In this document: positions 1 through 64,000 of the stretch, one piece after another
How positions within the stretch are numbered: the stretch's first letter is position 1
Layout: every line of letters begins with the position of its first letter
From: a virus
Strand: one strand, 5' to 3'
Virus record (IMG/VR): IMGVR_UViG_3300036820_000008
Span: 30,580 to 94,579 of that record
DNA: 64,000 bases
Notes under the pieces: model-generated
What the model was told of the DNA's origin: nothing
Seen by the model: the letters and a program-made list of their open reading frames with translations, nothing else
The model's database searches: none
Position numbers and translations under genes: made by a program

Positions 1-306
1 TAACCTTATACTTACCGCGCCTCAACTTTCTGCAAGTTACCGTGTAGTAACCGTCGGCAACGGACTGCCCTGATATTCCATACTGGTATGCAATCTCCAA
101 AGTACGTCTCGCTGTCTTGGCCGGATCGCCAGTTCCCAGTCCAACAAGCTCCGGCTCACCATAATTTTTCGCCAGGTAGTCTAGGGTGTCCTGCCCAGTC
201 ATTGGTTCTGTCAGGATGTGCTTCCCCATAATTCTCTCCGCCTCGACATACCATGATCCCCTGATATACGATGATGACACAAATGTAAGGCTTGGACCAA
301 GATACC

Positions 307-2292
307 TTACCTGTCTGGGTTTGTCTTGTGCCACCTGGCGGCCTCCAGGGCCATTCTCCTTCTTGCCTTTGGCTTGTTTGCCTCAATGACGGCACGCTGC
401 TCGTCAGCATACGCCGCCATCCATCCATCAACAGAGTTGCGGCTGAACAGACGGTGCACCATAACCTGATGTATACGGCTGACGCGATGGATGCGGGAGA
501 CGAGCTGTGTCTCTTCATCAGAGGTCCATAGAGGGTCCATGATAACAAGATCACTGCAGCAGGCGTCTAGGGTGATTGCTTCGCCGCCAGTCTTGCTCTG
601 TACGATAAGCACCCTCGCGTCATCATCAGGATCATTGAACCTCTCCTTGATTTCGACGCGCCCTCTGTCGCTCGTAGCGCCAGTCAGGCGTAGCACAGGT
701 GTCTTGAACTCCTGCTCTATGCACACAGACAAGAGATGGACGATCTGCGTGAAGTTGGATGCAACAAGCACCTTCTCGGGATGCCCTTCCCTCTCTAGCA
801 AGAATTGCAGAATCCAATCTACCTTGTTCGAAGGAAGGCCCGGAACAAATGTGTTGCCTTCCATGTATCCGTGTGCCGTAGAAAACTGTCGTAGCCTCGT
901 GATCTCCGCGAGCGTCCCGTTGGCCGTGAGCAGGCCGCCCCTAAGTTTGGCCTCGGCGAGAGCTGCCATGCTATTGTATGATTTGGTCTGTTTGGGGTCC
1001 ATGTCAAGCCATATGCCGTTCATGCCATCGGGATCATTCTCTGGCGGCACCCCTACGTACAGAATTGGAGGCAGGTCAGGGGCGGCCATCTCCTTGGTGC
1101 GAGCTAGATAATACGGCCGAATGGCTGCATCAAATCCTTCCTGGTTCAGTGGCTTTGGAACCTTAGCTCCTCCTGCCACCACTTTACCGTATCTCCCTTC
1201 CTCGACCCCAAAGTGATTGCCGGCAAAATTCCAGTAAGACCCAAAAACATCAGGACGACACCAGTTGAGGGTGCCCCAGCTCTTGGTCAGCTTGGATCGG
1301 AACGGCGTGCCGCTCAGAGCTATCGCAAGTCCCTGTGGCCGAAGCTGGTGACGTAGTTTCATAGCACCATAGCGCCCCTGGGTGATGCTTTTGCTACCAA
1401 CGTTGTACGTAGATGCAAGTAGATTGTGGGACTCGTCGATGACAATTGCATCCCACTTGCGTTTGAATAGGAATGGCCATTCGTACTCGGGCACAACTCT
1501 GTGAGGGTGATCCTGCTTGCACTTTCCGTACTGGAGCTTGGCCGTCCACCTTCCGCTGAAGTTGCCATCCTTGCTCCAGTCCTTGTATTCCTTGCACTGC
1601 TGGAAACGCTTGGCCCTGATCATCTCGTTGTTTATAATGAGCATGCACTGCACCTCAGGCCAGTTCTTACGGAACGCCGCGTATCCGTCCATAGCGTCCT
1701 CGCGCTCAGCACGGGAACCCTGCGCCACAAACACCTGCACGTTCGGTGCCCAGCGCCTCGTCTCCCTTTCCCAGACATTACGGGTGGCTGTGCGCGGACA
1801 GCCAACGAGGATGTCTTTACAGTCAGCCTCTATCAGGGCGGCCAATGTCTGCAGGGTTTTCCCGAGTCCTGGTTCGTCCCCTAGTATACACTGCCCTGCA
1901 AGCGCGATGAAGGCTGCGCCAGCTGGCTGATAACTCCTGTCCATCATAGCGGCGTGAAGAAATGGCGACTCCGACTCAACACGGGGGAGCCGGGCTATCG
2001 CGCCGTCGCGTAGCTGTTCAAGTGCCTCTCCTGCAGCTATGGCGGCACGAGCCCATATCGATAGGGCGGGTTCTACCTGCAGCTCGGACCCGAAAACACG
2101 CCGGAATGTTCGGCATGTGTCCATTGTTAGCGGATAACGCCAGTAGAGGAACATGTCTTTCTCTCTACCCTCTACATGCTCATACACCGGCTTGGAGCCG
2201 GGTATCTTTTTTGCCCACTCAGGTCCCTCCCCTCGAGCGTACGGTATGTCCGCAAGTACGTGATTGCCATCAGTCGTTATTCTTGCGCGCAC
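307..2292 (-). CDS. SNF2/DEAD-like superfamily 2 helicase
   Basis: Walker A GDEPGLGKT, DESH box, ALSGTP, GGEAITL, and Q..SRIHR motif VI. Confidence 0.92.
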   Translation of the reverse strand: MRARITTDGNHVLADIPYARGEGPEWAKKIPGSKPVYEHVEGREKDMFLYWRYPLTMDTCRTFRRVFGSELQVEPALSIWARAAIAAGEALEQLRDGAIARLPRVESESPFLHAAMMDRSYQPAGAAFIALAGQCILGDEPGLGKTLQTLAALIEADCKDILVGCPRTATRNVWERETRRWAPNVQVFVAQGSRAEREDAMDGYAAFRKNWPEVQCMLIINNEMIRAKRFQQCKEYKDWSKDGNFSGRWTAKLQYGKCKQDHPHRVVPEYEWPFLFKRKWDAIVIDESHNLLASTYNVGSKSITQGRYGAMKLRHQLRPQGLAIALSGTPFRSKLTKSWGTLNWCRPDVFGSYWNFAGNHFGVEEGRYGKVVAGGAKVPKPLNQEGFDAAIRPYYLARTKEMAAPDLPPILYVGVPPENDPDGMNGIWLDMDPKQTKSYNSMAALAEAKLRGGLLTANGTLAEITRLRQFSTAHGYMEGNTFVPGLPSNKVDWILQFLLEREGHPEKVLVASNFTQIVHLLSVCIEQEFKTPVLRLTGATSDRGRVEIKERFNDPDDDARVLIVQSKTGGEAITLDACCSDLVIMDPLWTSDEETQLVSRIHRVSRIHQVMVHRLFSRNSVDGWMAAYADEQRAVIEANKPKARRRMALEAARWHKTNPDR

Positions 2293-2942
2293 GCTTACGT
2301 CCTCTTCTGGGTGTTCCTTCGCCGAGTGTAGACACGAGAAGCCCTAGTCTATGCCTTGTCCAGTACAACCTATTGTATGCGTTTTCCATCGATTCTTGGC
2401 CAGCGGAGAAGTCCGAGTCAAAACGAACAGCGTGTGCTATTATCCTGATCTCGTCTGCTATAGACTCGGCCTCTGTGGCAGCGACAAGAAGGCGTTCGCG
2501 GTAACTCACTTCATTTTCTCGATGCGGGTGATATGGTGGCCCATTCCTTCCGGGCCATACATCATCTCGACGACCGCTTGTTCGCTGGCAGATACGATGC
2601 CGGTGTGGTGTTCACCGGTACTGTCAGTACACTCGTCCGAGAATGGGCAGCGGCCGACGATCTTGTTCTGTGGGTTATGCTTCGGGTTTCTCGGAAGCTT
2701 GATGGTCACCAGGAATACGTTGCTCACTTCGGTTCTTCTTTCTCGGGTATCAGCGTGAAGCCGTCAGGGAATGGTATCTCCATCCTCTTCGGGAAGTACC
2801 CGGCTCTCGGATAGTTAACTGGAAACACTCTTAGGTCCGCCCAGGACCCGTCCTCGGCAACTCTCTGGACTAGGCACCTGAGGCCGTTCCAGTTCCACTT
2901 CTGTCCCTTTATCACCGGGTCATACTTAGAGGGCATCTTCAC
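2270..2942 (-). other. Three small translationally coupled hypothetical genes (2270-2509, 2506-2727, 2724-2942)
   Basis: 4-bp stop/start overlaps; same strand as the operon. Confidence 0.65.
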
Positions 2943-3166
2943 TCTCCATGCACTTGTGCGGGATAGCTAGCGGAGGCATGCTATTGCATCCATCCTGGCT
3001 GCCGGGGTGATGATCTTTGCAGAACCTGCAATAGCGCAGAAGGATTACGCTGGCGTTTATGGCATTGGCTACCGTAGACAGGCTGTGGATGTCCATGCCC
3101 CATGCAGTCTTGCCATTAAGGTTTTGCATGAGGCTGCCGTTAGGCAGCCAGTATCCGTACCTCGGA

Positions 3167-3523
3167 TTAGGTACTTGCAGAGCCATCATTTCCATCCTCT
3201 TGCTCTGGAGGTGAAACAAATGTGACCCCGATGATGTACTCGGCGATGATGCCTGCTGTCGTGCGCATGCCGTGAAGATCCCAGAATCCTCGGCAGGAAG
3301 CTGGCTGATAGTTATCGTCCTTGGGCATGCCAGGTAGCGTGGCGTGGCATGTGAGTAGCGAGCTAGCTCGCAGGTTGCCCTGTACAACCTCGTGCATCCT
3401 ACGGGTGCCGAGGCTCATTATGTCGCCAGGCCGAAAGATGCAAGTTTTGCACTGTTCATTCAGCACCCTGACCATACCAGAGTCCTTGTCTATCACGTCC
3501 GACCAGACGTATCTAGCCTGCAC
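3167..3523 (-). CDS. Cys-rich hypothetical protein (possible Zn-binding)
   Basis: CKTCIFRPG...CH...CRGF pattern; fits the gene tiling. Confidence 0.65.
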   Translation of the reverse strand: MQARYVWSDVIDKDSGMVRVLNEQCKTCIFRPGDIMSLGTRRMHEVVQGNLRASSLLTCHATLPGMPKDDNYQPASCRGFWDLHGMRTTAGIIAEYIIGVTFVSPPEQEDGNDGSAST

Positions 3524-3882
3524 AGTCTTGCTCCTGTATTGCGACAGCCTGATCTACCAAGTCGTCCAGGAAACCGGTAGCCGCCAGAAACATAAGCGAC
3601 TTTTCGGCCATACGTCCCTGGTAAACGTACTTACTACCGTCCTCCAGCGTGACGGTGATTATGTCAGGCACGGGTTGCCTGGAAGTAATATGGAGCGACA
3701 TCTCTGTAGATCACACGGACCTGAAGATTAGCCTCAGACTTGCCAACGACCTGAATAGCCATCGGATTGTCCGGCAGGATATTACCGTCGATGATTTCAT
3801 GCCTGAGTATTCTTTCCGAGATGTCAGACATGATCATCCTTTTGGTATCAGATAGGCTAGTCATGGTTACCTGTCGTCCCAT
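3513..3882 (-). other. Two small hypothetical genes (3513-3701, 3664-3882)
   Basis: Tile the operon between 3523 and the ParB-like gene. Confidence 0.5.
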
Positions 3883-4711
3883 TCACGCCAGCGATACCGT
3901 TTTCTAGTATTGCTGGCGGCAGGAACTGAAGGTCCGGGGAGCCTGCGGTCATAAAGTCGACCTTCGTCGCCTTAGCCTCGTCCTGTCTGATGACTGTCTC
4001 CCAGCAAGCATGGCAAGCACCGGCGAACCTACGGCGCGTACCGTGCTCGCGAGCGTCGCACATCGTCTTGGCTTTGCGTGCCAGGGGATGAGATGGATTA
4101 AACGCATCCGGCTCCCAGCCTATATCGACCGGCTTTTTGCCGGTTTTCTTCCTGTCCTTGGCACGATGGGACTTAACCGCATCGACCGCCTTGTCTACGG
4201 AAAGCTTGCCGGACACGACAAGCCCCCGTGACTGGTCTGACAGTTCGAGCAGGGATAGATATCGGCTGATTGTCGTCTGCGTCACACCTAGTTGCTTCGC
4301 TATGTCCGTCTGGGACATACCGAATTCGTCTCGCATCCTGCCGAATGCATCAGCCTTCTCCAGAGCCGTTAGGTCCAGCTTGTGGATGGAGGTGATTAGT
4401 CCGGTGAATAGTGCGCTCTGAACCGGATCCTCGTCTTCACGGAGATACCGAATGGAGCATTCGAGGGAGCGGACAACGGTCCTGCCTGCGACCCAGCGAC
4501 GATAGCCATCGAGGATCATGAAGTGATCTCCGCCGAATTGCGGTGATGGCGTGACCAGGAGCGGCTGCTCGAGGGCTGGCCTCCCCTGGTCTACCAGGAC
4601 CTTAATGGAGCGTGCGAGATCTGACACGTCCCCGGCCTCGTGGCGTGGGTTGTTTGGGTTGGGATGTATCTGGGCTACAGGAATCATCCTGTGCTGATTC
4701 ATCGTGGCCAT
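3857..4711 (-). CDS. ParB/Spo0J-like protein with HTH
   Basis: IHPNPNNPR, LEQPLLV, ILDGYRRW, LTALEKADAF, and SQTDIAKQLGVTQTTISRYL (HTH); start moved to ATG 4711 after a GAGGAG RBS. Confidence 0.88.
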   Translation of the reverse strand: MATMNQHRMIPVAQIHPNPNNPRHEAGDVSDLARSIKVLVDQGRPALEQPLLVTPSPQFGGDHFMILDGYRRWVAGRTVVRSLECSIRYLREDEDPVQSALFTGLITSIHKLDLTALEKADAFGRMRDEFGMSQTDIAKQLGVTQTTISRYLSLLELSDQSRGLVVSGKLSVDKAVDAVKSHRAKDRKKTGKKPVDIGWEPDAFNPSHPLARKAKTMCDAREHGTRRRFAGACHACWETVIRQDEAKATKVDFMTAGSPDLQFLPPAILENGIAGVNGTTGNHD

Positions 4712-4751
4712 GTCTTGCTCCTCTGGGGTCGGGGTTGTTTCCCTGTCTGTC

Positions 4752-4789
4752 GTTTTCTGGAAAACGGGGCGGGGTGTTTTGGAGAAAAC
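4752..4789. promoter_or_regulatory. Two GTTTT-N4-AAAAC palindromes upstream of the ParB-like gene (operator or parS-like)
   Basis: GTTTTCTGGAAAAC at 4752-4765 and GTTTTGGAGAAAAC at 4776-4789. Confidence 0.45.
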
Positions 4790-4808
4790 CCTACTGTTAC
4801 GGCCGGAA

Positions 4809-5925
4809 TTACCCGGATTCCTTGCGAGAGGATGTGTGCTCTTCGCAGTTACCCTGTTTGTCGGTGGGATAGATGTAAAGGACATTAGCCACGACGGACC
4901 TTCCGTCCTCGGCCTGATACTTAACCTTCTTGTTGTTCTGCACAGATCGCAGAAAACCCATAGCCGTACCATCGGACACATCGAGGGCGATCACGAACAT
5001 CTTGCTCATTTGTACCACTCCGCGTGTTTCCAGATGACCTTGGGGTTACGCACGTAGTCGCTCTGATGGTCGTACCGGTCTAGCATGTTCTTTGCGGCTT
5101 CGATCTCGTACACGACGCCGAACAGAGTCTCTCCGATCAGGTTGGTGTACTCGACGATCCTTACGACAGGACCGGTGAAGCTGTCCTCGTCTCCAGGGTA
5201 GACGCCGCAATTGTTGATCAGGATGTCTACGTCTGCCCTATTGCTTATTGTAGCCATCCCTGCTCCACATCAAGATGCTCGTACTGCTTCTCGTACGCCC
5301 TCTGCTCTGCCTTACGAAAGTGCTCCTGCACGGCATTCTTCGCGAATAGGGCTGCGAGACCCAATGCTGAAGCGCCGAGTATTACGACTGATGAGATGAC
5401 GACGGTTTCCATGCCCTTGGGTCGCCTCCCTCCTCGTTGTGCAGAGCGATCTTCCTCTGCGGGAGTGGCTGGCATATCGCGCAACGTTCCTTTCCGTGAG
5501 CATGCGCTCGGCCGGGCTCCTTTGTTTTCTTGTTTAGCTTGATTATTCGGCGCAGAAGTTTAATGCTCGTTGCGCCACTGATGTCTCGCTTTTCCTGGTC
5601 GTTCCCGTTACGCTTGTGCCTGGCTCTGCGCGCCTGTGCGCCCGGCTTCACGTCGTCCCGGCCGGTCTGCGCCGTGTAGTTGGCGATTCTTTGCTCCAGA
5701 AGCACTTCTTGTCATCCCAATCAGTTCTGTGTTGTACCGTTGCTTCGCTTTGGCCGCAGCCCTGCAAAAGCTGCCGAACTCTGCAGTCGTCATGCCATAT
5801 GCGAGCCACTCTGGCAGGAATATGCCCAGATCTTGAAGGTCAGAAGTTATGTGTGCCTTCTGTTCCAGGGTGATCTGGCTATCTGAAATCAATTGCCCAA
5901 CCTCCTTCCAGAGCCCGGCTCGCAC
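4809..5925 (-). other. Run of small hypothetical genes (4809-5018, 5006-5257, 5245-5484, 5382-5705, 5608-5925)
   Basis: Overlapping tiling on the minus strand; starts uncertain. Confidence 0.55.
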
Positions 5926-5989
5926 CCTTTGGGACTGCTGCCCGTCGGACAGTAAGAATGCGAGCCGGACGTCTGGCCGGAGGTGCCGG

Positions 5990-6121
5990 CTAGATCAGGT
6001 TGAAAAAGGACTGCCTGTTCTGGAAGACGAGATCCATCTCCCAGTTGTTGCCGGCCTGGTCAGGGCCGTTCTGCCAGCATTGCATGCCGTGGGTCCCGAC
6101 GTACTGGCCCTTGCGATCCAT
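5990..6121 (-). CDS. 43-aa small protein MDRKGQYVGTHGMQCWQNGPDQAGNNWEMDLVFQNRQSFFNLI
   Basis: AAGGAG RBS upstream; below the ORF-track cutoff. Confidence 0.6.
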   Translation of the reverse strand: MDRKGQYVGTHGMQCWQNGPDQAGNNWEMDLVFQNRQSFFNLI

Positions 6122-6261
6122 ATTCATCTCCTTGCATCACCAGCGCTGTTGTTGAGCTGGTCTGCGGTCTATTTCCGTATTCAGTTGTATTCAGATCACT
6201 CCGCGTAGCTCGCTTCTATGCGCCGAGCCTACGCGGACTTGCCGGCCGCGCCGAGGTGCAT

Positions 6262-6297
6262 TCACATGTTCACGTTGAAGTAGTAGAACCCAATCAA
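6262..6297 (-). CDS. 11-aa micro-ORF (M)IGFYYFNVNM
   Basis: Perfect GAGGAGGTGA RBS before a TTG start; flanked by hairpins. Confidence 0.45.
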   Translation of the reverse strand: MIGFYYFNVNM

Positions 6298-6471
6298 TTG
6301 AATCACCTCCTCTTGCTGTAGTTAAGTTTGGATCCGGCCCGTGCTTGGGGGTATTGGCGCCATCTACCTAGCCGAGTTGACGCAGCACGGGCCGGAAGTT
6401 TGCAGAGACTTTAACTGGCGCTGTCCCAGTATGCGGAGTCGCTTCCATCATGCCAGACCATCTCGCACAGC

Positions 6472-7263
6472 TCAAGCAGCGCGGGTTCGCCTACCGGACC
6501 GAGTAGGTCGGCGACTCGCTGGTACTGTGCCTTTGCCTCTTCTGGCAGCAGGAACTTGTTGAACGCCATCGCTTTCCTCTCCGGCTTCCGCCTGTATGCG
6601 ATCCCATAGCTCACCCTTGCCAACCTTACCGGCGCAGGTTCGCCCCATCTTCAACACGCGGCTCGCGTACTTGGTCAGGTGAATGTTACATTTGTAGCAG
6701 TTGCCGACTTCTTTGCCATACAGCTCACCGGCGGCCTCGGGTCCTGCTTCTGATATGGCCAGTATGGCTGACCTAGCTTGCATGCCACGGACATTCTCGT
6801 CCGCGTGGCCCCCGATGACGCGCTTGACGAAAGTGTGTCCGGCCCACTTGCCTCTGTCAGGGTGATCGATTCGGAAGAAGTCAAAGTCATTGTTCCCGGT
6901 AATCGATTTGACGGCATAGTACCCTTCCGGGATGCCGTACCCCATGGCGTGGTATCCGACAGGAAGATTGCCATTGCCGGTCACCATATCGCTGGCTGCT
7001 TCAGCGGTAGGCTCCATGGTAACAGATACCCTGATGAGTAGAAGACGAGATATCTCTGCACTAGCCTCAGACAGTGTCATGTTGGCACGCGGAACGTCAG
7101 GATCGCTGCCGTCCGGCAGGAGGGTCATGTCCCTCTCCGCGAGGAGGGTGTTGATCAGATAAAGCTGCGGGTCGGTCATGCTACGCTCAGGTGCTGCCAT
7201 ATAGCAGCGCCTGGCCTCAGCGACCTTCTTGTGCTTCCCTTTGCAGTTTCCGCATGTGAACAC
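6472..7263 (-). CDS. Hypothetical protein with N-terminal Zn ribbon and C-terminal DUF6011-like Zn motif
   Basis: CGNC..H at the N-terminus; CYKC..HLT...S...MGRTC near the C-terminus. Confidence 0.7.
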   Translation of the reverse strand: MFTCGNCKGKHKKVAEARRCYMAAPERSMTDPQLYLINTLLAERDMTLLPDGSDPDVPRANMTLSEASAEISRLLLIRVSVTMEPTAEAASDMVTGNGNLPVGYHAMGYGIPEGYYAVKSITGNNDFDFFRIDHPDRGKWAGHTFVKRVIGGHADENVRGMQARSAILAISEAGPEAAGELYGKEVGNCYKCNIHLTKYASRVLKMGRTCAGKVGKGELWDRIQAEAGEESDGVQQVPAARRGKGTVPASRRPTRSGRRTRAA

Positions 7264-7836
7264 TGGAGGACTCCTACTCTACGCGGGCACTAAGCTAAGC
7301 GTACCGCGTTCCCGGCTCGCGCGCTACCCTAACGGCGAAAACCGCTTTACCGGCTAGAACACCCGAACTTGTGATTCGGGTATCGTACATTGCAATACGC
7401 GCAACTGCCGTTTATGGCATGCCAGAGTCTGGTCCAATTCCAAGTTGGCCAGATAGAGATGTATTTTTAGCCTTTCTCGCGGTGCCAGTTTCCTGTTGTG
7501 TACCAGCGCTCGAAGTTTTCGGGGAACTCCTGGTATGCTTTCCTGATCTTGCGCCAGCGACGCTTCCAGGCCCACCTATCGAAGTTGTACACCCACGTAG
7601 CGTACAGCATAGCGTAGACCTCCCTGATGTGCTGCATCATCATCCTTCTCCTCTCGTTCTCCATCTGAGATCGTTCAGGGCCAGCGAGAATGGAATGGCG
7701 GCATAAACCCATTCGCTGTTTCCTGCCCTGGCCTGCGAAAGCCTGAGCGACAGGAACCTAGCCGTGTTCACGCCTACGTGCGTAAGCTTGTTTCCCTCGA
7801 CCAGGTTCCTGTTGTTCTCTGCCAGGTTCCTGCGCA

Positions 7837-8082
7837 TCAGAACGAACTCGACCCTTTGGCGATCTTGCGGAATCTGTCGGCGAGTGTTCGCTCTCCCATT
7901 GGCCTTGGGACGGGCACTGACGTCAATTGTCTTGTCCTAGCGTTGTATCCTGCGTTGGTGACAGCCTTGGCTGCAGTTACTGGTGCGCTCGCCCCTCCGG
8001 TGAGCACAAAAGCGAACAAGTGCCATCCTTTGTGGAGACGCTTGTCCTTGCGTGCGATAGCTACCTGAACGTTGCCGCCCAT
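7837..8082 (-). CDS. Small membrane-associated hypothetical protein
   Basis: Hydrophobic HLFAFVLTGG segment; GGAG RBS. Confidence 0.6.
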   Translation of the reverse strand: MGGNVQVAIARKDKRLHKGWHLFAFVLTGGASAPVTAAKAVTNAGYNARTRQLTSVPVPRPMGERTLADRFRKIAKGSSSF

Positions 8083-8092
8083 CTCTTTCTCC

Positions 8093-9108
8093 CTAGAACG
8101 ATATCGCCCTTATCCAACCGTCTTCTCGTATGGTGTAGTATCCTGCTATGCTGACGTACGGTTGTTCGCACATCAGCTCGTGGAAAAGGCATTCTTCCAA
8201 ATCAATTCCTGATCCACGCTCATCGTCTGTATGCGCCATCCAAAACCCGGAATTGGGGTCGATGTACACGACATGAAGCTTGCCGAGGCCAAGATCAGCC
8301 TGGATTTTCTTCACCTGATCTATTGTCAAGTATGGCCTCTTTTAACGCAATCATTCCCCGAGAAACTCCCCGAGGATCCTGTGCACAATCGCTATCTCAG
8401 CGCGCGTAAGGTCTGTTATGGTGAATCCGTGGCTCGGGCCGTGCTTGTAGAATGTTACTCCATATCCCTGTCTTATGCTGTGCGGTTCTGGCTTGATAGT
8501 GACGTCGAAGCCATCCGTTACCTCTGGCTGTATTACGGGCTTCGGCTTGACTCTGCTCTTGCGAACCGGACGCGTTACCTTTGGCATGATTACTTCTTGT
8601 CCAGTGTTGCATGGTGCCTTACCGGACACTCGTCGTTTGCGTGTATCGCCCCGATCAGCGAGTCGAGGCGGTCATAGTACATGTCATCTGTGATCACCTC
8701 AGAGTTGAAGTCATTGTCGATGCGCTTCCCTGATTCCGTAGATAGCGCGTACTCCTCGCATTCGGTTTCATGCTGGGGAATACGCAGTTTTCTCTCTGCC
8801 TTTTTCTTAAGGCCAGCTTCGACATCTATGTTAGCCCATTCTGCAATCAGCGCCTTGAGGTTGAAAGCTTCTTGCTGGACATCTTCCGCTGACCTGTATA
8901 TCTGGAGAAGAGTCTCCTTCTTCTTGTCTTCGGTTTCATCCATGTAGCTGCCGTAACGCCATGATGTCTGTATATTGCGCAGACCAGACCGGATCTTCCG
9001 GATATGGGCTGACATGGCACGATCTTTCTCGGTCACATCACGAGATCGTCTGTAGGGCATTATTCCTCGCCTGCTCTCTGCATATTGGACATCGACGGCT
9101 TGCACCAC
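8093..9108 (-). other. Three hypothetical genes (8093-8329, 8351-~8588, 8590-~9062)
   Basis: Operon tiling; GGAG-type RBSs. Confidence 0.55.
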
Positions 9109-9373
9109 CCTGGTTCTTAAGCTGTCTCTCTCGGTTACGGTCTCCGGGTTCAGTCTTGGCTACCGTCCATCCTATTCCTCGCTGCACCGCCACCGAAAGC
9201 ATTCTTGCTCCTGTGCCTCCTGCGTGATGGGATAGTCTTGACTCTAGTGACTTTGCCCATCCTGTATAGTGCCTTGCGCGCTGTCGGACATGAATTGGTG
9301 AATCTAGGTGCAGCAGGTAAACTACGCCCATTTCGCCAGTATTCGGCTCGCCCCGTAGCGCACGATACGTCAC
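9038..9373 (-). CDS. GIY-YIG family endonuclease (leaderless)
   Basis: VYLLH...HYTG...RL..H..G.GAR...ERQLK; GTG start 6 nt after TACGAT. Confidence 0.82.
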   Translation of the reverse strand: MTYRALRGEPNTGEMGVVYLLHLDSPIHVRQRARHYTGWAKSLESRLSHHAGGTGARMLSVAVQRGIGWTVAKTEPGDRNRERQLKNQGGASRRCPICREQARNNALQTIS

Positions 9374-9379
9374 GGCCCT

Positions 9380-9395
9380 ATCGTACCTTATGCAA
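9380..9395 (-). promoter_or_regulatory. Promoter TGCATAAGG-TACGAT
   Basis: Same motif as at 17517, 18585, 22516 and 23504. Confidence 0.7.
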
Positions 9396-9553
9396 CGGGA
9401 ATAGCGCTACCCTATCTTACGAGCATTTTACGTGAAGGGTACTACTAATGTAACACCATACAGCCAGGAATATACCTACACCTTAGCCTCCGGTGCATGG
9501 CAACATGGCCATAGTGGCACGGTATGTCTTTGCGGTACCGTTTACCCATGCAC

Positions 9554-11698
9554 CTATTTGTATAACTCATAATCGCTAACCCCCTGCTTTACGTCCATGA
9601 CCCAGTTCCAACCCTGGGTTCCCGGCTTCCCCCGTTCGCGAATGGCGACAGATTTAATACCGAGTGACTTCTTCGCTTTGTTTATGGTACCATGATTGGC
9701 AGTCACGCCAGACGCCTTGATCTCCCTGATGGCATCAGCAGCATCCCAAACTTCTTGGTGCTCGAACATGGACAGGAGTACCTCTATAATTTCCTCCTGC
9801 ACTATTGGCGCTGGGCCACGGCGCGTCTTTACCTCGGAGCCAGCTAGCTCGTCGGCGCTTAGCGTCAGTTCGCCTAGCCATTTGATGCATGGCGCCATAT
9901 TGCCGTCAGTGTCGGCAACGACACTACTATCCTGGATCGTATACGCGAGGGTGTATCCAGGACGACGACTTAGATGGTTGTTCTTTACCTGGGTGATGCC
10001 GAACACCCTGCCGTCGCAGTCGAACTTGGTCGCCTTCTCCTCGGGTACCTCACCGCTGACAAGCTGTATACGTGATACAGCACCGAATGCGATCGAGCCA
10101 CCTCCACGATGCGCAGCCTTGAGTGTTGTGTCCTTGTTGTAATGTCTCACGAATACGGCGCTACACCCTACGTCAGAGAGCATAGCGCTTAGCGGCGCTA
10201 GCGCCTGGCGGACGCTCGCGTCGTTGTTGCTGTTCACCTTCTCACCGAGAAATGCAGAGATAGGGTCGACAATAACTAGCTGTATGCGGTAAGCTACGAT
10301 CCAGTTCCTTAGTTTCTGAACACTCCTGGGGAAGCTTACCAGTTCATCGCCAGAGTAGGCGAGGGCATCCCTTCCCTTTTTCTTTTTCAGGGTCAGAGCC
10401 GGTCGGTACACACGACTCATATCAGCTCCGGCAGCCTCTAGGCGTCCGGCCGTTACACGATCGCTGTCCTCGGGAGCTAGCAGCAGAACTGATATCGCTC
10501 CCTGTGTACTGTCAGAGTCATCTGGCATATCTCTGCCGCGCGTCATCCTTGCCCCTACATCTAGGGTAACAAGGGACTTACCGTTACCAGCGTCACCATC
10601 AAGGATTGTTATGTCCCCTACTGCTATATACCTGCTCCATAGCCAGCTGCTAAGGCCACGATCTATTTCAGAGAATGGGGTAAGGCCCATTGGCACGGCA
10701 CGAGCTACGCTAGGACCCTCTAGGATAGACAGCTCTTCATCTGTTGCGTCTGGGATCACCCGTCCGCTGCGATGAAAGAGTGTAAGAAGCTCTCTGTCCG
10801 GGTTCCTTCCGCGAACCGGATACCATGGTCGTTTTGCGTCGTACACCGGCATATCAGCAGCGAGTTGCCTCAGCAGCACGAGTATGTCAGGCTTGTCGTA
10901 ACCCTTGCGCTCGAGCTCGTGGACGTACCGGAGAAGACTTGACCTCTGTTCCCCTGACTCAGCCTTTATGCACTCAGCTCTGAGCTTGTCTGTAGAAGCT
11001 CTGTTCCCGTGAACACCAGTCTGTCTCGTAGATCGTTGTGACTCTATCGCAGCAAGAATGTACGATGATATTTCCTCTGACGATGGATCGCCGTCAGGTG
11101 CCTTTATTGGCTCTATCCACTTGTAGGTGCCCATTCGTATGCCTTTGTCGGCATATCCTCCGGGAAGAATTCCATTCTCTCCCTCGGCCCCCTTGACTGG
11201 CCTTATCGTCGGAGGGATGAATACGAACCCACGACCACTACCCTCTGGATTGCCGCCCTTCAGGTCGATGCCCGGCATAAATCCGTTGTGGCTACCTATC
11301 CCAAGAGCTGCGATATACAGGTGCGTGCCGCCACTTGGGGTCTTGGCCATTCCGTATACTTTCGGGGCCGACTCTCCAAGTTCCTCCGACATTCTGTTGA
11401 AAGAGAACTTGCCGCCGTTCCTCGGGTCGATGTCTATGACATCAAACGTTATGCCGCAGACCGCGGCCATCGCGTCCCCCGGCCGATAGCCTGCGATAAC
11501 ATCGTAGTCAGCGGGGTAACGCTGCCAGCGCGCCCATCTCGTATCGTTCCTGTCAGGGTTTCCATCTTCATCTACTCTTGCCGGGAAAACAGGCATTCCG
11601 AATCGAACTAGTCTTCTTGCCGCGAGGAGCGCAGCGTCACGGCGCTCCTCCGAATCGGCCGAAATCGCGCGGTTTCCGGGACGATCGGCTATAATCAT
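9554..11698 (-). CDS. Bifunctional primase-polymerase fused to an AAA/RecA-like helicase
   Basis: VIDIDPRNGG, TPSGGTHLY, GFVFIPPT (Prim-Pol); GDAGNGKS Walker A, LVIVDP Walker B, RHYNK. Confidence 0.92.
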   Translation of the reverse strand: MIIADRPGNRAISADSEERRDAALLAARRLVRFGMPVFPARVDEDGNPDRNDTRWARWQRYPADYDVIAGYRPGDAMAAVCGITFDVIDIDPRNGGKFSFNRMSEELGESAPKVYGMAKTPSGGTHLYIAALGIGSHNGFMPGIDLKGGNPEGSGRGFVFIPPTIRPVKGAEGENGILPGGYADKGIRMGTYKWIEPIKAPDGDPSSEEISSYILAAIESQRSTRQTGVHGNRASTDKLRAECIKAESGEQRSSLLRYVHELERKGYDKPDILVLLRQLAADMPVYDAKRPWYPVRGRNPDRELLTLFHRSGRVIPDATDEELSILEGPSVARAVPMGLTPFSEIDRGLSSWLWSRYIAVGDITILDGDAGNGKSLVTLDVGARMTRGRDMPDDSDSTQGAISVLLLAPEDSDRVTAGRLEAAGADMSRVYRPALTLKKKKGRDALAYSGDELVSFPRSVQKLRNWIVAYRIQLVIVDPISAFLGEKVNSNNDASVRQALAPLSAMLSDVGCSAVFVRHYNKDTTLKAAHRGGGSIAFGAVSRIQLVSGEVPEEKATKFDCDGRVFGITQVKNNHLSRRPGYTLAYTIQDSSVVADTDGNMAPCIKWLGELTLSADELAGSEVKTRRGPAPIVQEEIIEVLLSMFEHQEVWDAADAIREIKASGVTANHGTINKAKKSLGIKSVAIRERGKPGTQGWNWVMDVKQGVSDYELYK

Positions 11699-11731
11699 AA
11701 GTGGGCAGGACCTCCGGGCTCGGGCTTAGCT

Positions 11732-11749
11732 AGCGGTAACCTTACCGCT
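11732..11749. promoter_or_regulatory. Palindrome AGCGGTAA-CC-TTACCGCT between divergent genes (overlapping -10 elements or operator)
   Basis: 8-bp inverted repeat; reads GG-TAACCT on + and GG-TAAGGT on -. Confidence 0.55.
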
Positions 11750-11797
11750 CCGATCGGGGGTCCGCCCGAGAAACCCTAATACGCAGAAAGGGAGCAA

Positions 11798-11992
11798 TTG
11801 TCTCCGTCGTATTCACCGCCGTTCTGCGAGATTCATGGTACTGAAATGTACTACGACAATGTGCGTGACGAGATCCGATGCCCCGCTGACCGGCTATGTA
11901 ACGGACTGTCACTTCCCGAGATCCTCATCATGCTGGAGCACACAATCAGCTACGTGACGCTTCCGACACAGACCCTCGCGGGGAGCCTGTGA
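11798..11992 (+). CDS. Small Cys/His hypothetical protein
   Basis: AAGGGAG RBS; C..H...C....C. Confidence 0.6.
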   Translation: MSPSYSPPFCEIHGTEMYYDNVRDEIRCPADRLCNGLSLPEILIMLEHTISYVTLPTQTLAGSL

Positions 11993-12156
11993 TTTCCATC
12001 GTAGAGGATGTCGTCCCGATAGTGTTCGCCGTCATATTCCTCCTTCTCATCCTTGCCAATTACGGTGACTCTGCAAAGCGTAGGAAGTGGGAAGACAGCC
12101 ACCCCGGTATGAGCTGGGAGCAGTGGAAAGAATTCCAGAAAGGCAATCGCAAGTGA
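11989..12156 (+). CDS. 55-aa single-TM protein
   Basis: GTGA overlap with the previous gene; VVPIVFAVIFLLLILA. Confidence 0.55.
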   Translation: MISIVEDVVPIVFAVIFLLLILANYGDSAKRRKWEDSHPGMSWEQWKEFQKGNRK

Positions 12157-12256
12157 ATATATACGAACTAGAGAACAGGATAGTAAGGCTGGCAAGGTTC
12201 CTGTTCGGGAACAGCATCACACCTGCCTGCGGAGGCCTCCTCGTGGGCGTGTTCAT

Positions 12257-12871
12257 GTGTACACTGGCGTCCCTTCTTACATGTCTTACTGTGATGATAG
12301 CGGTAACGTCTTGACACCTCCACACCTGAACATGATAGCCCTCGACCCCGGAGGGACAACTGGTATCTGTATAGCCCAGGTACCGCGCATGTCTGTTTAC
12401 GGAAGCAAGCCAGGACGCTGGCTCCGGCTTGAGTGCCGAGAGGTTACCGGAGACGAGGACGTGCAGGTCGACAGTATCTGCCGTATCATCCGAGAGGTAC
12501 AGAGTCTCGACTATGGGATCGGGCCAGCTGTCGTAGGAGAGCAGTTCGACAACGATAGTCCGTTCAACGACGACGACGTATTCTCGCCTGTAAGGATTAT
12601 GGCCAAGCTCGAGTACGCACGTCACCTCGGCAAGACGGGTGATTCTAAGATTGTCTACCAGACGCGCGGAATGGCCAAGAGCACAGCTACCGATGATCGT
12701 CTGCGAGCCTGGGGTCTGTACGAGGAGACCGTAGGAAGCATGCACAAACGAGACGCCACTCGACATCTCATAACCATGCTTCGGAGGGCGCGTAAGTCGG
12801 CCAGACTACGCGACCGGCTCTGGAATTCGATGGACGACGGCATGATGGCGAGGGGGTATACGGTCGTCTAG
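12257..12871 (+). CDS. RuvC-like Holliday junction resolvase
   Basis: IALDPGGTTG, VVGEQF, H.RDATRH; true start may be near 12332. Confidence 0.8.
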   Translation: MYTGVPSYMSYCDDSGNVLTPPHLNMIALDPGGTTGICIAQVPRMSVYGSKPGRWLRLECREVTGDEDVQVDSICRIIREVQSLDYGIGPAVVGEQFDNDSPFNDDDVFSPVRIMAKLEYARHLGKTGDSKIVYQTRGMAKSTATDDRLRAWGLYEETVGSMHKRDATRHLITMLRRARKSARLRDRLWNSMDDGMMARGYTVV

Positions 12872-12906
12872 GCTCGCACGTACCGAGCGCGGCTAGGGCC
12901 GGTAGC

Positions 12907-14577
12907 CTACGGGCTACCGGCCTCTTCCGTCCCCGTAGGGGAGAGCTCCACATCCGGATTAACGTGCCATCCTATCTGGCACGGGATGCACCACAGCCCT
13001 GAATCGCCGGTTGTTCTCGTGCGACACAGGGGGCATATTCCTTCTGACAGCGCAGCAAGATACATTGCCTCATCCTTCGGGATAAGGATGGTCTCATGCT
13101 GAGCGGTTATGTTTTGGCCCGACCAGACCCAGTGCGTCTTGTATCCCGAAACTCTACCGTTCAATATCTGCATCTTCCCCTGCTCCTCGGATCAGCGGCG
13201 CGGATATCTTCATGCTAATGTACCAGGTCGACTTTACGTCACCCCGCTTTGTGCCGTAGTCATGCCACTGGACGCCGTCCCATATAGGCGTGCCATCCGT
13301 ACCTGTGATATGCGCAAAGCCTTTGAGCGCGCCCTCGGCCTCATGTCCCATTCTGGCCTCGATAATCATGTCTCCGCCTACGAATGTGATGGATTCGATA
13401 TCACCGGATGCATCGCCAATCGTCAGTGTGCCTATGCCACTCATATCTCACCAGCCTCTTTCTTCGCTTTCTCTGTGGCCGTCATTATCTTCCTGCGCCA
13501 TTCAACCCAGTAAAGCATCCATCCGTACATTGGGCCGTACAGAATGAGCACCAATGTACAGCATACCATCACAAGCCATCCAAAGCCGTTGAGCTGGTTG
13601 CCATGGACGTGCGTGAATGCCATGATGTCACCGACTATAAATCCCATAGTAGATAGTCCGATAAAGAAGTACCGGACGGCATCCTCTGCCCAGGAACAGT
13701 CTGCCTCCAGGGTTGAGATCTGCTTATACCGAAGTGTTCTTTTCTGCAGGCGGGCAATCTTGTCTTTCTTATTCTTCACCATTCTTCTTGCCCTATCGTC
13801 TGATATCTCGGCCTTTGATTTCTTCCTGCTATTGTAATCGAACGGCATAATTCCCCTGTGTGATCATCACCTTCGTCATCTGGCTGATCCATCGGTTCCT
13901 CACATGATGCCCTTGGAATGCTGCGCCGTATATGCATGGGCATGGTACATACGGCGTACGTGATCAGACGGGCACTTGCTGCTGTTGAAGTGGCAGCCGC
14001 ACCGAGTGCATATATGGATGGCTAGCCCGAGCATGTCAGGGGTTGAATAGTCGCACCATTCCTTGCCGATCAGCCTAAGCCAAGGTCGCCGATGAATCCA
14101 TTCTCTTGTCTTTTGCATTGCTCGCCCCTCTCGGCGGTGCCAGTATCGCCTCTCCGGACAGTGTTGTGCCTATCCGTGCACCAGGAAGCAGGAACAAGTT
14201 GCCGGTTGACTGTCCTCCGGGACAGCCACAGCAATTGTCCTTGGCATGCCTACCATGCTCACAGCGATCGAGGTCCTCTAGAAGAGGCTTCATGATGGCC
14301 ATCTCTTTTCCTGTTCGGGTGACGGAACTGAGTGTCCATTTACGAATGGGGCAATTAGATCCTTGTAACCTTTCGGCGGGTCCTCGCGGCCGTCGGATGC
14401 TGCTGACCTTGCTATCGCAAGAGCATCCTCTACACTTAGGCCTCCGATGTCCATGCAATGATCGTAAACGGCATCAAGGGCATTCTGGTACATATCAGAA
14501 GCACTTACGCCCTTGTCTGCGTCTTCCATCATGGACTTCTCGGCAATCGATATTGCCTGCTCTAGGACCGGATGCAT
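12907..14577 (-). other. Cluster of small hypothetical genes (12907-13173, 13154-13444, 13441-13848 two-TM, 13900-14118, 14075-~14303, 14290-14577)
   Basis: Coupled tiling; several Cys-rich; 13441-13848 has two hydrophobic helices. Confidence 0.6.
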
Positions 14578-14811
14578 GATCTTCCCCTGTCTACCCGCGC
14601 CTAGGGCTAGGGTACCGGCTAGTCGGTAGTCGCGCTAGTCTCGGTATTCGGCGGCTCCTGGTGGGATACGTACTCGTAGTAGATCGCCATTCCGCCCGGA
14701 AGAACAGGATCTACTGGCATCGTCTTCACGGCAATAGTGATGATGGAGCCAGCCGGTATGTCTTCTGGCATATTGCAAAGAATTCTGCGTACTTTGTTCA
14801 CTATTCCCCTC

Positions 14812-15405
14812 CTAGTGGCTGCAGAGACATGTTCCGTTGAATGCGCAACAGCAGGCACCTTCGGCACAGCATGGTACGTCCTTGAAGATGCTGGCCACCT
14901 CAGGATGGTCATGCATGTCTGTGCGGTTGCACCATGCACAAAGGCCCCAGATGGCACGGATCATGCGGATCTCTGGGCTGCGCGGGTCGGCCGGAGGCAT
15001 GCAGAACTGATCGTGCTCGCCGTAGCCATGGGCCGGGTTGCCGCAGTAAGTGTCTGGCCTCTTGGGCCAGCCAGTTCCCTCGTATTTGCGCGGCTCGCGC
15101 TTCATGTCTGTGTCTGATCCGGGGACAGGGCAGAAGCCGAGCCTCTTGTACCAGTTGCGTAGGCGGTCCTCGTCCATGTTTGGGTTAAGTATGTAGTCTG
15201 GCTCGATAGCCAGCATAAGGGTGACACCCTCTCTATCGGCGTCCTCTAGAACCTGCGCCATGAGCCGAGTAGCCGCACCACGTCCCTGGCGGCGCACTGC
15301 GATGCTGGACATGAGCGCCCAATTCTTGCTTGGCCAGAGCATCATGTCGATGGTAGCCCATGTCTCAGTCTCGAAGTATATGTGTCTCACCCGGATGTCA
15401 CGCAT
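14812..15405 (-). CDS. GNAT-family acetyltransferase with Cys/His-rich C-terminal extension
   Basis: RRQGRGAATRLM (motif A), L.NWYKRLGF (motif B). Confidence 0.78.
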   Translation of the reverse strand: MRDIRVRHIYFETETWATIDMMLWPSKNWALMSSIAVRRQGRGAATRLMAQVLEDADREGVTLMLAIEPDYILNPNMDEDRLRNWYKRLGFCPVPGSDTDMKREPRKYEGTGWPKRPDTYCGNPAHGYGEHDQFCMPPADPRSPEIRMIRAIWGLCAWCNRTDMHDHPEVASIFKDVPCCAEGACCCAFNGTCLCSH

Positions 15406-16251
15406 TTCTTCTTGGCCTGGAGTACGAGAACTTCTCGTCCCCAATGTATATTTGGCGTCTTATCTTGAACCATGAGTGGCATCGGTCGCACATTGCCGAC
15501 AACATGAGACCTGTTGATACATGTCCCCTTACTCTGCATGTTGTGTGTTTGTGCAGGAATGCCCTTACCCTGATTATCCACATGATAATTATGCCATTTC
15601 TCTGTCGCCCTGGAGCTCGCCCGTAACGAGCGCTAGCCCTAGCGTAGCCGGTACGCGGTAGACCGGCTAGCGGCTCCGTACGGGCGATCTCCACCGGCTC
15701 GCCGGTACCGGCTACCGCTCCTTACTGCGGCTCGCGGGTGGGCGGGTTCGCCCTACGCTCCCGGATCCGATCTCTGTAGTATGCGGCCTCTCTGTGCACC
15801 AGACCGGTCAGTTCCTCTACGACACGGCCGTTGACGAACACAGCCCAGCTCTGGCTGTCATCGCCATTGTACTTGCGAATCGTGATCTTGTCAGCTTTCG
15901 CCATTGCCATTCTCATTCCGATTGCAAGAGTCGCCTGTTTTGGCGATGGCATGTACCGGACACTTCTCCCGATAGTTCGGGCATGCCATGAAGGCGCAGT
16001 GCGTGCCTTCCTCGATAGCTCCGACCGGACCGATCTTGCTGTGGTCACATCCTCTGTTCACATTTCCTCCTATATGGTCAGCAGGATCTCGTTCGGTTCG
16101 CAGAGTCCGCTCTCCGTGTTTACGGTCCCGCTCCATATGTTGATGCAGTCGCATCCCTGCAGCACAACAACCTTGCCTCTGTCCAGCTTACGCAGAGCCT
16201 CGATCAGGTCTGCCACTGTGTTCTTCTCTTCATCTTCCGGCATGCATGCTC

Positions 16252-17475
16252 CTAGTCGAAGAATGTATCGTACTCGTCAGGCTCGGGCAGCTCTTCCTCT
16301 GCCTCATCGAACAGTTCCTCCTGCGCCCGGACTGTCTCCATCACGTCGCATACATGCCACCCCTTGTGGGTGCTACGATCCGGGAACGTCAGGACGCTGC
16401 TCTTGCCGAGACCCATTGCCATCAGTTTCGCGATCTTGTAATCGGTCAGCTTCGGGTACATCTTCTCGTCCACGGTACGCAGGTGATCGAGCAGCGTCCG
16501 GCTCGTGAGATAGACCGGCTCAGGCTCGGCCGGTAGCGACCTCAGATATGCCCCGGCGTCCCGTACGATTTTCTGCTCGGGGAGCAGGACAGCCTTGTTG
16601 GCCGAGTCGAGCGCCAGAGCCTCGAATGCCCGCTTCCACCTCGCTGGCCACTCACCGCCCGCTGCCTTGGCGATGGACCACATTGGCCCCCATATCTGGG
16701 CCTTGCGGGATGTGAGCCTCGGGTGGATGCCGCGCAGCTGCTTGTTGTACTTCTTCAGGTCCTCGATGTTCGACCGGACCCAGGCATGCAGGCAGTCCTG
16801 AAGCTCCCGAGCCTCAGCCTCAACATCCTCGTCCAGGATGTCCTCGAGCACTACGCCCTCTGGCTTGGGGCGCATCTCCCCGATAACGCACCGGGACCTG
16901 AGATCATCTGGGGCTGCCTTGCGGAGTCCCGCGAAGAAGGCTACTCCGTAGCAGCTGATGTCCTGGGCCGTTCCGTTGCTCAGGCTCAGCGTTCCCTTCA
17001 CTGAGTATCCGTCGCATGCTATCTGGTATATCGGGTTGGTCTGGCCTCGCAGCCCGTTCTCGCCGAACACCTTGCTGATCTCATGGAAGCACAGGGTCAC
17101 CGGACCCTCGATGTACTTGGCCCTGAGAGCAAACGAGGTCGGATTGGATGACCAGCCATTCAGACTTAGGTCCTCCGCGAAGTAAAGGACCGTTGACTTG
17201 CCGCACTCCTTGAATGGACTTGTGATCAGAAAGCGCGGTACCGTCCGGCTCGCGTCTAGCGCGTGGCTGACTGCTGCGCCCATGATCACCGCATCCTTCA
17301 GCTCTCGGGATGCGTAGATCGTTCTGTCGGCCAGTTCGCTGATCCTGTCCAGCGGCTGCGGCACATTCTTCTTTACTCGCTCTTTCCGTGGCCCTGGGGT
17401 CATCGGCTCTCTTGTCGCCGCGTACTCAGACGCGACCCCGACCGCCATAGCGGCTAGCCTAACTGCTGATGCCAT
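16252..17475 (-). CDS. DUF3631-like P-loop protein
   Basis: PRFLITSPFKECGKST, RSRCV, R..QIW.P...IA..AGGEWP. Confidence 0.75.
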   Translation of the reverse strand: MASAVRLAAMAVGVASEYAATREPMTPGPRKERVKKNVPQPLDRISELADRTIYASRELKDAVIMGAAVSHALDASRTVPRFLITSPFKECGKSTVLYFAEDLSLNGWSSNPTSFALRAKYIEGPVTLCFHEISKVFGENGLRGQTNPIYQIACDGYSVKGTLSLSNGTAQDISCYGVAFFAGLRKAAPDDLRSRCVIGEMRPKPEGVVLEDILDEDVEAEARELQDCLHAWVRSNIEDLKKYNKQLRGIHPRLTSRKAQIWGPMWSIAKAAGGEWPARWKRAFEALALDSANKAVLLPEQKIVRDAGAYLRSLPAEPEPVYLTSRTLLDHLRTVDEKMYPKLTDYKIAKLMAMGLGKSSVLTFPDRSTHKGWHVCDVMETVRAQEELFDEAEEELPEPDEYDTFFD

Positions 17476-17516
17476 GATCTGTACCTTACCCCTCCGACGG
17501 GTCGTACCTTACCCCT

Positions 17517-17532
17517 AGTCTACCGTATGCAC
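17517..17532 (-). promoter_or_regulatory. Promoter GTGCATACGG-TAGACT
   Basis: Repeated motif; followed by the direct repeat GTACCTTACCCCT x2 (17481, 17504). Confidence 0.7.
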
Positions 17533-17543
17533 CCGGTAGCTCG

Positions 17544-18548
17544 CTACCGTAGCGCGTCCGGGGTCTTGCTGCCGACCCCGGTGCTGAGGTCTGCGGTGTT
17601 AGCGTGCCGGACTCCAACGCCATACGCCTGCTCGTTGAACGAGAATGTTGGTGCCTTCCGCCTGCGAGCAGGCTTGCTGTTCTTGGGGTCTTCCTCTGGC
17701 ACCTCCAGGAACATCTCGGGGTTGTCATCGCGGAATAGCGCGTCCAGATCATCGACCCTCGAGGCTAGGAGGATCTCGGTTCCTGCCTGTCGGTTGCTCT
17801 CGACCTGGCGGAGACGCTGCGTAAGCCGGGACGTGTACCCATACGCGGCGCTCTTGCGATAGGTGGCCGTTCCCCCGGCAGAGATCTTGGTCGGCTGCTC
17901 GCCCCGCTCCTTCGTCGCCTGGTAGTAAGCGCGCTTGTAGATGCCGCCGACGTGGAACTTGGTCTTGTCGTTCCCCTCGCTGTCCCGCCACATCTCGGTG
18001 CCCTCTCGCAGGCCAACCTTCGACCACCCGTACATGCGAGCGATCTCCAGCCAGTTGTACCCTGCGTTGTGGAGGCGATAGCAGTTCTCGCTCAGTGAGC
18101 TGTTCCTGTCGATGCGCGGGATCAGCACACCGAGCATGTGCAGGCGGATGGTTGTGTACAGCAGCTCGAAGTAGCGCGCGTCCGACTCGAAGCCGTACAC
18201 CTTTGCCACCCACACGCCATCCCTCCAAGCGGTGTACAGGAGAGCGCGGCACCGGCAGTGCCTGGCCACCATGTCGCACAGCGACCCGAAGTAGCCGATA
18301 ATGTCAGAGTCGCCGCCGATCTCGACCGTTATGATGATTGGCCTCGTGCGCTGCTCGGCTGGCCGGGAGGCCTCGGCCTGAGTCTCGTCGACTGCGTGCT
18401 TGAGCATCAGCGCGTCGGCCATCTCGCGATACGATGTGGCCACCTTGGGGTCGGTGTTCGGGTCCTCGGCTACTGCGATCAGCTTGCGGACCTTGCTGAG
18501 GACACTGTCGAGTGACATCTCTCGCCTGTTGTTATCCTGATCGGACAT
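17544..18548 (-). CDS. DUF2786-like protein
   Basis: LSKVRKLIAVAE...A..LMLKHAVD, VYGFESD; GAGGAG RBS. Confidence 0.78.
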   Translation of the reverse strand: MSDQDNNRREMSLDSVLSKVRKLIAVAEDPNTDPKVATSYREMADALMLKHAVDETQAEASRPAEQRTRPIIITVEIGGDSDIIGYFGSLCDMVARHCRCRALLYTAWRDGVWVAKVYGFESDARYFELLYTTIRLHMLGVLIPRIDRNSSLSENCYRLHNAGYNWLEIARMYGWSKVGLREGTEMWRDSEGNDKTKFHVGGIYKRAYYQATKERGEQPTKISAGGTATYRKSAAYGYTSRLTQRLRQVESNRQAGTEILLASRVDDLDALFRDDNPEMFLEVPEEDPKNSKPARRRKAPTFSFNEQAYGVGVRHANTADLSTGVGSKTPDALR

Positions 18549-18584
18549 TTCCTGCTCCTCTGTCGTGTGCGGGGCTATACCCCT

Positions 18585-18600
18585 ATCCTACCGTATGCAC
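18585..18600 (-). promoter_or_regulatory. Promoter GTGCATACGG-TAGGAT
   Basis: Repeated motif. Confidence 0.7.
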
Positions 18601-18687
18601 GCCACTAGGGCTAGGGGTCGGCGGGGTCCGGGTGGACGCGCTATAGGGTCGGCGTCCACCCGGTAGTCTCGGTATTCGCGGTAGTCG

Positions 18688-19098
18688 TCAGGATTCGGCT
18701 GCCTTTGTCTTATCGGGGCACCGGCTGCACGGGGCAGACGGCATTCCAGACAGGCGGCCGCATCCTTCGCATCTTTCTGGCTCCTGTGTCCAGGGCCAGA
18801 TGTCCTCCTTGAGGCCTCTGTAGAGGAGGCGGGCCATCTCGGTCTCGGTTGTGCGATAGCCTCCTATGCTTGCCTGCCGGAATAGCTCAGCGCAGGCCTC
18901 TTGCTCGCTTCCGGTACGTGCATGGCTCTGCAGGATGGACAGGAGCTTGTAAGCCATGCTGTGGTGCTCAGCGTTGGCCAGCGGTGCGCTGTTCGGCATT
19001 TTGCGGAGGGGAATCCCCTGCCTCATGTTTCTGGCAAGCTGCTCATGTCCGCCTACCTCGCGGAAGCGACGCCTGTCCTCCTCGCTCATGGCCGCCAC
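18688..19098 (-). CDS. Hypothetical protein, C-terminal Zn ribbon
   Basis: CEGC...CSRC; AAGGAGG RBS. Confidence 0.65.
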   Translation of the reverse strand: MAAMSEEDRRRFREVGGHEQLARNMRQGIPLRKMPNSAPLANAEHHSMAYKLLSILQSHARTGSEQEACAELFRQASIGGYRTTETEMARLLYRGLKEDIWPWTQEPERCEGCGRLSGMPSAPCSRCPDKTKAAES

Positions 19099-19520
19099 TG
19101 CCTCCTTGCCCTGTCATATGCCTGCGGGGTTACTGGAGGCCAGACCGAAATCGCTGGAGGATCTCCCTCCGTGACATACGTCTCTCCGTGCTGGGAGCAG
19201 CTGGCCGGGTCGCCAGTCTGCATGGGGCGTGGTGAGTCAAGCTCGTGCCCGCAGCTCATGGGGTAGACGTAGTTGTCCTCGGCCTGGCCGGGGCCGGGTC
19301 GAGCTGTGGTATCTCCCTCGTCCTCTTCTTTGTTATTGTAGAAGATCTGGGCGACTCCTCTTCCGAGGAACTCCTCCATCTCAACCATCGTCAGCGGGTT
19401 GGTGTACATCGGGAGGCGCTGGATGACCCTGCGCCAGTTACCGTCGTTGTCCCAGCGCTCGATCTCAGTGCCGTCCCGCAGGACGATCCTGAATGCGCCC
19501 TCTGTTAGTCTATTGTCCAT
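19086..19520 (-). CDS. Hypothetical protein
   Basis: GAGAGG RBS, codon usage, CGH...CSQH. Confidence 0.65.
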   Translation of the reverse strand: MDNRLTEGAFRIVLRDGTEIERWDNDGNWRRVIQRLPMYTNPLTMVEMEEFLGRGVAQIFYNNKEEDEGDTTARPGPGQAEDNYVYPMSCGHELDSPRPMQTGDPASCSQHGETYVTEGDPPAISVWPPVTPQAYDRARRQWRP

Positions 19521-19744
19521 CGTCTTTGCCTCTCGGTTTGCTCGGGTAGCTATTAGCCTACTCCACTTGGAGTGCTAGCCGCTAGGGCTTAGCGGTAGCG
19601 CGTAGCACTCCCGTAAAGCGGGCAGAGCTCGCACGTACGGAGATTAGAATCGGGGTTAGGTAGCCCGGTAGGGTCGGGCTTCCGTAGGGCCTTAGCTCGG
19701 AGCTACGGGCCGTTTATGGGAGTGCTGAATTTTGCCCCCTAAAG

Positions 19745-19786
19745 CCGGGAGAGCCCGGCACCTGACATGGGTGCCGGGCTTCTCGG
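19745..19786 (-). terminator. Strong hairpin after the 334-aa gene
   Basis: GAGCCCGGCACC-TGACATG-GGTGCCGGGCT stem-loop. Confidence 0.65.
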
Positions 19787-19815
19787 TGTGGACGGGTGGA
19801 CGGGCGGTGTGCGGG

Positions 19816-20820
19816 TCACTCGTCCGTGGTGTCCTGTGTGGTGTCTTCGCTCGCGGTGTCCTGTGTGGCGTCGGTGGGGGTGTCGTCGGTTGCCTCCGCG
19901 TCCGTGGGGGCCTCCGTGAGGCCTGCGGCAGTTTCGGACTCGGTGAGCCAGTCACTTCTCTGCGGCCGGGGGAGGTGCTTCAGCCACTCGTCACGGTCGG
20001 CCGGGAAGTGGTGGATCCACTGGGCCGCGCACTGCCGGGCCTCAGCGAGCCCGCCGATGCCGGCCAGGATGCCGTTGGGGTCGGAGCCGGTAGGGTCGGC
20101 CGGGTTATCGAGGCTGTGGATTGCCGCACCGATGGCCTCGACGAGAACGAGTGCGAGGTCACGCTTGGCCTGCCGGGATGCGGACTTGCCAGTGCCTTTG
20201 CCCGATCCTGTGCCCTTGGCCGTGGCCCAGACTCCACCGAGTTTGGCGACGCAGGTGTGGATGTGGACCGCGCCGGTGTATCCGTTCTCGGCCAGCCAGG
20301 CGTCGCTGGGGTCGGGGTCGGTCATCTCCGTGCTGGGGTCCGCTGGGTCGGCCTTGGGGTGCACGGGCTGGGGAGGGGTGCCGCTGGGGTCGTCCTCCTG
20401 GGTCCAGGACTCGCGGATCTGGTCATCCCACAGCTGGCAGATGAGGTCGTGCGGATCCTCCACCAGTGCGGAGCCGGGACGCTCGTAGTCGGACTTCCGC
20501 GTGTCACGCTTGAGTATGGGGCACTTGGGGGTTTCCTCGTCGCCGGTGACGTGAACCTGGAAGTCTCCGTCCTTGAGAACGAAGCTGAGCAGGTCGCGCG
20601 GGTCCTCCACTTCGTGGGCCGGGATCTTGGCCGGGGAGAGCTTGCCGTTCTTGCGGGAGACCCGGATCTTCAGATCCTTGGCCGTGAGCCCGCACTCCGG
20701 GCAGCCAGGAAGGCTCGAGGTTGCTGCTGTGTTCGTCCTTGGGTCCGTGGAGTCACCTTCTGTCTGGGGGATGTAGACCCAGGCCTGGTTCTCACCGGCG
20801 CACTCAATGATGGTTGACAT
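19816..20820 (-). CDS. Modular early protein (Zn ribbon + domain A + domain B)
   Basis: Strong GC3 bias; shares domains with 21138-21731 and 27289-27723. Confidence 0.85.
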   Translation of the reverse strand: MSTIIECAGENQAWVYIPQTEGDSTDPRTNTAATSSLPGCPECGLTAKDLKIRVSRKNGKLSPAKIPAHEVEDPRDLLSFVLKDGDFQVHVTGDEETPKCPILKRDTRKSDYERPGSALVEDPHDLICQLWDDQIRESWTQEDDPSGTPPQPVHPKADPADPSTEMTDPDPSDAWLAENGYTGAVHIHTCVAKLGGVWATAKGTGSGKGTGKSASRQAKRDLALVLVEAIGAAIHSLDNPADPTGSDPNGILAGIGGLAEARQCAAQWIHHFPADRDEWLKHLPRPQRSDWLTESETAAGLTEAPTDAEATDDTPTDATQDTASEDTTQDTTDE

Positions 20821-21086
20821 GACTGCCTGCTTTCCTCTGGGGTTGCTGTTTGTTTGCTTTCGGTTGGTTTTCCGGGGGTTTGCTTTTGTTCTTTCGGTTC
20901 CTGCTGGTTTCTCGTCAGCCCGGCGGCTCTTACCTCGTCCCGGGCGGGACGCTAGTCAAACTATACCCTGTGATCGGCCGGTATGGGTAGGGTAGGGGGA
21001 GGATTCTTAGGCTCTATTTTCGACTACTTTGAGTTAGCATACCATGCGGTCTGCCTACGTGCAGTAACGGGTGGCTCCTGGCTGGG

Positions 21087-21126
21087 GTGTGCCGGTGTGT
21101 GCCGGTGTGTGCCGGTGTGTGCCGGT
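21087..21126. repeat. Tandem repeat (GTGTGCCGGT) x4
   Basis: Read directly. Confidence 0.9.
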
Positions 21127-21137
21127 GCTGGGGTATC

Positions 21138-21731
21138 CTACTGCTCGTACTGGATGTAGTCACGCTTGTGATCGCTCCATCCATCGCGGAGTGTGATCTC
21201 GTCCGGCGGGATACAGGTGTGGCAGAACTTTGTGTGTCGTATGTAGCCGTGTTCCTTTAGCCACTTCTTCGTGGGGACGAGCCAGTATCCTGGGTAGTCT
21301 GGATCTGTATGGTCTATGCGCCATCCCCTGGGTCCTGGCTCGCTCCTGTTTATCTCGCTCCTGTTTCTTTTGTTGCCATTTCTGCTCGCCCTTCTCTCCT
21401 CCTCGGCCCATGCGAGCTTGATGCTTTCCTGCCAGACCTGGACTATTGCGTCCTTGCGCGTGAATGCCCAGAGGAGATGAATGAATGGCTCTGCCTCTGT
21501 TCTCTTGGGCCGACCTGCTCGGGCATAGTCTCGTTTGATGCCAGGACATCCGGGTAGGTGGATCTTGTATGTGTTCTCGTCGTAGTCTGTGTAGATCATC
21601 TGGAGCTCGGGGTATGGGGCTATTCGCTGGGCTGGTAGCTCTCCGTTCATTATTGCTATCTCACGGAGGGTGGGGATCATGTTGGCGGTTGATCCGACCT
21701 TTTGCTTGAATTCTCTTGATCCTCTAGGCAT
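21138..21731 (-). CDS. Hypothetical protein (domain A family), leaderless
   Basis: ATG 7 nt after GG-TATAAT; similarity to the middle of 19816-20820. Confidence 0.75.
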   Translation of the reverse strand: MPRGSREFKQKVGSTANMIPTLREIAIMNGELPAQRIAPYPELQMIYTDYDENTYKIHLPGCPGIKRDYARAGRPKRTEAEPFIHLLWAFTRKDAIVQVWQESIKLAWAEEERRASRNGNKRNRSEINRSEPGPRGWRIDHTDPDYPGYWLVPTKKWLKEHGYIRHTKFCHTCIPPDEITLRDGWSDHKRDYIQYEQ

Positions 21732-22119
21732 AGGCGGTATTATACCTCGTCCCGTCCGGGGTCTCGTGCAACGTCTTGTGCATGTTGCGTCCTGCGTTCC
21801 CCTCCCTGCCTTCCCCGCTCTCGCGCGCGTAGGCGCGCGTATATCCCTACCCTAGGGAATTCTACGACTTCTAAACCGTTACAGTAACTTCTCACCTCCT
21901 GCAGGAGCGGGTGCTGTGTGGGGATTGGATGGGGATTGAGCGGGGGTGGAGAGGGGGCTAAATTTCCGTCCGGGCTTGTGGGAGTGTTGATGGGTCCCTT
22001 ATCATATATTGAGAATATATAGTAGGTACGTAAGAAGCTATTGAAGCTAGCGGGTATAGGGTATAGTAACTCACCCGTGCAGTCGTTTTCTGGCACGCAA
22101 CAGCCGGAAAATTTCCGAA

Positions 22120-22160
22120 GGGGTATTCAGGGGTATTCAGGGGGTATTTCAGTGGTATTT
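22120..22160. repeat. Degenerate tandem repeat GGGGTATTCA x~4
   Basis: Read directly. Confidence 0.8.
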
Positions 22161-22466
22161 ACTGTTATTTCACGTGCTTCGAGGCAGTATAAGCCGTCTT
22201 TCGGCTGTTTCGAGGTCGTTTCCAGCCATAATTAACCGTGGAAACGACCCCTGCACACATGAAAAGTGCATGATTTCAGCGATTTTCGGACGGCTGCACC
22301 GCCCACATCGCCGCAGCGTACGGGTAGAAATCGTAGGTAGTTTTCGGCCTTTTCGGGAGAAAGCTGTAATCAGTGCCGCAAACCATGTGTGCGCATCTAA
22401 ATTCGCCCATTTTCAGCACTAAATCGCCATCTCGAGGGCATAATCTGTCTCAGCAGCAGGCGAGAT

Positions 22467-22498
22467 CGTTAGCGGCGCTAAATAAGAGCCATATGCAT
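22467..22498 (+). repeat. 32-bp site, copy 1 (CGTTAGCGGCGCTAAATAAGAGCCATATGCAT)
   Basis: Matches inverted copies at 22798-22829 and 23567-23598. Confidence 0.8.
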
Positions 22499-22536
22499 CG
22501 GAATCATGGCTGTATTGCATACGGTATAATAGGGAC

Positions 22537-22759
22537 ATGAGCGCCTATGTCAACTTCGATTTTGTACGGCAAACATCACGAGAAACTGGTTTGCCTCAGG
22601 ATCCAGGCAATTGTACGGCCTCCAGAAGAGGCTGCCGAATGGCTCCTCGGCGAATTTTATCCTGGTGCAGAGCTCATCAGGGTGAAGCGTGTGGCTGCTG
22701 GCGGCAAGCCAGTCAAGATGAAAGGGCTGCAGAACAGGCCGATTCGCAGACGATCGTAG
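22537..22759 (+). pseudogene. Leaderless small gene with a 1-nt frameshift in a T4 run (~22560-22563); paralog of 23261-23497
   Basis: MSAYVNFD|LYGK aligns with MSALADYEIHGK; TGCATACGG-TATAAT-6nt-ATG. Confidence 0.6.
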
Positions 22760-22797
22760 GGGCTCGGGATGTCCGTCCACCGGGTTCTCAGAAACGA

Positions 22798-22829
22798 ATG
22801 CATAACGTTCTTAATTAGCGGCGCTAACG
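22798..22829 (-). repeat. 32-bp site, copy 2
   Basis: Reverse complement CGTTAGCGCCGCTAATTAAGAACGTTATGCAT. Confidence 0.8.
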
Positions 22830-23063
22830 GCTGTACCAGAGAATGGAACGACGAGCCTGCTAACGATATCGCCGCAGGCCCGCCGCCGTTTTCGGTTTTT
22901 CGGGGTTGTCTATTCAGGTGCTATTTTTGGCCTATTCAGGCTCCTCGCCCATGTCCTCGAGCTGAGCGTAGGCCTCCTCGAGGTCGTCTGCGAGGCCAAA
23001 GTCGACGAGTGCCTGGGCCTTGTCGTCGAATGATAGATCCTTGCCGAGATCGGACATTTTGCC

Positions 23064-23264
23064 CTACTTTCTTGTTATCTCTAGTGCGATTTTCTCTCTG
23101 GTGTGGAGATGCCACTCGTCTCGAATGGCATCAATGGCGTGATTCTCGTCCAGATTCGTCAGTGCGAACCGGAGAATCTTGTCCAGTCCCTCCTCGTTCA
23201 GGAGACCATTGGACGTGATGCCCTGTAGGTTGTCGATGAGTGCGTCGACCTCATTCTCGGTCAC
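23064..23264 (-). CDS. Small hypothetical protein
   Basis: AAGGAGG RBS; coupled to the upstream gene. Confidence 0.65.
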   Translation of the reverse strand: MTENEVDALIDNLQGITSNGLLNEEGLDKILRFALTNLDENHAIDAIRDEWHLHTREKIALEITRK

Positions 23265-23497
23265 CGCTTTGCCCTCCTTACGGGCTTGGCGTCCAGCTTG
23301 CGCGCGTCCACCTTGCCGATCTTCTTTGTGGGGCTGTATGCCGCGCGCTTCGTCAGTAGGAACTCCGCGGAGGGGTACCGCTCGTGTAGGATGTAGGCTG
23401 CGACCTCGGGGGTGGGGGTTGCCACTGCCCGCATGTTAACGATCACAGGTCCACGCTTAGTCTTGCCGTGTATCTCGTAGTCTGCAAGCGCGCTCAT
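23261..23497 (-). CDS. Small basic protein (leaderless), paralog of 22537-22759
   Basis: TGCAGGAGG-TATAAT-6nt-ATG; YPSAEF..KR motif shared. Confidence 0.72.
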   Translation of the reverse strand: MSALADYEIHGKTKRGPVIVNMRAVATPTPEVAAYILHERYPSAEFLLTKRAAYSPTKKIGKVDARKLDAKPVRRAKR

Positions 23498-23566
23498 AGC
23501 TCTATTATACCTCCTGCACGAGCGTATGGATAGCTTATATAAGTTCGTTATGCAGTATCCGGGTGT

Positions 23567-23598
23567 ATGCATAAGAGCCTTAATTACCGGCGCTAACG
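23567..23598 (-). repeat. 32-bp site, copy 3
   Basis: Reverse complement CGTTAGCGCCGGTAATTAAGGCTCTTATGCAT. Confidence 0.8.
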
Positions 23599-25590
23599 AA
23601 GTGCATGCCACTGAGAGCATATCGTTCCTCGCCGAACGAGCCTCGCGGAGACGCACCACCTCGTGTGGCTGTCAGGCCTGGCACTCGCTTATTTCGTGCA
23701 TCAGACGGGTGCCGTCGATGACCGCTTGGTACCACTCTTCGGTACCCCATGTCAGGCCTGCTGTGTCAAGTCGACCGTCGGAGGTGGTCAGGAAGTATGC
23801 CTCGCAGGCAGCGTTGGTGTAAGGTGATCCATACCACTCGGCCGCTGGGCATTCTTCCGGAATGTGCTCTACTGGGCTTGGGCACTCTGAGCATCCTGCC
23901 ATGGCTATCTCCTAGTCGTTGAATATGATGACGCGCCAGTCCAGCTTGGTGTCCACTGGCTTGAGGACCCACCACTGGGTGTCATTATCGTTGTCGACTT
24001 CGACGCTGTCCAGGACACATACAACCTGGTCTTTGCCGTCGTACTGAGACTCCATTGTGAAGCCCTCGTCGCAGGCATCGTCGTACACGCGGCCGAACTG
24101 GAAGCCAGCTCGCAGACCAAGGTCGGATGCCTCGGCGACGTATGATTTGTCCTTCTTGCTCCACGTGAATTTCTTGGAGCTCAGGATGGGCTGTGGCCTG
24201 AGTACTGTCATGTCACACCATCGGGATTCCGCGTCGGCGCTGCTGCTCGTAGTCAGCCTCCTGGACTGTGCCGGGAGTGAACTGCTCCGGATTGGCCGCG
24301 ATGTACTCGAGACTGGCGTCCGACATGTCGTATATCTCACGATATGTTTTGCTCTGCATTACTGTGCCTTCCTGATCATCTTGACGTACATCCGGTATAC
24401 GTACTCGCTGTCGTCGAACTCGAATGACGTATCTGTGTCGGTGCCGACTACGATTGTGGTGTCTATGTCCTCGAATATCGGATGGCCCTGAATCGTCTGT
24501 GCAATGGCCCTAGCCTGCGGCGATGTGGGGTCCACGAATTCCACCTTGCCATCGAGAATGTCCTCGAGGTAGATGTCCTTGCCGGTGTCTTCCATTGTGC
24601 TCCTTTTTATTTGGCTGTTATTCTGGAATCGGGTAGCTGGCATCCAGCTGCTCTTTGGACGCTCCTAGCGCCCAGTATGCTGCGCGAGCCCTCAGAACGC
24701 GCTGTAGGTATTCGTCTGGCGGAATCTGTCGGTTCATGGCCTCCTTGATCCTTGTGACAGTAGCATCGTCCAGATGCTCGCCATCAGGAATGGAGAAAAC
24801 ATATAGGTGATCGCCATCGGGGGTGTCGGATTGGCTAGGCATTGTTCTCCTCTGGGATTGTCCGCTTCCTGTGGACACCATCCTCGCCGGTACTCAGCAA
24901 CCGGCGGGATGGAATCAACAGGTCAGCCGTGTAGCTGGCTAAGGGTTCTGTCGTAGATCGGGGACATATCCTCGGCACAGTCCTGGGTGCGGATAGCCTC
25001 GGCCAGGCTGTGAAGGAGGGCTGCGACTGTTTCTCGATCGATGCCTTCGCCGAGAGCCATCTTGGCGGCGACGGTAGTGTTGTAGCTGAACATGTCCATG
25101 GCGAGGTGTACGTCGCAATCGTGATCTTCGTTGACACCCATCCACAGAGCGCAGTGGTGACACCACCTGCTTTCGCCGTTGATCTGATGTGGGACGTTCA
25201 TGACGTCGACGGTATTGTTCTTGCCGTTTGACATTATCGGTTCCTCGCAGCCTCGGAGTCGGCCATGTCGCTGTCGTAAGTATCCTCGGCTCGAACACAT
25301 GTGCCAGGCACGGGGTTGGGCCCCATCGTGACGGCGTCGGACAGCCGACAGATGCGCTCTATGGTGGCGTCGTCTTCGGCGTACTCGACATTCATGATCT
25401 CGGATCCGTTGAGCTGGACGCCTGTCTCGCCATACGTGATTACGACAGCTACGTCGGATGGCTGACAGCGATAATTGTGGACGAGCTCTCTGGTGACCAG
25501 GACGGTCGTCGTGATCTGATCAGCATCAAAGCTGATCAGAGTGACCATCACCGGCTCGTTCAGGAGCCATGCTGGAATGGACATTTCATT

Positions 25591-25670
25591 CTCCCTCTGA
25601 GCTACTATCGTGGTAGCTCCCCCGGTCGTCCCGCAGGGAAGTCGGGACGGCCAGAGCAGCTCGCCGCTAG
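25591..25670 (-). ncRNA. Twin-hairpin cis-RNA element, copy 1
   Basis: Conserved with 26651-26728, with compensatory stem changes. Confidence 0.55.
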
Positions 25671-26650
25671 AGATCTCCGCAGGGTCCGTCCTGAAGGCCA
25701 GGGGTCTCGTCCTCGTCTTCGTACGGACAGGAGATGTACTGTTCCCAGAGCTCACGCTCTCCGTCGATCTCCATCTCATCGAACATTGAGACGAATGGCA
25801 TGAAGTCATCGCCGACATCGACGAACTGGCCATTGAGCCACATCTTGCCGTCTGGGAAGAAGGTGATGAGCATCACGTCCCTGCCATTCTCAGGGAATCG
25901 CAGTGCTAGGTACTGTCCATCGCCGATCCTGCTCAGGGCAATCTTCTCGGTGATTACCCAGTCGTACTCGGGGGTCGGGAATTCCATCTTGTTGGTTTCC
26001 TTTCGGAGCGCCGGTACTGCTACTAGTCTACCCTACCGGGCAGCCTGCCCGCTACCCCTAGCCGACGGCAATATCGGCGTTGGGGTATCAGGCTAGTCAA
26101 CCGCTAGCTTGGCGGCTCGATCTCATCGGTGATCGTGAAGCGCAGCTCCCCGATGAGGAACTCCTCTTCAGCCTCGACCGTGAATGGCCCGAACTGCTTC
26201 TTCTCGTATCCGTACACGGGAAGGGCAGATAGGGCCGTGAACATGTCCTGGCCCTCAGGGCCGCTGTAATTGTTGACCAGGAACATGGCCGTCTGCGTGG
26301 ACGTCAGGTTGTCGAACTTGGGCATCAGCCGAACTCCCCGTCGTTGATCGTCGAGCGGGCTCGGATCAGCCCGTTGTAGGAGTCATGCCCGTACTGTTCG
26401 GCAGTGCACTTCTGGGCGATGACGTAGTAGCCGAAGTTCTGCGCCTGCTCGGCGGTGAACAGCGTCCACTCGGTGCCGACCACCGTGAATGGCTCCGGCT
26501 TGATGGGGTGTTTCTCTCGCCAGCGGTCGATGTCGGCGAGATAGCTGTCGAACTCTTCAGGGGTCATGTCCCCGATGTTCGGCATCAGAAGATCACGATG
26601 ATCAGGATGATGATCACGGCGACCCAGAACAGCTTCTTCATGAGGCTTCC

Positions 26651-26728
26651 TCTCCTCTGGCTACCTACCTTGGTAGCTCCCCCGAGCCATCCGTATAGGC
26701 ACGGATGGCCAGGGCAGCTCGCAGCTAG
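26651..26728 (-). ncRNA. Twin-hairpin cis-RNA element, copy 2
   Basis: See copy 1. Confidence 0.55.
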
Positions 26729-27288
26729 GAACTACAGGAACCTGATCGGGATGTAATTGTCGCATGCCTGACAGTATGCTGTCGGATTGTCACCGGCGAA
26801 CACGCCGGGGTGCTCGCATTCGCTACTGGCTCTGGGTGCTGGGCTGTTGACGTGGAGGGCGTCGTACGCGACCCTGAGAGCCGTCATGGCATCCTGCAGC
26901 CGGTCGAACGGAAGAGACACCACGCTCTCGTTGAAGCGCACATACCAGCGCTTGGATTTGGGGTTGCTGATGATGTCCCACTTGGCGTCCGCCTTCAGCA
27001 CGTAGTGCCGGCTGGCGAACCTGCGGGTCATGTCGTACGGCAGGTGACTGTCCAGGCGAAAGTACCTGCCGTACGGCGGGATTGCTCCGGTCATGGCTCA
27101 GTAGCCCCAGCCCATGGCCAGCATGGCCACGCACAGCATGATGGTCCAGATCGTGCCTACGATGATGCTCTTGGTGCTCATTTGACGTACCCTCTCTCGG
27201 AACGGCATCCCAACGGGCTGCCTCCCCGGCATCCGCGCCTCGGCGTGAGGCGCGGCTACCAGGGGGACGGACCGGCGTGACCTAGCGC

Positions 27289-27723
27289 CTAGGCGGTCTC
27301 GGCCTCGGTGTTCCAGCCAGCGCGCTGCGGCACGGGCAGGAAGTTCTTCCACGTCTTGCGATCGGCGGGGAAGTGGTGCACCCACTGGGCGACGATCTGG
27401 TCACGCTCTTCGGTCGTACCGACAGCGTTGGCCGGGTGGTCGGCGGGGAGCGCCTTGAGGGCGGAGCCCATGGCCTCGATCATCGCCGTGGCCAGGGCAG
27501 CCTTGGCCGCGCGCTTAACGGCGGGCGACGGCTTGGTCAGTTCGGCGGTAAGGGCGGCCATCTTGGCCTCGTACTTGGCCGTGATCTCGGCCGTCACGCG
27601 GGCCTCGATCTCAGCCGGGGTCTCCCGCTTGCTGTTCTTGGCCGGGCTGGGAACGGCCGCCAGCTTGACGGGCGCGCCCTCAGTGCTCTCGGTACCGGCC
27701 GGGGTGGGGTTGGTCTCAGGCAT
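27289..27723 (-). CDS. First early gene; domain B family (QWVHHFPADR)
   Basis: AGAGGA RBS, strong GC3 bias, paralog of the C-terminus of 19816-20820. Confidence 0.82.
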   Translation of the reverse strand: MPETNPTPAGTESTEGAPVKLAAVPSPAKNSKRETPAEIEARVTAEITAKYEAKMAALTAELTKPSPAVKRAAKAALATAMIEAMGSALKALPADHPANAVGTTEERDQIVAQWVHHFPADRKTWKNFLPVPQRAGWNTEAETA

Positions 27724-28180
27724 TTTCTTCTTCTTCCTCTGGGTTAGGTCCCTATCTGGGGCCTCTAACGTCCTAGCCGGGTAGATTACCGCAGCCCGCC
27801 TAGGGCGAAAGAGGTCATAGGGTAGCGCCGCCACAACAGCGCTAGCTATGGCCTTACAATTGGTTGGGGTCCTAGTCGTTGGTCTAGGCGTCCCCCGGCG
27901 TCAGTAGCCTTACTAGAGTCCTCTCCCTAGCGGTTCTACAATCCGGCCCGTCAGCACGGGCGTCGTTATTAGGTAGGCGTCGGTCGCTCTGATTTCTCAG
28001 TGGGAGTCATGTCTCCTAGCCGCACGTGCCGCTTTCTACAGCAGCCTTTACGCGCTAGGGGCTCGGACCAAACCGCCCAGTTCTTAAGTTTTGGAGTAGG
28101 ATCGGCGCGCGTCACGCACGCCCCCGCGCACCCCGCGCGGCCCCGGCCTTACCCTTTTTCCTTTTTCGCTTACAGCTTAA
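27724..28180 (-). ncRNA. Putative large structured leader or ncRNA
   Basis: No credible ORF; about 10-12 consecutive stem-loops; GG-TAAGCT -10 element at ~28178-28185. Confidence 0.5.
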
Positions 28181-28376
28181 GCTTACCGTACCGGGGTGGT
28201 AAAACCTAGGAAATGCAGTAACGGAATGGTAACGTTACACTGTAACTTTAGGTAGTGCACGACTACCTGCAGTAGCGCCCTGCCCTGGGGTTAACGTGCG
28301 CGTTAACTAACAGCGCTAGTATTATGGTAACCAAGGCGTCTGGAAGAACAGCGCTAGCGCTTAAAGTGTCCTAGAA

Positions 28377-28451
28377 ATACTGGAGAACGATTTTACACTT
28401 TCCAGCAAAGTGCACTCCGAATTCATATACTGGAGAACAATTTTACAGTTT
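28377..28451. repeat. Direct repeat ATACTGGAGAACRATTTTACA x2, 50-bp period
   Basis: Copies start at 28377 and 28427. Confidence 0.8.
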
Positions 28452-28612
28452 TGGAAGGACTGCACTCCATCGCTATCACTTTTGCAGAATTTCCAGCCGC
28501 TTGTCAGGGCAATTCCTGGAATAGCGCGGACAATGGAAATGTGTTTCCAGGGGAGTGTAGGAAGATAGCCGCCCAAGAGAGGAGGGAGTGGAGGGGAGAA
28601 TGGCGCAAGAGA

Positions 28613-28644
28613 GGGCCGGGCTCCCCGATGAGGAAGCCCGGCCC
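28613..28644 (-). terminator. Hairpin downstream of the lectin gene
   Basis: GGGCCGGGCT...AGCCCGGCCC 10-bp stem. Confidence 0.55.
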
Positions 28645-28681
28645 GAGAGATGCGGCAGGCGATAAGAGGAGCGATAAAGGA

Positions 28682-29257
28682 CTAGGAGTCGGTCCGATTC
28701 CACTTCTGGTACGAGGCAGGCACAGAGCCAGTTTTCAGCCCGATCACCCAGGCTCCATTGAACTGGCCGCCGTAGTCATCCGTCATTACTTCGCAGAGAT
28801 CTCCGCCAGAGGCCTCATTGCAGATGAAGCCGCCAGTTCCGCCGTACATAAGCCACTGCTGGTCGCTATCGCCATCGCACGGGGCCATGTCGAGGTGAAT
28901 GTTGTCGTCACCGCCTGAGTCGTCGACGCATTTGCCGGACGCCTCAGAGACGATCGTTCCCCAGTTGCCGATGCCCCCGGACATCGCCCATTCCTGGGAG
29001 CTCTGTCCTCCACAGCCCTGTAGATCGAGGTCTCCGGCATTGTTCTGTATACAGTACGCGGGGTTCGCGTTCAGCGCGAGGTGATGGTATGTTACGGCAG
29101 AGGCACTGGAGACGCCAGCCGAGCTAGTTCCGGCGGAGACGCCGAGTCCAGCCAGGAGGACGCCAACAGCGAGCAGTACGGTCAGGCCAAAGAATCTTCC
29201 GCGAGATCTGAGTCTCTTGAATCCCATGCTACGTGAATTCCTTTCTAGAGAGGACAT
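28682..29257 (-). CDS. Secreted ricin-B (beta-trefoil) lectin-like protein
   Basis: Basic-then-hydrophobic signal peptide; QEW/QQW/QKW repeats; SGKCVD, C....Q.W. Confidence 0.8.
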   Translation of the reverse strand: MSSLERNSRSMGFKRLRSRGRFFGLTVLLAVGVLLAGLGVSAGTSSAGVSSASAVTYHHLALNANPAYCIQNNAGDLDLQGCGGQSSQEWAMSGGIGNWGTIVSEASGKCVDDSGGDDNIHLDMAPCDGDSDQQWLMYGGTGGFICNEASGGDLCEVMTDDYGGQFNGAWVIGLKTGSVPASYQKWNRTDS

Positions 29258-29324
29258 GGAAGAGATGCACGGGATAGTATACCGTACGCTATAATACCGA
29301 TCACGACCGAGTCAGGGAGAGGAC

Positions 29325-29804
29325 ATGGAAGAGATGCAGGGAGAAGACCCGAGGCCATACAGGACCTTCAGCGAGGTGCTGGAGGAGACGGTGGCCCAGA
29401 TCGACAGGAGCTTTCCGGCGGCGGCAAGTTTTCCCGAAACCGTGCAGTGGGCGGCCAATGATGTGGCGAAGGTTGTGTGGAGCGAGCAGTGCTCCTATGA
29501 CCACGACTCCGTTAGGGAGGCGGAGGACCCGCTATACCCTGGCAGGATATGTGTAGAGTGGAGAAGAGACCAGGGATATCTGGGCGATTACGGCATGGAC
29601 AAGGTGGAGGTGAGGGAGCTTATCGTTCAGCTGAATAATGCGCTGGGCGATGACGCCTTCCTCCTCGCGGAGGTGAAGGGGCCGGTGGATCCGGCTGGCG
29701 TGATGGCAAGGTCCAGGATGGCAAGGGATCGTGCGAGGATCACGCGAATAGCAGATGACGGGAAGCTCGAGAACGCTACCGGCCCGGACCCGGACACGGT
29801 ATAA
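29325..29804 (+). CDS. Hypothetical protein, paralog of 29812-30690
   Basis: FPAAASFPE...W..QCSYDHDSV shared. Confidence 0.75.
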   Translation: MEEMQGEDPRPYRTFSEVLEETVAQIDRSFPAAASFPETVQWAANDVAKVVWSEQCSYDHDSVREAEDPLYPGRICVEWRRDQGYLGDYGMDKVEVRELIVQLNNALGDDAFLLAEVKGPVDPAGVMARSRMARDRARITRIADDGKLENATGPDPDTV

Positions 29805-29811
29805 TACCGCT

Positions 29812-30690
29812 ATGACCGAGACATCAGGGGATAAGGCAGAGCGCAGGTCCGGCGAGTACGGCGAGTACGGCGAGTACCGTTCATATGAGCAGGTGTTCAG
29901 CGATGTTGGTGAGCGGATTAGGGCGGACTTCCCGGCGACCGCGGCTTTCCCAGAGATCATGGAGCGCCTACGGGTCGAGATGGCGAACGCTGAGTGGAAG
30001 ATGCAGTGTGCATACAACCACGATACGGTAACCCCCGACAGCTGTAAGGACGGCATCCTGGCCATTTACTGGTATGAGGCGCAGAACAACGGCAAGGGGA
30101 GTACGGGTGCCAGAAAGGATGGCCAGCGGGATAGACCGGATATTCCTATCACAAGAGATGGCGCACCGATCGGACGTGACTTTATTGTCACCACGATCAC
30201 CCGCAAGGAGGCGCGAGAGCTGGCCCACCAGATCCTCTATGCGATAGGGGATCCCGTCCCTCTTCGTGTCAGCGATACCGGCGACGTGTATACGGCAGGC
30301 ATGGTGACAGCAAGCCAGACAGGCATGGTGTCGCCAGATCCGTCTGGCTTGCTGTATTCGTTCTCCGATCCTCCGGTTAAGATCGTTGACGCTCCGTCTG
30401 GCATGCGGCCGGGGTATCAGGGCGATATCGAGGTCGACACCAGACAGAAATTGTCTAGGGCCGAGGCAGAGGATCTCCTGGCTAGTGCTGAGGCCGATGA
30501 TTCGGGCGGCGGCATATGCCGTGGGGCGGGCCTGTCTGGGGCCGAGAAGGACGCAGATGCAGGTCAGCATAGCATGTCTCTGTCAGAGTCCGTCCAGGCC
30601 CGGGTTACTCGAGACAGAGAGGATCGCGCCACCCTCGCACAGCGTCGTCAGCTGGCCCGTATCGAGGGCCGTCCAGAGCCGAGGTACTGA
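29812..30690 (+). CDS. Hypothetical protein (leaderless), paralog of 29325-29804
   Basis: GG-TATAAT-6nt-ATG; FPATAAFPE...W..QCAYNHDTV. Confidence 0.75.
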   Translation: MTETSGDKAERRSGEYGEYGEYRSYEQVFSDVGERIRADFPATAAFPEIMERLRVEMANAEWKMQCAYNHDTVTPDSCKDGILAIYWYEAQNNGKGSTGARKDGQRDRPDIPITRDGAPIGRDFIVTTITRKEARELAHQILYAIGDPVPLRVSDTGDVYTAGMVTASQTGMVSPDPSGLLYSFSDPPVKIVDAPSGMRPGYQGDIEVDTRQKLSRAEAEDLLASAEADDSGGGICRGAGLSGAEKDADAGQHSMSLSESVQARVTRDREDRATLAQRRQLARIEGRPEPRY

Positions 30691-30692
30691 CG

Positions 30693-31147
30693 ATGCCATT
30701 CATTCCTGATGAGTATGACGGTACGGGCGGCAAGGACGCCTCAGAGGAGCCGGTGCCTGCTCTGATACAAAATGCCGCTGAGGCGCACGAGCTATTCACG
30801 GCTTATGCCCATGTCGGATTCACGCGCGACGAGGCGCTCAAGATCGTCATTGCGATTACGCTCGAGAACATGCGGTTCAACCTCAACAGGCGAGCGGCCG
30901 AGCAGGAGCGGGGCAACGACTGATGGCTGAGGTAAGGGTGACACCAGCGATCGCCGAAGGGCTGTCGATAGTCTTCGATGACGATCACATCAAGGGCATC
31001 GAGATGTCACGCGGGATCATCCGGGACAGCGTAACAGACAATCCTGAGTTCGACGGCACGTTTCGACTAGTCCTCCGTTTTGCTGCGGAGCAGGCTCCGC
31101 ACTGGGCTGATAGCAATGGCAGGCAGATCGAAACGAGCCAGGACTAG
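30693..31147 (+). other. Two small hypothetical genes (30693-30923, 30923-31147)
   Basis: Coupled; first has the common phage motif GFTRDEAL. Confidence 0.65.
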
Positions 31148-31165
31148 ACTGCAGAGGCGGATGGT

Positions 31166-32365
31166 ATGGAGCAGATAAACAAGAAGCTGTTTAACTGGGC
31201 TTCTATTCTCGAGGATGGTGCCCGGGAACAGACGATCCGAACAGCAAGCATGCCGTTCATACACCCGCATGTGGCCGTCATGGCCGATGCTCACTGGGGC
31301 AGAGGAGCAACCGTAGGGTCGGTTATTCCGACGGTCGGGGCGATCATTCCAGCGGCCGTGGGAGTAGATATCGGGTGCGGGATGATAGCGCACAGGACAT
31401 CGCTGACGGCCGAAGATCTGGCCGATCCTGTGATTCGCCGCAGGATCCGCGAGGAGATCGAGCGCTGTATCCCGCTGTCTATGGGGATGTACAATCAGAG
31501 CCTCTGGGATCACAAGACAGAGCGTCGCGTCCAGGAGCTCGAGTCGATATCTGGGGCGGCGGATGCGAATGAGATCGCAGATTGGACCATGCAGATTGGA
31601 TCTCTCGGGTCAGGTAACCACTTCATCGAGATCAGCATCGACGAAGAGGACCGTATCTGGCTGTTTCTGCACTCAGGTTCCAGGGGCGTCGGCAACAAGC
31701 TGGCGATGAGGCACATCAAGATCGCCCAGGAGTTCTGCGAACGGTACTGGATTGATCTTCCTGATCCCGACCTTGCGTATCTGGTCGAGGGGACGCCTGA
31801 GTTCGACAACTATCTGAGGTGTCTCACCTGGGCGCAGCATTTCGCTCTGCTCAATCGGGAGGAGATGATGCACAGGGTAGAGGAATCTGTCTATCACGTC
31901 ACCGGCAGGAACTGGTTCGTCGACGAGCGCGTCAACTGCCACCACAACTACACCGAGCAGATGAGCGGCGAGCTGATCGCCAAGTGGAAGTACCCCAAGG
32001 GGCGTAAGGGGCACATATGGCTCTCCCGTAAGGGTGCCATCGATGCCACCGAAGGCAGGCCGGGGCTGATTCCTGGATCGATGGGGACGCGCTCGTATGT
32101 CGTCGAGGGCAAGGGGAACCTGCTCTCGCTCAACTCGTCTCCGCACGGGGCGGGGCGTGAGTACAGCCGTTCTGCGGCCAAGAAGACGTTCACACGCGCG
32201 CAGCTCGACGAGGCGATGATCGGCATCGAGTGGCGGCATAGCGATGCCTTCCTGGACGAGATTCCACAGGCATACAAGGACATCGACGTAGTGATGAATG
32301 ATGCATCGGATCTAGTCCGCATCAGGCACACTTTGCGTCAGATCATCAATGTCAAAGGAGACTGA
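31166..32365 (+). CDS. rtcB: RtcB-family RNA ligase
   Basis: MADAHWG.GA.VG, VGVDIGCGM, GSLGSGNHFIE, HSGSRG, HHNY, RKGA, IPGSMG, HGAGR, DEIP.AYK. Confidence 0.96.
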   Translation: MEQINKKLFNWASILEDGAREQTIRTASMPFIHPHVAVMADAHWGRGATVGSVIPTVGAIIPAAVGVDIGCGMIAHRTSLTAEDLADPVIRRRIREEIERCIPLSMGMYNQSLWDHKTERRVQELESISGAADANEIADWTMQIGSLGSGNHFIEISIDEEDRIWLFLHSGSRGVGNKLAMRHIKIAQEFCERYWIDLPDPDLAYLVEGTPEFDNYLRCLTWAQHFALLNREEMMHRVEESVYHVTGRNWFVDERVNCHHNYTEQMSGELIAKWKYPKGRKGHIWLSRKGAIDATEGRPGLIPGSMGTRSYVVEGKGNLLSLNSSPHGAGREYSRSAAKKTFTRAQLDEAMIGIEWRHSDAFLDEIPQAYKDIDVVMNDASDLVRIRHTLRQIINVKGD

Positions 32366-32554
32366 TATGACCAGCAAAGAGGCGACGGAGTTTCTCGTCG
32401 AGCACGGGGAGTCTTTCACCTGGGCGCTGGCCGTCGTCAGCGACGCCCGGTTCGACGGCACCGCCAACCTGCTCAAGTGGGACATCGCGTACGACGATGA
32501 GAAACAGTTCACGATAACCCCACGCGAATACGCCGTGAGAGATGGTGCCAGAGA

Positions 32555-33064
32555 ATGAACATTCAACCACAGCCATATGTAGATCCGGAGCTATTCATTA
32601 CGCAGCGGTTCGCGGAGGAAGAGTATCTCATCAATCGATGCGGTGGCCTGCTCGACTCCGGAACGATATACGAGCTTGTAGATGATCTGCGCCACTTCCT
32701 ATGGCGTGGCAAGCCGATATCCGAAGATAGCATCCTGTACATTTCGCATTTCCGGCCGCATCGTATGGCGCTTGAATATGAGGCCAAGAAGGCGCTGATG
32801 CGTCGTCACGAGATGCGTCTGGTCGATCGTAATCCGGCGAAGCGAATGTGCTCTCACTGTACGATTCTGCACGATGCTCATGGCGATGGCGGGTGGGAGC
32901 CGTGGCCCTGCGAAGACATTCGGATCATGATGTCCGTATGGTCTGATCACCCCGACTATCGCAAGATGATGATGTCGGTCGGCGCTATTCGTGCAGAGGA
33001 CCCCGTGAGGCCAGAGAATCCTGCCCAGAGTCGTATGAAATGGAACGGGAGCGGAGTAACGTGA
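32555..33064 (+). CDS. DUF6221-like protein
   Basis: R...E.EAKK.L...H, WPC..IR....W.DHPDYR. Confidence 0.65.
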   Translation: MNIQPQPYVDPELFITQRFAEEEYLINRCGGLLDSGTIYELVDDLRHFLWRGKPISEDSILYISHFRPHRMALEYEAKKALMRRHEMRLVDRNPAKRMCSHCTILHDAHGDGGWEPWPCEDIRIMMSVWSDHPDYRKMMMSVGAIRAEDPVRPENPAQSRMKWNGSGVT

Positions 33065-33498
33065 GTCTACGGGGCTTCATGTTCGAGCCTGTCTGTGTTG
33101 TGCACGGCCCGATGAGATTCAAGATCGAGGGCTGCTGGTTTTTGTGCAATGGGTGGGATGGATCCCCCTGCTGTGCGCTGTCGTCTGAACAGGTAGCAGA
33201 TAACCCGGCCGCCTATGCCAGAGTCAGGCCTTCTGCGGATAGTCACCGGTCTATTCACGGTTACGTTATGGCGATACCAGAAGAATCACCTGCAGGACTT
33301 TCCGCTGATATGTACACGGAGGGTTCTGCGCACCCATAACTTTCAGCTAATTACCGCTATTTACCTGCGGAAATAATTCTGGCCTTATACCTTGCACGCC
33401 CTTTCGGCTGACCGCTTAGCTGAGGGGGCTTTACTTGTGCCCGCCGCGTACCCTATACTTGTGCCTGAGGATGGCTGGAAGCAGGGACAGGTGGCAAG

Positions 33499-34428
33499 AT
33501 GGTCGAGGAGGCACCGCGACGGAGGGTCAGGAAGCCAGCGTCGGGGCAGACGACCGCAGCTCGTGGAGGACGGGTTGCGGCACGCCGCTCTGGAACGCAG
33601 GCCGAGGCCGCCGTTCGTGAGCCGGACGACCAAGATGCAGTAGACGAGGTAATCTCGGACCTCGACGAACCATCGGAGCTTCAGCGGGCTCCACATGCGC
33701 CTGTCCCTCCTCCAGCCTCCCGGCGTACGAAGCCGGCTGCTGCCAAGACCCGCAGGAAGCGCACCGTTACGACGGAGCGTGAAGATGCGGATGACATGCA
33801 CACCATGGACGGGCATGTAGCCGAGAGGGCTGTGCGGCCCCGCAACCCCCTCATCGAAGTTCCTGACAAGGCTGAGGCTGCCGAGGACCCTGGTTCGGGC
33901 GAGGCAAAGCTGCAGCGCCGAGTTCTTGATCCCACCCAGCTATATCGCGGGCGCGCGAGGATGGCTCTCATGCGCGATCTCGCCATGGGCGAGTGGACGA
34001 ATGAGACTATAGCCAAGTCGGTTGGCGTACATCCTGAGTTCATACGGGACTTCGCAGAGACGTATGCGGAGGACATCGCCGAGGTACGCGCCGCGCTACA
34101 GGGACAGGTCGCTATTGAGTCGGGCGGCCTGTGGATAAGCAAGCGCGTAAACCGCCTCGCGGAGCTCCAGGGTGACTATGAGGACATTGACCTCGTGGTC
34201 GAGGAGATGCGCAAGAACTGGCGAGAGAAAACAGAGACTGACGCCAACATGACTCTTGGGTCTCGTAGGCACCAGGCACTGCTCAGGGCGAAGATATCGA
34301 TCCTCAAGGCAGTCAGTGACGAGCTGGCCCCGAGCAAGGCGAAGCAGGACGAAGACATGGACCGGAATACCGTACGATACGTCATTGAGCAGGACGATGG
34401 CGACGACATAATCGAGGCACTAACGTGA
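33499..34428 (+). CDS. Putative terminase small subunit or HTH protein
   Basis: Disordered N-terminus, HTH-like TNETIAKSVGVHP, coiled C-terminus; upstream of TerL. Confidence 0.5.
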   Translation: MVEEAPRRRVRKPASGQTTAARGGRVAARRSGTQAEAAVREPDDQDAVDEVISDLDEPSELQRAPHAPVPPPASRRTKPAAAKTRRKRTVTTEREDADDMHTMDGHVAERAVRPRNPLIEVPDKAEAAEDPGSGEAKLQRRVLDPTQLYRGRARMALMRDLAMGEWTNETIAKSVGVHPEFIRDFAETYAEDIAEVRAALQGQVAIESGGLWISKRVNRLAELQGDYEDIDLVVEEMRKNWREKTETDANMTLGSRRHQALLRAKISILKAVSDELAPSKAKQDEDMDRNTVRYVIEQDDGDDIIEALT

Positions 34429-36666
34429 ACCGAGATCACGATCAGGAAGTAGTCAATCGGCATGTGTGCATAAAGCATGCTGATCACACGCGCGAAGATG
34501 TGCTTGCAGAGATCGACGTTGAGAGTGGGCTGTATCCGTCGCCGGATATCGCTAAGGCCATACGTGACTACTATGACTTTGGCGGCTGGGACAGGGTCGC
34601 AAACGACATTCGGCACAAGGATGAGGCCGAAAAGCAGGCTGACGAGATAGTATTCGGCCATAACTGGATGCCCGATGGCATCTTCGGGGTACAGTTCGAC
34701 CCAACTCCGCTGCAGCTGTACTACAGCCCGCCGGATGAGGCGCGGCAGAACAACCAGCGCATGCAGGAAGACATTTGGCGCAGGCGTTTCGGTGGCCTTG
34801 CGGCGCGCGGTAATCCGATCCAGGCGGCTAGCAGTTACATCACGGCCCGGTACTCGCGTATTGACGACGATATGCCATGGGCTTGCATCCGGCCGATGGA
34901 AGAGGGATCCTTTGTCCCTCCGGACGTGCTTGATGATTTGCGGCGTAACCTCGAGTACTGCATGCTCAGCAACGTCTGGGCCATGGGGCCGTCCGTAACG
35001 ACATACGAACCGCCCATTCCTACGCTGTGGCAGCGATTCGTGGTCGGATTCAGGGCGTTGCGTAGGGATCTGGCTGAACTGGCATACGAGATGATATCCG
35101 GCCGTGAGTTCCCGGGTGATGACGCGCTGGAGGACCGGTAATGGCATCGGTACCTGTCCCCCAAACTGTCTCTGGGATCATTATAGCAGCGACTAGCGTT
35201 GCCGTCTGGTCCGTCCAGACATACGTGTTCCATGGGGCAATGCCTGCGTATGTGTCCGCTTCGCTGGGCGGCGTGATATCTGGTGTAGTCGGCGCGATTG
35301 TGGCGCATATCAATCTGTACAGGATCCCTCCGGACCTCAAGGCGACATTCGGCCGCTGGCTTGCAGAGCGGCGCAAGGCTGAGTCTGCCGAGAGACTTGC
35401 GGGCGGTGCGGCATGAGGACCGAAGACGGCATCTGGTGTGATGTCAAGAAGTGCAGGATAAAGGCTTTCCGAATACACAGTTGCAATGTGGAGCAGTCTG
35501 AATTCGCATTCTGCGAGCAGCACAACAAGGATTGGGTAGAGAAGACGCGCGGAACCCAGCAGGCATTTAGATGCCCGCGGTGTCTGCCGAATTTCCTTAC
35601 GCAGCAGGAGAACGCTGCGAATCTGCCCAATCACGCTCTGGTGCAGCTTCCTCCTCCGATTGTCGGGCCGTTGGCCATGGCCATCGAGGATGCGATGATG
35701 CGCGAGGGCGTCCTGAGTCACAACAGGATCAAGGTGCTGCAGCGCCTCGCGGCGTGCGATGACCCATATGTCTCGGCTATCTTCCGAAGTACAGCCGAGG
35801 TGACAGTGTGAACGGAGACGTGATTGGTATGGTGTGGCGCTCAGGTCGTCATCGGCCGCGTCACATCTATGCCCAGGTCGGTCCTGTCCCAGATGACTTG
35901 GACCAAGAGGTCGTGTTCTGCGAGACAGAAGAGATAGCTGCACATGTTATTGCATCGCACAATGCAGGAATCGGCGGTGCTACGGAATGAGCATGCAGGT
36001 GCCGGGCATGTCCGCCGAATGCTATTACTACCAGCAGTGCGTGTGCGATTCTGGATGCGCGAACTTCGTTAAATGTATGGATCTTGGTCCTCTGCACGAA
36101 GAGGAAGTCACACAGAGATTCACTGCCAAGTCATCCGTACTCGTCTGTGTCATCTGTGGCGGCGACCATCCGTTTGATTTTAGCGCCGACAGCATTGAGC
36201 GCTGTCTGAAGAAGAGAGACGATGACTACCACAACGATAGGCTGCGATCGTACGTAAACGACCATCTTCGCCAGATCACGGTGATTCCGAGATGAAGATC
36301 ACGGGAGCTCGTCGGGTGCCCACTTTCGACGACATCGAGAATGCTGGCGATTACTCTGGCCCACACCCTCTGCAGAAGGGTGAGTGCGAGGTCAAGGTCA
36401 TCTGGTTCCTTCTGCCGATACACAAAGGCAGGGACAAGTTTGACCGACCGGATGAGGGCAGTGGAATTCATGGCGTGTATGATCCGCCGTGGACATTCAC
36501 TGAGTGTCCTGATGGCTCGGTTGAGATTCGTGCTTCGATAGGGTGCGGGGCCAGCGACAAAGGATACTACTGGCACGGATACCTGGACAGCGGTAATGTC
36601 TGGAGGCAAGTGTTATGTCTACCCAGGCAGTCCATCGATACGGGCCACGTAAGGCCTGCCGGGTAG
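34425..36666 (+). other. Coupled accessory genes (34425-35141, 35141-35416 two-TM, 35413-35811, 35808-35990, 35987-36295, 36292-36666)
   Basis: 1- or 4-bp overlaps throughout. Confidence 0.7.
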
Positions 36667-38054
36667 CTATGCGTGCACGTGACCCTGAGGTGCTTATTGC
36701 AGGACCAGCTGGCACCGGGAAGAGTCGTGCATGCCTAGAGAAGATCCACTTGATGGCTTTGGTCAACCCTGGGATGCGCGGGCTAATCTGTCGAAAGACT
36801 GCCACTACACTATCCTCCACAGCCCTTGTGACGTGGCAGCGATTCGTGGCGAGGGAAGCCCTGGATTCTGGCGAGGTTCGATTCTATGGGGGTTCAGCCC
36901 AGGAACCCCCTCAGTACAAGTACAGAAACGGGTCCGTGATCGCTATCGGCGGACTCGACAAGATCGACAAGATAATGTCATCCGAGTACGACGTTATCTA
37001 CGTGCAAGAGGCGACAGAGCTGAGTGAGGACGACTGGGAGAGCCTGACTACTCGGCTACGTAACTGGAAGATTAGTTTCCAGCAGCTCATTGCAGACTGC
37101 AACCCAAGTTTTCCGACACACTGGCTGAAGCGTCGGTGCGACGATGGTCGCACCCTGATGCTTGAAAGCAGGCACGAGGACAACCCTATTCTTTTCGATC
37201 CATCCGGGCGTATCACGGAGCGTGGACGCGATTACATATCCAAGCTCGACAATCTCACAGGAGTTCGGTACCAGCGCCTACGAAGAGGAAACTGGGTTGC
37301 TGCCGAGGGTGTCATTTACGAAGACTTCTCTAATGCTCTTCACGTCCTCTCCAGAGAAGCCTTCGCCACACTGCACGCTGATGACGAGCCACTAGACGCA
37401 TTCGGTATACCGTTCGCATGGCCTCGTTACTGGTCTGTCGACTTCGGATTCGTCCACCCGTTCGTGTTGCAGAGCTGGGTCGAGGATCCTGATGGTCGCA
37501 TGTACCTGTATCGCGAGATTTACCACACGCATCGCACGGTAGACCAGCATGCCCAGCAGATGCTGGAGATTGTTGCCCCTTGCCGCAAGGCAGGGTGCTC
37601 GCACACAACTAATTTCCGTGGCGACAAAGAGTGTGAGCGTGAGTGGCTAGAGCCTAAGCCTACCTCCATCGTCGCGGATCATGATGCGGAAGGTCGTGCC
37701 GTACTCGAGCGCGAGCTAGAGATGACCGTACAGCCTGCGCACAAGGCGGTGACTGAGGGAATTGAGGCCATACAGGTACGCCTACGCCCGGAAGGTGACG
37801 GTCGACCCAGGGTCTATCTACTTGCCGACGCTGTGGTTGAGCGCGACCCTGAACTTGTCGAGGGCTCGCGTCCTACGTGTACGCTGGAGGAGATCCCTGG
37901 CTACGTATGGTCCGATAAGGGCAAGGAGGAGCCGTCCAAGGTTGACGACGACGGTTGCGACGCAATGAGGTACGCAATTGCCGACCGAGACTTCGGCATC
38001 CGTGCACTGTACAGGAGCTTTATAGCGTTATGGCAAACATTCCAGATGAAGTAG
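36615..38054 (+). CDS. Terminase large subunit
   Basis: GPAGTGKS, YVQEATE Walker B, DCNP..HW, VDFGFVHP, DDGCDAMRY. Confidence 0.95.
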   Translation: MSTQAVHRYGPRKACRVAMRARDPEVLIAGPAGTGKSRACLEKIHLMALVNPGMRGLICRKTATTLSSTALVTWQRFVAREALDSGEVRFYGGSAQEPPQYKYRNGSVIAIGGLDKIDKIMSSEYDVIYVQEATELSEDDWESLTTRLRNWKISFQQLIADCNPSFPTHWLKRRCDDGRTLMLESRHEDNPILFDPSGRITERGRDYISKLDNLTGVRYQRLRRGNWVAAEGVIYEDFSNALHVLSREAFATLHADDEPLDAFGIPFAWPRYWSVDFGFVHPFVLQSWVEDPDGRMYLYREIYHTHRTVDQHAQQMLEIVAPCRKAGCSHTTNFRGDKECEREWLEPKPTSIVADHDAEGRAVLERELEMTVQPAHKAVTEGIEAIQVRLRPEGDGRPRVYLLADAVVERDPELVEGSRPTCTLEEIPGYVWSDKGKEEPSKVDDDGCDAMRYAIADRDFGIRALYRSFIALWQTFQMK

Positions 38055-38694
38055 AGCTGAAGGTTAAGCTCAGCTTCAGAGACGATCTTCTTCCGTACAT
38101 GGCCGCCATCGTTCGGCCCGGTGACACGATGGTCGTTTCATTCGAGGGGCGCATCACCATGCAGCAGGCGAGCGAGCTGCAGGAGAGATGGCACGTTATC
38201 ACAAAGGGAACCAGCAATATTGCTTTCCTGGAGAATGTTGCCGAGATTACTGTCCTTCGTCCTGACGAGAATATCGTCGTCGAAGACAGGCCATTCTTCG
38301 AGAGTCTTCGGGATGTCCGTGAGGCCGTAAGTGCTGCGAACGGCCAGGAGGAAAAGACAGAGTGATTATCGCCCTGTATGCCGCTCTTGCGATGATTCTG
38401 CAGGACATACTTGCCGTGTGTCTAGTGCAGGCGGAGGCGCGCAATAGGGCTGTGGCTGCAGGGCTGCTTGATTGTGCCGGCTGGCTGGCAACTATAACGA
38501 CCGCGGCCATAAGCATAACTACGCTCCAGGGCAATGATTTCCGACTCAAGGTGTTCGTACTGTTGTTCGTCACTGCCGGTAACTTCATCGGCTCGTACAG
38601 TGGTGTTAAGATTGGGCAGAGACTGATCAAGGAGACCGTCTGCCCCTGCATAAATTGCAGCCCTAGCGTAGCCAAGTCAAAGGTGGCACTATGA
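38030..38694 (+). other. Hypothetical gene (38030-38365) and three-TM membrane protein (38362-38694)
   Basis: Coupled; hydrophobic helices in the second. Confidence 0.65.
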
Positions 38695-39086
38695 GTGGAC
38701 ATGGCTGGGTCGTCCCCCTTCCGAGCGGAGCAAAGGCTCGATGTGGCGGCCCCGGAATCTGCAAGGAATGCCGCAGTGAACTCCTTCCGATGCGCAGCGA
38801 TGATGTCCAGGAGAAGATGAAGTGGCTGCTTGCATACGATCACCTTCCGGAAGGTGACGTCAGACAGACTAGTGCGCGTGTAGCTAACCTCGCGATAAGC
38901 ATGCTTCTGCACCTCAAGGACGGCCCTCAGCTTGTAATTGGATTGCAGAGACTTGTAGATGCGAAGGACGCACTTGTAAGGCAGGCGATCGCAGATGGGC
39001 AAACAAGCCCGCAAACCGACCCAGCTGCAGGATTCACCTCAGATCCCTCCCCTGATACAAGGCCGAGACAAGATGTACTGTGCTGA
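38691..39086 (+). CDS. Zn-motif plus helical-hairpin protein (YDHLP...GPQ...L.RL.DAKD.LVR)
   Basis: HGWV.P...KARCGGP..C..C N-terminus; conserved phage hairpin motif. Confidence 0.65.
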   Translation: MSGHGWVVPLPSGAKARCGGPGICKECRSELLPMRSDDVQEKMKWLLAYDHLPEGDVRQTSARVANLAISMLLHLKDGPQLVIGLQRLVDAKDALVRQAIADGQTSPQTDPAAGFTSDPSPDTRPRQDVLC

Positions 39087-39328
39087 GATGTGCGGAGTCA
39101 ATTGGGTCGGGCGTGGCCGCAAGAGGGCACGCAAGATCAAGCCTCGCTACCGGGTTCATTACATGAGGAAGCATTTCGAGGTGGACGAGACATGAGTTTG
39201 CACGTTCACGACTCGTATATGTGTCCGGCGCACGTTGGCGCCTGCAATTGCCCAAACATCGAGGAATACCTCTGTAACCCGTACTATGTGGCCGGACACT
39301 GCCCTGACAATATCGAGGTTATGCCGTT

Positions 39329-39795
39329 ATGAGCGCTACCAGGGCGCTCCCTCGCCACGGGTATCAGAATGTCACAAGCCTCGAGACACGCAAACAGAAG
39401 TGGAAGCGCAAGTCCAGAATTGCTAGCGAGAGCATCCGTGGTTTCGCCAAGGTTGCTGTGTACCCCAGATTGCGTCACGCCGCAGAGCACACATACACAA
39501 TTGCTGCTATCGTTTGCGCCGATTGGGCCGCCTGGTTGTGGAATGATAAGGCTGGCCTTATAACAGCTGCTATCCTGCTGATTCTCTTCGAGCTGAAGGT
39601 CGGCAGCTGATGAAGACTGTGGTCGTCACCTGGATGGATGGCAAACAAGAGGTTTATACCTGCGGCAAAGATCTTGTCGGAAATGGTTTTCTGGAGCTTC
39701 GTCCGTCAAGGTACCCGGCGACCGGAGATGACCGTGTAAAGGTTATTCCCCTGGATAATGTTCGGATATACACGGTAGATGGGACGGAGTCGTGA
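39329..39795 (+). other. Small TM protein (39329-39610) and small protein (39610-39795)
   Basis: Coupled to the portal gene. Confidence 0.6.
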
Positions 39796-41261
39796 CTAAG
39801 TCTCTGATCAGGGCTCTGGCCAGCCGTACGGCCGGAGCAGGCCCGATTCCTTTTAACTCGCGCTGGAATGCCAACAATGGCAATCTGTACGGCTCGGGCC
39901 TGCAGGATCGATTCACCCAGCTGAACGCGATGAGCGGTACTGGCACGCTGTTTGCGATCATCCAGCTTCTGAGCACCGGGGCTCAGGCTAGCGGCGGCTG
40001 GAAGATGTATGACAAGAACACAGACGGTCGGGTTCGGTACTCGCAGCACGACAAGGGATCCGACCAGAGGAAAGAGGTCCTGAGGCACTGGGCCCTCGAG
40101 CTCTGGAACAAGCCAAACGCATACATGACTGGCGACCAGTTCCGAGAGATCGGATGGCAGTTCATGGAGCTGGTCGGCGAGTGGTACTGGGTCCTCAACC
40201 GTGGCGCTAGCGGTACGGGTACGCCGGTCGAGATGTGGCCGGTACGCCCGGACCGCATGGAGCCCGTTCCGGATCGAGAGAAGTTCCTCGCTGGCTGGGT
40301 GTACTCCGGCCCTAACGGTGAGCAGGTTCCTCTGCTTCCTAGCGAGGTTATCCAGATCAAGTACCCAAACCCGCTGGATATGTACCGTGGCTTGTCTGCG
40401 ATTCAGTCCCTGCTCGCGGATATCGACTCAGCTAAGTATACGGCAGAGTGGTCTCGCAACTTCTTTCTGAACTCTGCCACGCCCGGCGGCATCGTAACGT
40501 TCGCCAAGAGGCTAAGCGACACCGAGTTCAAAGAGTTCACGAATCGCTGGCGTGAACAGCATCAGGGGGTGGCACGTGGACATCGTGTGGGTGTACTTGA
40601 GCAGGGTGCCACATGGGATCCGAACACGTACACGATGCATGACATGCAGTTCGTTGAACTTCGTAATCTTTCTCGAGACGTCATTCGAGAGGCTTACCGA
40701 ATTCACCAGGCGATGCTCGGGAATAGTCAGGATGTTAACCGCGCTAATGCCGAGACAGCCGAAGAGGTGCACACAACCTGGCATGAGATTCCTCGTCTCA
40801 AGCGTCTGCGTACCGTCTGCAATCACATGTACCTGCCCATGTTCGGCAGCACGGCTATTGGCCGTGAGATGGACTTCGACGATCCGACGCCGAGCAGTTC
40901 AAATGATGCAAACGACGAGCTGACGGCTAAGTCGAAGGCAGCACAGATCTTGGCGACAACCGGGTGGCATCCGGATGATGTGCTCGAGTGTGTCGGTCTT
41001 CCGAATATGCGCTGGATCGGACCGCCAGCCAAGCCAGTGGCGGCCGTCGGGGCTGGCGACAGCGTGCCCGCTATTGGGCCGGGTAATGATGACGATAATC
41101 CACAGCCCGGCAATGTCGGAACGTCCCCGGAGGTCACCCCGATAAGCTCTGGCGATAAACTGAGTGACCTCGACGATCTCCTTATCATGGAGTTTGCAGG
41201 AGTCATAAAGGACGCATTCACCGTTCAGAGGATTAATGGCCATGAGCTGGAGATGGTATGA
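39792..41261 (+). CDS. Portal protein (HK97-type)
   Basis: LWNKPN..MT, MWPVRPDRM, YRGLS, FF.NSATPGG, DMQF.E.R, NRANAE. Confidence 0.95.
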   Translation: MTKSLIRALASRTAGAGPIPFNSRWNANNGNLYGSGLQDRFTQLNAMSGTGTLFAIIQLLSTGAQASGGWKMYDKNTDGRVRYSQHDKGSDQRKEVLRHWALELWNKPNAYMTGDQFREIGWQFMELVGEWYWVLNRGASGTGTPVEMWPVRPDRMEPVPDREKFLAGWVYSGPNGEQVPLLPSEVIQIKYPNPLDMYRGLSAIQSLLADIDSAKYTAEWSRNFFLNSATPGGIVTFAKRLSDTEFKEFTNRWREQHQGVARGHRVGVLEQGATWDPNTYTMHDMQFVELRNLSRDVIREAYRIHQAMLGNSQDVNRANAETAEEVHTTWHEIPRLKRLRTVCNHMYLPMFGSTAIGREMDFDDPTPSSSNDANDELTAKSKAAQILATTGWHPDDVLECVGLPNMRWIGPPAKPVAAVGAGDSVPAIGPGNDDDNPQPGNVGTSPEVTPISSGDKLSDLDDLLIMEFAGVIKDAFTVQRINGHELEMV

Positions 41262-42751
41262 ACACTTACAGGCCCTGGGTTGATGCCCGGAAGATCGTGG
41301 CCTTGTCCACCGGGAAAGCTCCCGAGTGGTACAAGATCAAGAACCTGGCGAACGGCCCGACGCAACTATACATCTACGACGAGATCGGGTATTTCGGCCT
41401 GAGCGCTAGCGACCTTGCACGCGAGCTTGCCGAGATCAGCGGCCCGGTTGACTGCCACATCAACTCTCCCGGCGGGGAGGTGTTCGACGGCATCACGATC
41501 TACAACTGTCTGCAGGCTCGCGGCGACGTTGACGTATACATCGACGGACTCGCGGCTTCCATCGCTAGCGTCATCGCCATGGCCGGCAGAAAGGTGTTCA
41601 TAGCCAAGAACGCCAGGTTCATGGTGCACGACGGTTTCTCGATGGCCGCCGGCAATGCATCCGACATGCGTGAGATGGCCGACCGTCTGGACGACGCCAG
41701 CAACAACATCGCTTCCATCTACGCCGAGCGCACCGGTGACACGGTGGCTCACTGGCGCGAGATCATGCGTGGTGAACGCTGGTACACCGCGCAGGCTGCA
41801 ATCGATGCTGGCCTGGCTGACTCGATGATCGTACATGGCTCAGTGGCGGAGACAAGAGAGGATGCTTCTAATCACTCTCACACTCCGATGACAAACCACA
41901 TTGTGTCAGGAGACCCGACACAGACTGGCTTGAGTAATGCTGCCTCGCACCCGTACCACAGCGAGCACAGCATGATGCACGAGCCGATGACCGGCACGCA
42001 CGCCCATAACCACGCTTGCTTTGAGTGCGGCGATGGAGACGATGGCGTTCACCAGCACGCCCACATGCACGACAACGATGCCGTACACAACCATGGTCAC
42101 ATGACGCACAGCCACAGTCACGATCACGGCATCGGCGATGGTGCACATGACCATGCACACGAGGCAGGACAGAGCTCCTATGGTGCTCACAGCCACGACC
42201 ACGTGCACCACAATGCCTCTGGCCACATCGACCCGGATCATGACGGTGACAATGACGCCACGGCGGCTGGCGACACCGACCACGATTACTGGGCGGGGCC
42301 GGTGACGAACGCAGCTGACAAGGAGCAACGCGCGTACCTGAGGGCTCACATAGATCTGCACGATGCCTCGTACGACAGCACTCCTTGGGATGGTAGTGCT
42401 GCCATGTCGGCCGCCGCTCACAGCGACAATCCGGCCTCGGCCCTCTCCGCAATATGTGCTGGCCGCAGGAGTGGTGATGCCTCGACCGAGGCGGCGCACG
42501 CGCTCCCGCACCACAAGCACCCGGGATCTCCGCCGAACAAGGCCGGAGTAACTGCTGCCCTCGGGCGGCTGAATCAGACACAGGGTCTGAGCAACAAGAG
42601 CGCCGCTGAGGCGCACCTGAAAGCCCACGCGTCTGCATGGGCGAGCGGCTCCGAGGACCACGACCACACCGACATTGGTGACGGTCCGTGGATCAACCCC
42701 ACGGACGAAGAAATAGCCAATTGGACAAAGAACATGAAGGGAATCAAGTAA
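41258..42751 (+). CDS. ClpP-type prohead protease with a His-rich insert and C-terminal extension
   Basis: IYDEIG, INSPGG.VFDG, DGLAASIASVIAMAG, MVHD, ERWYTA..A...GLAD. Confidence 0.92.
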   Translation: MNTYRPWVDARKIVALSTGKAPEWYKIKNLANGPTQLYIYDEIGYFGLSASDLARELAEISGPVDCHINSPGGEVFDGITIYNCLQARGDVDVYIDGLAASIASVIAMAGRKVFIAKNARFMVHDGFSMAAGNASDMREMADRLDDASNNIASIYAERTGDTVAHWREIMRGERWYTAQAAIDAGLADSMIVHGSVAETREDASNHSHTPMTNHIVSGDPTQTGLSNAASHPYHSEHSMMHEPMTGTHAHNHACFECGDGDDGVHQHAHMHDNDAVHNHGHMTHSHSHDHGIGDGAHDHAHEAGQSSYGAHSHDHVHHNASGHIDPDHDGDNDATAAGDTDHDYWAGPVTNAADKEQRAYLRAHIDLHDASYDSTPWDGSAAMSAAAHSDNPASALSAICAGRRSGDASTEAAHALPHHKHPGSPPNKAGVTAALGRLNQTQGLSNKSAAEAHLKAHASAWASGSEDHDHTDIGDGPWINPTDEEIANWTKNMKGIK

Positions 42752-44163
42752 TGGCACCATCGCTTGTTATTCCGGACACAATGGAGGGCCTCGAAGAGAT
42801 GCTCTCCGACACCACCAGGGTCCGCGCCATGATGGGCGAGCCGGGGTCGTTCAAGGAGTTCGTCAACAAGTACGCCCAGAAGCAGTGGGAGAAGGACAAC
42901 GACCTGAAGGCTCAGGTCCGTGACCAGGTTCAGATCACGATGGCCGAGTTCGCCCGCGACAATGGCCTTGGTGGCTCCAGGCTGAACTTCGGCAACAAGA
43001 TCCCGAACATGTCCGTTGCCGACAACAACCGGCGCGTCTCGCACGGCAAGGGTGCGGCGTACAACAAGGCGAGCTACGGCGCGCGGCTGGAGACCGAGCA
43101 GGGTCCCGACAACCAGTTCGAAACATCGGCTGAGTTCTTCCAGGCCATCTGGCCGAAGTTCGAGACGCTGAAGAACTCCGAGACCTTGCGACGCAAGCGT
43201 GACAGCGCGCTGAAGATCCAGAACAGCTACGGCTCCGAGGTTCCCGCCGATGGTGGCTTCCTCATCCCGGAGCGGCTGCGCTCGGACATCCTCGAGGTTG
43301 CCCTGGAGACCGCGATCGTGCGGCCGCGAGCCCAGGTGATCCCCATGGACTCCCTCAGGGTGCCGATCCCCATGATCGACACCACGAGCAACGTGTCGTC
43401 CGTGTTCGGTGGCGTCGTCTGCTACTGGACCGAAGAGGGCGCGGCGCTCGTGGAGTCGCAGGCCACCTTCGGTCGTGTCACGCTGGACGCCAAGAAGCTC
43501 ACCGCGTACGCCGAGGTGCCGAACGAGCTGCTGGCCGATGCTCCCGCGTTCTCATCGTTCTTCGACACCATCTTCCCCCGCGCGATCGCGTGGTACGAGG
43601 ACGTGGCGTTCATGAACGGCACCGGCGTTGGCGAGCCGCTCGGCTTCGTCAACTGCCCGGCCTCCGTTCAGGTCGCCAAGCAGTCCGGCCAGTCGGGCAG
43701 CACCATCGTCTGGGAGAACATCATCGGGATGTTCGCCCGGATGCTCCCGACCGCTCTGGGTAACGCGGTGTGGATCGCGTCGATCGACACCTTCCCCGAG
43801 CTGGCGACCATGGCGCTGTCCGTCGGCACCGGCGGTGGCCCGGTCTGGATGGGCAACTACACCAACCCTGGTGCGTCCACCCCGCCAATCACGATCCTGG
43901 GTCGCCCGGTCCACTTCACGGAGAAGACCCCGCAGCTGGGGACCACCGGTGACATCAGCTTCGTGGACTTCTCGTACTACCTCATCGGTGACCGGCAGAT
44001 GATGCAGTCAGCATCGAGCGAGCAGTACCGGTTCCAGAACGACAAGACGGCGTTCCGCGTCATCGAGCGTCTCGACGGTCGGCCCTGGATCCAGAGCTCG
44101 ATCACCCCTCACAACGGCGGCCCCAACCTGTCTCCGTTCGTCCAGCTCGCGACCCGCTCCTAG
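42751..44163 (+). CDS. Major capsid protein (HK97 fold)
   Basis: GGFLIPE, VPNELLAD, GTGVGEPLG, ILGRPV, F..DKTAFRVIERLDG; strong codon bias. Confidence 0.95.
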   Translation: MAPSLVIPDTMEGLEEMLSDTTRVRAMMGEPGSFKEFVNKYAQKQWEKDNDLKAQVRDQVQITMAEFARDNGLGGSRLNFGNKIPNMSVADNNRRVSHGKGAAYNKASYGARLETEQGPDNQFETSAEFFQAIWPKFETLKNSETLRRKRDSALKIQNSYGSEVPADGGFLIPERLRSDILEVALETAIVRPRAQVIPMDSLRVPIPMIDTTSNVSSVFGGVVCYWTEEGAALVESQATFGRVTLDAKKLTAYAEVPNELLADAPAFSSFFDTIFPRAIAWYEDVAFMNGTGVGEPLGFVNCPASVQVAKQSGQSGSTIVWENIIGMFARMLPTALGNAVWIASIDTFPELATMALSVGTGGGPVWMGNYTNPGASTPPITILGRPVHFTEKTPQLGTTGDISFVDFSYYLIGDRQMMQSASSEQYRFQNDKTAFRVIERLDGRPWIQSSITPHNGGPNLSPFVQLATRS

Positions 44164-44207
44164 TAGCTACGCCGAAACAATTCTCACGAAGATAAGAGGA
44201 TGAGGAT

Positions 44208-44706
44208 ATGGCGCCAAAATCCCTTCAGGATGGCTCTGCAGAAACAAGTTTTGTCGAGTCATTCGGTCTGAATCCAGCAAATGTCTTCAGGTTTGTTCGC
44301 AAAGCCGATGGGGTCATCGAGTTCCATTTGCTGCTCGATGAAGCACCGCCTGAGCTTGCAGAACTGAGGGTGCTATACCCAACGGCAGAGATCACCGTTG
44401 CCGTTTCGGTCCAAGGGAGGCTGTAAGGTGAGTTTCTCATTCTCTGCAGGAGGGTCGCTCGAGGAGACGCTAGCGTCCCTGAACAGCAACAAGCATGACA
44501 ACATGTCTGATGACGGCAAGCTCATTCTTGGGCTAGTCGTCAATTACCTGAAGGATGCACCTGCAGAGATTAGCGGCAGGCCGATTCCGTACTCGGTGTC
44601 CGCCAGTGGGCACCGTGGCAGCGGTACACCGAGCCTGAACATCATGATCTCGGCACCGTACTCGAATCCGTCAATGATACCGAACTCATCGGCTGGCGGA
44701 ATCTGA
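44208..44706 (+). other. Two small genes (44208-44426, 44428-44706)
   Basis: RBSs; follow the capsid gene. Confidence 0.55.
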
Positions 44707-44736
44707 ATTGCCCCTAGGCCGTACCCGGACAGTCCG

Positions 44737-44748
44737 GGAGTAGGCTAA
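44737..44748 (+). promoter_or_regulatory. Promoter-like GGAG-TAGGCT-AA (identical inverted copy at 19553-19564)
   Basis: 12-bp identity, upstream of genes in both places. Confidence 0.55.
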
Positions 44749-44788
44749 ACCAGCTGGGCATTGAAACCCCCAGCGGAGAGGTATTGAA

Positions 44789-45262
44789 ATGTCTGGAATG
44801 GAGAGCCTGGGAAGGCTAAACAATGTCATCCCTGTCGCCGCTGGCGCTGCCTTCAAGATGCGGGGCGCGTCCGTCGCACAGATCGTCTGCACAATCGCGT
44901 CGGGTTCCGACACCTTCACGGTGAGTGAGGCCGACAACTTCGCGATGGACGGAAGTGCCACCCTCAACTGCATCAAGAACATCTACTGGGCTACCGCGCT
45001 GGACGGCACCGAGGCGTGGAACAAGTTCACCTGGGCTGGCGGCACGCCTCTCGATGCGATCACCCTGAACGCGTCCAGCACGGGTACGCCGTCAGCGCTG
45101 TCTGACGCCAAGGTCGGCGTGTTCCACATCTTCACGTCGCAGCTTTCGGATCCGAACGACTACCTGCAGGTGAACGTGGGTGGCTCCGGTCTCGTCGCTG
45201 TTATCCTTGGCGACCTGGTCTCCCAGAGGAACCCGGCCAACCTCGAAGTCCTCGGCTCCTGA
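44789..45262 (+). CDS. Head-associated structural protein
   Basis: Position, codon bias, MESLGRL.N...L..QR.PANL. Confidence 0.7.
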   Translation: MSGMESLGRLNNVIPVAAGAAFKMRGASVAQIVCTIASGSDTFTVSEADNFAMDGSATLNCIKNIYWATALDGTEAWNKFTWAGGTPLDAITLNASSTGTPSALSDAKVGVFHIFTSQLSDPNDYLQVNVGGSGLVAVILGDLVSQRNPANLEVLGS

Positions 45263-45302
45263 CCGGTACCAGCATATAGTACCGAACAGGAGGTAAGGCA
45301 AG

Positions 45303-45785
45303 ATGAGTGCTCTATCAGGCTACAACCTCAAGCAGCTGCTTGGGGAGAACGGCATTGGGGTTGCACCGCAGCTTGCGGTTCAGCCTGCCAAGGTCCTGCC
45401 CGCTACTGCTACAGGTACGCTTTTCACGGTGTCTGGCGCGGTCGTGGTGCTAGGCCTGACTGGCGTCATATCCACAGTGTTCTCGGCAACGGATGTTAAT
45501 CCGACGCTGGGGATCACGAATGAACCGGCAGCTATAGCAGCGGCTCCAGCTGCTGCATTCACCGATAACGCCGTCGGCGATGCCATCAAACTGCCGTCTG
45601 TCCTCGGCGGAGATCTACCGGCCTCGGTTCATGCAAAGGGGTCGGGAGCTTCTCTGGACGCCTTCGTAGTCGAGAACACCAACATCACGATAACAACGGA
45701 CGCGACGAACACTGGCGCGATCACCTGGGTCCTGGCCTGGGTGCCGCTGAACCGCAAGGTTCCCGGTTCCGTCTCGGCCCCGTAG
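45303..45785 (+). CDS. Putative capsid decoration protein (paralog 1)
   Basis: LP.T....LFTVSG...TGAITW...WVPL. Confidence 0.7.
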   Translation: MSALSGYNLKQLLGENGIGVAPQLAVQPAKVLPATATGTLFTVSGAVVVLGLTGVISTVFSATDVNPTLGITNEPAAIAAAPAAAFTDNAVGDAIKLPSVLGGDLPASVHAKGSGASLDAFVVENTNITITTDATNTGAITWVLAWVPLNRKVPGSVSAP

Positions 45786-45795
45786 GAGGTGTGAT

Positions 45796-46296
45796 ATGTC
45801 GGTAATCATCCAGGGGTACCAGCTGCGAGAAATCGCATTTGGCGAGCAGGTCATCACCGAGGACCTCACACTCCCGCAGACAGGAACAGCCGATCTGTTC
45901 ACGGTGTCCGGCGGCCTCGTTCTGCTAACGAGTTTGATCGGCGTTGTCACGACGGTGATCGCCAGCAGCGACCCGGAGCTTACGCTTGGTCTGCACCCAT
46001 CGGCCGGAACAGCGGAGACGGCTGGTCTTGCGACCTCGGAAGCCCTGACGTCGGCAGAGGTTGGATCTCTGATCGGTCTGTCGGACACCTCCGTCGTGTC
46101 TGGCGACCCTGACGTATTCACCGTCGGCCCGCTGCAGGTTGGCGTGCACGCCGGTAATGGGCTGTCTCTTATCAAGCCAATGGTAATCCCGTCGGGATTC
46201 ATCACATGGACAACTGGTGCAAATAAGACCGGTGCGATCAAGTGGTACCTGACTTACGTACCGCTTGACACTGGCGCGTCGGTCGCGGCGAGCTAG
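45796..46296 (+). CDS. Putative capsid decoration protein (paralog 2)
   Basis: LP.T....LFTVSG...TGAIKW...YVPL. Confidence 0.7.
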   Translation: MSVIIQGYQLREIAFGEQVITEDLTLPQTGTADLFTVSGGLVLLTSLIGVVTTVIASSDPELTLGLHPSAGTAETAGLATSEALTSAEVGSLIGLSDTSVVSGDPDVFTVGPLQVGVHAGNGLSLIKPMVIPSGFITWTTGANKTGAIKWYLTYVPLDTGASVAAS

Positions 46297-46305
46297 GGGT
46301 CTGAC

Positions 46306-46638
46306 ATGTGGGATTGTAAGCACTGTGGGTCCAGGATGATCGCAGGCACGCTTGTCGTGTGCCCACAGTGCCGCAAGGCAAGGTCTCCGGGTTCTGCGGA
46401 AACTGAGCCATCGGAAGCGGTAGGGGAAGGATCCGCAGAAGCCGTAGGCTCCGAAATAAGCCCCTCGGCCGACGCTACCCCTACCGCTACCCCCGCGACG
46501 CCCGAAACCGGCCTAGGCTCGGAGCTCCCACCGGACGCCAAGGGATTTACCCCGCCCTCGGCCGGGCCGTCGGAGGCGGATCCGTCTGCCGGAGGCTTTC
46601 TCACGAAAGGATGGGGTGAGTTACATGCCCCGCGTTAG
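46306..46638 (+). CDS. Zn-ribbon protein with low-complexity tail
   Basis: WDCKHC...CPQC. Confidence 0.65.
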   Translation: MWDCKHCGSRMIAGTLVVCPQCRKARSPGSAETEPSEAVGEGSAEAVGSEISPSADATPTATPATPETGLGSELPPDAKGFTPPSAGPSEADPSAGGFLTKGWGELHAPR

Positions 46639-47248
46639 TTCAATCGGTGCCTCGAATGCTGACTTGGCAAGAGAGGCGCTCCGCAGAAAGTGGGGTGTGC
46701 CATCAGCTGGTATCAGCTCCTCGACATCCGCAAGACGGCCCGTACGGAGTGGCTCCAATCGCCGGGCAACGGTGCGACAGACCCGATCGCCTGCCCCCGC
46801 TGTGGAGAGCCCCTCCGCAACGGACCAACCAGCCAGTCAAGCCCCGTCCTCTACTGCACCTTCGACGGATGGCAGTACCCAAGAGACTGGACAAGACCCA
46901 GTCCCCCAACAGGTCTCTTCGGAGGCATCAGCTCCAGCGACTCCAGTTACACCGGATACTACTGAGCCGCCGGCAAGCATTCCTTCGCCCAAGTCACCGC
47001 CCGAGCCAGCTCCGGCTAAGACACAGAAGAAGGCGACTCTGACAACGACACCTTCTGACGAGGCCAAGCCGGTTGCGACAGACGCCAGTACTGCACTACA
47101 TCTGGCTCGCGAGGCTTTCGACATCGGCGATTATGACGCCGCTGAAGAGCTGCTGAACGAGGCCGCTGCCGACAAGTCGCTAGCCCCGATGATTGGGGCT
47201 GCCAGATCTGACATAGCAAGGAAGCGCGCGCAGGCAAAGGCGAAGTAA
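46616..47248 (+). CDS. Pro/Ser/Thr-rich protein with helical C-terminus
   Basis: 210-aa ORF filling the gap to 47329; C-terminal helical hairpin. Confidence 0.55.
   Translation: MSYMPRVSSIGASNADLAREALRRKWGVPSAGISSSTSARRPVRSGSNRRATVRQTRSPAPAVESPSATDQPASQAPSSTAPSTDGSTQETGQDPVPQQVSSEASAPATPVTPDTTEPPASIPSPKSPPEPAPAKTQKKATLTTTPSDEAKPVATDASTALHLAREAFDIGDYDAAEELLNEAAADKSLAPMIGAARSDIARKRAQAKAK
46690..46965 (+). CDS. Small Cys protein SWYQLLDI...ACP.CGEPL...LYC.FDGWQYPRDW, nested in 46616-47248
   Basis: Resembles, from memory, a small gene of actinomycete phage head modules; start GTG 46690 or ATC 46702. Confidence 0.6.
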   Translation: MGCAISWYQLLDIRKTARTEWLQSPGNGATDPIACPRCGEPLRNGPTSQSSPVLYCTFDGWQYPRDWTRPSPPTGLFGGISSSDSSYTGYY

Positions 47249-47328
47249 CCGCCTCATGCAACACAACTTAATAATAGCCATAACCCACCCCGCAAGGGGT
47301 TCTCGCCAAGAAAGCAAGGGACAGGTAA

Positions 47329-48447
47329 ATGGCATCGACGATATACCGTCCGTGCTACGCCACGCGCGAAGAGGTGATGCGCGCGCTGGACATCAAGGCT
47401 GCCGCGTATTCATCGCAGCAGGTAGATCGCAAGATCAATGCTGCATCAGACGCCGTCGACGCCATGTGCCAGCGTGTGTTCTTTCCTACGGACGGGACTA
47501 ACAGGTGGGACTGGCCAAACTACCAGTATACGTACCCTTGGAAGCTTTACTTTGATCAGCTTGAAATGGCTGCCCAGCCGACGCTTGTCGTGACAGGATC
47601 GCTGCTGGAAGTTCCTGTGGTGATCCCGTCCGGCAATTACATCATGGAGCCTGTCAACGAAGGTCCTCCCTTCACATGGATAGAGCTGCGCCGAGATCTC
47701 AACTCTGCCTTTGGAAGTAATGATACTCCTCAGCTTGACATAGCTATAACCGGAACTTTCGGATACTGGACGAAGACCACTCCAGTAGGCATGATCGCTG
47801 CCGCGATAGCCGATGATGTTGTGACGACTGTACAGATGTCTGCAGGCCCGCTAGCCGGAGCAGGTACCGGCGACGTCCTGATTGTTGATGCCGAGCGGAT
47901 GCTCGTTACTGACTCGCAGTATGTGTCTACGGGCATAACTCCGATATCAGGATGTACGTCCAAGTCTGCTGCCGACAACACTATGGTTGTTGCAGACGGA
48001 ACACAATTCAGCCCAGACGAGATTATTCTCTATGACTCCGAGCTGATGCTTGTCCAGACAGTAATGGGCAATAATCTGATCGTCAAGAGGGCATGGAGCG
48101 GATCAGCTCTTGCTACACATAGCGGATCTGATCTTTGGGCCAATAGGCTGCTGACCGTTCAACGGGGCGCTCTTGGGACCACGGCAACGTCACACACTAG
48201 CGACACTAATGCATATATCAGTACTGTGCCAGGATTGGTAAAGGACGTCGCGATAGCCACCGCTCTGACCGGCGTCGCGAATGAGCCCGCCGCGTACGCG
48301 GTTCAGATGGCCGCTAGCTGGTATGGCAGCAACCCAAGGCTTGAGGGGTCGCAGCGAGAGTCGGCTCCTGGCATTGGTCTGCCAGGCCTTGTTGCTCAGC
48401 TCACGGACAGCATTTATGTCCGCAAGGCCCGGAGCCGGGTGATATGA
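47329..48447 (+). CDS. Head-to-tail adaptor
   Basis: YATREEV..AL, AS..VD..C.R.FFP, ITG.FGY; position. Confidence 0.78.
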   Translation: MASTIYRPCYATREEVMRALDIKAAAYSSQQVDRKINAASDAVDAMCQRVFFPTDGTNRWDWPNYQYTYPWKLYFDQLEMAAQPTLVVTGSLLEVPVVIPSGNYIMEPVNEGPPFTWIELRRDLNSAFGSNDTPQLDIAITGTFGYWTKTTPVGMIAAAIADDVVTTVQMSAGPLAGAGTGDVLIVDAERMLVTDSQYVSTGITPISGCTSKSAADNTMVVADGTQFSPDEIILYDSELMLVQTVMGNNLIVKRAWSGSALATHSGSDLWANRLLTVQRGALGTTATSHTSDTNAYISTVPGLVKDVAIATALTGVANEPAAYAVQMAASWYGSNPRLEGSQRESAPGIGLPGLVAQLTDSIYVRKARSRVI

Positions 48448-48767
48448 TAATCATCTGGCACTGCATCGTTCACCTTATGGGGGTGGACTATGGCCTTCCG
48501 TACGGGCACTGGGGGTGGTACAACTTCTGGTCAGGAATCGCTGGATCATTCCTGGTCGGGGCTACGGTGTTCTGCGTGACGTGGTACCTCAATCAGACAT
48601 GCCACGATTCCTGGCGATGCCTCCGGCGCGGGAAGTATGAAGCTGCCGGTGGAATGTTCAAGTTGTGTCGCCATCACCACCCTGATCTTAAAGGGCAGAA
48701 GCCGCACCGAGAACTCATACACAGGTTGCACGCAGAGCATCTAGAACGAGTGGGAGGCAAATCGTGA
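48444..48767 (+). CDS. Membrane protein with His/Cys motif
   Basis: WYNFWSG, TM segment, CH...C.R.G...LCRHHHP. Confidence 0.65.
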   Translation: MIIIWHCIVHLMGVDYGLPYGHWGWYNFWSGIAGSFLVGATVFCVTWYLNQTCHDSWRCLRRGKYEAAGGMFKLCRHHHPDLKGQKPHRELIHRLHAEHLERVGGKS

Positions 48768-49102
48768 AGCATCATCACATAGCACTTGTCACGATAGCCG
48801 GATCCCTCATCACAGCCGTTATCCTCGGCCTCGCGTACTCTGCGGTTACACCTGGTCTGCCGTGGTGGCATGGCGTGTACTGTGCATTGGCGAATGCTGT
48901 CACTGATGGCGGTGACGTACAGCCAGTGAACAAGCCTGGATATGCCATACAGTCTGCGGAATTCCTGACGGTCGTTCCCTTGTTCGTCGCATCGTTCAGC
49001 TTGTTCACGTCTGCTATGTCTGCCGTAAATCAGCGTGCTAGTGAGAGCCGGATAAAGAGACATATCGAATTGCACTCTGGCACAGAAGGGGATGCATCGT
49101 AA
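48764..49102 (+). CDS. KcsA-like two-TM/one-pore mini ion-channel-like protein
   Basis: TM1, WWHGVYCALANAV pore helix, TDGGD filter, VQPV, TM2. Confidence 0.6.
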   Translation: MKHHHIALVTIAGSLITAVILGLAYSAVTPGLPWWHGVYCALANAVTDGGDVQPVNKPGYAIQSAEFLTVVPLFVASFSLFTSAMSAVNQRASESRIKRHIELHSGTEGDAS

Positions 49103-49578
49103 TGGGGAACATACGCATAAAGTTCGATGTGTCTCTGCACGGAGCAATTGCGGACGACATGGTCGAGCCCATACTGGACCGATATGCGCATCATCTTGAG
49201 GGTGTGCTGGCCGATAAGGGCGTCGCCATGATCCGCGCCTACCTGCCCACACAGTACATGTACCTCGGGGCCAATGGCGGAGACCCGTTCCGTAACCGCG
49301 TGCCTCCAGGTGCCGGGCACCTTGTCACAACGATCCACGATATATCCGTTGCAGATTATGCCCTGATCGTCCAGGACGAGGGGGTGTACGGGCCATGGAT
49401 CGAGGGCGAGGCTATAGGCAACAACTTCTTCTGGCCCGGTCGGGTTAGGCGTGGTCTGTCACCAAGATTCTCTGGGTATCACACATTCAGGAAAATCGCC
49501 GACGCCCTGGATGACATGGCCGAGGAAGTTGCCGAGGAAGAGATACAATATTACATTCGAGAGATAAATAACTACTGA
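49102..49578 (+). CDS. Neck or tail-completion protein
   Basis: VYGPWIEG...RFSGYHTFR; position. Confidence 0.7.
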   Translation: MGNIRIKFDVSLHGAIADDMVEPILDRYAHHLEGVLADKGVAMIRAYLPTQYMYLGANGGDPFRNRVPPGAGHLVTTIHDISVADYALIVQDEGVYGPWIEGEAIGNNFFWPGRVRRGLSPRFSGYHTFRKIADALDDMAEEVAEEEIQYYIREINNY

Positions 49579-50063
49579 TGGCAAATTTCGACGCAGATGC
49601 GATAAATGACATAATAGACAAGATAACGAGTTTCGAACTCGGACTTGCGATATTCGACTCTGTCAACCTACACGAGCCGAAGAGCGCTCCTGGAACGGGC
49701 ATAACGTGCTCTGTGTGGTGTCAGTCGATCAAGCCAGTGCCGGAAGCATCCGGCCTCGCGTCGACGTCAGGTGTCGTATTGTTTGCCTGTCGTATATACA
49801 TGCCATTCACATCTCAGCCTTATGACATGATTGATCCTCAGGTCATGTCTGCAACCACAGATACCATCGGTGAGCTAAGCGGCAATTTTGACTTCGGCGG
49901 AGACTCTGGGGTGAGAGCTCTAGACCTTCTGGGGATGTACGGAACATCAATCTCCGCAACGGCGGGGTATGTAGAGATAGACAGGAAGATGTTCAGAATT
50001 ATGACCATCAACATTCCTGTGATAGTTAACGACATGTGGGCGCAATCCGTATCCGTATCCTGA
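49578..50063 (+). CDS. Tail terminator-like protein
   Basis: VNLHEPKSAPG, DLLG..G, R.M.I..P.IVND.W. Confidence 0.72.
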   Translation: MANFDADAINDIIDKITSFELGLAIFDSVNLHEPKSAPGTGITCSVWCQSIKPVPEASGLASTSGVVLFACRIYMPFTSQPYDMIDPQVMSATTDTIGELSGNFDFGGDSGVRALDLLGMYGTSISATAGYVEIDRKMFRIMTINIPVIVNDMWAQSVSVS

Positions 50064-50078
50064 AGGGGGTAATGCACG

Positions 50079-51023
50079 ATGGCCAAAGCTAGTGGACTCG
50101 GAGACAACTTCTGCATCGGTGGCTTTGATCTATCCGGTGATGTCGCCTCTCTTGACAAGATCAGTGGACCGGTAGCGCCGCTTGAGGCAACGACAATCAA
50201 CGAGTTCGCAGAGGACAGGCTATTCGGTCTGCGATCCGGAACGATGCAGTTCACGACATATTTCGACAACACCGGTACGACAACTGCGCCTGATCTTCCG
50301 GACACGACCGTCCCTCTGGTGAGCACATTCCCCTGGTATGTGTTCGCCACTATCTCCGGTGGCACAGTAACGGAGGTGAATGTCAACGGGGTTAACGTTG
50401 GATCTGGAGACGGAACATACCTGATCCCTCCCCTTGGCACCGTAATTCTCACTTACACCGGGACGCCGACCTGGGTATGGCTAGGAGTCAATGCCGAGCA
50501 TAACGCGCTTTCCACCCTGCCACGGACCGACACTATCGCCACATACCTGCGCGGTACGGCGCTTGGCAATGCAGCAGCATCATGTCTCGGTGTTCAGCTC
50601 AACTATGACCCCACACGCGATAACACCGGAAACCTGACGCTACAGGTAGAAGTTGACGCGGATGGATACGGCCTTGAGTGGGGCATCCAGCTTACGCCTG
50701 GCCTAAGAGCCGATGTCGCCGACACGAACGGCACTTACATCGACAGCGGTGCGGCCTCTTCCTTTGGTGCACAGGCATATTTGCAGCTCGTGGCAATCAT
50801 AGGAACTAGTGTCGATGTAGTCGTTCAGCACTCCCCGGACCACTCAACCTGGGCTACGCTCATTGATTTCGGGAGCAAGACCAACATAGGATCGTTCCGG
50901 GAGGCGCTGTCGAATACGGCTGCAGTGGATCGTTACGTCAGGGTTATCACAACCGGGACGTTCACGTATGCCCAATTCGCAGTGATGTTCAACCGGAACC
51001 AGGTAGCGGGCACGAGGTTCTGA
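50079..51023 (+). CDS. Tail structural protein
   Basis: MAK.SGLGD...DLSGD, GLEWG.QLT.G.R. Confidence 0.72.
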   Translation: MAKASGLGDNFCIGGFDLSGDVASLDKISGPVAPLEATTINEFAEDRLFGLRSGTMQFTTYFDNTGTTTAPDLPDTTVPLVSTFPWYVFATISGGTVTEVNVNGVNVGSGDGTYLIPPLGTVILTYTGTPTWVWLGVNAEHNALSTLPRTDTIATYLRGTALGNAAASCLGVQLNYDPTRDNTGNLTLQVEVDADGYGLEWGIQLTPGLRADVADTNGTYIDSGAASSFGAQAYLQLVAIIGTSVDVVVQHSPDHSTWATLIDFGSKTNIGSFREALSNTAAVDRYVRVITTGTFTYAQFAVMFNRNQVAGTRF

Positions 51024-51490
51024 TGACAAGATGGAACAAGGCGCACAACCGTTTCGAGTCTAGCCTTCCGCCGGAGCGTGTTAAGACATACTCGATGACC
51101 GCTCCCCTAAGCTCGCACTGGCGCAGAGCTACATGCCAGGAGTACGAGTGCGAAGGGATCGTAAACGGGTTCGTTATAACAGTGGACACGGGAACTGAAC
51201 TCGGACAGAAGCAGTTTTACTATCTCACGCACGATACCGACCGTAAGTACAGCATGCAGCGTGTCGACCAAACGCTGTTCAAGTTCCTGTACGGCCCAGG
51301 CAATCCGTGCTTCCGTAGGGGCGATCATCGTGTCCCCATCGGACGTCCACCATTTTACCTGGTGGCAGAAGGTGACTGGCGTGGCAATCCGCGCGGTACC
51401 CCGGCTTTCCGTCACAGGAGGGTCGAGGATTGGGTGGATGAATTCGCCAATCACCAGAATTCAATTGCAGCAGCGATCAAGAGGGGATAG
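51023..51490 (+). CDS. Tail-region protein
   Basis: Coupled; GDWRGNP...DWVDEF. Confidence 0.7.
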   Translation: MTRWNKAHNRFESSLPPERVKTYSMTAPLSSHWRRATCQEYECEGIVNGFVITVDTGTELGQKQFYYLTHDTDRKYSMQRVDQTLFKFLYGPGNPCFRRGDHRVPIGRPPFYLVAEGDWRGNPRGTPAFRHRRVEDWVDEFANHQNSIAAAIKRG

Positions 51491-51496
51491 CCCAAC

Positions 51497-51910
51497 ATGG
51501 CAAAGACTAGCGGCCTTGGCGGCATTATCGTCGTCGGGGACAGCTCCAACACTCCGCAGACGATCACGAACGACGTCACCAACTGGTCGTTCACCAATCC
51601 GCGTAACACCCAGGACATCACGGGCGTCGACAAGTTTGCGAACGAGACCCTGCTCTTGCTCGCCGACTTCACCGTCACCCTGAACGGCGTGTTCAACACT
51701 GCGTCCGACATGAGTCACGCGGTGTTCTCGACCATTACCACGAACAGCACGTATCGGACGGTGAGCATCTACCCGATCGGCGGCGATACGCCGGTCATGC
51801 AGAACAACTGCATGCTCACCGACTACCAGATCACGCGTGACAATACCGGTGAGCTTACCTGGCAGGTTCCGGGGCAGCTCGCGGATGGCACGGTCCCAAC
51901 CTGGGCGTAG
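51497..51910 (+). CDS. Major tail tube protein
   Basis: NDVTN, QDITGVDK...LLLLAD, GELTW, DGTVPTW; strong codon bias. Confidence 0.8.
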   Translation: MAKTSGLGGIIVVGDSSNTPQTITNDVTNWSFTNPRNTQDITGVDKFANETLLLLADFTVTLNGVFNTASDMSHAVFSTITTNSTYRTVSIYPIGGDTPVMQNNCMLTDYQITRDNTGELTWQVPGQLADGTVPTWA

Positions 51911-51985
51911 CCGCCTATGCAAGACCTGTTCCTTCTACTCCAGCTACTTCTATCGATAACCTATGTAATAGCAACGGAGGCTGCG

Positions 51986-52420
51986 GTGGGATTTACACCG
52001 GAACCAACAGTGTACACTCTCGAGTTCGAGGAGGGGACGCCGTTGCATGGACTGGTGGTAAAAGCGTCTCCTTGCACGATCGGGGAGTGGAATGACATGC
52101 TGCGCATGAGCGGTGAGACCAGAACCAACCTGAGGGAAACCGCCGATTCGAACGAGCGCGTAGCAGAACTCATGCTCAGCCACCTCGTTAGCTGGAACCT
52201 GGAGATCCCGACGGGAACTCCAGTTCCGGCCACCCAGGAAGGCTTCCGTCTACTCGAGAATCCTCACGGAAGCATGATCATCTCTGCTTGGCAGAGGGCG
52301 ATGGTCGATGTCCCTACGAACTCGCCGAAGAGCTCAGATTCTGGCAAGATTTCGGCGGAAGAACAACTCGGACTGGGGAATTCATCGGAAAGCCTCCCGA
52401 ACTGGGGCGGGCCGAGCTGA
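51986..52420 (+). CDS. Tail assembly chaperone
   Basis: LVSWNLE...G.PVP; GGAGG RBS; before the tape measure gene. Confidence 0.75.
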   Translation: MGFTPEPTVYTLEFEEGTPLHGLVVKASPCTIGEWNDMLRMSGETRTNLRETADSNERVAELMLSHLVSWNLEIPTGTPVPATQEGFRLLENPHGSMIISAWQRAMVDVPTNSPKSSDSGKISAEEQLGLGNSSESLPNWGGPS

Positions 52421-52536
52421 TCGTTGGAATGTGCCAGCGTTTCAACTCCCTACCTAGGGCAGGAGGCATACTAGATCAGCCAGCAGACTTCATCAGAATG
52501 CTCAAGATAGTCCAGATGGGCTCCAGGAAGGAATGA
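52288..52536 (+). CDS. Tail assembly chaperone extension (-1 frame)
   Basis: C.RF.SLP..GGILDQP; overlaps the TAC 3' end in the -1 frame. Confidence 0.6.
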   Translation: MAEGDGRCPYELAEELRFWQDFGGRTTRTGEFIGKPPELGRAELIVGMCQRFNSLPRAGGILDQPADFIRMLKIVQMGSRKE

Positions 52537-52543
52537 CTTCGCA

Positions 52544-55500
52544 ATGCCGAACGAAGTCAATATCCGCATAACTGCAAACGACATGACGAACTCCGCGTTC
52601 GCTGGTGTCATGGGTCGTCTCGCTGCCGTCAAGAAGGCTGCAGATGATGCAGCAGTTAACCGGAACATCAGTTTCGGGATCGGTGATATCCTGGGCAAAT
52701 TGGCAGAAGTAAAGGCAGCGGCTGACGATGCTGCAGCTGGCGATAGACAGATCAGTTTCGGGGTGGGCAATGCCCTGACGAATATCGCAGCACTTGACGC
52801 TGCTGTACAGGGCGTTGCCAATGGCGGAGAGATCAAATTCGGCATTGGTGACGCCCTGGGGGAGATTGAGACCCTGAAGGCTGCTATGTCGGGCATGAGC
52901 TTCGGCAATGTGGATGTCAGTAAGCTAGGCGTCGCACTCTCGGCTCTTCGGTCCAAGCTGCAGTCAATGGGTATCGCTGACCTGGCTGACATCGACGTTC
53001 AGCCGGGTAAGATCATGACGCAGCTCCAGCTGCTTAAGCGTTTGATTCAGCAGGCCGGTATATCAGACGTTCTTGACTTCAACCTTAACTCCGGCCAGTT
53101 GATGGACCAACTGCAGAAACTCGGCAACATAAGTTATGACATCCCCGTTAATTATGATGTCGGACAGATACCGAAGCTGCAGGAAGAATTTACGGTACCG
53201 ATAAAATTCGACACCAGTAATATTCCGAAATTCGGAGAGACAGTCGATCTACCCGTCGACCTGGTGCCGCACAACATAAGCGCCCTTGAACAGATGGTTA
53301 TTGACATGCCCGTCAATTTCGATCTTGGGAAGGTGCCAAAGCTCGGCGAAACCGTTGATCTGCCTGTTACTTTTGTGCCTCAGAATCTTGCTGAACTACG
53401 TGCTGTACTGGACATACCCGTTGATCTTGTCCCCCTGAACCTTGGCGCAATAGAGCAGGCAATAAATCTTCCTGTTGTCCTGGACCTTGCTTCCATAGGA
53501 TCAGGTGCTGCCGAGTCATCCCTTGGCGCGCTAAAGGATGATATATCCCAGGTTGATACGGCCATAAAAAGCGTCGTGTTTGACTCTAAGATAATGGCAT
53601 CTTCCATATTCAGGAATGCCGGCATCCTAACAAACCTAAGCATTGCAGCCGAGGATGTCGCAAAAGCTGAGGTAGAGCTGGGCGGTGCGATCGGAGACGT
53701 CACTGACGACACTGCTGCCCTTGCAAAGGCAGTTAACGAATCTGCAGAATCTGTCAGCAAATTTGGCACTTATGTAGGGGATGCTGCAGCTACCACAGAA
53801 GGCGTCAAGAACGACCTCCCATCTACGACAAAGGCCATACTAGATATGGCCGACTCCCTGCAGCAAGGAGAAAAGTACGCCGGAGGGCTTGGCGATGCAT
53901 TCTTCAATATGGCTCCCCATGTCAATGTGTTCGGGAACTATGTCATAGACCAGCTTATTCCGGCAATGACCCACTTCGGTAGTGAGTCTGCCATGCTAAC
54001 GAACGTCGCGTTGTCCGGGCTCGGCTCGGCACTAGTTGCTGTTGGCGTGAAGATGGGCAAGCTGAATGACAATGTGTCCCTGGGCCTTCCCATGTGGAAG
54101 TCGACCGGCGGATACTGGGGCATTCTGACAGGACACCTTGAGCTTTTCGGAGGCGCGCTAACGCAGATAGGCGTGCCGTCCATAATTGCAACTGCAAGTG
54201 GTTTGCACATTCTTACAGACGCCATCATTGAGGTGTCCGCAACTCTGATCCCGGCTATTGTCGGTCTAGGCGCGTTCGCGGCAGCAGGAGTTGATACTGC
54301 TGACGAGGTATACACGCACTTCCAGGCTCTTGACAAGGTCAATGATGAACTTAGCGGGTCTATGTATCCGCTTACCGGTGCATTTGGCAAGATGAATGAA
54401 GCCGCTCAGCCTGAAGTGTACGTACTTCTTGGAGAGGGTCTCCAGGTAGTCGCCAAGAACTCCGGGCTTCTGCAGAATGTTGCATTGCAGGCTGGCAAGG
54501 CACTGGACGATCTTGGCGCCAGATTTACATACGCCATGAACAATGGTGACGGTTTTGGCGTGTTCATGAAGAACTCTGCATCCGACATAACGGGCTGGGG
54601 AACCCTGATAGGGAATATCGGCGGCATCCTCGGCAACTTCCTGAAGATCATGCCAGGGTATGCAGAGATCATCCTACAGGCTGCAGACGACACCACACAA
54701 TTTGTAGAGTCTCTAACTTCAAACAATATTGTGCAGGCCATAGGTGCCGTAGGCCTCGCGATGCACGGTGCGATCCTGTACATCGGCATCCTTGGAACTG
54801 GATTCGCTAAGCTAGCGTCTGGCATCCTAACTACGGCTGCTGCCGGTGCATACAAGCTAGCTGACGGACTTAGTGCAATTGGCATATCCGGAGCTGACGC
54901 GGCAGTTGTTGGATTCACAGATGCTGCCGAGGGTGCGGCTGCTTTGCCATGGGGATGGATCGGAATAGCAGCAGCTGGCGTCGGCGTCCTAGTATATGAC
55001 CTGATCAATGCTGGCGATGCCATGAACGCATTCGCCTCAGCGGTGCAGAACAAGATAACGAGCACCCCGATTCAGAATCTCGGGGATACAATCAAGAATA
55101 CGCTAGCGACTTCTATCGTAGATGTCCAGAAGGCGACGCTAAACTGGTATACCGTACTCGGAGAGACGCAGTACTATAACACGAGCATCACGAAGACTGC
55201 AGCACAGGCGCAGGCATTTGACAATGCAACGCAGTCCCTGGCCAACTACAAGGCTACCGTAGTTGTTGCCCGGCAGGACCTCGCAACGTACAACTCCAAT
55301 ATGGCATATGCGGCACAGGTCCTAGGCGGCACCAAGGCGGCTCTGGTTGACCTTACCGGGGCTGGCGTCACTAGCGCCCAGATGCTAACGAAAAACAAGC
55401 AGTCTCTGGCTGAAGCAGTCATCGAGGCTGAAGGGTACAATCAGGCGATACGCGCGGTTAGCGATGGCACGGGGCGGTTTGCAGCAGCGCTCAATGCTCT

Positions 55501-58216
55501 GTCTGGACCGGAGCAGTATCTGGGCGACATGCTACACTCGATTCAGTCTATCACGCAGGCTCAGGACAATCTGATCCAGATCGTGACTTCGAGCGAGAAC
55601 GCATTTGACACTTTTGGCCTGGGACAGGCAACTATAGCAAGTAACTTCACTGCTGCGGCAAAGGCTGCCGGTACCGCTACTCACAGTCTTGATGGGGTTA
55701 CGTCGAAGGTCTCTCTGGCCGGAGCGGCGATTGGCGGTCTCAGCCAGGCTAGCCTAACCCTGAACCAGTCGTTCTATTCTCAGGTTACTTCCGGACAGAG
55801 CCTCATCGACTCTTTGGAGCAACAGGAAGCTACTACCACAGACCTGACGACAGCTACTGCGACTATATCTAAGCAGCTCCTCCAGTATGCCGGGAACAAC
55901 ACGGCGGCTCGAGCAACAATTGTCGCGCTGATCAACGATGCGCTCGGACCGAACACCGTTAGCCTGCAGAACCTTAATACATGGGTGAAGAACAACAGTA
56001 CATCGATGCAGGGTCTTGACAGCATCGTAACTAAGGCCACCCTGAATGCCGGCAATCTTGCGAATGTCTTGAAGAGCGATCTCACGCAGCAATTTCAGGC
56101 AGACGTGCTCGCGTCGTCCGGAGCTACCGGAGAACTCAAGAAGTTCACGGATGCAGTTGTAAATGGCGGCGGAGACACAAAAGCATATGAATCTACCAGA
56201 AAGCAACTCATAACAGATCTAGAGAACACAGGTGAGTCTGCAAAGGAAGCCATATCGTACGTAGATGGCCTTACCGACTCCCTCGGCAAGCTGCCAAAGT
56301 CAATTGCGACAAGCATAGACATCGTGGCGGCCGGTAGCGGAGTGCTGACTGCTAGTGGTACGGCAGCTGGCCAGAAGATCAGCGACATGATTGACTTCAA
56401 GGCTGCCGGCGGATCCATCATCGGACCGGGTGGCCCCAAGGCCGATAAGATCCCGATCTGGGCCAGCAATGGCGAATTCATGATGCAGGCCAATGCCGTC
56501 AATAAGTATGGCATAGGATTCATGGACGCCGTTAACTCCGGTAGATATGCAGGTGGCGGATCGATAAACCTCGGTGGAGCCACTAACTGGATGACCGGAG
56601 TGGCCGACGATTGGGCCGCTACGTCCGCAGAGAACTTTATGCAGAAGAGCATAGAGGGATGGAAGACCGTATACCAGAACGCTAATAGGGTAGGCGTTGG
56701 GCCAGGCTCCCCAACCGGTGCCGGGGGTGGCGGTAACCCATCCGCGAACTCCGCGCTAGCTCGGGCTATATTCCCTCAGTACACAAGCGATCCTACGATC
56801 TGGAATGCCTGGAATTACGTCGCGATGCGTGAGTCTGGGTGGAACCAGTACGCTGACAACCCGAGCTCTGGTGCGTATGGCATAGGTCAGGCTCTGCCGT
56901 ATACCAAGATGCCCAAGGCAGCATGGCCTTCGTGGGCCGGAGGATCTAGCGACCCCAGGACACAGATTCTGTGGATGTGGGATTACATGGCGCAGAGGTA
57001 CGGCGGCCCGTATGGCGCTGCGGCCCATGAGAAGGAGTACAACTGGTATGCTACGGGCGGTCTCGTGGAAGCAGCCAAGAAGAAGGTTCTGGCGTTCGGG
57101 GCGTCCACCACTCAGGGCTACGGGGCGACCAAGGGTCATGACTATGTCTCTGACCTTATCGGTCTGGTCGGTGGCAAGTATGACATCATCAACGCCGGAC
57201 TAGCGGGCAACGAGATACTTTCCTCGGCCGTCGGCTTGCAGGGTGACAAGCGATTCACCGGATGGCTTGCCGGCATGAAGGCTGCAATCATCTGGGAGGG
57301 CAACGACGACATAGCGGCCGGTGCTAAGGCTGGCCCTATCGAGAGCGGCTACAGGCAGATGCTAGAGAAGGCTCACGCTGACAACATGAAGGTCGTCGGT
57401 GCTACGCTACAGCCCAGCAACTTCCCGGCGGGCGAAGAGAAGCAGCGCCTAGCCGTAAACCAGTGGATAAGAAGTAGCGGTGCATTCGATGCGGTTGCTG
57501 ACTTCGCTGCGGTACTGCGCGACCCCAAGAATTACGACCATATGGCATCTTGGGTGTACAACAAGGGTCAGGTACATGGTGTCCATCCCGGCGACGCCGG
57601 TTACGCGGCCATCGCTCCTGTGGCCGCTTCCGCCCTGAACAAGGTGCTGGCCACGTCTGTGGCAAAGACCGCAAAGACGACGGCCAAGACGCTGAGCCTT
57701 GAATCAGAGGCCACTCTGAAGAACCACTACAAGGAGTATGCGGCTGGCAATAAGAATGCAATGAGCCCGTTCGAAAAGCATCTCTGGCATCTCCTGCACA
57801 TAGGCGATAGTTGGAGCCAGATAGAGAGCATGTATGGCGGAAAGCCGAAGTCGAGTTCCTCGTCAGGGTCGACGAACCTTGACTATGTGTTCAATCCTGG
57901 CACAGGGAATTTTGCGGATGCAGAGAATGGTGCGCTCATACAGGAGATGTTCCGTGCGGGCGGCGGCAGCATAGTCGGAGTTAACTCCGGCACGTATGAT
58001 AATGGCGGCTGGCTACAGCCTGGGTACACAATGGCCTATAACGGGACTGGGCAGCCGGAACAAGTCATGGGCCCGAACAGCGGTGGCGGCCCGATGACTC
58101 TAGAAGTGGTATCAGGAGGACAAAGTGCATTCGAACAGTTCATGCTCCAGGCTATCAGAAACTGGGTCAGAGTCAAGGGAGGCGGAGACGTCCAACGAGC
58201 ATTCGGAAGTAAGTGA
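52544..58216 (+). CDS. Tape measure protein with lytic transglycosylase and SGNH-hydrolase domains
   Basis: 1890 aa, Ala/Gly-rich; RESGWN..A.N.SSGAYGIGQ; FGASTT.G, NAG..GN, EGNDD, GVHP...GY. Confidence 0.92.
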   Translation: MPNEVNIRITANDMTNSAFAGVMGRLAAVKKAADDAAVNRNISFGIGDILGKLAEVKAAADDAAAGDRQISFGVGNALTNIAALDAAVQGVANGGEIKFGIGDALGEIETLKAAMSGMSFGNVDVSKLGVALSALRSKLQSMGIADLADIDVQPGKIMTQLQLLKRLIQQAGISDVLDFNLNSGQLMDQLQKLGNISYDIPVNYDVGQIPKLQEEFTVPIKFDTSNIPKFGETVDLPVDLVPHNISALEQMVIDMPVNFDLGKVPKLGETVDLPVTFVPQNLAELRAVLDIPVDLVPLNLGAIEQAINLPVVLDLASIGSGAAESSLGALKDDISQVDTAIKSVVFDSKIMASSIFRNAGILTNLSIAAEDVAKAEVELGGAIGDVTDDTAALAKAVNESAESVSKFGTYVGDAAATTEGVKNDLPSTTKAILDMADSLQQGEKYAGGLGDAFFNMAPHVNVFGNYVIDQLIPAMTHFGSESAMLTNVALSGLGSALVAVGVKMGKLNDNVSLGLPMWKSTGGYWGILTGHLELFGGALTQIGVPSIIATASGLHILTDAIIEVSATLIPAIVGLGAFAAAGVDTADEVYTHFQALDKVNDELSGSMYPLTGAFGKMNEAAQPEVYVLLGEGLQVVAKNSGLLQNVALQAGKALDDLGARFTYAMNNGDGFGVFMKNSASDITGWGTLIGNIGGILGNFLKIMPGYAEIILQAADDTTQFVESLTSNNIVQAIGAVGLAMHGAILYIGILGTGFAKLASGILTTAAAGAYKLADGLSAIGISGADAAVVGFTDAAEGAAALPWGWIGIAAAGVGVLVYDLINAGDAMNAFASAVQNKITSTPIQNLGDTIKNTLATSIVDVQKATLNWYTVLGETQYYNTSITKTAAQAQAFDNATQSLANYKATVVVARQDLATYNSNMAYAAQVLGGTKAALVDLTGAGVTSAQMLTKNKQSLAEAVIEAEGYNQAIRAVSDGTGRFAAALNALSGPEQYLGDMLHSIQSITQAQDNLIQIVTSSENAFDTFGLGQATIASNFTAAAKAAGTATHSLDGVTSKVSLAGAAIGGLSQASLTLNQSFYSQVTSGQSLIDSLEQQEATTTDLTTATATISKQLLQYAGNNTAARATIVALINDALGPNTVSLQNLNTWVKNNSTSMQGLDSIVTKATLNAGNLANVLKSDLTQQFQADVLASSGATGELKKFTDAVVNGGGDTKAYESTRKQLITDLENTGESAKEAISYVDGLTDSLGKLPKSIATSIDIVAAGSGVLTASGTAAGQKISDMIDFKAAGGSIIGPGGPKADKIPIWASNGEFMMQANAVNKYGIGFMDAVNSGRYAGGGSINLGGATNWMTGVADDWAATSAENFMQKSIEGWKTVYQNANRVGVGPGSPTGAGGGGNPSANSALARAIFPQYTSDPTIWNAWNYVAMRESGWNQYADNPSSGAYGIGQALPYTKMPKAAWPSWAGGSSDPRTQILWMWDYMAQRYGGPYGAAAHEKEYNWYATGGLVEAAKKKVLAFGASTTQGYGATKGHDYVSDLIGLVGGKYDIINAGLAGNEILSSAVGLQGDKRFTGWLAGMKAAIIWEGNDDIAAGAKAGPIESGYRQMLEKAHADNMKVVGATLQPSNFPAGEEKQRLAVNQWIRSSGAFDAVADFAAVLRDPKNYDHMASWVYNKGQVHGVHPGDAGYAAIAPVAASALNKVLATSVAKTAKTTAKTLSLESEATLKNHYKEYAAGNKNAMSPFEKHLWHLLHIGDSWSQIESMYGGKPKSSSSSGSTNLDYVFNPGTGNFADAENGALIQEMFRAGGGSIVGVNSGTYDNGGWLQPGYTMAYNGTGQPEQVMGPNSGGGPMTLEVVSGGQSAFEQFMLQAIRNWVRVKGGGDVQRAFGSK

Positions 58217-58320
58217 AGTTGACGCTGAGGGGACAGAGACCGAAGCGCCACAAGTCATCACGTGCAGCGGCGGTATGAGCATGAGGCCGCTCGGCATGCG
58301 CCAGGTCCCGAAGGCACCCA

Positions 58321-58731
58321 ATGCCTAATAACCCAACGTACTATGACGGGAGCGTAGAAGACTCCGTCAATGCTGTAACGGCCAATCTCGACAGCGGATA
58401 CCTACGCATCTATAGCGGATCGCAGCCTGCCCTCAATGCCTCACTAACCGGCACCCTCCTCGCGTCCCTGACATTTGGCGCGACCGCTTTCGGCGCAGCT
58501 AGTGCTAGCGGTGGGGTGGTGACGGCAACTGCCAACTCTATCGCCAATGAGACGAATGCTGTGAGTGGTACGGCCGGATACTTTGCTTTGGTCGAGAGTG
58601 ATGGGTCAACAGTTGTAGGGACAGGCACGGTAGGCACCGCTGGTTCCGACTTGAATATGTCTAGCATTGTGTTCTCAAGCGGCGCTACCGTTGCATGCTC
58701 CAGCTTCTCCATCGTCCAGCCTGAGACATAA
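58321..58731 (+). CDS. Minor tail protein
   Basis: LRIYSGSQP...GTAGYF...G.VGT.GSDL. Confidence 0.75.
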   Translation: MPNNPTYYDGSVEDSVNAVTANLDSGYLRIYSGSQPALNASLTGTLLASLTFGATAFGAASASGGVVTATANSIANETNAVSGTAGYFALVESDGSTVVGTGTVGTAGSDLNMSSIVFSSGATVACSSFSIVQPET

Positions 58732-58743
58732 GAGAAGATCTGA

Positions 58744-61290
58744 ATGGTCACCCTAACCACACCGCAGGCTACTGCAGCACTTGCTGGCGGATACACCCTG
58801 TACGTCAATGAGTATAACTCAAATGCCGCAAACTCGCTGACATCAGATGGGAATCCAGATTTCACGATCGCAACGTCTGGCATCTCCGTTTCGCATAGCG
58901 GTGCACCGGGTGCCTATAATTGCATGTACTTCGGCAATCATTGGGGAACTCTAAGTGCACCGGCAACAACAACAAAACTGCCGATTCAAGTATCGGCAAT
59001 TGCAGGCGGAGGCGTAGCACTAACATCAGTCAACATCACCGCGTCTGGCGTGGCTGGTGGAAGTGCATATGACTGTGCGTATGACATATGGTTCGTCCCC
59101 ACAGAAACTGGAAATCAGAATGGCACAGATTATGAATTGATGATCTGGCTGCAAGACGCCGGAGGAATTCAGCCCGCTGGTTCTGTCGTGGCATCGAACG
59201 TCATGATATCTGGCGTTAGTTGGACGGTGTGGAGTAATGGTGCCACAACCAGCTATGTAGCCACGAACCCCCAGACACAATTGGTTAATGCAGACATCGG
59301 ACTATTCGCGGCCGACGGAGTGGCACGAGGATACATAAGCGATACTTGGTGGCTAATTGATGTCGAGTACGGATTTGAACTTTGGACAAATGGTGCTGGC
59401 CTTAAGTGTAACTCCTTTAGCGTATCTATCGGGGGCGTAACTCCTCCGGTTGGTAGTAACGTAACTGTTGACTTTACCACTAACATTTGCACGATTGATC
59501 CTCTGGCCGTTGGATTTGTCGCCTCCGAATTTGGAACGTCGCAGGGGAGCAATCCTGTTCCAATAGTCGGTAGCGGAGGGAACGCTGCCTGGAAGACCGC
59601 TTTGGCTGCACTCGCTCCGGGGCACGTACGCTGTTCGCTAGCCTGGTATGGCGGTAACCCTAGCTACGGCGCAGGAGGTAGCCCCGGAGAGCAGGGGTCC
59701 GGAGGCAGTACTGCCACCGCCCTGATTGACGCCATCAAATCTATTGGCGCTCTTCCGCTCGTTTCGTTCAACGGCAATACAACTGATAACAATTTTGTGC
59801 CAGCCGACGGTGGCAGCATCGTTCATTTCTTCAATGATGATGGCGGCCAGAATGGCGGCCCGATCCACTACTGGTCTATTGGAAATGAGCCAGACAATAC
59901 CGGAGGCACTGGCCCGTACATGTCAGGAAGTGGGACAGGATCCGCCACCGCGACCCTCGCGGCTATGCGTGCCGCTGACTCTACAATTAACATTGGCATA
60001 CCAGCTGCTGCTTACTGGGATACAGCACTCCTGTCGTGGGCTGGCGAGCAATCTAACGTCGGAACTCTGTCTTACCATGCTTATGACGGTGGCAATACCG
60101 ACGGCACAGGATTCCCAACAGACCCACAAATGTACCAGCATATAAACAAGGACCTGCCGAATTACAAATCAGGCATAAATTACGGCGTTGAGGAATGCAA
60201 CTGGAATCCTTCATATAGCGGACAGACGCAGTTTTACGATTGGCACAACACATGCTTCATTGCAGATAACTGTGGACAAGCTCTAAGCGCCGGTGGACAC
60301 CTGACGATCTATGCTGACGCGAACGAAGCGCTAGGGCTGATGAACGACGGGTCGGGCGGGCAGAACCAGCCCGGATCATTCGGCACCAAGTTTCCGTCGT
60401 ACTGGGGTCTCGGCATATGGACCGGCATGAATGGCCAGTTCAAGCGCTGGGGCACTCACATGGTGTCTGCCAGCACAACATTCGCACAGGGAGTGCTGAC
60501 GGCATTCGCTAGCGATAGTGGCAAGATCGTGATCGTAAACAAGGATGGATCTAATAGCCATCCGCTGACCATAAGCGTAAAGCTAGCGGGCGCGGTCACG
60601 ACCGGCACGTATGTTATCAATGCGACACAGTTCAGCAACCCGACCGGAGCAATCCAGCAGGTTGCTAGTGGATCATTTTCCGGCAGTGTTATCAGCTATA
60701 CCATTCCGGCTGGCACCGCAATCAGCGTAGATGTCACAGCCGGCAGCGGTGGTGGCGGTGGCGGAGGCCAGGGCGGTGGCACTGCCTTTCTCAGGAACGA
60801 CTTTGAGGAAGGTACGAACGGGACTACGATCACCACTGCTAATAGCGCGGGCATAAACGAGAACCCGTTCGACGCTGTCACGATCGGCTCTGGCAATACG
60901 GTAGCGTTCAGCAATACAGAATTCGAAGGAACGCTATCGGGCAAGTTCGCGACTAGCTCAGGCGGGGGCGTCGCGTCGGTAACCTGGTCTACTGCTCTGG
61001 GCGGAACGCTCCCCGCTGTATATGGCCAGGTGTACCTGTTCCTTACGGCCAATCCTACAGAGAATGATGCGATCATAAGGTTCCATTTGAATGGAGCCTC
61101 AACGTGCAGCATACACATCGACACTAGCGGCAAGATAGAGATCTATGACGCTACGTCCACTAGCATCCACACGTTCACTAATGCTGTTCCGCTAGGACAG
61201 TGGGTCCGTATCGAATACTACATAGTGTTCAGTGCAACAACCGGGCAAGTTACTGTCAATATGTACTGCAATCCTAATAGCCCAGGATAG
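58744..61290 (+). CDS. Tail or receptor protein with GH12-like, clan GH-A TIM-barrel and beta-sandwich domains
   Basis: AYDIW..ELMIWL..GFELW (GH12); WSIGNEPD, YHAY, VEECN (GH-A). Confidence 0.82.
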   Translation: MVTLTTPQATAALAGGYTLYVNEYNSNAANSLTSDGNPDFTIATSGISVSHSGAPGAYNCMYFGNHWGTLSAPATTTKLPIQVSAIAGGGVALTSVNITASGVAGGSAYDCAYDIWFVPTETGNQNGTDYELMIWLQDAGGIQPAGSVVASNVMISGVSWTVWSNGATTSYVATNPQTQLVNADIGLFAADGVARGYISDTWWLIDVEYGFELWTNGAGLKCNSFSVSIGGVTPPVGSNVTVDFTTNICTIDPLAVGFVASEFGTSQGSNPVPIVGSGGNAAWKTALAALAPGHVRCSLAWYGGNPSYGAGGSPGEQGSGGSTATALIDAIKSIGALPLVSFNGNTTDNNFVPADGGSIVHFFNDDGGQNGGPIHYWSIGNEPDNTGGTGPYMSGSGTGSATATLAAMRAADSTINIGIPAAAYWDTALLSWAGEQSNVGTLSYHAYDGGNTDGTGFPTDPQMYQHINKDLPNYKSGINYGVEECNWNPSYSGQTQFYDWHNTCFIADNCGQALSAGGHLTIYADANEALGLMNDGSGGQNQPGSFGTKFPSYWGLGIWTGMNGQFKRWGTHMVSASTTFAQGVLTAFASDSGKIVIVNKDGSNSHPLTISVKLAGAVTTGTYVINATQFSNPTGAIQQVASGSFSGSVISYTIPAGTAISVDVTAGSGGGGGGGQGGGTAFLRNDFEEGTNGTTITTANSAGINENPFDAVTIGSGNTVAFSNTEFEGTLSGKFATSSGGGVASVTWSTALGGTLPAVYGQVYLFLTANPTENDAIIRFHLNGASTCSIHIDTSGKIEIYDATSTSIHTFTNAVPLGQWVRIEYYIVFSATTGQVTVNMYCNPNSPG

Positions 61291-61303
61291 ACAAGGATCG
61301 AAA

Positions 61304-61900
61304 ATGCCTGATGACCTGAAGTGGCACGCAGCACTACACATCGACAAGTACAGCGAAGAGCAGACCGCTGATATCGCGGCCCTTGAGGGTATCGATATAA
61401 GTGAGGTGACAGGAGAGCACTTTGCCAAGTACGAGATGGTGCCCGCTGACACCCAGGATATCGACGGAAATCTGCTCGTCACGGTCGGCCTCGCTGCCAT
61501 TACGAATGTCCTGATCGGATCAGGACAGGCGATGACTGCGACACGCACCGGAATAGGTGTCGGATCTACGGCCACCACAGCCGTCATCGGAGACACCCAT
61601 CTGGGAGCTGACGGATCAGCCGCCAACGGTACAACGGGTGCCTGGTACAGCGTCGTTGACAGCGCTCCCACCCACGCGAACGGCGTGCTTACGTTCATCT
61701 GCACATTCACGGCTGTCTCTAACAACGCCTTCGCGTGGGCCGAGTGGTGCATCTTTACTGCTACTGGTACGATCACTGCCGGTGACACCCTAGCATCCAC
61801 TGCTACCGGCACGATCATGATCAACCACAAGATACAGTCTCTTGGCACGAAGACATCTGGCGCGGCCTGGGTTCTGACCGCAACGATCACCCTGTCATAG
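61304..61900 (+). CDS. Minor tail protein
   Basis: GNLLVTVG, IGVG, F......NFAW.EW-like, NHK...LGTK. Confidence 0.78.
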   Translation: MPDDLKWHAALHIDKYSEEQTADIAALEGIDISEVTGEHFAKYEMVPADTQDIDGNLLVTVGLAAITNVLIGSGQAMTATRTGIGVGSTATTAVIGDTHLGADGSAANGTTGAWYSVVDSAPTHANGVLTFICTFTAVSNNAFAWAEWCIFTATGTITAGDTLASTATGTIMINHKIQSLGTKTSGAAWVLTATITLS

Positions 61901-61925
61901 AAACCGCCGTCAGAGAGGAGGCGGG

Positions 61926-64000
61926 ATGACACTTCTAGTCCAGAGCTTCGATGGCGGCACCGCCACTAATGGTACCACCCTGACCACCACCAATCTTGGC
62001 GGTGCTGGCCAGAACGAATTTAACGTGGTGACCATTGGCTCTACTGCAGCGGCAGTTGCTAGTAGCACCGAGGCTCACTCTGGCACGCTCTCTGGCAAGT
62101 TCACGACCGGTGCGACGTCAGGTGCATCGTATGTCGCATGGACAACATCACTCGGGTCCAACGGAACCGTCTATGGCCGTGCGTACGTATATCTGACTGC
62201 CAATCCGGTAGCGGATACGAACATAATTTATTTCGCTCTGTCCGGTACATTTGGCGGTGGCATCATGATCGCCTCCTCCGGACAGCTCCGAATCCAGAAT
62301 GTTGCATTCGGTGAGGTTAGCGGCGGCCCGACAATGCCGCTGAATGCGTGGTTCCGCCTAGAGTGGGAAGTTGTCTGTGGAACTGCAGGATCCGCTTCAT
62401 GCACGGTAAACTACTATGCAAGCCCTGACTCTGCAACCATAACGAATACCGTACAGGACACAACCGGCGGATACGGTTCTGCCGGAGACATCAACACCGT
62501 AGAGTTCGGGTGGACGGCTAGCAACATAAGTCAGCCTGCCATGTACCTGGACGATGTTGGTGTCTCTACGACAGGATTCCTTGGGCCAACAGTCACCGCT
62601 ATATCCGGCGCTGATACTGGTGGTGGCGCAGACAATGCAACGCTTGCAGCCACGTTGTCGGATAATGACACCGGATCTGGCGTTGATAGCGCTACCGTTG
62701 TAGCTCCTGTGTCTGACTCTGACACGGGCAGCGGTGCTGATAATGCCATTGTGTCCATACCGATATCCGGTGCCGATACAGGTAGTGGCGCAGATACAGC
62801 GTCTGTGACATCCATATCCGTATCGGCTGCGGACACGGGATCTGGCGCTGACTTGGCTGTTGTGTCGACTCCGATGTCGACGCTTCAGGACAACTTTGAG
62901 ACAGACGACCTTGCGACGTTGTGGGCCGGTACTTACGGTAATGTAGATGTATCTGACAATCAGTGTTCCATTGAGTGCGACGTAGATTACGACTCTGCCC
63001 TTTACAGCACTAACACGTACTTCCTGACCGGCTCCTATCTCTATGCACAGGTGATCCCGTATAATGCGGCTTCTGCCCAGACTTTCTTCTTTGCTGCAGC
63101 TAGCGATGGAGACGGTCCGGGATGGATGTACAGTGCAGGAGAGCTATCTGCAATACTTACGCAGGGTGGCGTTCAGGGAACGATTGGTTTTGCAAGCTAC
63201 AATCCGGTTAATGATCTGTGGTTGAGGATACGAGAGTCCTCTGGGACGATATACTGGGACGTCGCTCCGGATGGTGTGACTTGGACCAATCTTTACTCGT
63301 CCACGTATAGCATAGATGTGAGTGCCCTATACGCAGGATGTAGTGCTGGCGACTATGGGTCAGATCCTCCTGGGTTCAGCTATATAACTGACTTCAATGT
63401 CCCGATGCCAATACCGCCTGCAGTAGATTTCGGAGCCGGTGGTGATTGGGCAACTGTTGCAGGTTCTGTCACCACAACTGAGTCGTATACATCTGCAGCC
63501 ACAGAGAATTTCAGCACAGGATTTAACTCAGTAGACTTTGGCTGGACGAACGGCAATGCTAGCCAGCCAGCAATGTATCTCGATAATCTTGAGATGTCCA
63601 CCTCTGGATTTGTCGGGCCTGTCACCCTGATAACGTCAGTCGGTTCTCTGGCTATGGGGCAGCTTGGATACGGTGACGAAAGTTCTGTGTCCACAGGTAG
63701 CGATAGCGTTACATCGCATGGATCCCTAGCCATGCAATCGCTCGCAATGGCAGGAATTGCGTATGAGCCGGTGCCATACTTCCCTGCTCAAACTCTTCTT
63801 CCGATAAAGGTGGAGCTCCTACTTAACGGTACCTGGACCGATATCAGTTCTTATGTGTACCAGCGTGATGACATCTCTATCACGCGCGGGCGTCCGGACG
63901 AAACCCAGACGGTTACCGGTAACCCACAGCAGCAGACCATGACGCTGAACAATAGGAATGGAACATTCTCTCCCAACAACACGAACAGCCCATTCTATCC
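61926..64000 (+). CDS. Large minor tail or fibre protein (3' truncated by the window edge)
   Basis: GGAGG RBS, ATG at 61926, appears open to the end; DTGSGAD repeats; WTDISSYV..R..I.ITRGR.DE near the edge. Confidence 0.75.
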   Translation, partial: MTLLVQSFDGGTATNGTTLTTTNLGGAGQNEFNVVTIGSTAAAVASSTEAHSGTLSGKFTTGATSGASYVAWTTSLGSNGTVYGRAYVYLTANPVADTNIIYFALSGTFGGGIMIASSGQLRIQNVAFGEVSGGPTMPLNAWFRLEWEVVCGTAGSASCTVNYYASPDSATITNTVQDTTGGYGSAGDINTVEFGWTASNISQPAMYLDDVGVSTTGFLGPTVTAISGADTGGGADNATLAATLSDNDTGSGVDSATVVAPVSDSDTGSGADNAIVSIPISGADTGSGADTASVTSISVSAADTGSGADLAVVSTPMSTLQDNFETDDLATLWAGTYGNVDVSDNQCSIECDVDYDSALYSTNTYFLTGSYLYAQVIPYNAASAQTFFFAAASDGDGPGWMYSAGELSAILTQGGVQGTIGFASYNPVNDLWLRIRESSGTIYWDVAPDGVTWTNLYSSTYSIDVSALYAGCSAGDYGSDPPGFSYITDFNVPMPIPPAVDFGAGGDWATVAGSVTTTESYTSAATENFSTGFNSVDFGWTNGNASQPAMYLDNLEMSTSGFVGPVTLITSVGSLAMGQLGYGDESSVSTGSDSVTSHGSLAMQSLAMAGIAYEPVPYFPAQTLLPIKVELLLNGTWTDISSYVYQRDDISITRGRPDETQTVTGNPQQQTMTLNNRNGTFSPNNTNSPFY

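Follow-up and report, generated by a model that had tools for sequence, protein, structure and literature searches.

Discrete stretches free of CpA and TpG in a soil siphovirus genome look like a sequence code kept by selection

What keeps short stretches of a phage genome free of the dinucleotide step CpA/TpG when this step is, genome-wide, slightly over-represented (odds ratio 1.12)? The question is raised by a 64,000-nucleotide stretch of viral DNA (the window), which is part of a 94.6-kb siphovirus genome from soil metagenomes whose host is probably an actinobacterium. We analysed the window, the whole genome (G000) and five syntenic relatives (G001–G004 and G005) that are 65–80% identical to it in DNA. 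No near DNA match to known phages was found among 50,697 phage records, and a search of metagenome contigs for relatives of the primase gave no match. Only four public sequencing runs contain the phage sequence, all of them of soil-metagenome DNA (no RNA run was listed), and their contigs are identical to the window and thus hold no population variants. The only tRNA genes of the phage are those for tRNA-Met (two genes) and tRNA-Tyr.

Results

CA/TG-free islands are discrete and exceed simulated expectation

An earlier note on the window had listed 15 tracts poor in CA and TG and rich in TA. Its hand counts were reproduced exactly for all 15 (CA/TG/TA of 1/0/9 at 7266-7358, 0/0/8 at 14591-14658 and 3/0/8 at 46411-46586); the tracts are not, however, of equal strength, and some of those called similar are weaker, such as 17430-17580 with 3 CA and 8 TG. 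Eight runs of at least 70 bases that lack both dinucleotides are present in the window (7289-7360, 11707-11784, 12878-12949, 14589-14659, 15612-15692, 19633-19717, 21808-21882 and 46437-46529), whereas in 50 first-order Markov simulations of the window the longest run averaged 56 bases and never exceeded 79. Similarly, 14 runs of at least 45 bases were observed compared to a simulated mean of 4.4. The whole genome has 13 islands; it contains 13 runs of at least 60 bases when compared to 0.0 in simulations, and 13 blocks of 80-bp windows with at most one CA/TG and at least five TA, of which every simulation produced none. The depletion proposed in the earlier note is thus significant against simulated controls. 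Moreover, dinucleotide pairs of similar frequency (AC/GT, GA/TC, AG/CT and CC/GG) gave no excess of runs in G000, G003 and G004, and control pairs gave only isolated excess runs in G001 and G002. The CA/TG depletion is limited to approximately 1.5% of the genome, and takes the form of discrete stretches of 60–250 bp, mostly just before gene starts, that are free of CA and TG even in coding DNA.

Most islands lie 0–300 nt upstream of a gene start in the replication/nucleotide-metabolism module, and at least three fall in 3' portions of genes, where disordered protein tails are encoded. Some run into the 3' ends of upstream genes, as had been claimed before. The earlier placement of islands just upstream of −10 elements did not hold up, as a scan for sigma-70-type promoters found 8 sites versus 7.4 in shuffles; counts of such promoters and of intrinsic terminators equal those in shuffled sequence, and none falls inside an island. 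Two types recur in what follows. E1-type islands have two end boxes approximately 60–65 bp apart, each with a GAGCTC palindrome, around a variable interior; E2 is the second type. The islands of the window are:

7289..7360, minus strand: intergenic island, 72 bp, 7 TA; ends 25 nt before the start codon (GTG) of gene 6472-7263; counterpart at the matching position in G001 (41659-41756)
11639..11784, minus strand: leader of the primase-helicase gene; two CA/TG-free runs of 58 and 78 bp
12870..12949, minus strand: E1-type island between convergent genes; inverted end boxes and an 11-bp internal hairpin; fold z = −2.2
14589..14659, minus strand: E2-type island, 71 bp, 8 TA; ends 11 nt before the ATG at 14577; has a 15-mer shared with 18570..18690
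15612..15692, minus strand: E1-type island; end boxes pair at about 14 of 17 positions to give a long hairpin; fold z = −4.0
17481..17567, minus strand: island that takes up all of the 68-bp gap in front of the ATG at 17475 and extends into the 3' end of upstream gene 17544-18548
18570..18690, minus strand: near-island (4 CA, 2 TG, 12 TA) with the E2 downstream box and the other copy of the 15-mer; precedes the ATG at 18548
19574..19717, minus strand: E1-type island; box B, an exact 16-mer, spans 19625-19640; precedes the start at 19520
20985..21030, minus strand: short island, 46 bp, 5 TA; upstream of gene 19816-20820
21808..21882, minus strand: island, 75 bp, 8 TA; about 76 nt upstream of the start at 21731
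22315..22365, minus strand: short island, 51 bp, 4 TA; within the long non-coding stretch 21732-22931
46437..46587, plus strand: late-module coding island in ORF 46306-46638, for the disordered tail of its zinc-ribbon product; sense-oriented E1-like boxes; next ORF begins at 46616

The leader of the primase-helicase gene is the most conserved island, being 92% identical to that of G001, whereas the gene itself is only about 74% identical (DNA). Its two runs are separated only by one ATG, which is absent in the relative, and the true start of the gene is probably a GTG near 11638, behind a GGAGGA ribosome site, where the leader run ends. The start at 21731 has a TATAAT-like box in front of it and looks leaderless. 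Consistent with the earlier observation that the tract at 46411-46586 lies inside a coding ORF, the late island is contained in the zinc-ribbon gene. The zinc-ribbon tail is also CA/TG-free in G001 (166 bp), and CA/TG-free runs that are only putatively equivalent to it follow the capsid gene in G002 and G003.

Islands share a composition rather than a sequence

The islands are richer in G+C than the genome (63% versus 57%), and in them the share of TA among dinucleotides rises 2.5-fold (9.9% versus 3.9%) and that of CG 1.7-fold (13.5% versus 8.1%); the total of pyrimidine-purine steps is approximately unchanged. Because TA and CG each lie one transition away from CA/TG, their excess is a by-product of CA/TG exclusion. 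There are no long repeats among the islands, which have only short boxes in common, and island interiors share little sequence, so that what is conserved is a property rather than a sequence. (The 15-mer that had been reported at 14636 and 18664 is an exact match.) Most islands lack end boxes, which are confined to G000, G001 and G003. A single specific binding motif was rejected, as enriched words such as GCTACC, CGGTAG, CCCTAC and CCGGTA amount to no more than TA with G/C on either side. Tandem repeats and low complexity were likewise set aside (only four short, weak arrays touch islands), as was reassignment of TAG, since no suppressor tRNA is encoded and TAA stops persist in all frames of several islands.

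Selection on the DNA very probably excludes CA and TG

The earlier note had suggested looking for syntenic islands in related phages, and all five relatives have islands at matching places, with 5–13 in each of G001–G004. Between matching islands of G000 and G001 there are 193 substitutions and many indels and not one new CA or TG (P ~1e-32 if neutral). Moreover, the transition/transversion ratio is 0.40–0.50 inside islands versus 0.74 outside. The codon-preserving test that had also been proposed was run in two coding islands, and in both CA+TG fell far below the resampled expectation: 2 versus 15.7 ± 3.0 in the coding island of the SSB linker, and 3 versus 14.2 ± 2.9 in the zinc-ribbon tail (P<5e-5 for each). 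Control segments of the same two genes lack this depletion. Codon order, too, avoids CA/TG (P ~0.007–0.009 when an island's own synonymous codons are permuted), and resampling and permutation together rule out that the coding islands result from amino-acid composition.

Given divergence without new CA/TG and the depletion in coding islands, continuing purifying selection on the DNA very probably excludes the CpA/TpG step from islands. The selection part of the earlier note's second proposal is borne out by these results and by the lowered transition/transversion ratio. The constraint is equally strict for CA and TG and hence symmetric between strands; the late island, on the opposite strand, has the same pattern. 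It also applies on both sides of coding/non-coding boundaries and takes precedence over normal codon choice. The islands thus look like a previously undescribed sequence code that is kept by selection.

TpG/CpA as a possible recognition dinucleotide

The best explanation overall, to which we give a probability of roughly 0.35, combines selected exclusion of CA/TG with recognition of TpG/CpA by some double-stranded-DNA transaction in the phage-host system. One such transaction might be a TpG-directed modification of thymine in phage DNA, in which case the islands would be windows without modification, where regulatory or replication proteins could read plain DNA. We favour this account of the islands, tentatively; it is more doubtful that virion DNA of this actinophage group as a whole carries a TpG/CpA-directed base modification with islands as its hard-wired unmodified windows.

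A precedent has been described. The phage thymine dioxygenase 5mYOX176 depends on ParB and prefers NTG (PMC13229309), and many divergent members of its family are missed by the PF12851 model (PMC13229309). The present phage likewise encodes a ParB-like protein, and the TpG context of the enzyme is the dinucleotide excluded from islands. However, the ParB-like activators of the 5mYOX176 system are without a DNA-binding domain, whereas the ParB_N protein here has HTH_ParB/KorB domains with a normal HTH DNA-binding domain, and the 5mYOX176 enzyme is a dioxygenase, whereas a Tet_JBP (PF12851) profile search of the complete genome gave no match at E<=1. (A KorB-operator-like palindrome sits outside the islands.)

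Further searches found no enzyme for TpG-directed modification in the genome, which counts against islands as unmodified windows. Pfam and PHROG scans of 60 proteins contained neither 5-HMUDK nor aGPT-Pplase; what they did detect was ThyX, a protein similar to FAD oxidoreductases and a weak match to GNAT. Pfam DUF1599 has no match in the genome, and the protein atlas gives a DUF1599-like lead for a 176-aa protein. The ThyX, FAD-oxidoreductase and DUF1599-like genes form a cluster that is only suggestive of modification. Note that G005 has the ThyX and FAD-oxidoreductase genes and yet only three islands, which again speaks against modification. A cupin-like protein has no match in G001–G004, PDB sequence searches with three candidate modification genes gave nothing useful, and a 263-aa protein near ParB was dropped as a candidate, being just a DUF6011 protein with few relatives. 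Adenine modification of the Mu Mom type was rejected on other grounds, as islands have many copies of its SAS motif (GA and then G or C).

Avoided palindromes were also compared. In island-bearing genomes, six-base palindromes were strongly avoided in 2 of 92 cases with CA/TG versus 33 of 234 without, and in relatives with few or no islands in 8 of 63 versus 20 of 141, a statistic that treats related genomes as independent and is suggestive only. Counted by hand as unique palindromes, the figures are about 2 of 16 versus 14 of 48, which we judged not significant.

Competing explanations

A second explanation, which we regard as rather unlikely, is a DNA-shape code, in which a phage or host protein binds the E1 end boxes and bends or wraps the DNA between them; such a code needs self-complementary, phased TA/CG steps, and CA/TG would have the wrong local geometry. 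TA-TA spacing is indeed periodic at approximately 5.7 and 11.3 bp (54 islands, six genomes; z ~5, overall p ~0.02), conserved boxes stand at a constant spacing on either side of an interior that varies, and many runs are 70–95 bp long. However, the periodicity is modest, the boxes are confined to a minority of islands in three genomes, and no candidate binding protein was found. Moreover, we know of no mechanical rule that forbids CA/TG steps, which are themselves flexible.

Less likely again is a feature of the RNA, in which leader or between-gene RNA must lack UG (as in AUG, GUG and UUG starts, or as a nuclease site) and CA is lost through pairing with UG in stems or through the same constraint on an antisense transcript. 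Islands do abut ribosome sites and start codons, the first downstream sense-strand TG of several is the start codon itself, and three fold better than shuffles. Of note, all seven copies of box A inside islands of three genomes are in the direction of transcription, which a purely symmetric DNA signal, including unmodified windows, does not predict. Nevertheless, CA is absent throughout islands although predicted folds leave much of each unpaired, one island lies between two convergent genes, and islands inside translated sequence fit poorly with a ban on start codons. Conserved RNA structure was rejected: Rfam gave no match at gathering score, an E1 alignment has only an invariant 5-bp stem without covariation or compensatory changes, and 6 of 9 folds do not surpass shuffles. 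Nor is there general avoidance of upstream start codons, as TG-free upstream stretches are, genome-wide, no longer than those free of GT, TC or CT.

Avoidance of a DNA enzyme that requires TG/CA, either a nicking or cutting nuclease or the template recognition of a phage primase-polymerase, would make islands zones without cutting or priming. The pRN1 enzyme needs GTG. This idea predicts the same strand-symmetric exclusion as TpG/CpA recognition in general, and the most conserved island is directly upstream of the primase-helicase gene. It is nonetheless improbable, as a dinucleotide nuclease would destroy the remaining genome, where CA/TG is slightly commoner than expected, and a 100-bp priming-free zone has no obvious benefit.

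Selfish palindromic mini-elements (similar to MITEs or Rickettsia palindromic elements) could have taken their composition from a founder copy and invaded intergenic DNA as well as, in frame, coding regions that tolerate insertion, and E1 copies with inverted end boxes are found both between genes and within two genes. We consider this very improbable given that interiors share little sequence, that positions match in genomes diverged by 20–35% with no presence/absence differences at the sites compared, and that neutral decay of old copies would bring CA/TG back.

Hardly tenable is the other reading of the earlier note, a footprint of CpA-directed cytosine deamination that is RIP-like or arises at exposed promoter DNA: RIP-style indices are extreme (TpA/ApT = 117/27 = 4.3 and (CpA+TpG)/(ApC+GpT) = 0 over 1,199 island bases), but islands are single-copy, G+C and CpG go up rather than down, codon order and not codon choice alone avoids CA/TG, matching islands in relatives differing by 15–30% are also CA/TG-free, a past mutation burst cannot account for a CA/TG-free state that has outlasted 193 substitutions in two lineages, and a continuing ratchet would erode CpG.

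Discussion

If our reading holds, local dinucleotide exclusion represents a cis-acting signal of a new kind for viral genomes. Such a signal would be hidden from motif searches, as sequence varies freely within a restricted alphabet, yet would have the strength to determine which synonymous codons overlapping genes use and in what order. It would also offer a purely computational route to regulatory DNA, and possibly to dinucleotide-directed modification, in uncultured phages. The island scan is simple, so that the idea is quickly testable across metagenomic viromes.

Several known systems bear comparison. RIP in fungi resembles the islands in its loss of CpA/TpG, gain of TpA and extreme indices; however, it leaves a mutational scar in duplicated DNA, with G+C reduced, whereas the islands are single-copy, exceed the genome in GC and CpG, and are maintained by selection in genomes that have diverged. 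Restriction-site avoidance in phages is similar in that selection removes a short word from phage DNA, but in its classical form it is genome-wide and concerns words of 4–6 bp, whereas here a dinucleotide is removed from local islands only. Classical palindrome avoidance is seen in these genomes (GGGCCC 4 versus 50 expected; GGCGCC 5 versus 50); as a class for the islands it was rejected, given the genome-wide CA/TG odds and the small fraction of the genome depleted. Phage T7 has approximately ten RNase III hairpins as between-gene elements just upstream of gene starts in early and late operons, and the islands are like them in number, in position and in occurring in both operon classes. The T7 sites are defined by RNA structure, without dinucleotide exclusion, whereas the islands mostly fold no better than shuffles and lack covariation.

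Vertebrate CpG islands, like those described here, are discrete stretches near promoters that differ from the remaining genome in a single dinucleotide. The vertebrate dinucleotide is tied to directed base modification, which for the phage islands is a hypothesis, and the polarity is reversed, as the phage dinucleotide is missing inside the islands and normal outside. Were modification to prove correct, the islands would be a viral mirror image of CpG islands that marks where polymerases, regulators and replication proteins engage, with a pattern of epigenetic marks set by primary sequence that even shapes codon choice in overlapping genes.

Islands free of CA and TG are a specific feature of the genome

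On the strength of hand counts, every one of which we reproduced, the earlier note drew attention to islands of DNA (stretches of 60-250 bp without CA or TG and rich in TA; coordinates are those of the window unless marked as genome coordinates). Although CA and TG account for 13.7% of all dinucleotides in the window, both are missing from eight runs of 70-93 bases. In 50 first-order Markov simulations the longest run free of CA and TG averaged 56 bases, the largest being 79, and runs of at least 45 bases, of which the window has 14, arose 4.4 times on average. The whole genome contains 23 such runs of at least 45 bases and 13 of at least 60 bases, the latter compared with 0.0 in simulation. 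Blocks with at most one CA or TG and at least five TA in 80 bp numbered 13 genome-wide, and none occurred in the simulations. Control pairs of complementary dinucleotides with similar frequency gave no outlier runs in G000 (the genome that holds the window) and only isolated ones in two relatives. Tandem repeats were ruled out as the nature of the islands.

Composition was computed over 1,199 island bases. The G+C content of the islands is 63% (56.8% in the window), the share of TA among dinucleotides rises from 3.9% to 9.9% and that of CG from 8.1% to 13.5%, and AT is lower. Because CA and TG are gone while the total of pyrimidine-purine steps is about unchanged (23% vs 25%), all such steps in the islands are TA or CG, both of which are self-complementary and each of which is one transition away from CA/TG. 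The TA steps are flanked mostly by G or C (CTAC, GTAG, CTAG and GTAC account for 66 of 117), and the words enriched in islands are mere variants of G/C-flanked TA.

Genome organization and placement of the islands

The window covers positions 30580-94579 of a virus record, complete at 94,579 bp and bearing terminal repeats, which has no near DNA match to known phages and whose DNA is present in four soil metagenome runs. A long block of replication and nucleotide-metabolism genes occupies the minus strand, and structural genes of a siphovirus the plus strand:

Minus strand, replication block: split Pol III alpha and separate PHP protein, ThyX, SSB-like protein, PD-(D/E)XK nuclease
Minus strand, further members of that block: SNF2 helicase, ParB/KorB-like HTH protein, primase-polymerase/helicase
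Plus strand, structural block: portal, Clp protease, capsid, 1,890-aa tape measure

The relatives of the capsid protein (47% identity to a Streptomyces phage capsid protein and 48% to an Actinosynnema prophage protein), together with an encoded Rpf-like transglycosylase and PASTA domains, point to a probable actinobacterial host. The replicative polymerase is a Pol III alpha (genome 8794-12740); a gene of its own, located upstream, encodes the PHP domain (307 aa). The tRNA genes, two for tRNA-Met and one for tRNA-Tyr, are in the part of the early region that immediately precedes the window (genome 25115-26289), and there is no suppressor tRNA in the genome. The immediate-early region also holds three copies of a 13-bp palindrome, TTAGCGGCGCTAA (22469-22481, 22815-22827 and 23584-23596), for which there are six matches at up to two mismatches compared with 1.7 expected. 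In sequence they are similar to the KorB operator of plasmid RK2; the phage's ParB_N and HTH_ParB/KorB protein (3857-4981, minus strand) could bind them.

About two-thirds of the islands lie between co-directional genes, 0-300 nt ahead of the following start, and several of them extend up to the ribosome site; the genes on either side of one island (12878-12949) are convergent. About one-third lie in coding DNA near the 3' ends of genes, among them:

Genome 20574-20735: island in the disordered linker of the SSB-like protein
46437-46587, plus strand: island in the tail of a small zinc-ribbon protein of the late module

(Besides its linker, which is rich in Lys, Ala, Pro and Thr, the SSB-like protein, encoded outside the window at genome 20541-21419, has a long acidic stretch and ends in an acidic DEEPPF tip.) Islands are almost absent from 22,400-29,000, the immediate-early left end of the window. 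At the primase-helicase gene an island reaches a GTG near 11638, behind GGAGGA; translation probably begins at this GTG and not at the ATG at 11698, since the related contig G001 lacks that ATG but has retained both GTG and ribosome site. Note that in the gap upstream of the gene at 19816-20820 a tandem repeat (21087-21127; four perfect copies of the 10-bp unit GTGTGCCGGT) has a plus strand very rich in TG, in contrast to the adjoining island.

The islands are conserved among relatives with a common replication module

G001, an 88-kb IMG/VR contig syntenic to G000 at 65-80% DNA identity, contains 12 CA/TG-free runs of at least 60 bases, up to 190 bp long, at positions matching those in G000. 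Among more distant relatives, the whole contigs G002, G003 and G004 have 11, 9 and 6 islands (one of 244 bp in G004), G008 has 4 compared with 1.5 simulated, G005 and G006 have fewer, and G010 and G011, which have only structural genes in common with G000, have zero. The islands are therefore a trait of the clade that has the replication module in common. (G004 has terminal repeats, and its largest islands, one of 299 bp in which CA/TG occurs just twice and the other the 244-bp run, adjoin the genome ends; L092:148-446 and L095:13053-13438.)

Some islands also have linear sequence in common. One subset, E1, carries a pair of conserved boxes at a spacing of 60-65 nt, box A (GGAGCTCCGAAATAMGG) and box B (CCGTACGTGCGAGCTCC), the outer parts of which are inverted repeats about a GAGCTC palindrome. 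Exact copies of the 16-mer core of box B number three in G000 and one in G001, and variants are found in G000, G001 and G003 and also in the late coding island. A second pair of sequences, E2, consists of GAATACCGAGACTAC followed at variable distance by CCCTAGCCCTAG and is common to 14589-14659, 18570-18690 and one G001 island. The interiors of the islands vary in sequence.

Selection on the nucleotide sequence maintains the islands

Between G000 and G001, nine pairs of matching islands have 69-92% identity and differ by 193 substitutions and many indels, with CA and TG absent in both partners. About 31% of random substitutions in island-like sequence would create CA or TG, which puts the chance of such an outcome under neutrality at about 1e-32. 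The transition/transversion ratio is 0.40-0.50 inside islands and 0.74 outside; a ban on transitions at TA and CG steps would be expected to leave transitions under-represented in this way. When codons for the same amino acids were resampled from genome codon usage, the two coding islands were expected to contain 15.7 +/- 3.0 and 14.2 +/- 2.9 CA+TG, compared with 2 and 3 observed (P<5e-5), and permutations of their own synonymous codons were seldom as poor in CA/TG (P about 0.007-0.009). For example, a codon preceding an A-initial codon takes a final T over C (GCT-AAG, GCT-ACC). Other segments of both genes are normal.

These findings show that the islands are real, specific and conserved, and that they are held by selection acting on the nucleotide sequence. 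The earlier note had offered CpA-directed deamination, as in the repeat-induced point mutation (RIP) of fungi; we reject such a mutational scar because G+C and CpG are raised, the sequence is not duplicated and the CA/TG-free state outlasts 193 substitutions across diverged islands.

The constraint may act on the DNA duplex

A role for RNA is possible for some islands, since all seven copies of box A found inside islands (three genomes) are in the sense orientation and start codons are close by. Only three of nine islands fold better than shuffles; there was no Rfam match for the islands, and an alignment of ten E1 copies supports nothing beyond a closing stem of 5 bp, which is invariant and shows no compensatory change. 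We favour a constraint on the duplex, because CA and TG are absent to an equal degree, CA is absent over the full island length although a large part is unpaired in the predicted folds, the late plus-strand island behaves as the early minus-strand islands do, one island separates convergent genes, and no special TG poverty of leaders was seen genome-wide.

The other reading in the earlier note, selection against a CA/TG dinucleotide that is modified or bound, stands as regards selection; modification or binding itself is the best, albeit unproven, lead as to cause. An indirect hint of TG/CA-linked modification comes from six-base palindromes: in island-bearing genomes, with related genomes counted as independent, 2 of 92 that contain CA/TG are strongly avoided, compared with 33 of 234 that do not, and the contrast is missing from relatives that have few islands or none (8/63 and 20/141). 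A hand count of unique palindromes gave about 2/16 vs 14/48, judged not significant. In addition, TA steps within the islands of six genomes recur at intervals of about 5.7 and 11.3 bp (z about 5; overall p about 0.02), which suggests bendability in phase with the DNA helix and a role for DNA bending.

Classical restriction-site avoidance was also observed. In G000 the GC-only palindromes GGGCCC (4 vs 50 expected), GGCGCC (5 vs 50) and CCCGGG (7 vs 50) are avoided, as is ACGCGT (5 vs 29); the avoided palindromes vary by genome (CTCGAG occurs 0 times in G002 and once in G004).

The genome encodes ThyX, an FAD amine-oxidase-like protein, a class-I methyltransferase-like protein, an exonuclease, a DUF1599-like lead and a weak GNAT match, none of them tied to TG, and has no recognisable Tet/JBP gene. 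Full-text literature searches turned up no account of such islands in phages. There is a precedent for the chemistry: the phage thymine dioxygenase 5mYOX176, which is activated by a ParB homologue, prefers NTG (PMC13229309), so that TpG-directed modification of phage DNA is a real possibility.

Follow-up and report, generated by a model that had tools for sequence, protein, structure and literature searches.

A probable structured 5' leader RNA, acting in cis, ahead of the first leftward gene of a virus with a probable actinobacterial host

The non-coding DNA in front of the first gene of the leftward arm of this virus appears to encode a functional, structured 5' leader RNA that acts in cis. 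We assign this reading a probability of about 0.7, because the last five hairpins of the presumed leader (H1-H5; Table 1) are kept in a close relative through matching base changes. The result is a defined candidate, consisting of a promoter, a likely transcript start, five compensated hairpins and one conserved linear motif. It lies within a 64-kb window (bases 30580-94579 of a complete virus record of 94,579 bp with direct terminal repeats), in which the genes left of ~29.3 kb are on the minus strand and include a primase-polymerase/helicase, a DUF3631 and a DUF2786 gene, and those to the right are on the plus strand and encode RtcB, terminase, portal, protease, capsid and tape measure proteins. 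The host is probably an actinobacterium, as the closest cultured relative of the portal protein is that of Streptomyces phage Dagobah (40% identity), and the leftward operon would, from its gene content only, be an early one.

The whole non-coding gap measures 958 nt (27724-28681) and separates a ricin-B-lectin gene from a 144-aa gene, both on the minus strand. The lectin gene has a promoter-like site of its own at 29285-29276, and the close relative, which lacks it, carries a small membrane-protein gene in that place. The ATG at 27723 named in the first-pass annotation was confirmed; it opens the 144-aa gene and is preceded by AGAGGA. The same annotation had seen no credible ORF in the stretch, and this holds: the only ORFs of at least 20 aa inside it are a 48-aa GTG ORF on the minus strand and a 69-aa GTG ORF on the plus strand, neither has a counterpart in the close relative, and the two leaders share no ORF position or peptide. 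A coding role or small ORF was therefore rejected, since no open frame is kept in the relative.

Table 1. Features in and around the leader, in window coordinates except where the genome is named.
Feature	Position	Strand	Remarks
Ricin-B-lectin gene	28682-29257	minus	Pfam E 5e-9
Possible terminator: 13-bp GC-rich hairpin 3' of the lectin gene	28613-28644	minus	no clear U-tract
Two 25-bp direct repeats, 50 bp apart	28377-28451	minus	one copy recognisable in the close relative
Palindromic block GCGCTAGCGCTGTTCTTCCAGAC (conserved), with the 12-mer GCTAGCGCTGTT in two copies	28309-28360	minus	
GTTAC pentamer cluster upstream of the promoter	28218-28250	minus	95% identical over 39 nt in the close relative
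Promoter -10 element ACGGTAAGCT	28189-28180	minus	ACGGTAnnnT copy heading the stretch
Other examples of the promoter-like motif	window 29285, 18594, 17526, 62403, 62935; genome 11184, 14657		
Conserved transcript start TAAGCGAAAAA (11-mer)	28172-28162	minus	a purine-rich tract and GGUAAG come next
Two GC-rich hairpins near the 5' end	28140-28124, 28122-28104	minus	in the fold; sequence not conserved
Conserved linear motif CUUAAGAACUG ('boxA-like' element)	28088-28078	minus	
Middle hairpins	27989-28059	minus	not conserved; CCUAGC...GCUAGG at 28059-28015, GGAG/CUCC, CUGA-GAAA-UCAG at 28000-27989
H1, 6-bp hairpin, loop GCUG	27946-27961	minus	in a 23-nt block identical in both phages
H2, three tiers (CGG/CCG; GUAG/CUAC; CC/GG plus UAGGG/CUCUA)	27896-27945	minus	purine loop AGAGGA
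H3, GGGG/CCCC around CCUAG/CUAGG, 8-nt loop	27866-27895	minus	same fold in both phages
H4, two-part hairpin of 17-18 bp, asymmetric internal loop	27812-27854	minus	invariant apex GUUGUGGC
H5, hairpin with a 13-nt loop	27765-27811	minus	conserved G-G mismatch
Hairpin ahead of the 144-aa gene	27764-27746	minus	not conserved
Shine-Dalgarno sequence AGAGGA of the 144-aa gene	27740-27735	minus	
144-aa gene, first of the leftward arm	27289-27723; ATG 27723-27721	minus	

The stretch is headed by a promoter. The -10 element described in the first-pass annotation is present as GGTAAGCT at 28187-28180 on the minus strand, with the TAAGCT hexamer at 28185-28180, about 2 nt from where it had been placed. 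It belongs to a set of 19 ACGGTAnnnT copies in the genome, 8 of which fall in sense non-coding DNA against ~1.3 expected; a ninth notable copy lies ahead of the left arm's lone plus-strand gene. The phage-wide form of this promoter-like motif, likewise enriched in sense non-coding DNA, is (c/g)(a/t)ACGGTAnnnT(ag), and the related phage L008 carries an identical motif at about 1108-1125. At the same spacing before the conserved start, the close relative (L002) has TATACT and a distant relative (L009) has TAGGCT; the L002 position is occupied by the octamer GCTATACT, which recurs 6 nt ahead of that phage's divergent leaderless gene. The 11-mer at the start is identical at the matching place in L009 (position 1270), 9 nt after TAGGCT, and occurs nowhere else in the genome of our phage. 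From the -10 position and the start common to the relatives, we infer that transcription begins near 28172 and yields a leader of ~450 nt. The 144-aa gene might also have a nearer promoter, given the -10-like GGTAATCT in the H5 loop.

Several conserved DNA sites precede the promoter. The GTTAC cluster is likely to be a regulator-binding site, judging by its conservation: its GTTACCATWCCGTWACTG is common to L009, and GTTAC sites occur in L002 (3338-3371), in L009 (1198-1235, 628-645 and 1854-1872) and in L004 (6314-6331). The 18-mer GTTACAGTGTAACGTTAC is also found unchanged in an unrelated viral contig of 35 kb, in a divergent promoter region adjoining a 196-aa ORF. The cluster is perhaps the operator of a regulator type that these viruses have in common. 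Farther upstream, the 12-mer GCTAGCGCTGTT occurs at 28309-28320 and 28347-28358, and it recurs in the same orientation inside H4 (27835-27846); the rest of the 64-kb window has no site within one mismatch of it. In the close relative the H4 copy is missing, and the 12-mer is possibly a stoperator-like DNA site.

The dense structure that had been described for this stretch is borne out by its fold energy. The 462 nt of the minus strand fold at -188.3 kcal/mol. Dinucleotide shuffles give -169.5 +/- 7 kcal/mol, so that z = -2.68, and 2 shuffles in 100 fold as well as the real stretch. Every stem on the earlier list was found, all of them in the minimum-free-energy fold. The plus strand of the same stretch gives z = -2.88; both strands thus fold equally well, and energy alone cannot name the strand. 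Within the window the signal is stronger in the 3' half (z = -3.0) than in the 5' half (z = -1.8), and the 3' half of the close relative reaches z = -4.3. No Rfam 15 covariance model matched anywhere in the window at the gathering threshold, relaxing the threshold to E <= 10 left the minus strand of 27724-28185 still without a match, and ARAGORN reported no tRNA; the Rfam search that had been proposed along with the annotation thus returned no known family.

In composition, the stretch is marked by the palindrome CTAG, present in 9 copies in 456 nt. The genome as a whole predicts 1.2 copies (p = 4e-6) and the remaining non-coding DNA of the phage 1.9 (p = 1.5e-4), and even by the second measure the excess is about five-fold. 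Other 4-nt palindromes are not strongly enriched, with CGCG and GCGC marginal (p of about 0.01-0.02). We also observed a G-quadruplex pattern on the transcript strand at 28154-28121 (minus strand; tracts GGG, GGGG, GGGG and GGGGG with loops of 7, 6 and 5 nt) that overlaps the two 5' GC-rich hairpins; the 5' module of the close relative is likewise rich in G-tracts.

The main evidence for an RNA comes from comparison with the close relative, IMG/VR 3300036792_000176 (L002/L003, with the 88-kb genome G001), the sole one in the collections searched. It shares 70-83% identity with our phage in conserved genes and its left arm is patchily alike. Three islands of the gap align: the upstream palindromic block, the 39-nt GTTAC cluster and the 3' part of the leader. 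The leader core is 84-86% identical over ~157 nt, on a level with the best coding genes (70-83%), and the non-coding DNA flanking the core is unalignable. The 5' 210 nt of the leader cannot be aligned and contain GC-rich hairpins in both phages. In the middle region nothing can be aligned beyond ACUGAGAA, which lines up with ACUUGAGAA.

Within the 3' half, RNAalifold applied to the two sequences predicts H1-H4 with 15 covarying pairs. In the hand-checked consensus of H1-H4, all 45 pairs form in both phages (90/90 cells). The core is carried by only two sequences, from which the consensus structure was itself partly derived, and its 11 double changes that preserve pairing (3 in H2, 8 in H4), with 2 single changes to G-U, therefore have little statistical power as covariation. 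Controls in which the pairing partners were slid gave 0-1 compensatory pairs and 26-49% pairing. The three compensatory pairs of H2 fall in its GUAG/CUAC tier, which reads ACGG/CCGU in the relative, around an invariant inner hairpin and loop; H3 differs by one G-C to G-U change; and H4, with its eight compensatory pairs, has z = -3.6 in the window and -5.5 in L002. Because MAFFT misaligned H5, this hairpin was folded alone in each phage, where it takes the same shape, with arms that differ around a common CUAGG and with three arm positions changed on both sides by an eye count only. Each of the other hairpins, when folded alone, is also shaped alike in the two phages. The helices are nested, vary in kind and keep their bulges in place, and the compensated ones have 4-nt loops. 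Two regimes of conservation can be seen: stems and loops are almost invariant in sequence in H1, inner H2 and H3, and in H4 and H5 the shape is kept and about half of the stem letters differ. Of the covariation looked for among homologues, the 3' half thus delivered compensatory changes and the 5' half could not be aligned.

These helices also bear on the question of strand. The consensus contains 8 G-U cells as compared with 1 C-A cell, an asymmetry that comes mostly from the relative, and the 3' half of L002 folds at -108 kcal/mol in the sense direction and -88 kcal/mol in the antisense direction, a difference not seen in the window. Together with the promoter and the orientation of the gene, this wobble and fold asymmetry favours an RNA on the minus strand.

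A third, distant phage, L009, was reached with a profile built from 35 remote homologues of the C-terminal domain of the 144-aa product. It has a gene of this family after >700 nt of non-coding DNA, and its leader resembles ours in the GTTAC operator, the -10 spacing, the transcript start, the 5' GC hairpins and the CTAG excess; analogous GC hairpins after the start are thus found near the 5' end of all three leaders. The five-hairpin core was not detected in L009, even with filters off. Other searches gave little. Apart from the phage's own protein, a protein word search returned a single relative; IMG/VR, scanned with both flanking proteins, RtcB and four DNA patterns, yielded the close relative only, plus chance hits (L004, L005 and L011); metagenome scans and a genome-contig scan with a leader pattern were empty; and GenBank phages gave no match by DNA or protein, so that no homologue was found among cultured phages. 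Four contigs encoding an identical 144-aa protein and the Logan contigs of the remote homologues were left out of the homologue set. Neither a sample of 151 actinobacterial genomes nor two whole genomes gave a hit to model R1, which identified exactly one copy in each of the two phage genomes (G000 and G001); neither of these has a paralogous core. Long structured leaders of phage early operons are a well-known kind, and this instance is a new one carried by only two or three genomes; from the sequences, a new RNA motif with a very small family is plausible.

As to what the leader does, we slightly favour a module for stability, processing or translation over nut- or put-like antitermination, a tentative choice at clearly less than even odds. 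On this reading, the ~450-nt RNA would be transcribed on the minus strand from the promoter at 28189-28180 as the cis-acting leader of the arm's first gene, with a fast-evolving 5' module (a purine-rich start, then GC-rich hairpins) and a conserved 3' module (H1-H5, 27961-27765) abutting the ribosome-binding site, and it would govern how stable the early mRNA is and how it is processed and translated. The 5' hairpins would protect against 5'-end-dependent decay; H4, with its two turns and internal loop, would serve as an RNase III-type processing site, as in the T7 early and lambda N leaders; and the sequence-invariant H1-H3, with their purine, Shine-Dalgarno-like loop, would be where a specific factor, either the ribosome or a protein, docks. 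H4 has the form of an RNase III hairpin in both phages (8-9 plus 9-10 bp, with an internal loop of 1 by 2-3 nt), which makes it a candidate site at which cleavage is predicted. A pure stability or RNase III role leaves the sequence conservation of H1-H3 unexplained. On the minus strand no intrinsic terminator lies between the fold and the gene, and no helix sequestering the Shine-Dalgarno sequence is common to both phages, the predicted pairings being different; a riboswitch or attenuator leader was rejected on these two grounds.

Long structured leaders time and protect early messages in lambda, HK022 and T7, and the T7 early-leader RNase III site R0.3 and 5' stabilisers of the Bacillus phage SP82 / STAB-SD type are among the nearest known parallels. 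In common with them, our phage has a first early gene preceded by a leader of ~400 nt, a hairpin of two turns interrupted by an internal loop (H4), hairpins close to the 5' end and purine tracts resembling a Shine-Dalgarno sequence. However, there is no homology, H1-H3 are conserved in sequence, a feature not needed in those elements, and cleavage and stabilisation are here predicted. To our knowledge, next to nothing is known of how phages of Actinomycetota control early transcription at the RNA level, and literature searches on actinophage leaders returned nothing relevant.

The leader might instead control elongation, its linear motif (CUYRAGAACYG) and H1-H3 loading host Nus factors or a phage factor onto RNA polymerase so that transcription of the leftward arm resists termination, a reading we consider somewhat unlikely. 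The motif was noted at first as boxA-like (as the string AACUUAAGAACUG at 28090-28078), and the part of that description that stands is its conservation: CTYRAGAACYG has one sense copy in each of the three leaders and none elsewhere in the 94.6-kb genome, against a chance expectation of ~0.003 per leader. The likeness to the boxA of rrn operons is not significant in the window. In the rrn leaders of at least 120 species across Actinomycetota the 18-mer TTTGAGAACTCAAYAGTG is invariant; the rrn motif, defined from at least 120 loci, is placed 150-185 nt ahead of 16S in all four loci checked for its position. The phage motif resembles the actinobacterial rrn antiterminator region (boxA/boxC, TGTTGTTTGAGAACTCAAYAGTGTG) in its core, UUGAGAACU, and in its sense orientation within a leader downstream of a promoter, and the resemblance is best in the close relative, where ACTTGAGAACTGAAT matches 12 of 15 positions and is the sole match with three or fewer mismatches in the 88-kb genome. 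The window copy, however, differs from the rrn-leader motif by more than three mismatches, and no leader beats shuffles with the full 25-nt rrn consensus (p = 0.92 in the window, p = 0.18 in L002). A GUUUGGU after the motif was rejected as a sign of boxA, as it matches mycobacterial leaders only and not the phylum consensus. The motif is thus a real conserved element, and its reading as a boxA is tentative (for the definitions of nut and boxA, see PMC2724277). In layout, the leader is comparable to the lambda pL leader, in which nutL and an RNase III hairpin precede N: both are long structured leaders heading a leftward early operon, in each of them hairpins come after a short linear motif and a long imperfect hairpin immediately precedes the ribosome-binding site of the first gene, and the sequence-level conservation of H1-H3 would suit a specific binder. 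However, the phage leader has no sequence or Rfam similarity to that of lambda, no N-like protein, no demonstrated downstream terminators and no significant match of its linear motif to a host-type boxA. Terminator-like sites on the downstream minus strand number 12, as compared with 11.7 in shuffles, and the element occurs once per genome and not in the rightward arm. The put RNA of HK022 comprises two hairpins of ~70 nt in total, is present in both early operons and depends on its stem sequences. Like our element, it takes the form of a folded RNA, acting in cis, that begins shortly after an early promoter, but five hairpins are found here, and copies at both early promoters are not. Nothing in these results shows the antitermination that the first-pass annotation had proposed. 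The more specific proposal that the five-hairpin module and CUYRAGAACYG form a new cis RNA that reprograms actinobacterial RNA polymerase and Nus factors, as a put/nut analogue for high-GC Gram-positive hosts, is less likely again; were elongation control true, the element would open a way to study antitermination by the actinobacterial RNA polymerase.

Readings that place the function elsewhere are all improbable to differing degrees. The most credible of them, though still quite unlikely, takes the conserved region as DNA, with operators, stoperator-like sites or part of a replication origin where transcription diverges and with an incidental RNA fold. It would accommodate the equal folding of the two strands of the window, the CTAG excess, the GTTAC cluster, palindromic AGCGCTAGCGCT and 25-bp repeats just upstream, and the 12-mer copies upstream of the promoter and in H4, but not the nested and varied helices with their bulges in place and 11 compensatory changes in helices with 4-nt loops, nor the excess of G-U over C-A cells and the 20 kcal/mol advantage of the relative's sense fold; in addition, the cumulative GC-skew minimum lies near 18 kb, away from the leader. 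Marginally less probable is a translational or autoregulatory operator, in which a phage protein, perhaps one encoded by the downstream gene family, would attach to H1-H3 and repress or time translation of the first gene. The near-invariant stems and loops of H1-H3 fit such a protein site, as does the occurrence of a leader and a gene of the family together in three phages, with the paralogue in our phage also following a long leader. Against it, no helix sequestering the Shine-Dalgarno sequence is kept between the two phages, L009 has the family gene and no core, and the 144-aa protein is all-helical without a known RNA-binding fold or Pfam family. The least probable of the named alternatives is a stand-alone or trans-acting RNA or a decoy released from the leader, as the first-pass annotation had also suggested. 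Processing at H4 could free a stable RNA of ~330 nt with hairpins at both ends, and the loops are conserved, but no terminator or 3'-end signal precedes the gene and there is neither a second copy nor an Rfam family match. Since no terminator parts the fold from the gene, a cis leader is the simpler reading, and the remaining probability falls to the absence of any function.

The product of the first gene offers few clues to these questions. Its C-terminal domain (W-x-HH-LPADR ... LP-x-P-x-RSDW) is also found in a 334-aa paralogue encoded in the window (19816-20820) and in ~35 metagenomic proteins. The full product has no Pfam family, no match among GenBank phages and no N-like features. An AlphaFold model of it is all-helical (pLDDT 86), with no fold match in the PDB and no known RNA-binding fold.

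A number of further elements were observed in the left arm and around the divergence of the two arms. An intergenic twin-hairpin element of ~75 nt occurs in two copies, at 25597-25670 and 26660-26730, just before ribosome-binding sites of the left arm; it is 84% conserved in L002 (5851-5923), where its first stem covaries. These elements, at 25.6 and 26.7 kb, were rejected as kin of the leader core because they belong to a different family, and the shared CGGGGGA shows no specific enrichment. The ribosome-binding region before the ATG at 29325 contains a 10-mer, GGGAGAGGAC, that is also found in the loop region of H2; the link was dismissed as probably due to chance because it is not conserved in the relative, in which the counterpart gene is leaderless. 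A direct repeat of 25 nt, with copies 96% identical at 29248-29272 and 29317-29341, covers the starts of both divergent genes. A second long leader (20821-21137) lies ahead of the 334-aa paralogue and contains four tandem CACACCGG units, a -10-like element, GGTATGCT, and a CCGTTACTGCA site resembling the one at 28222-28212.
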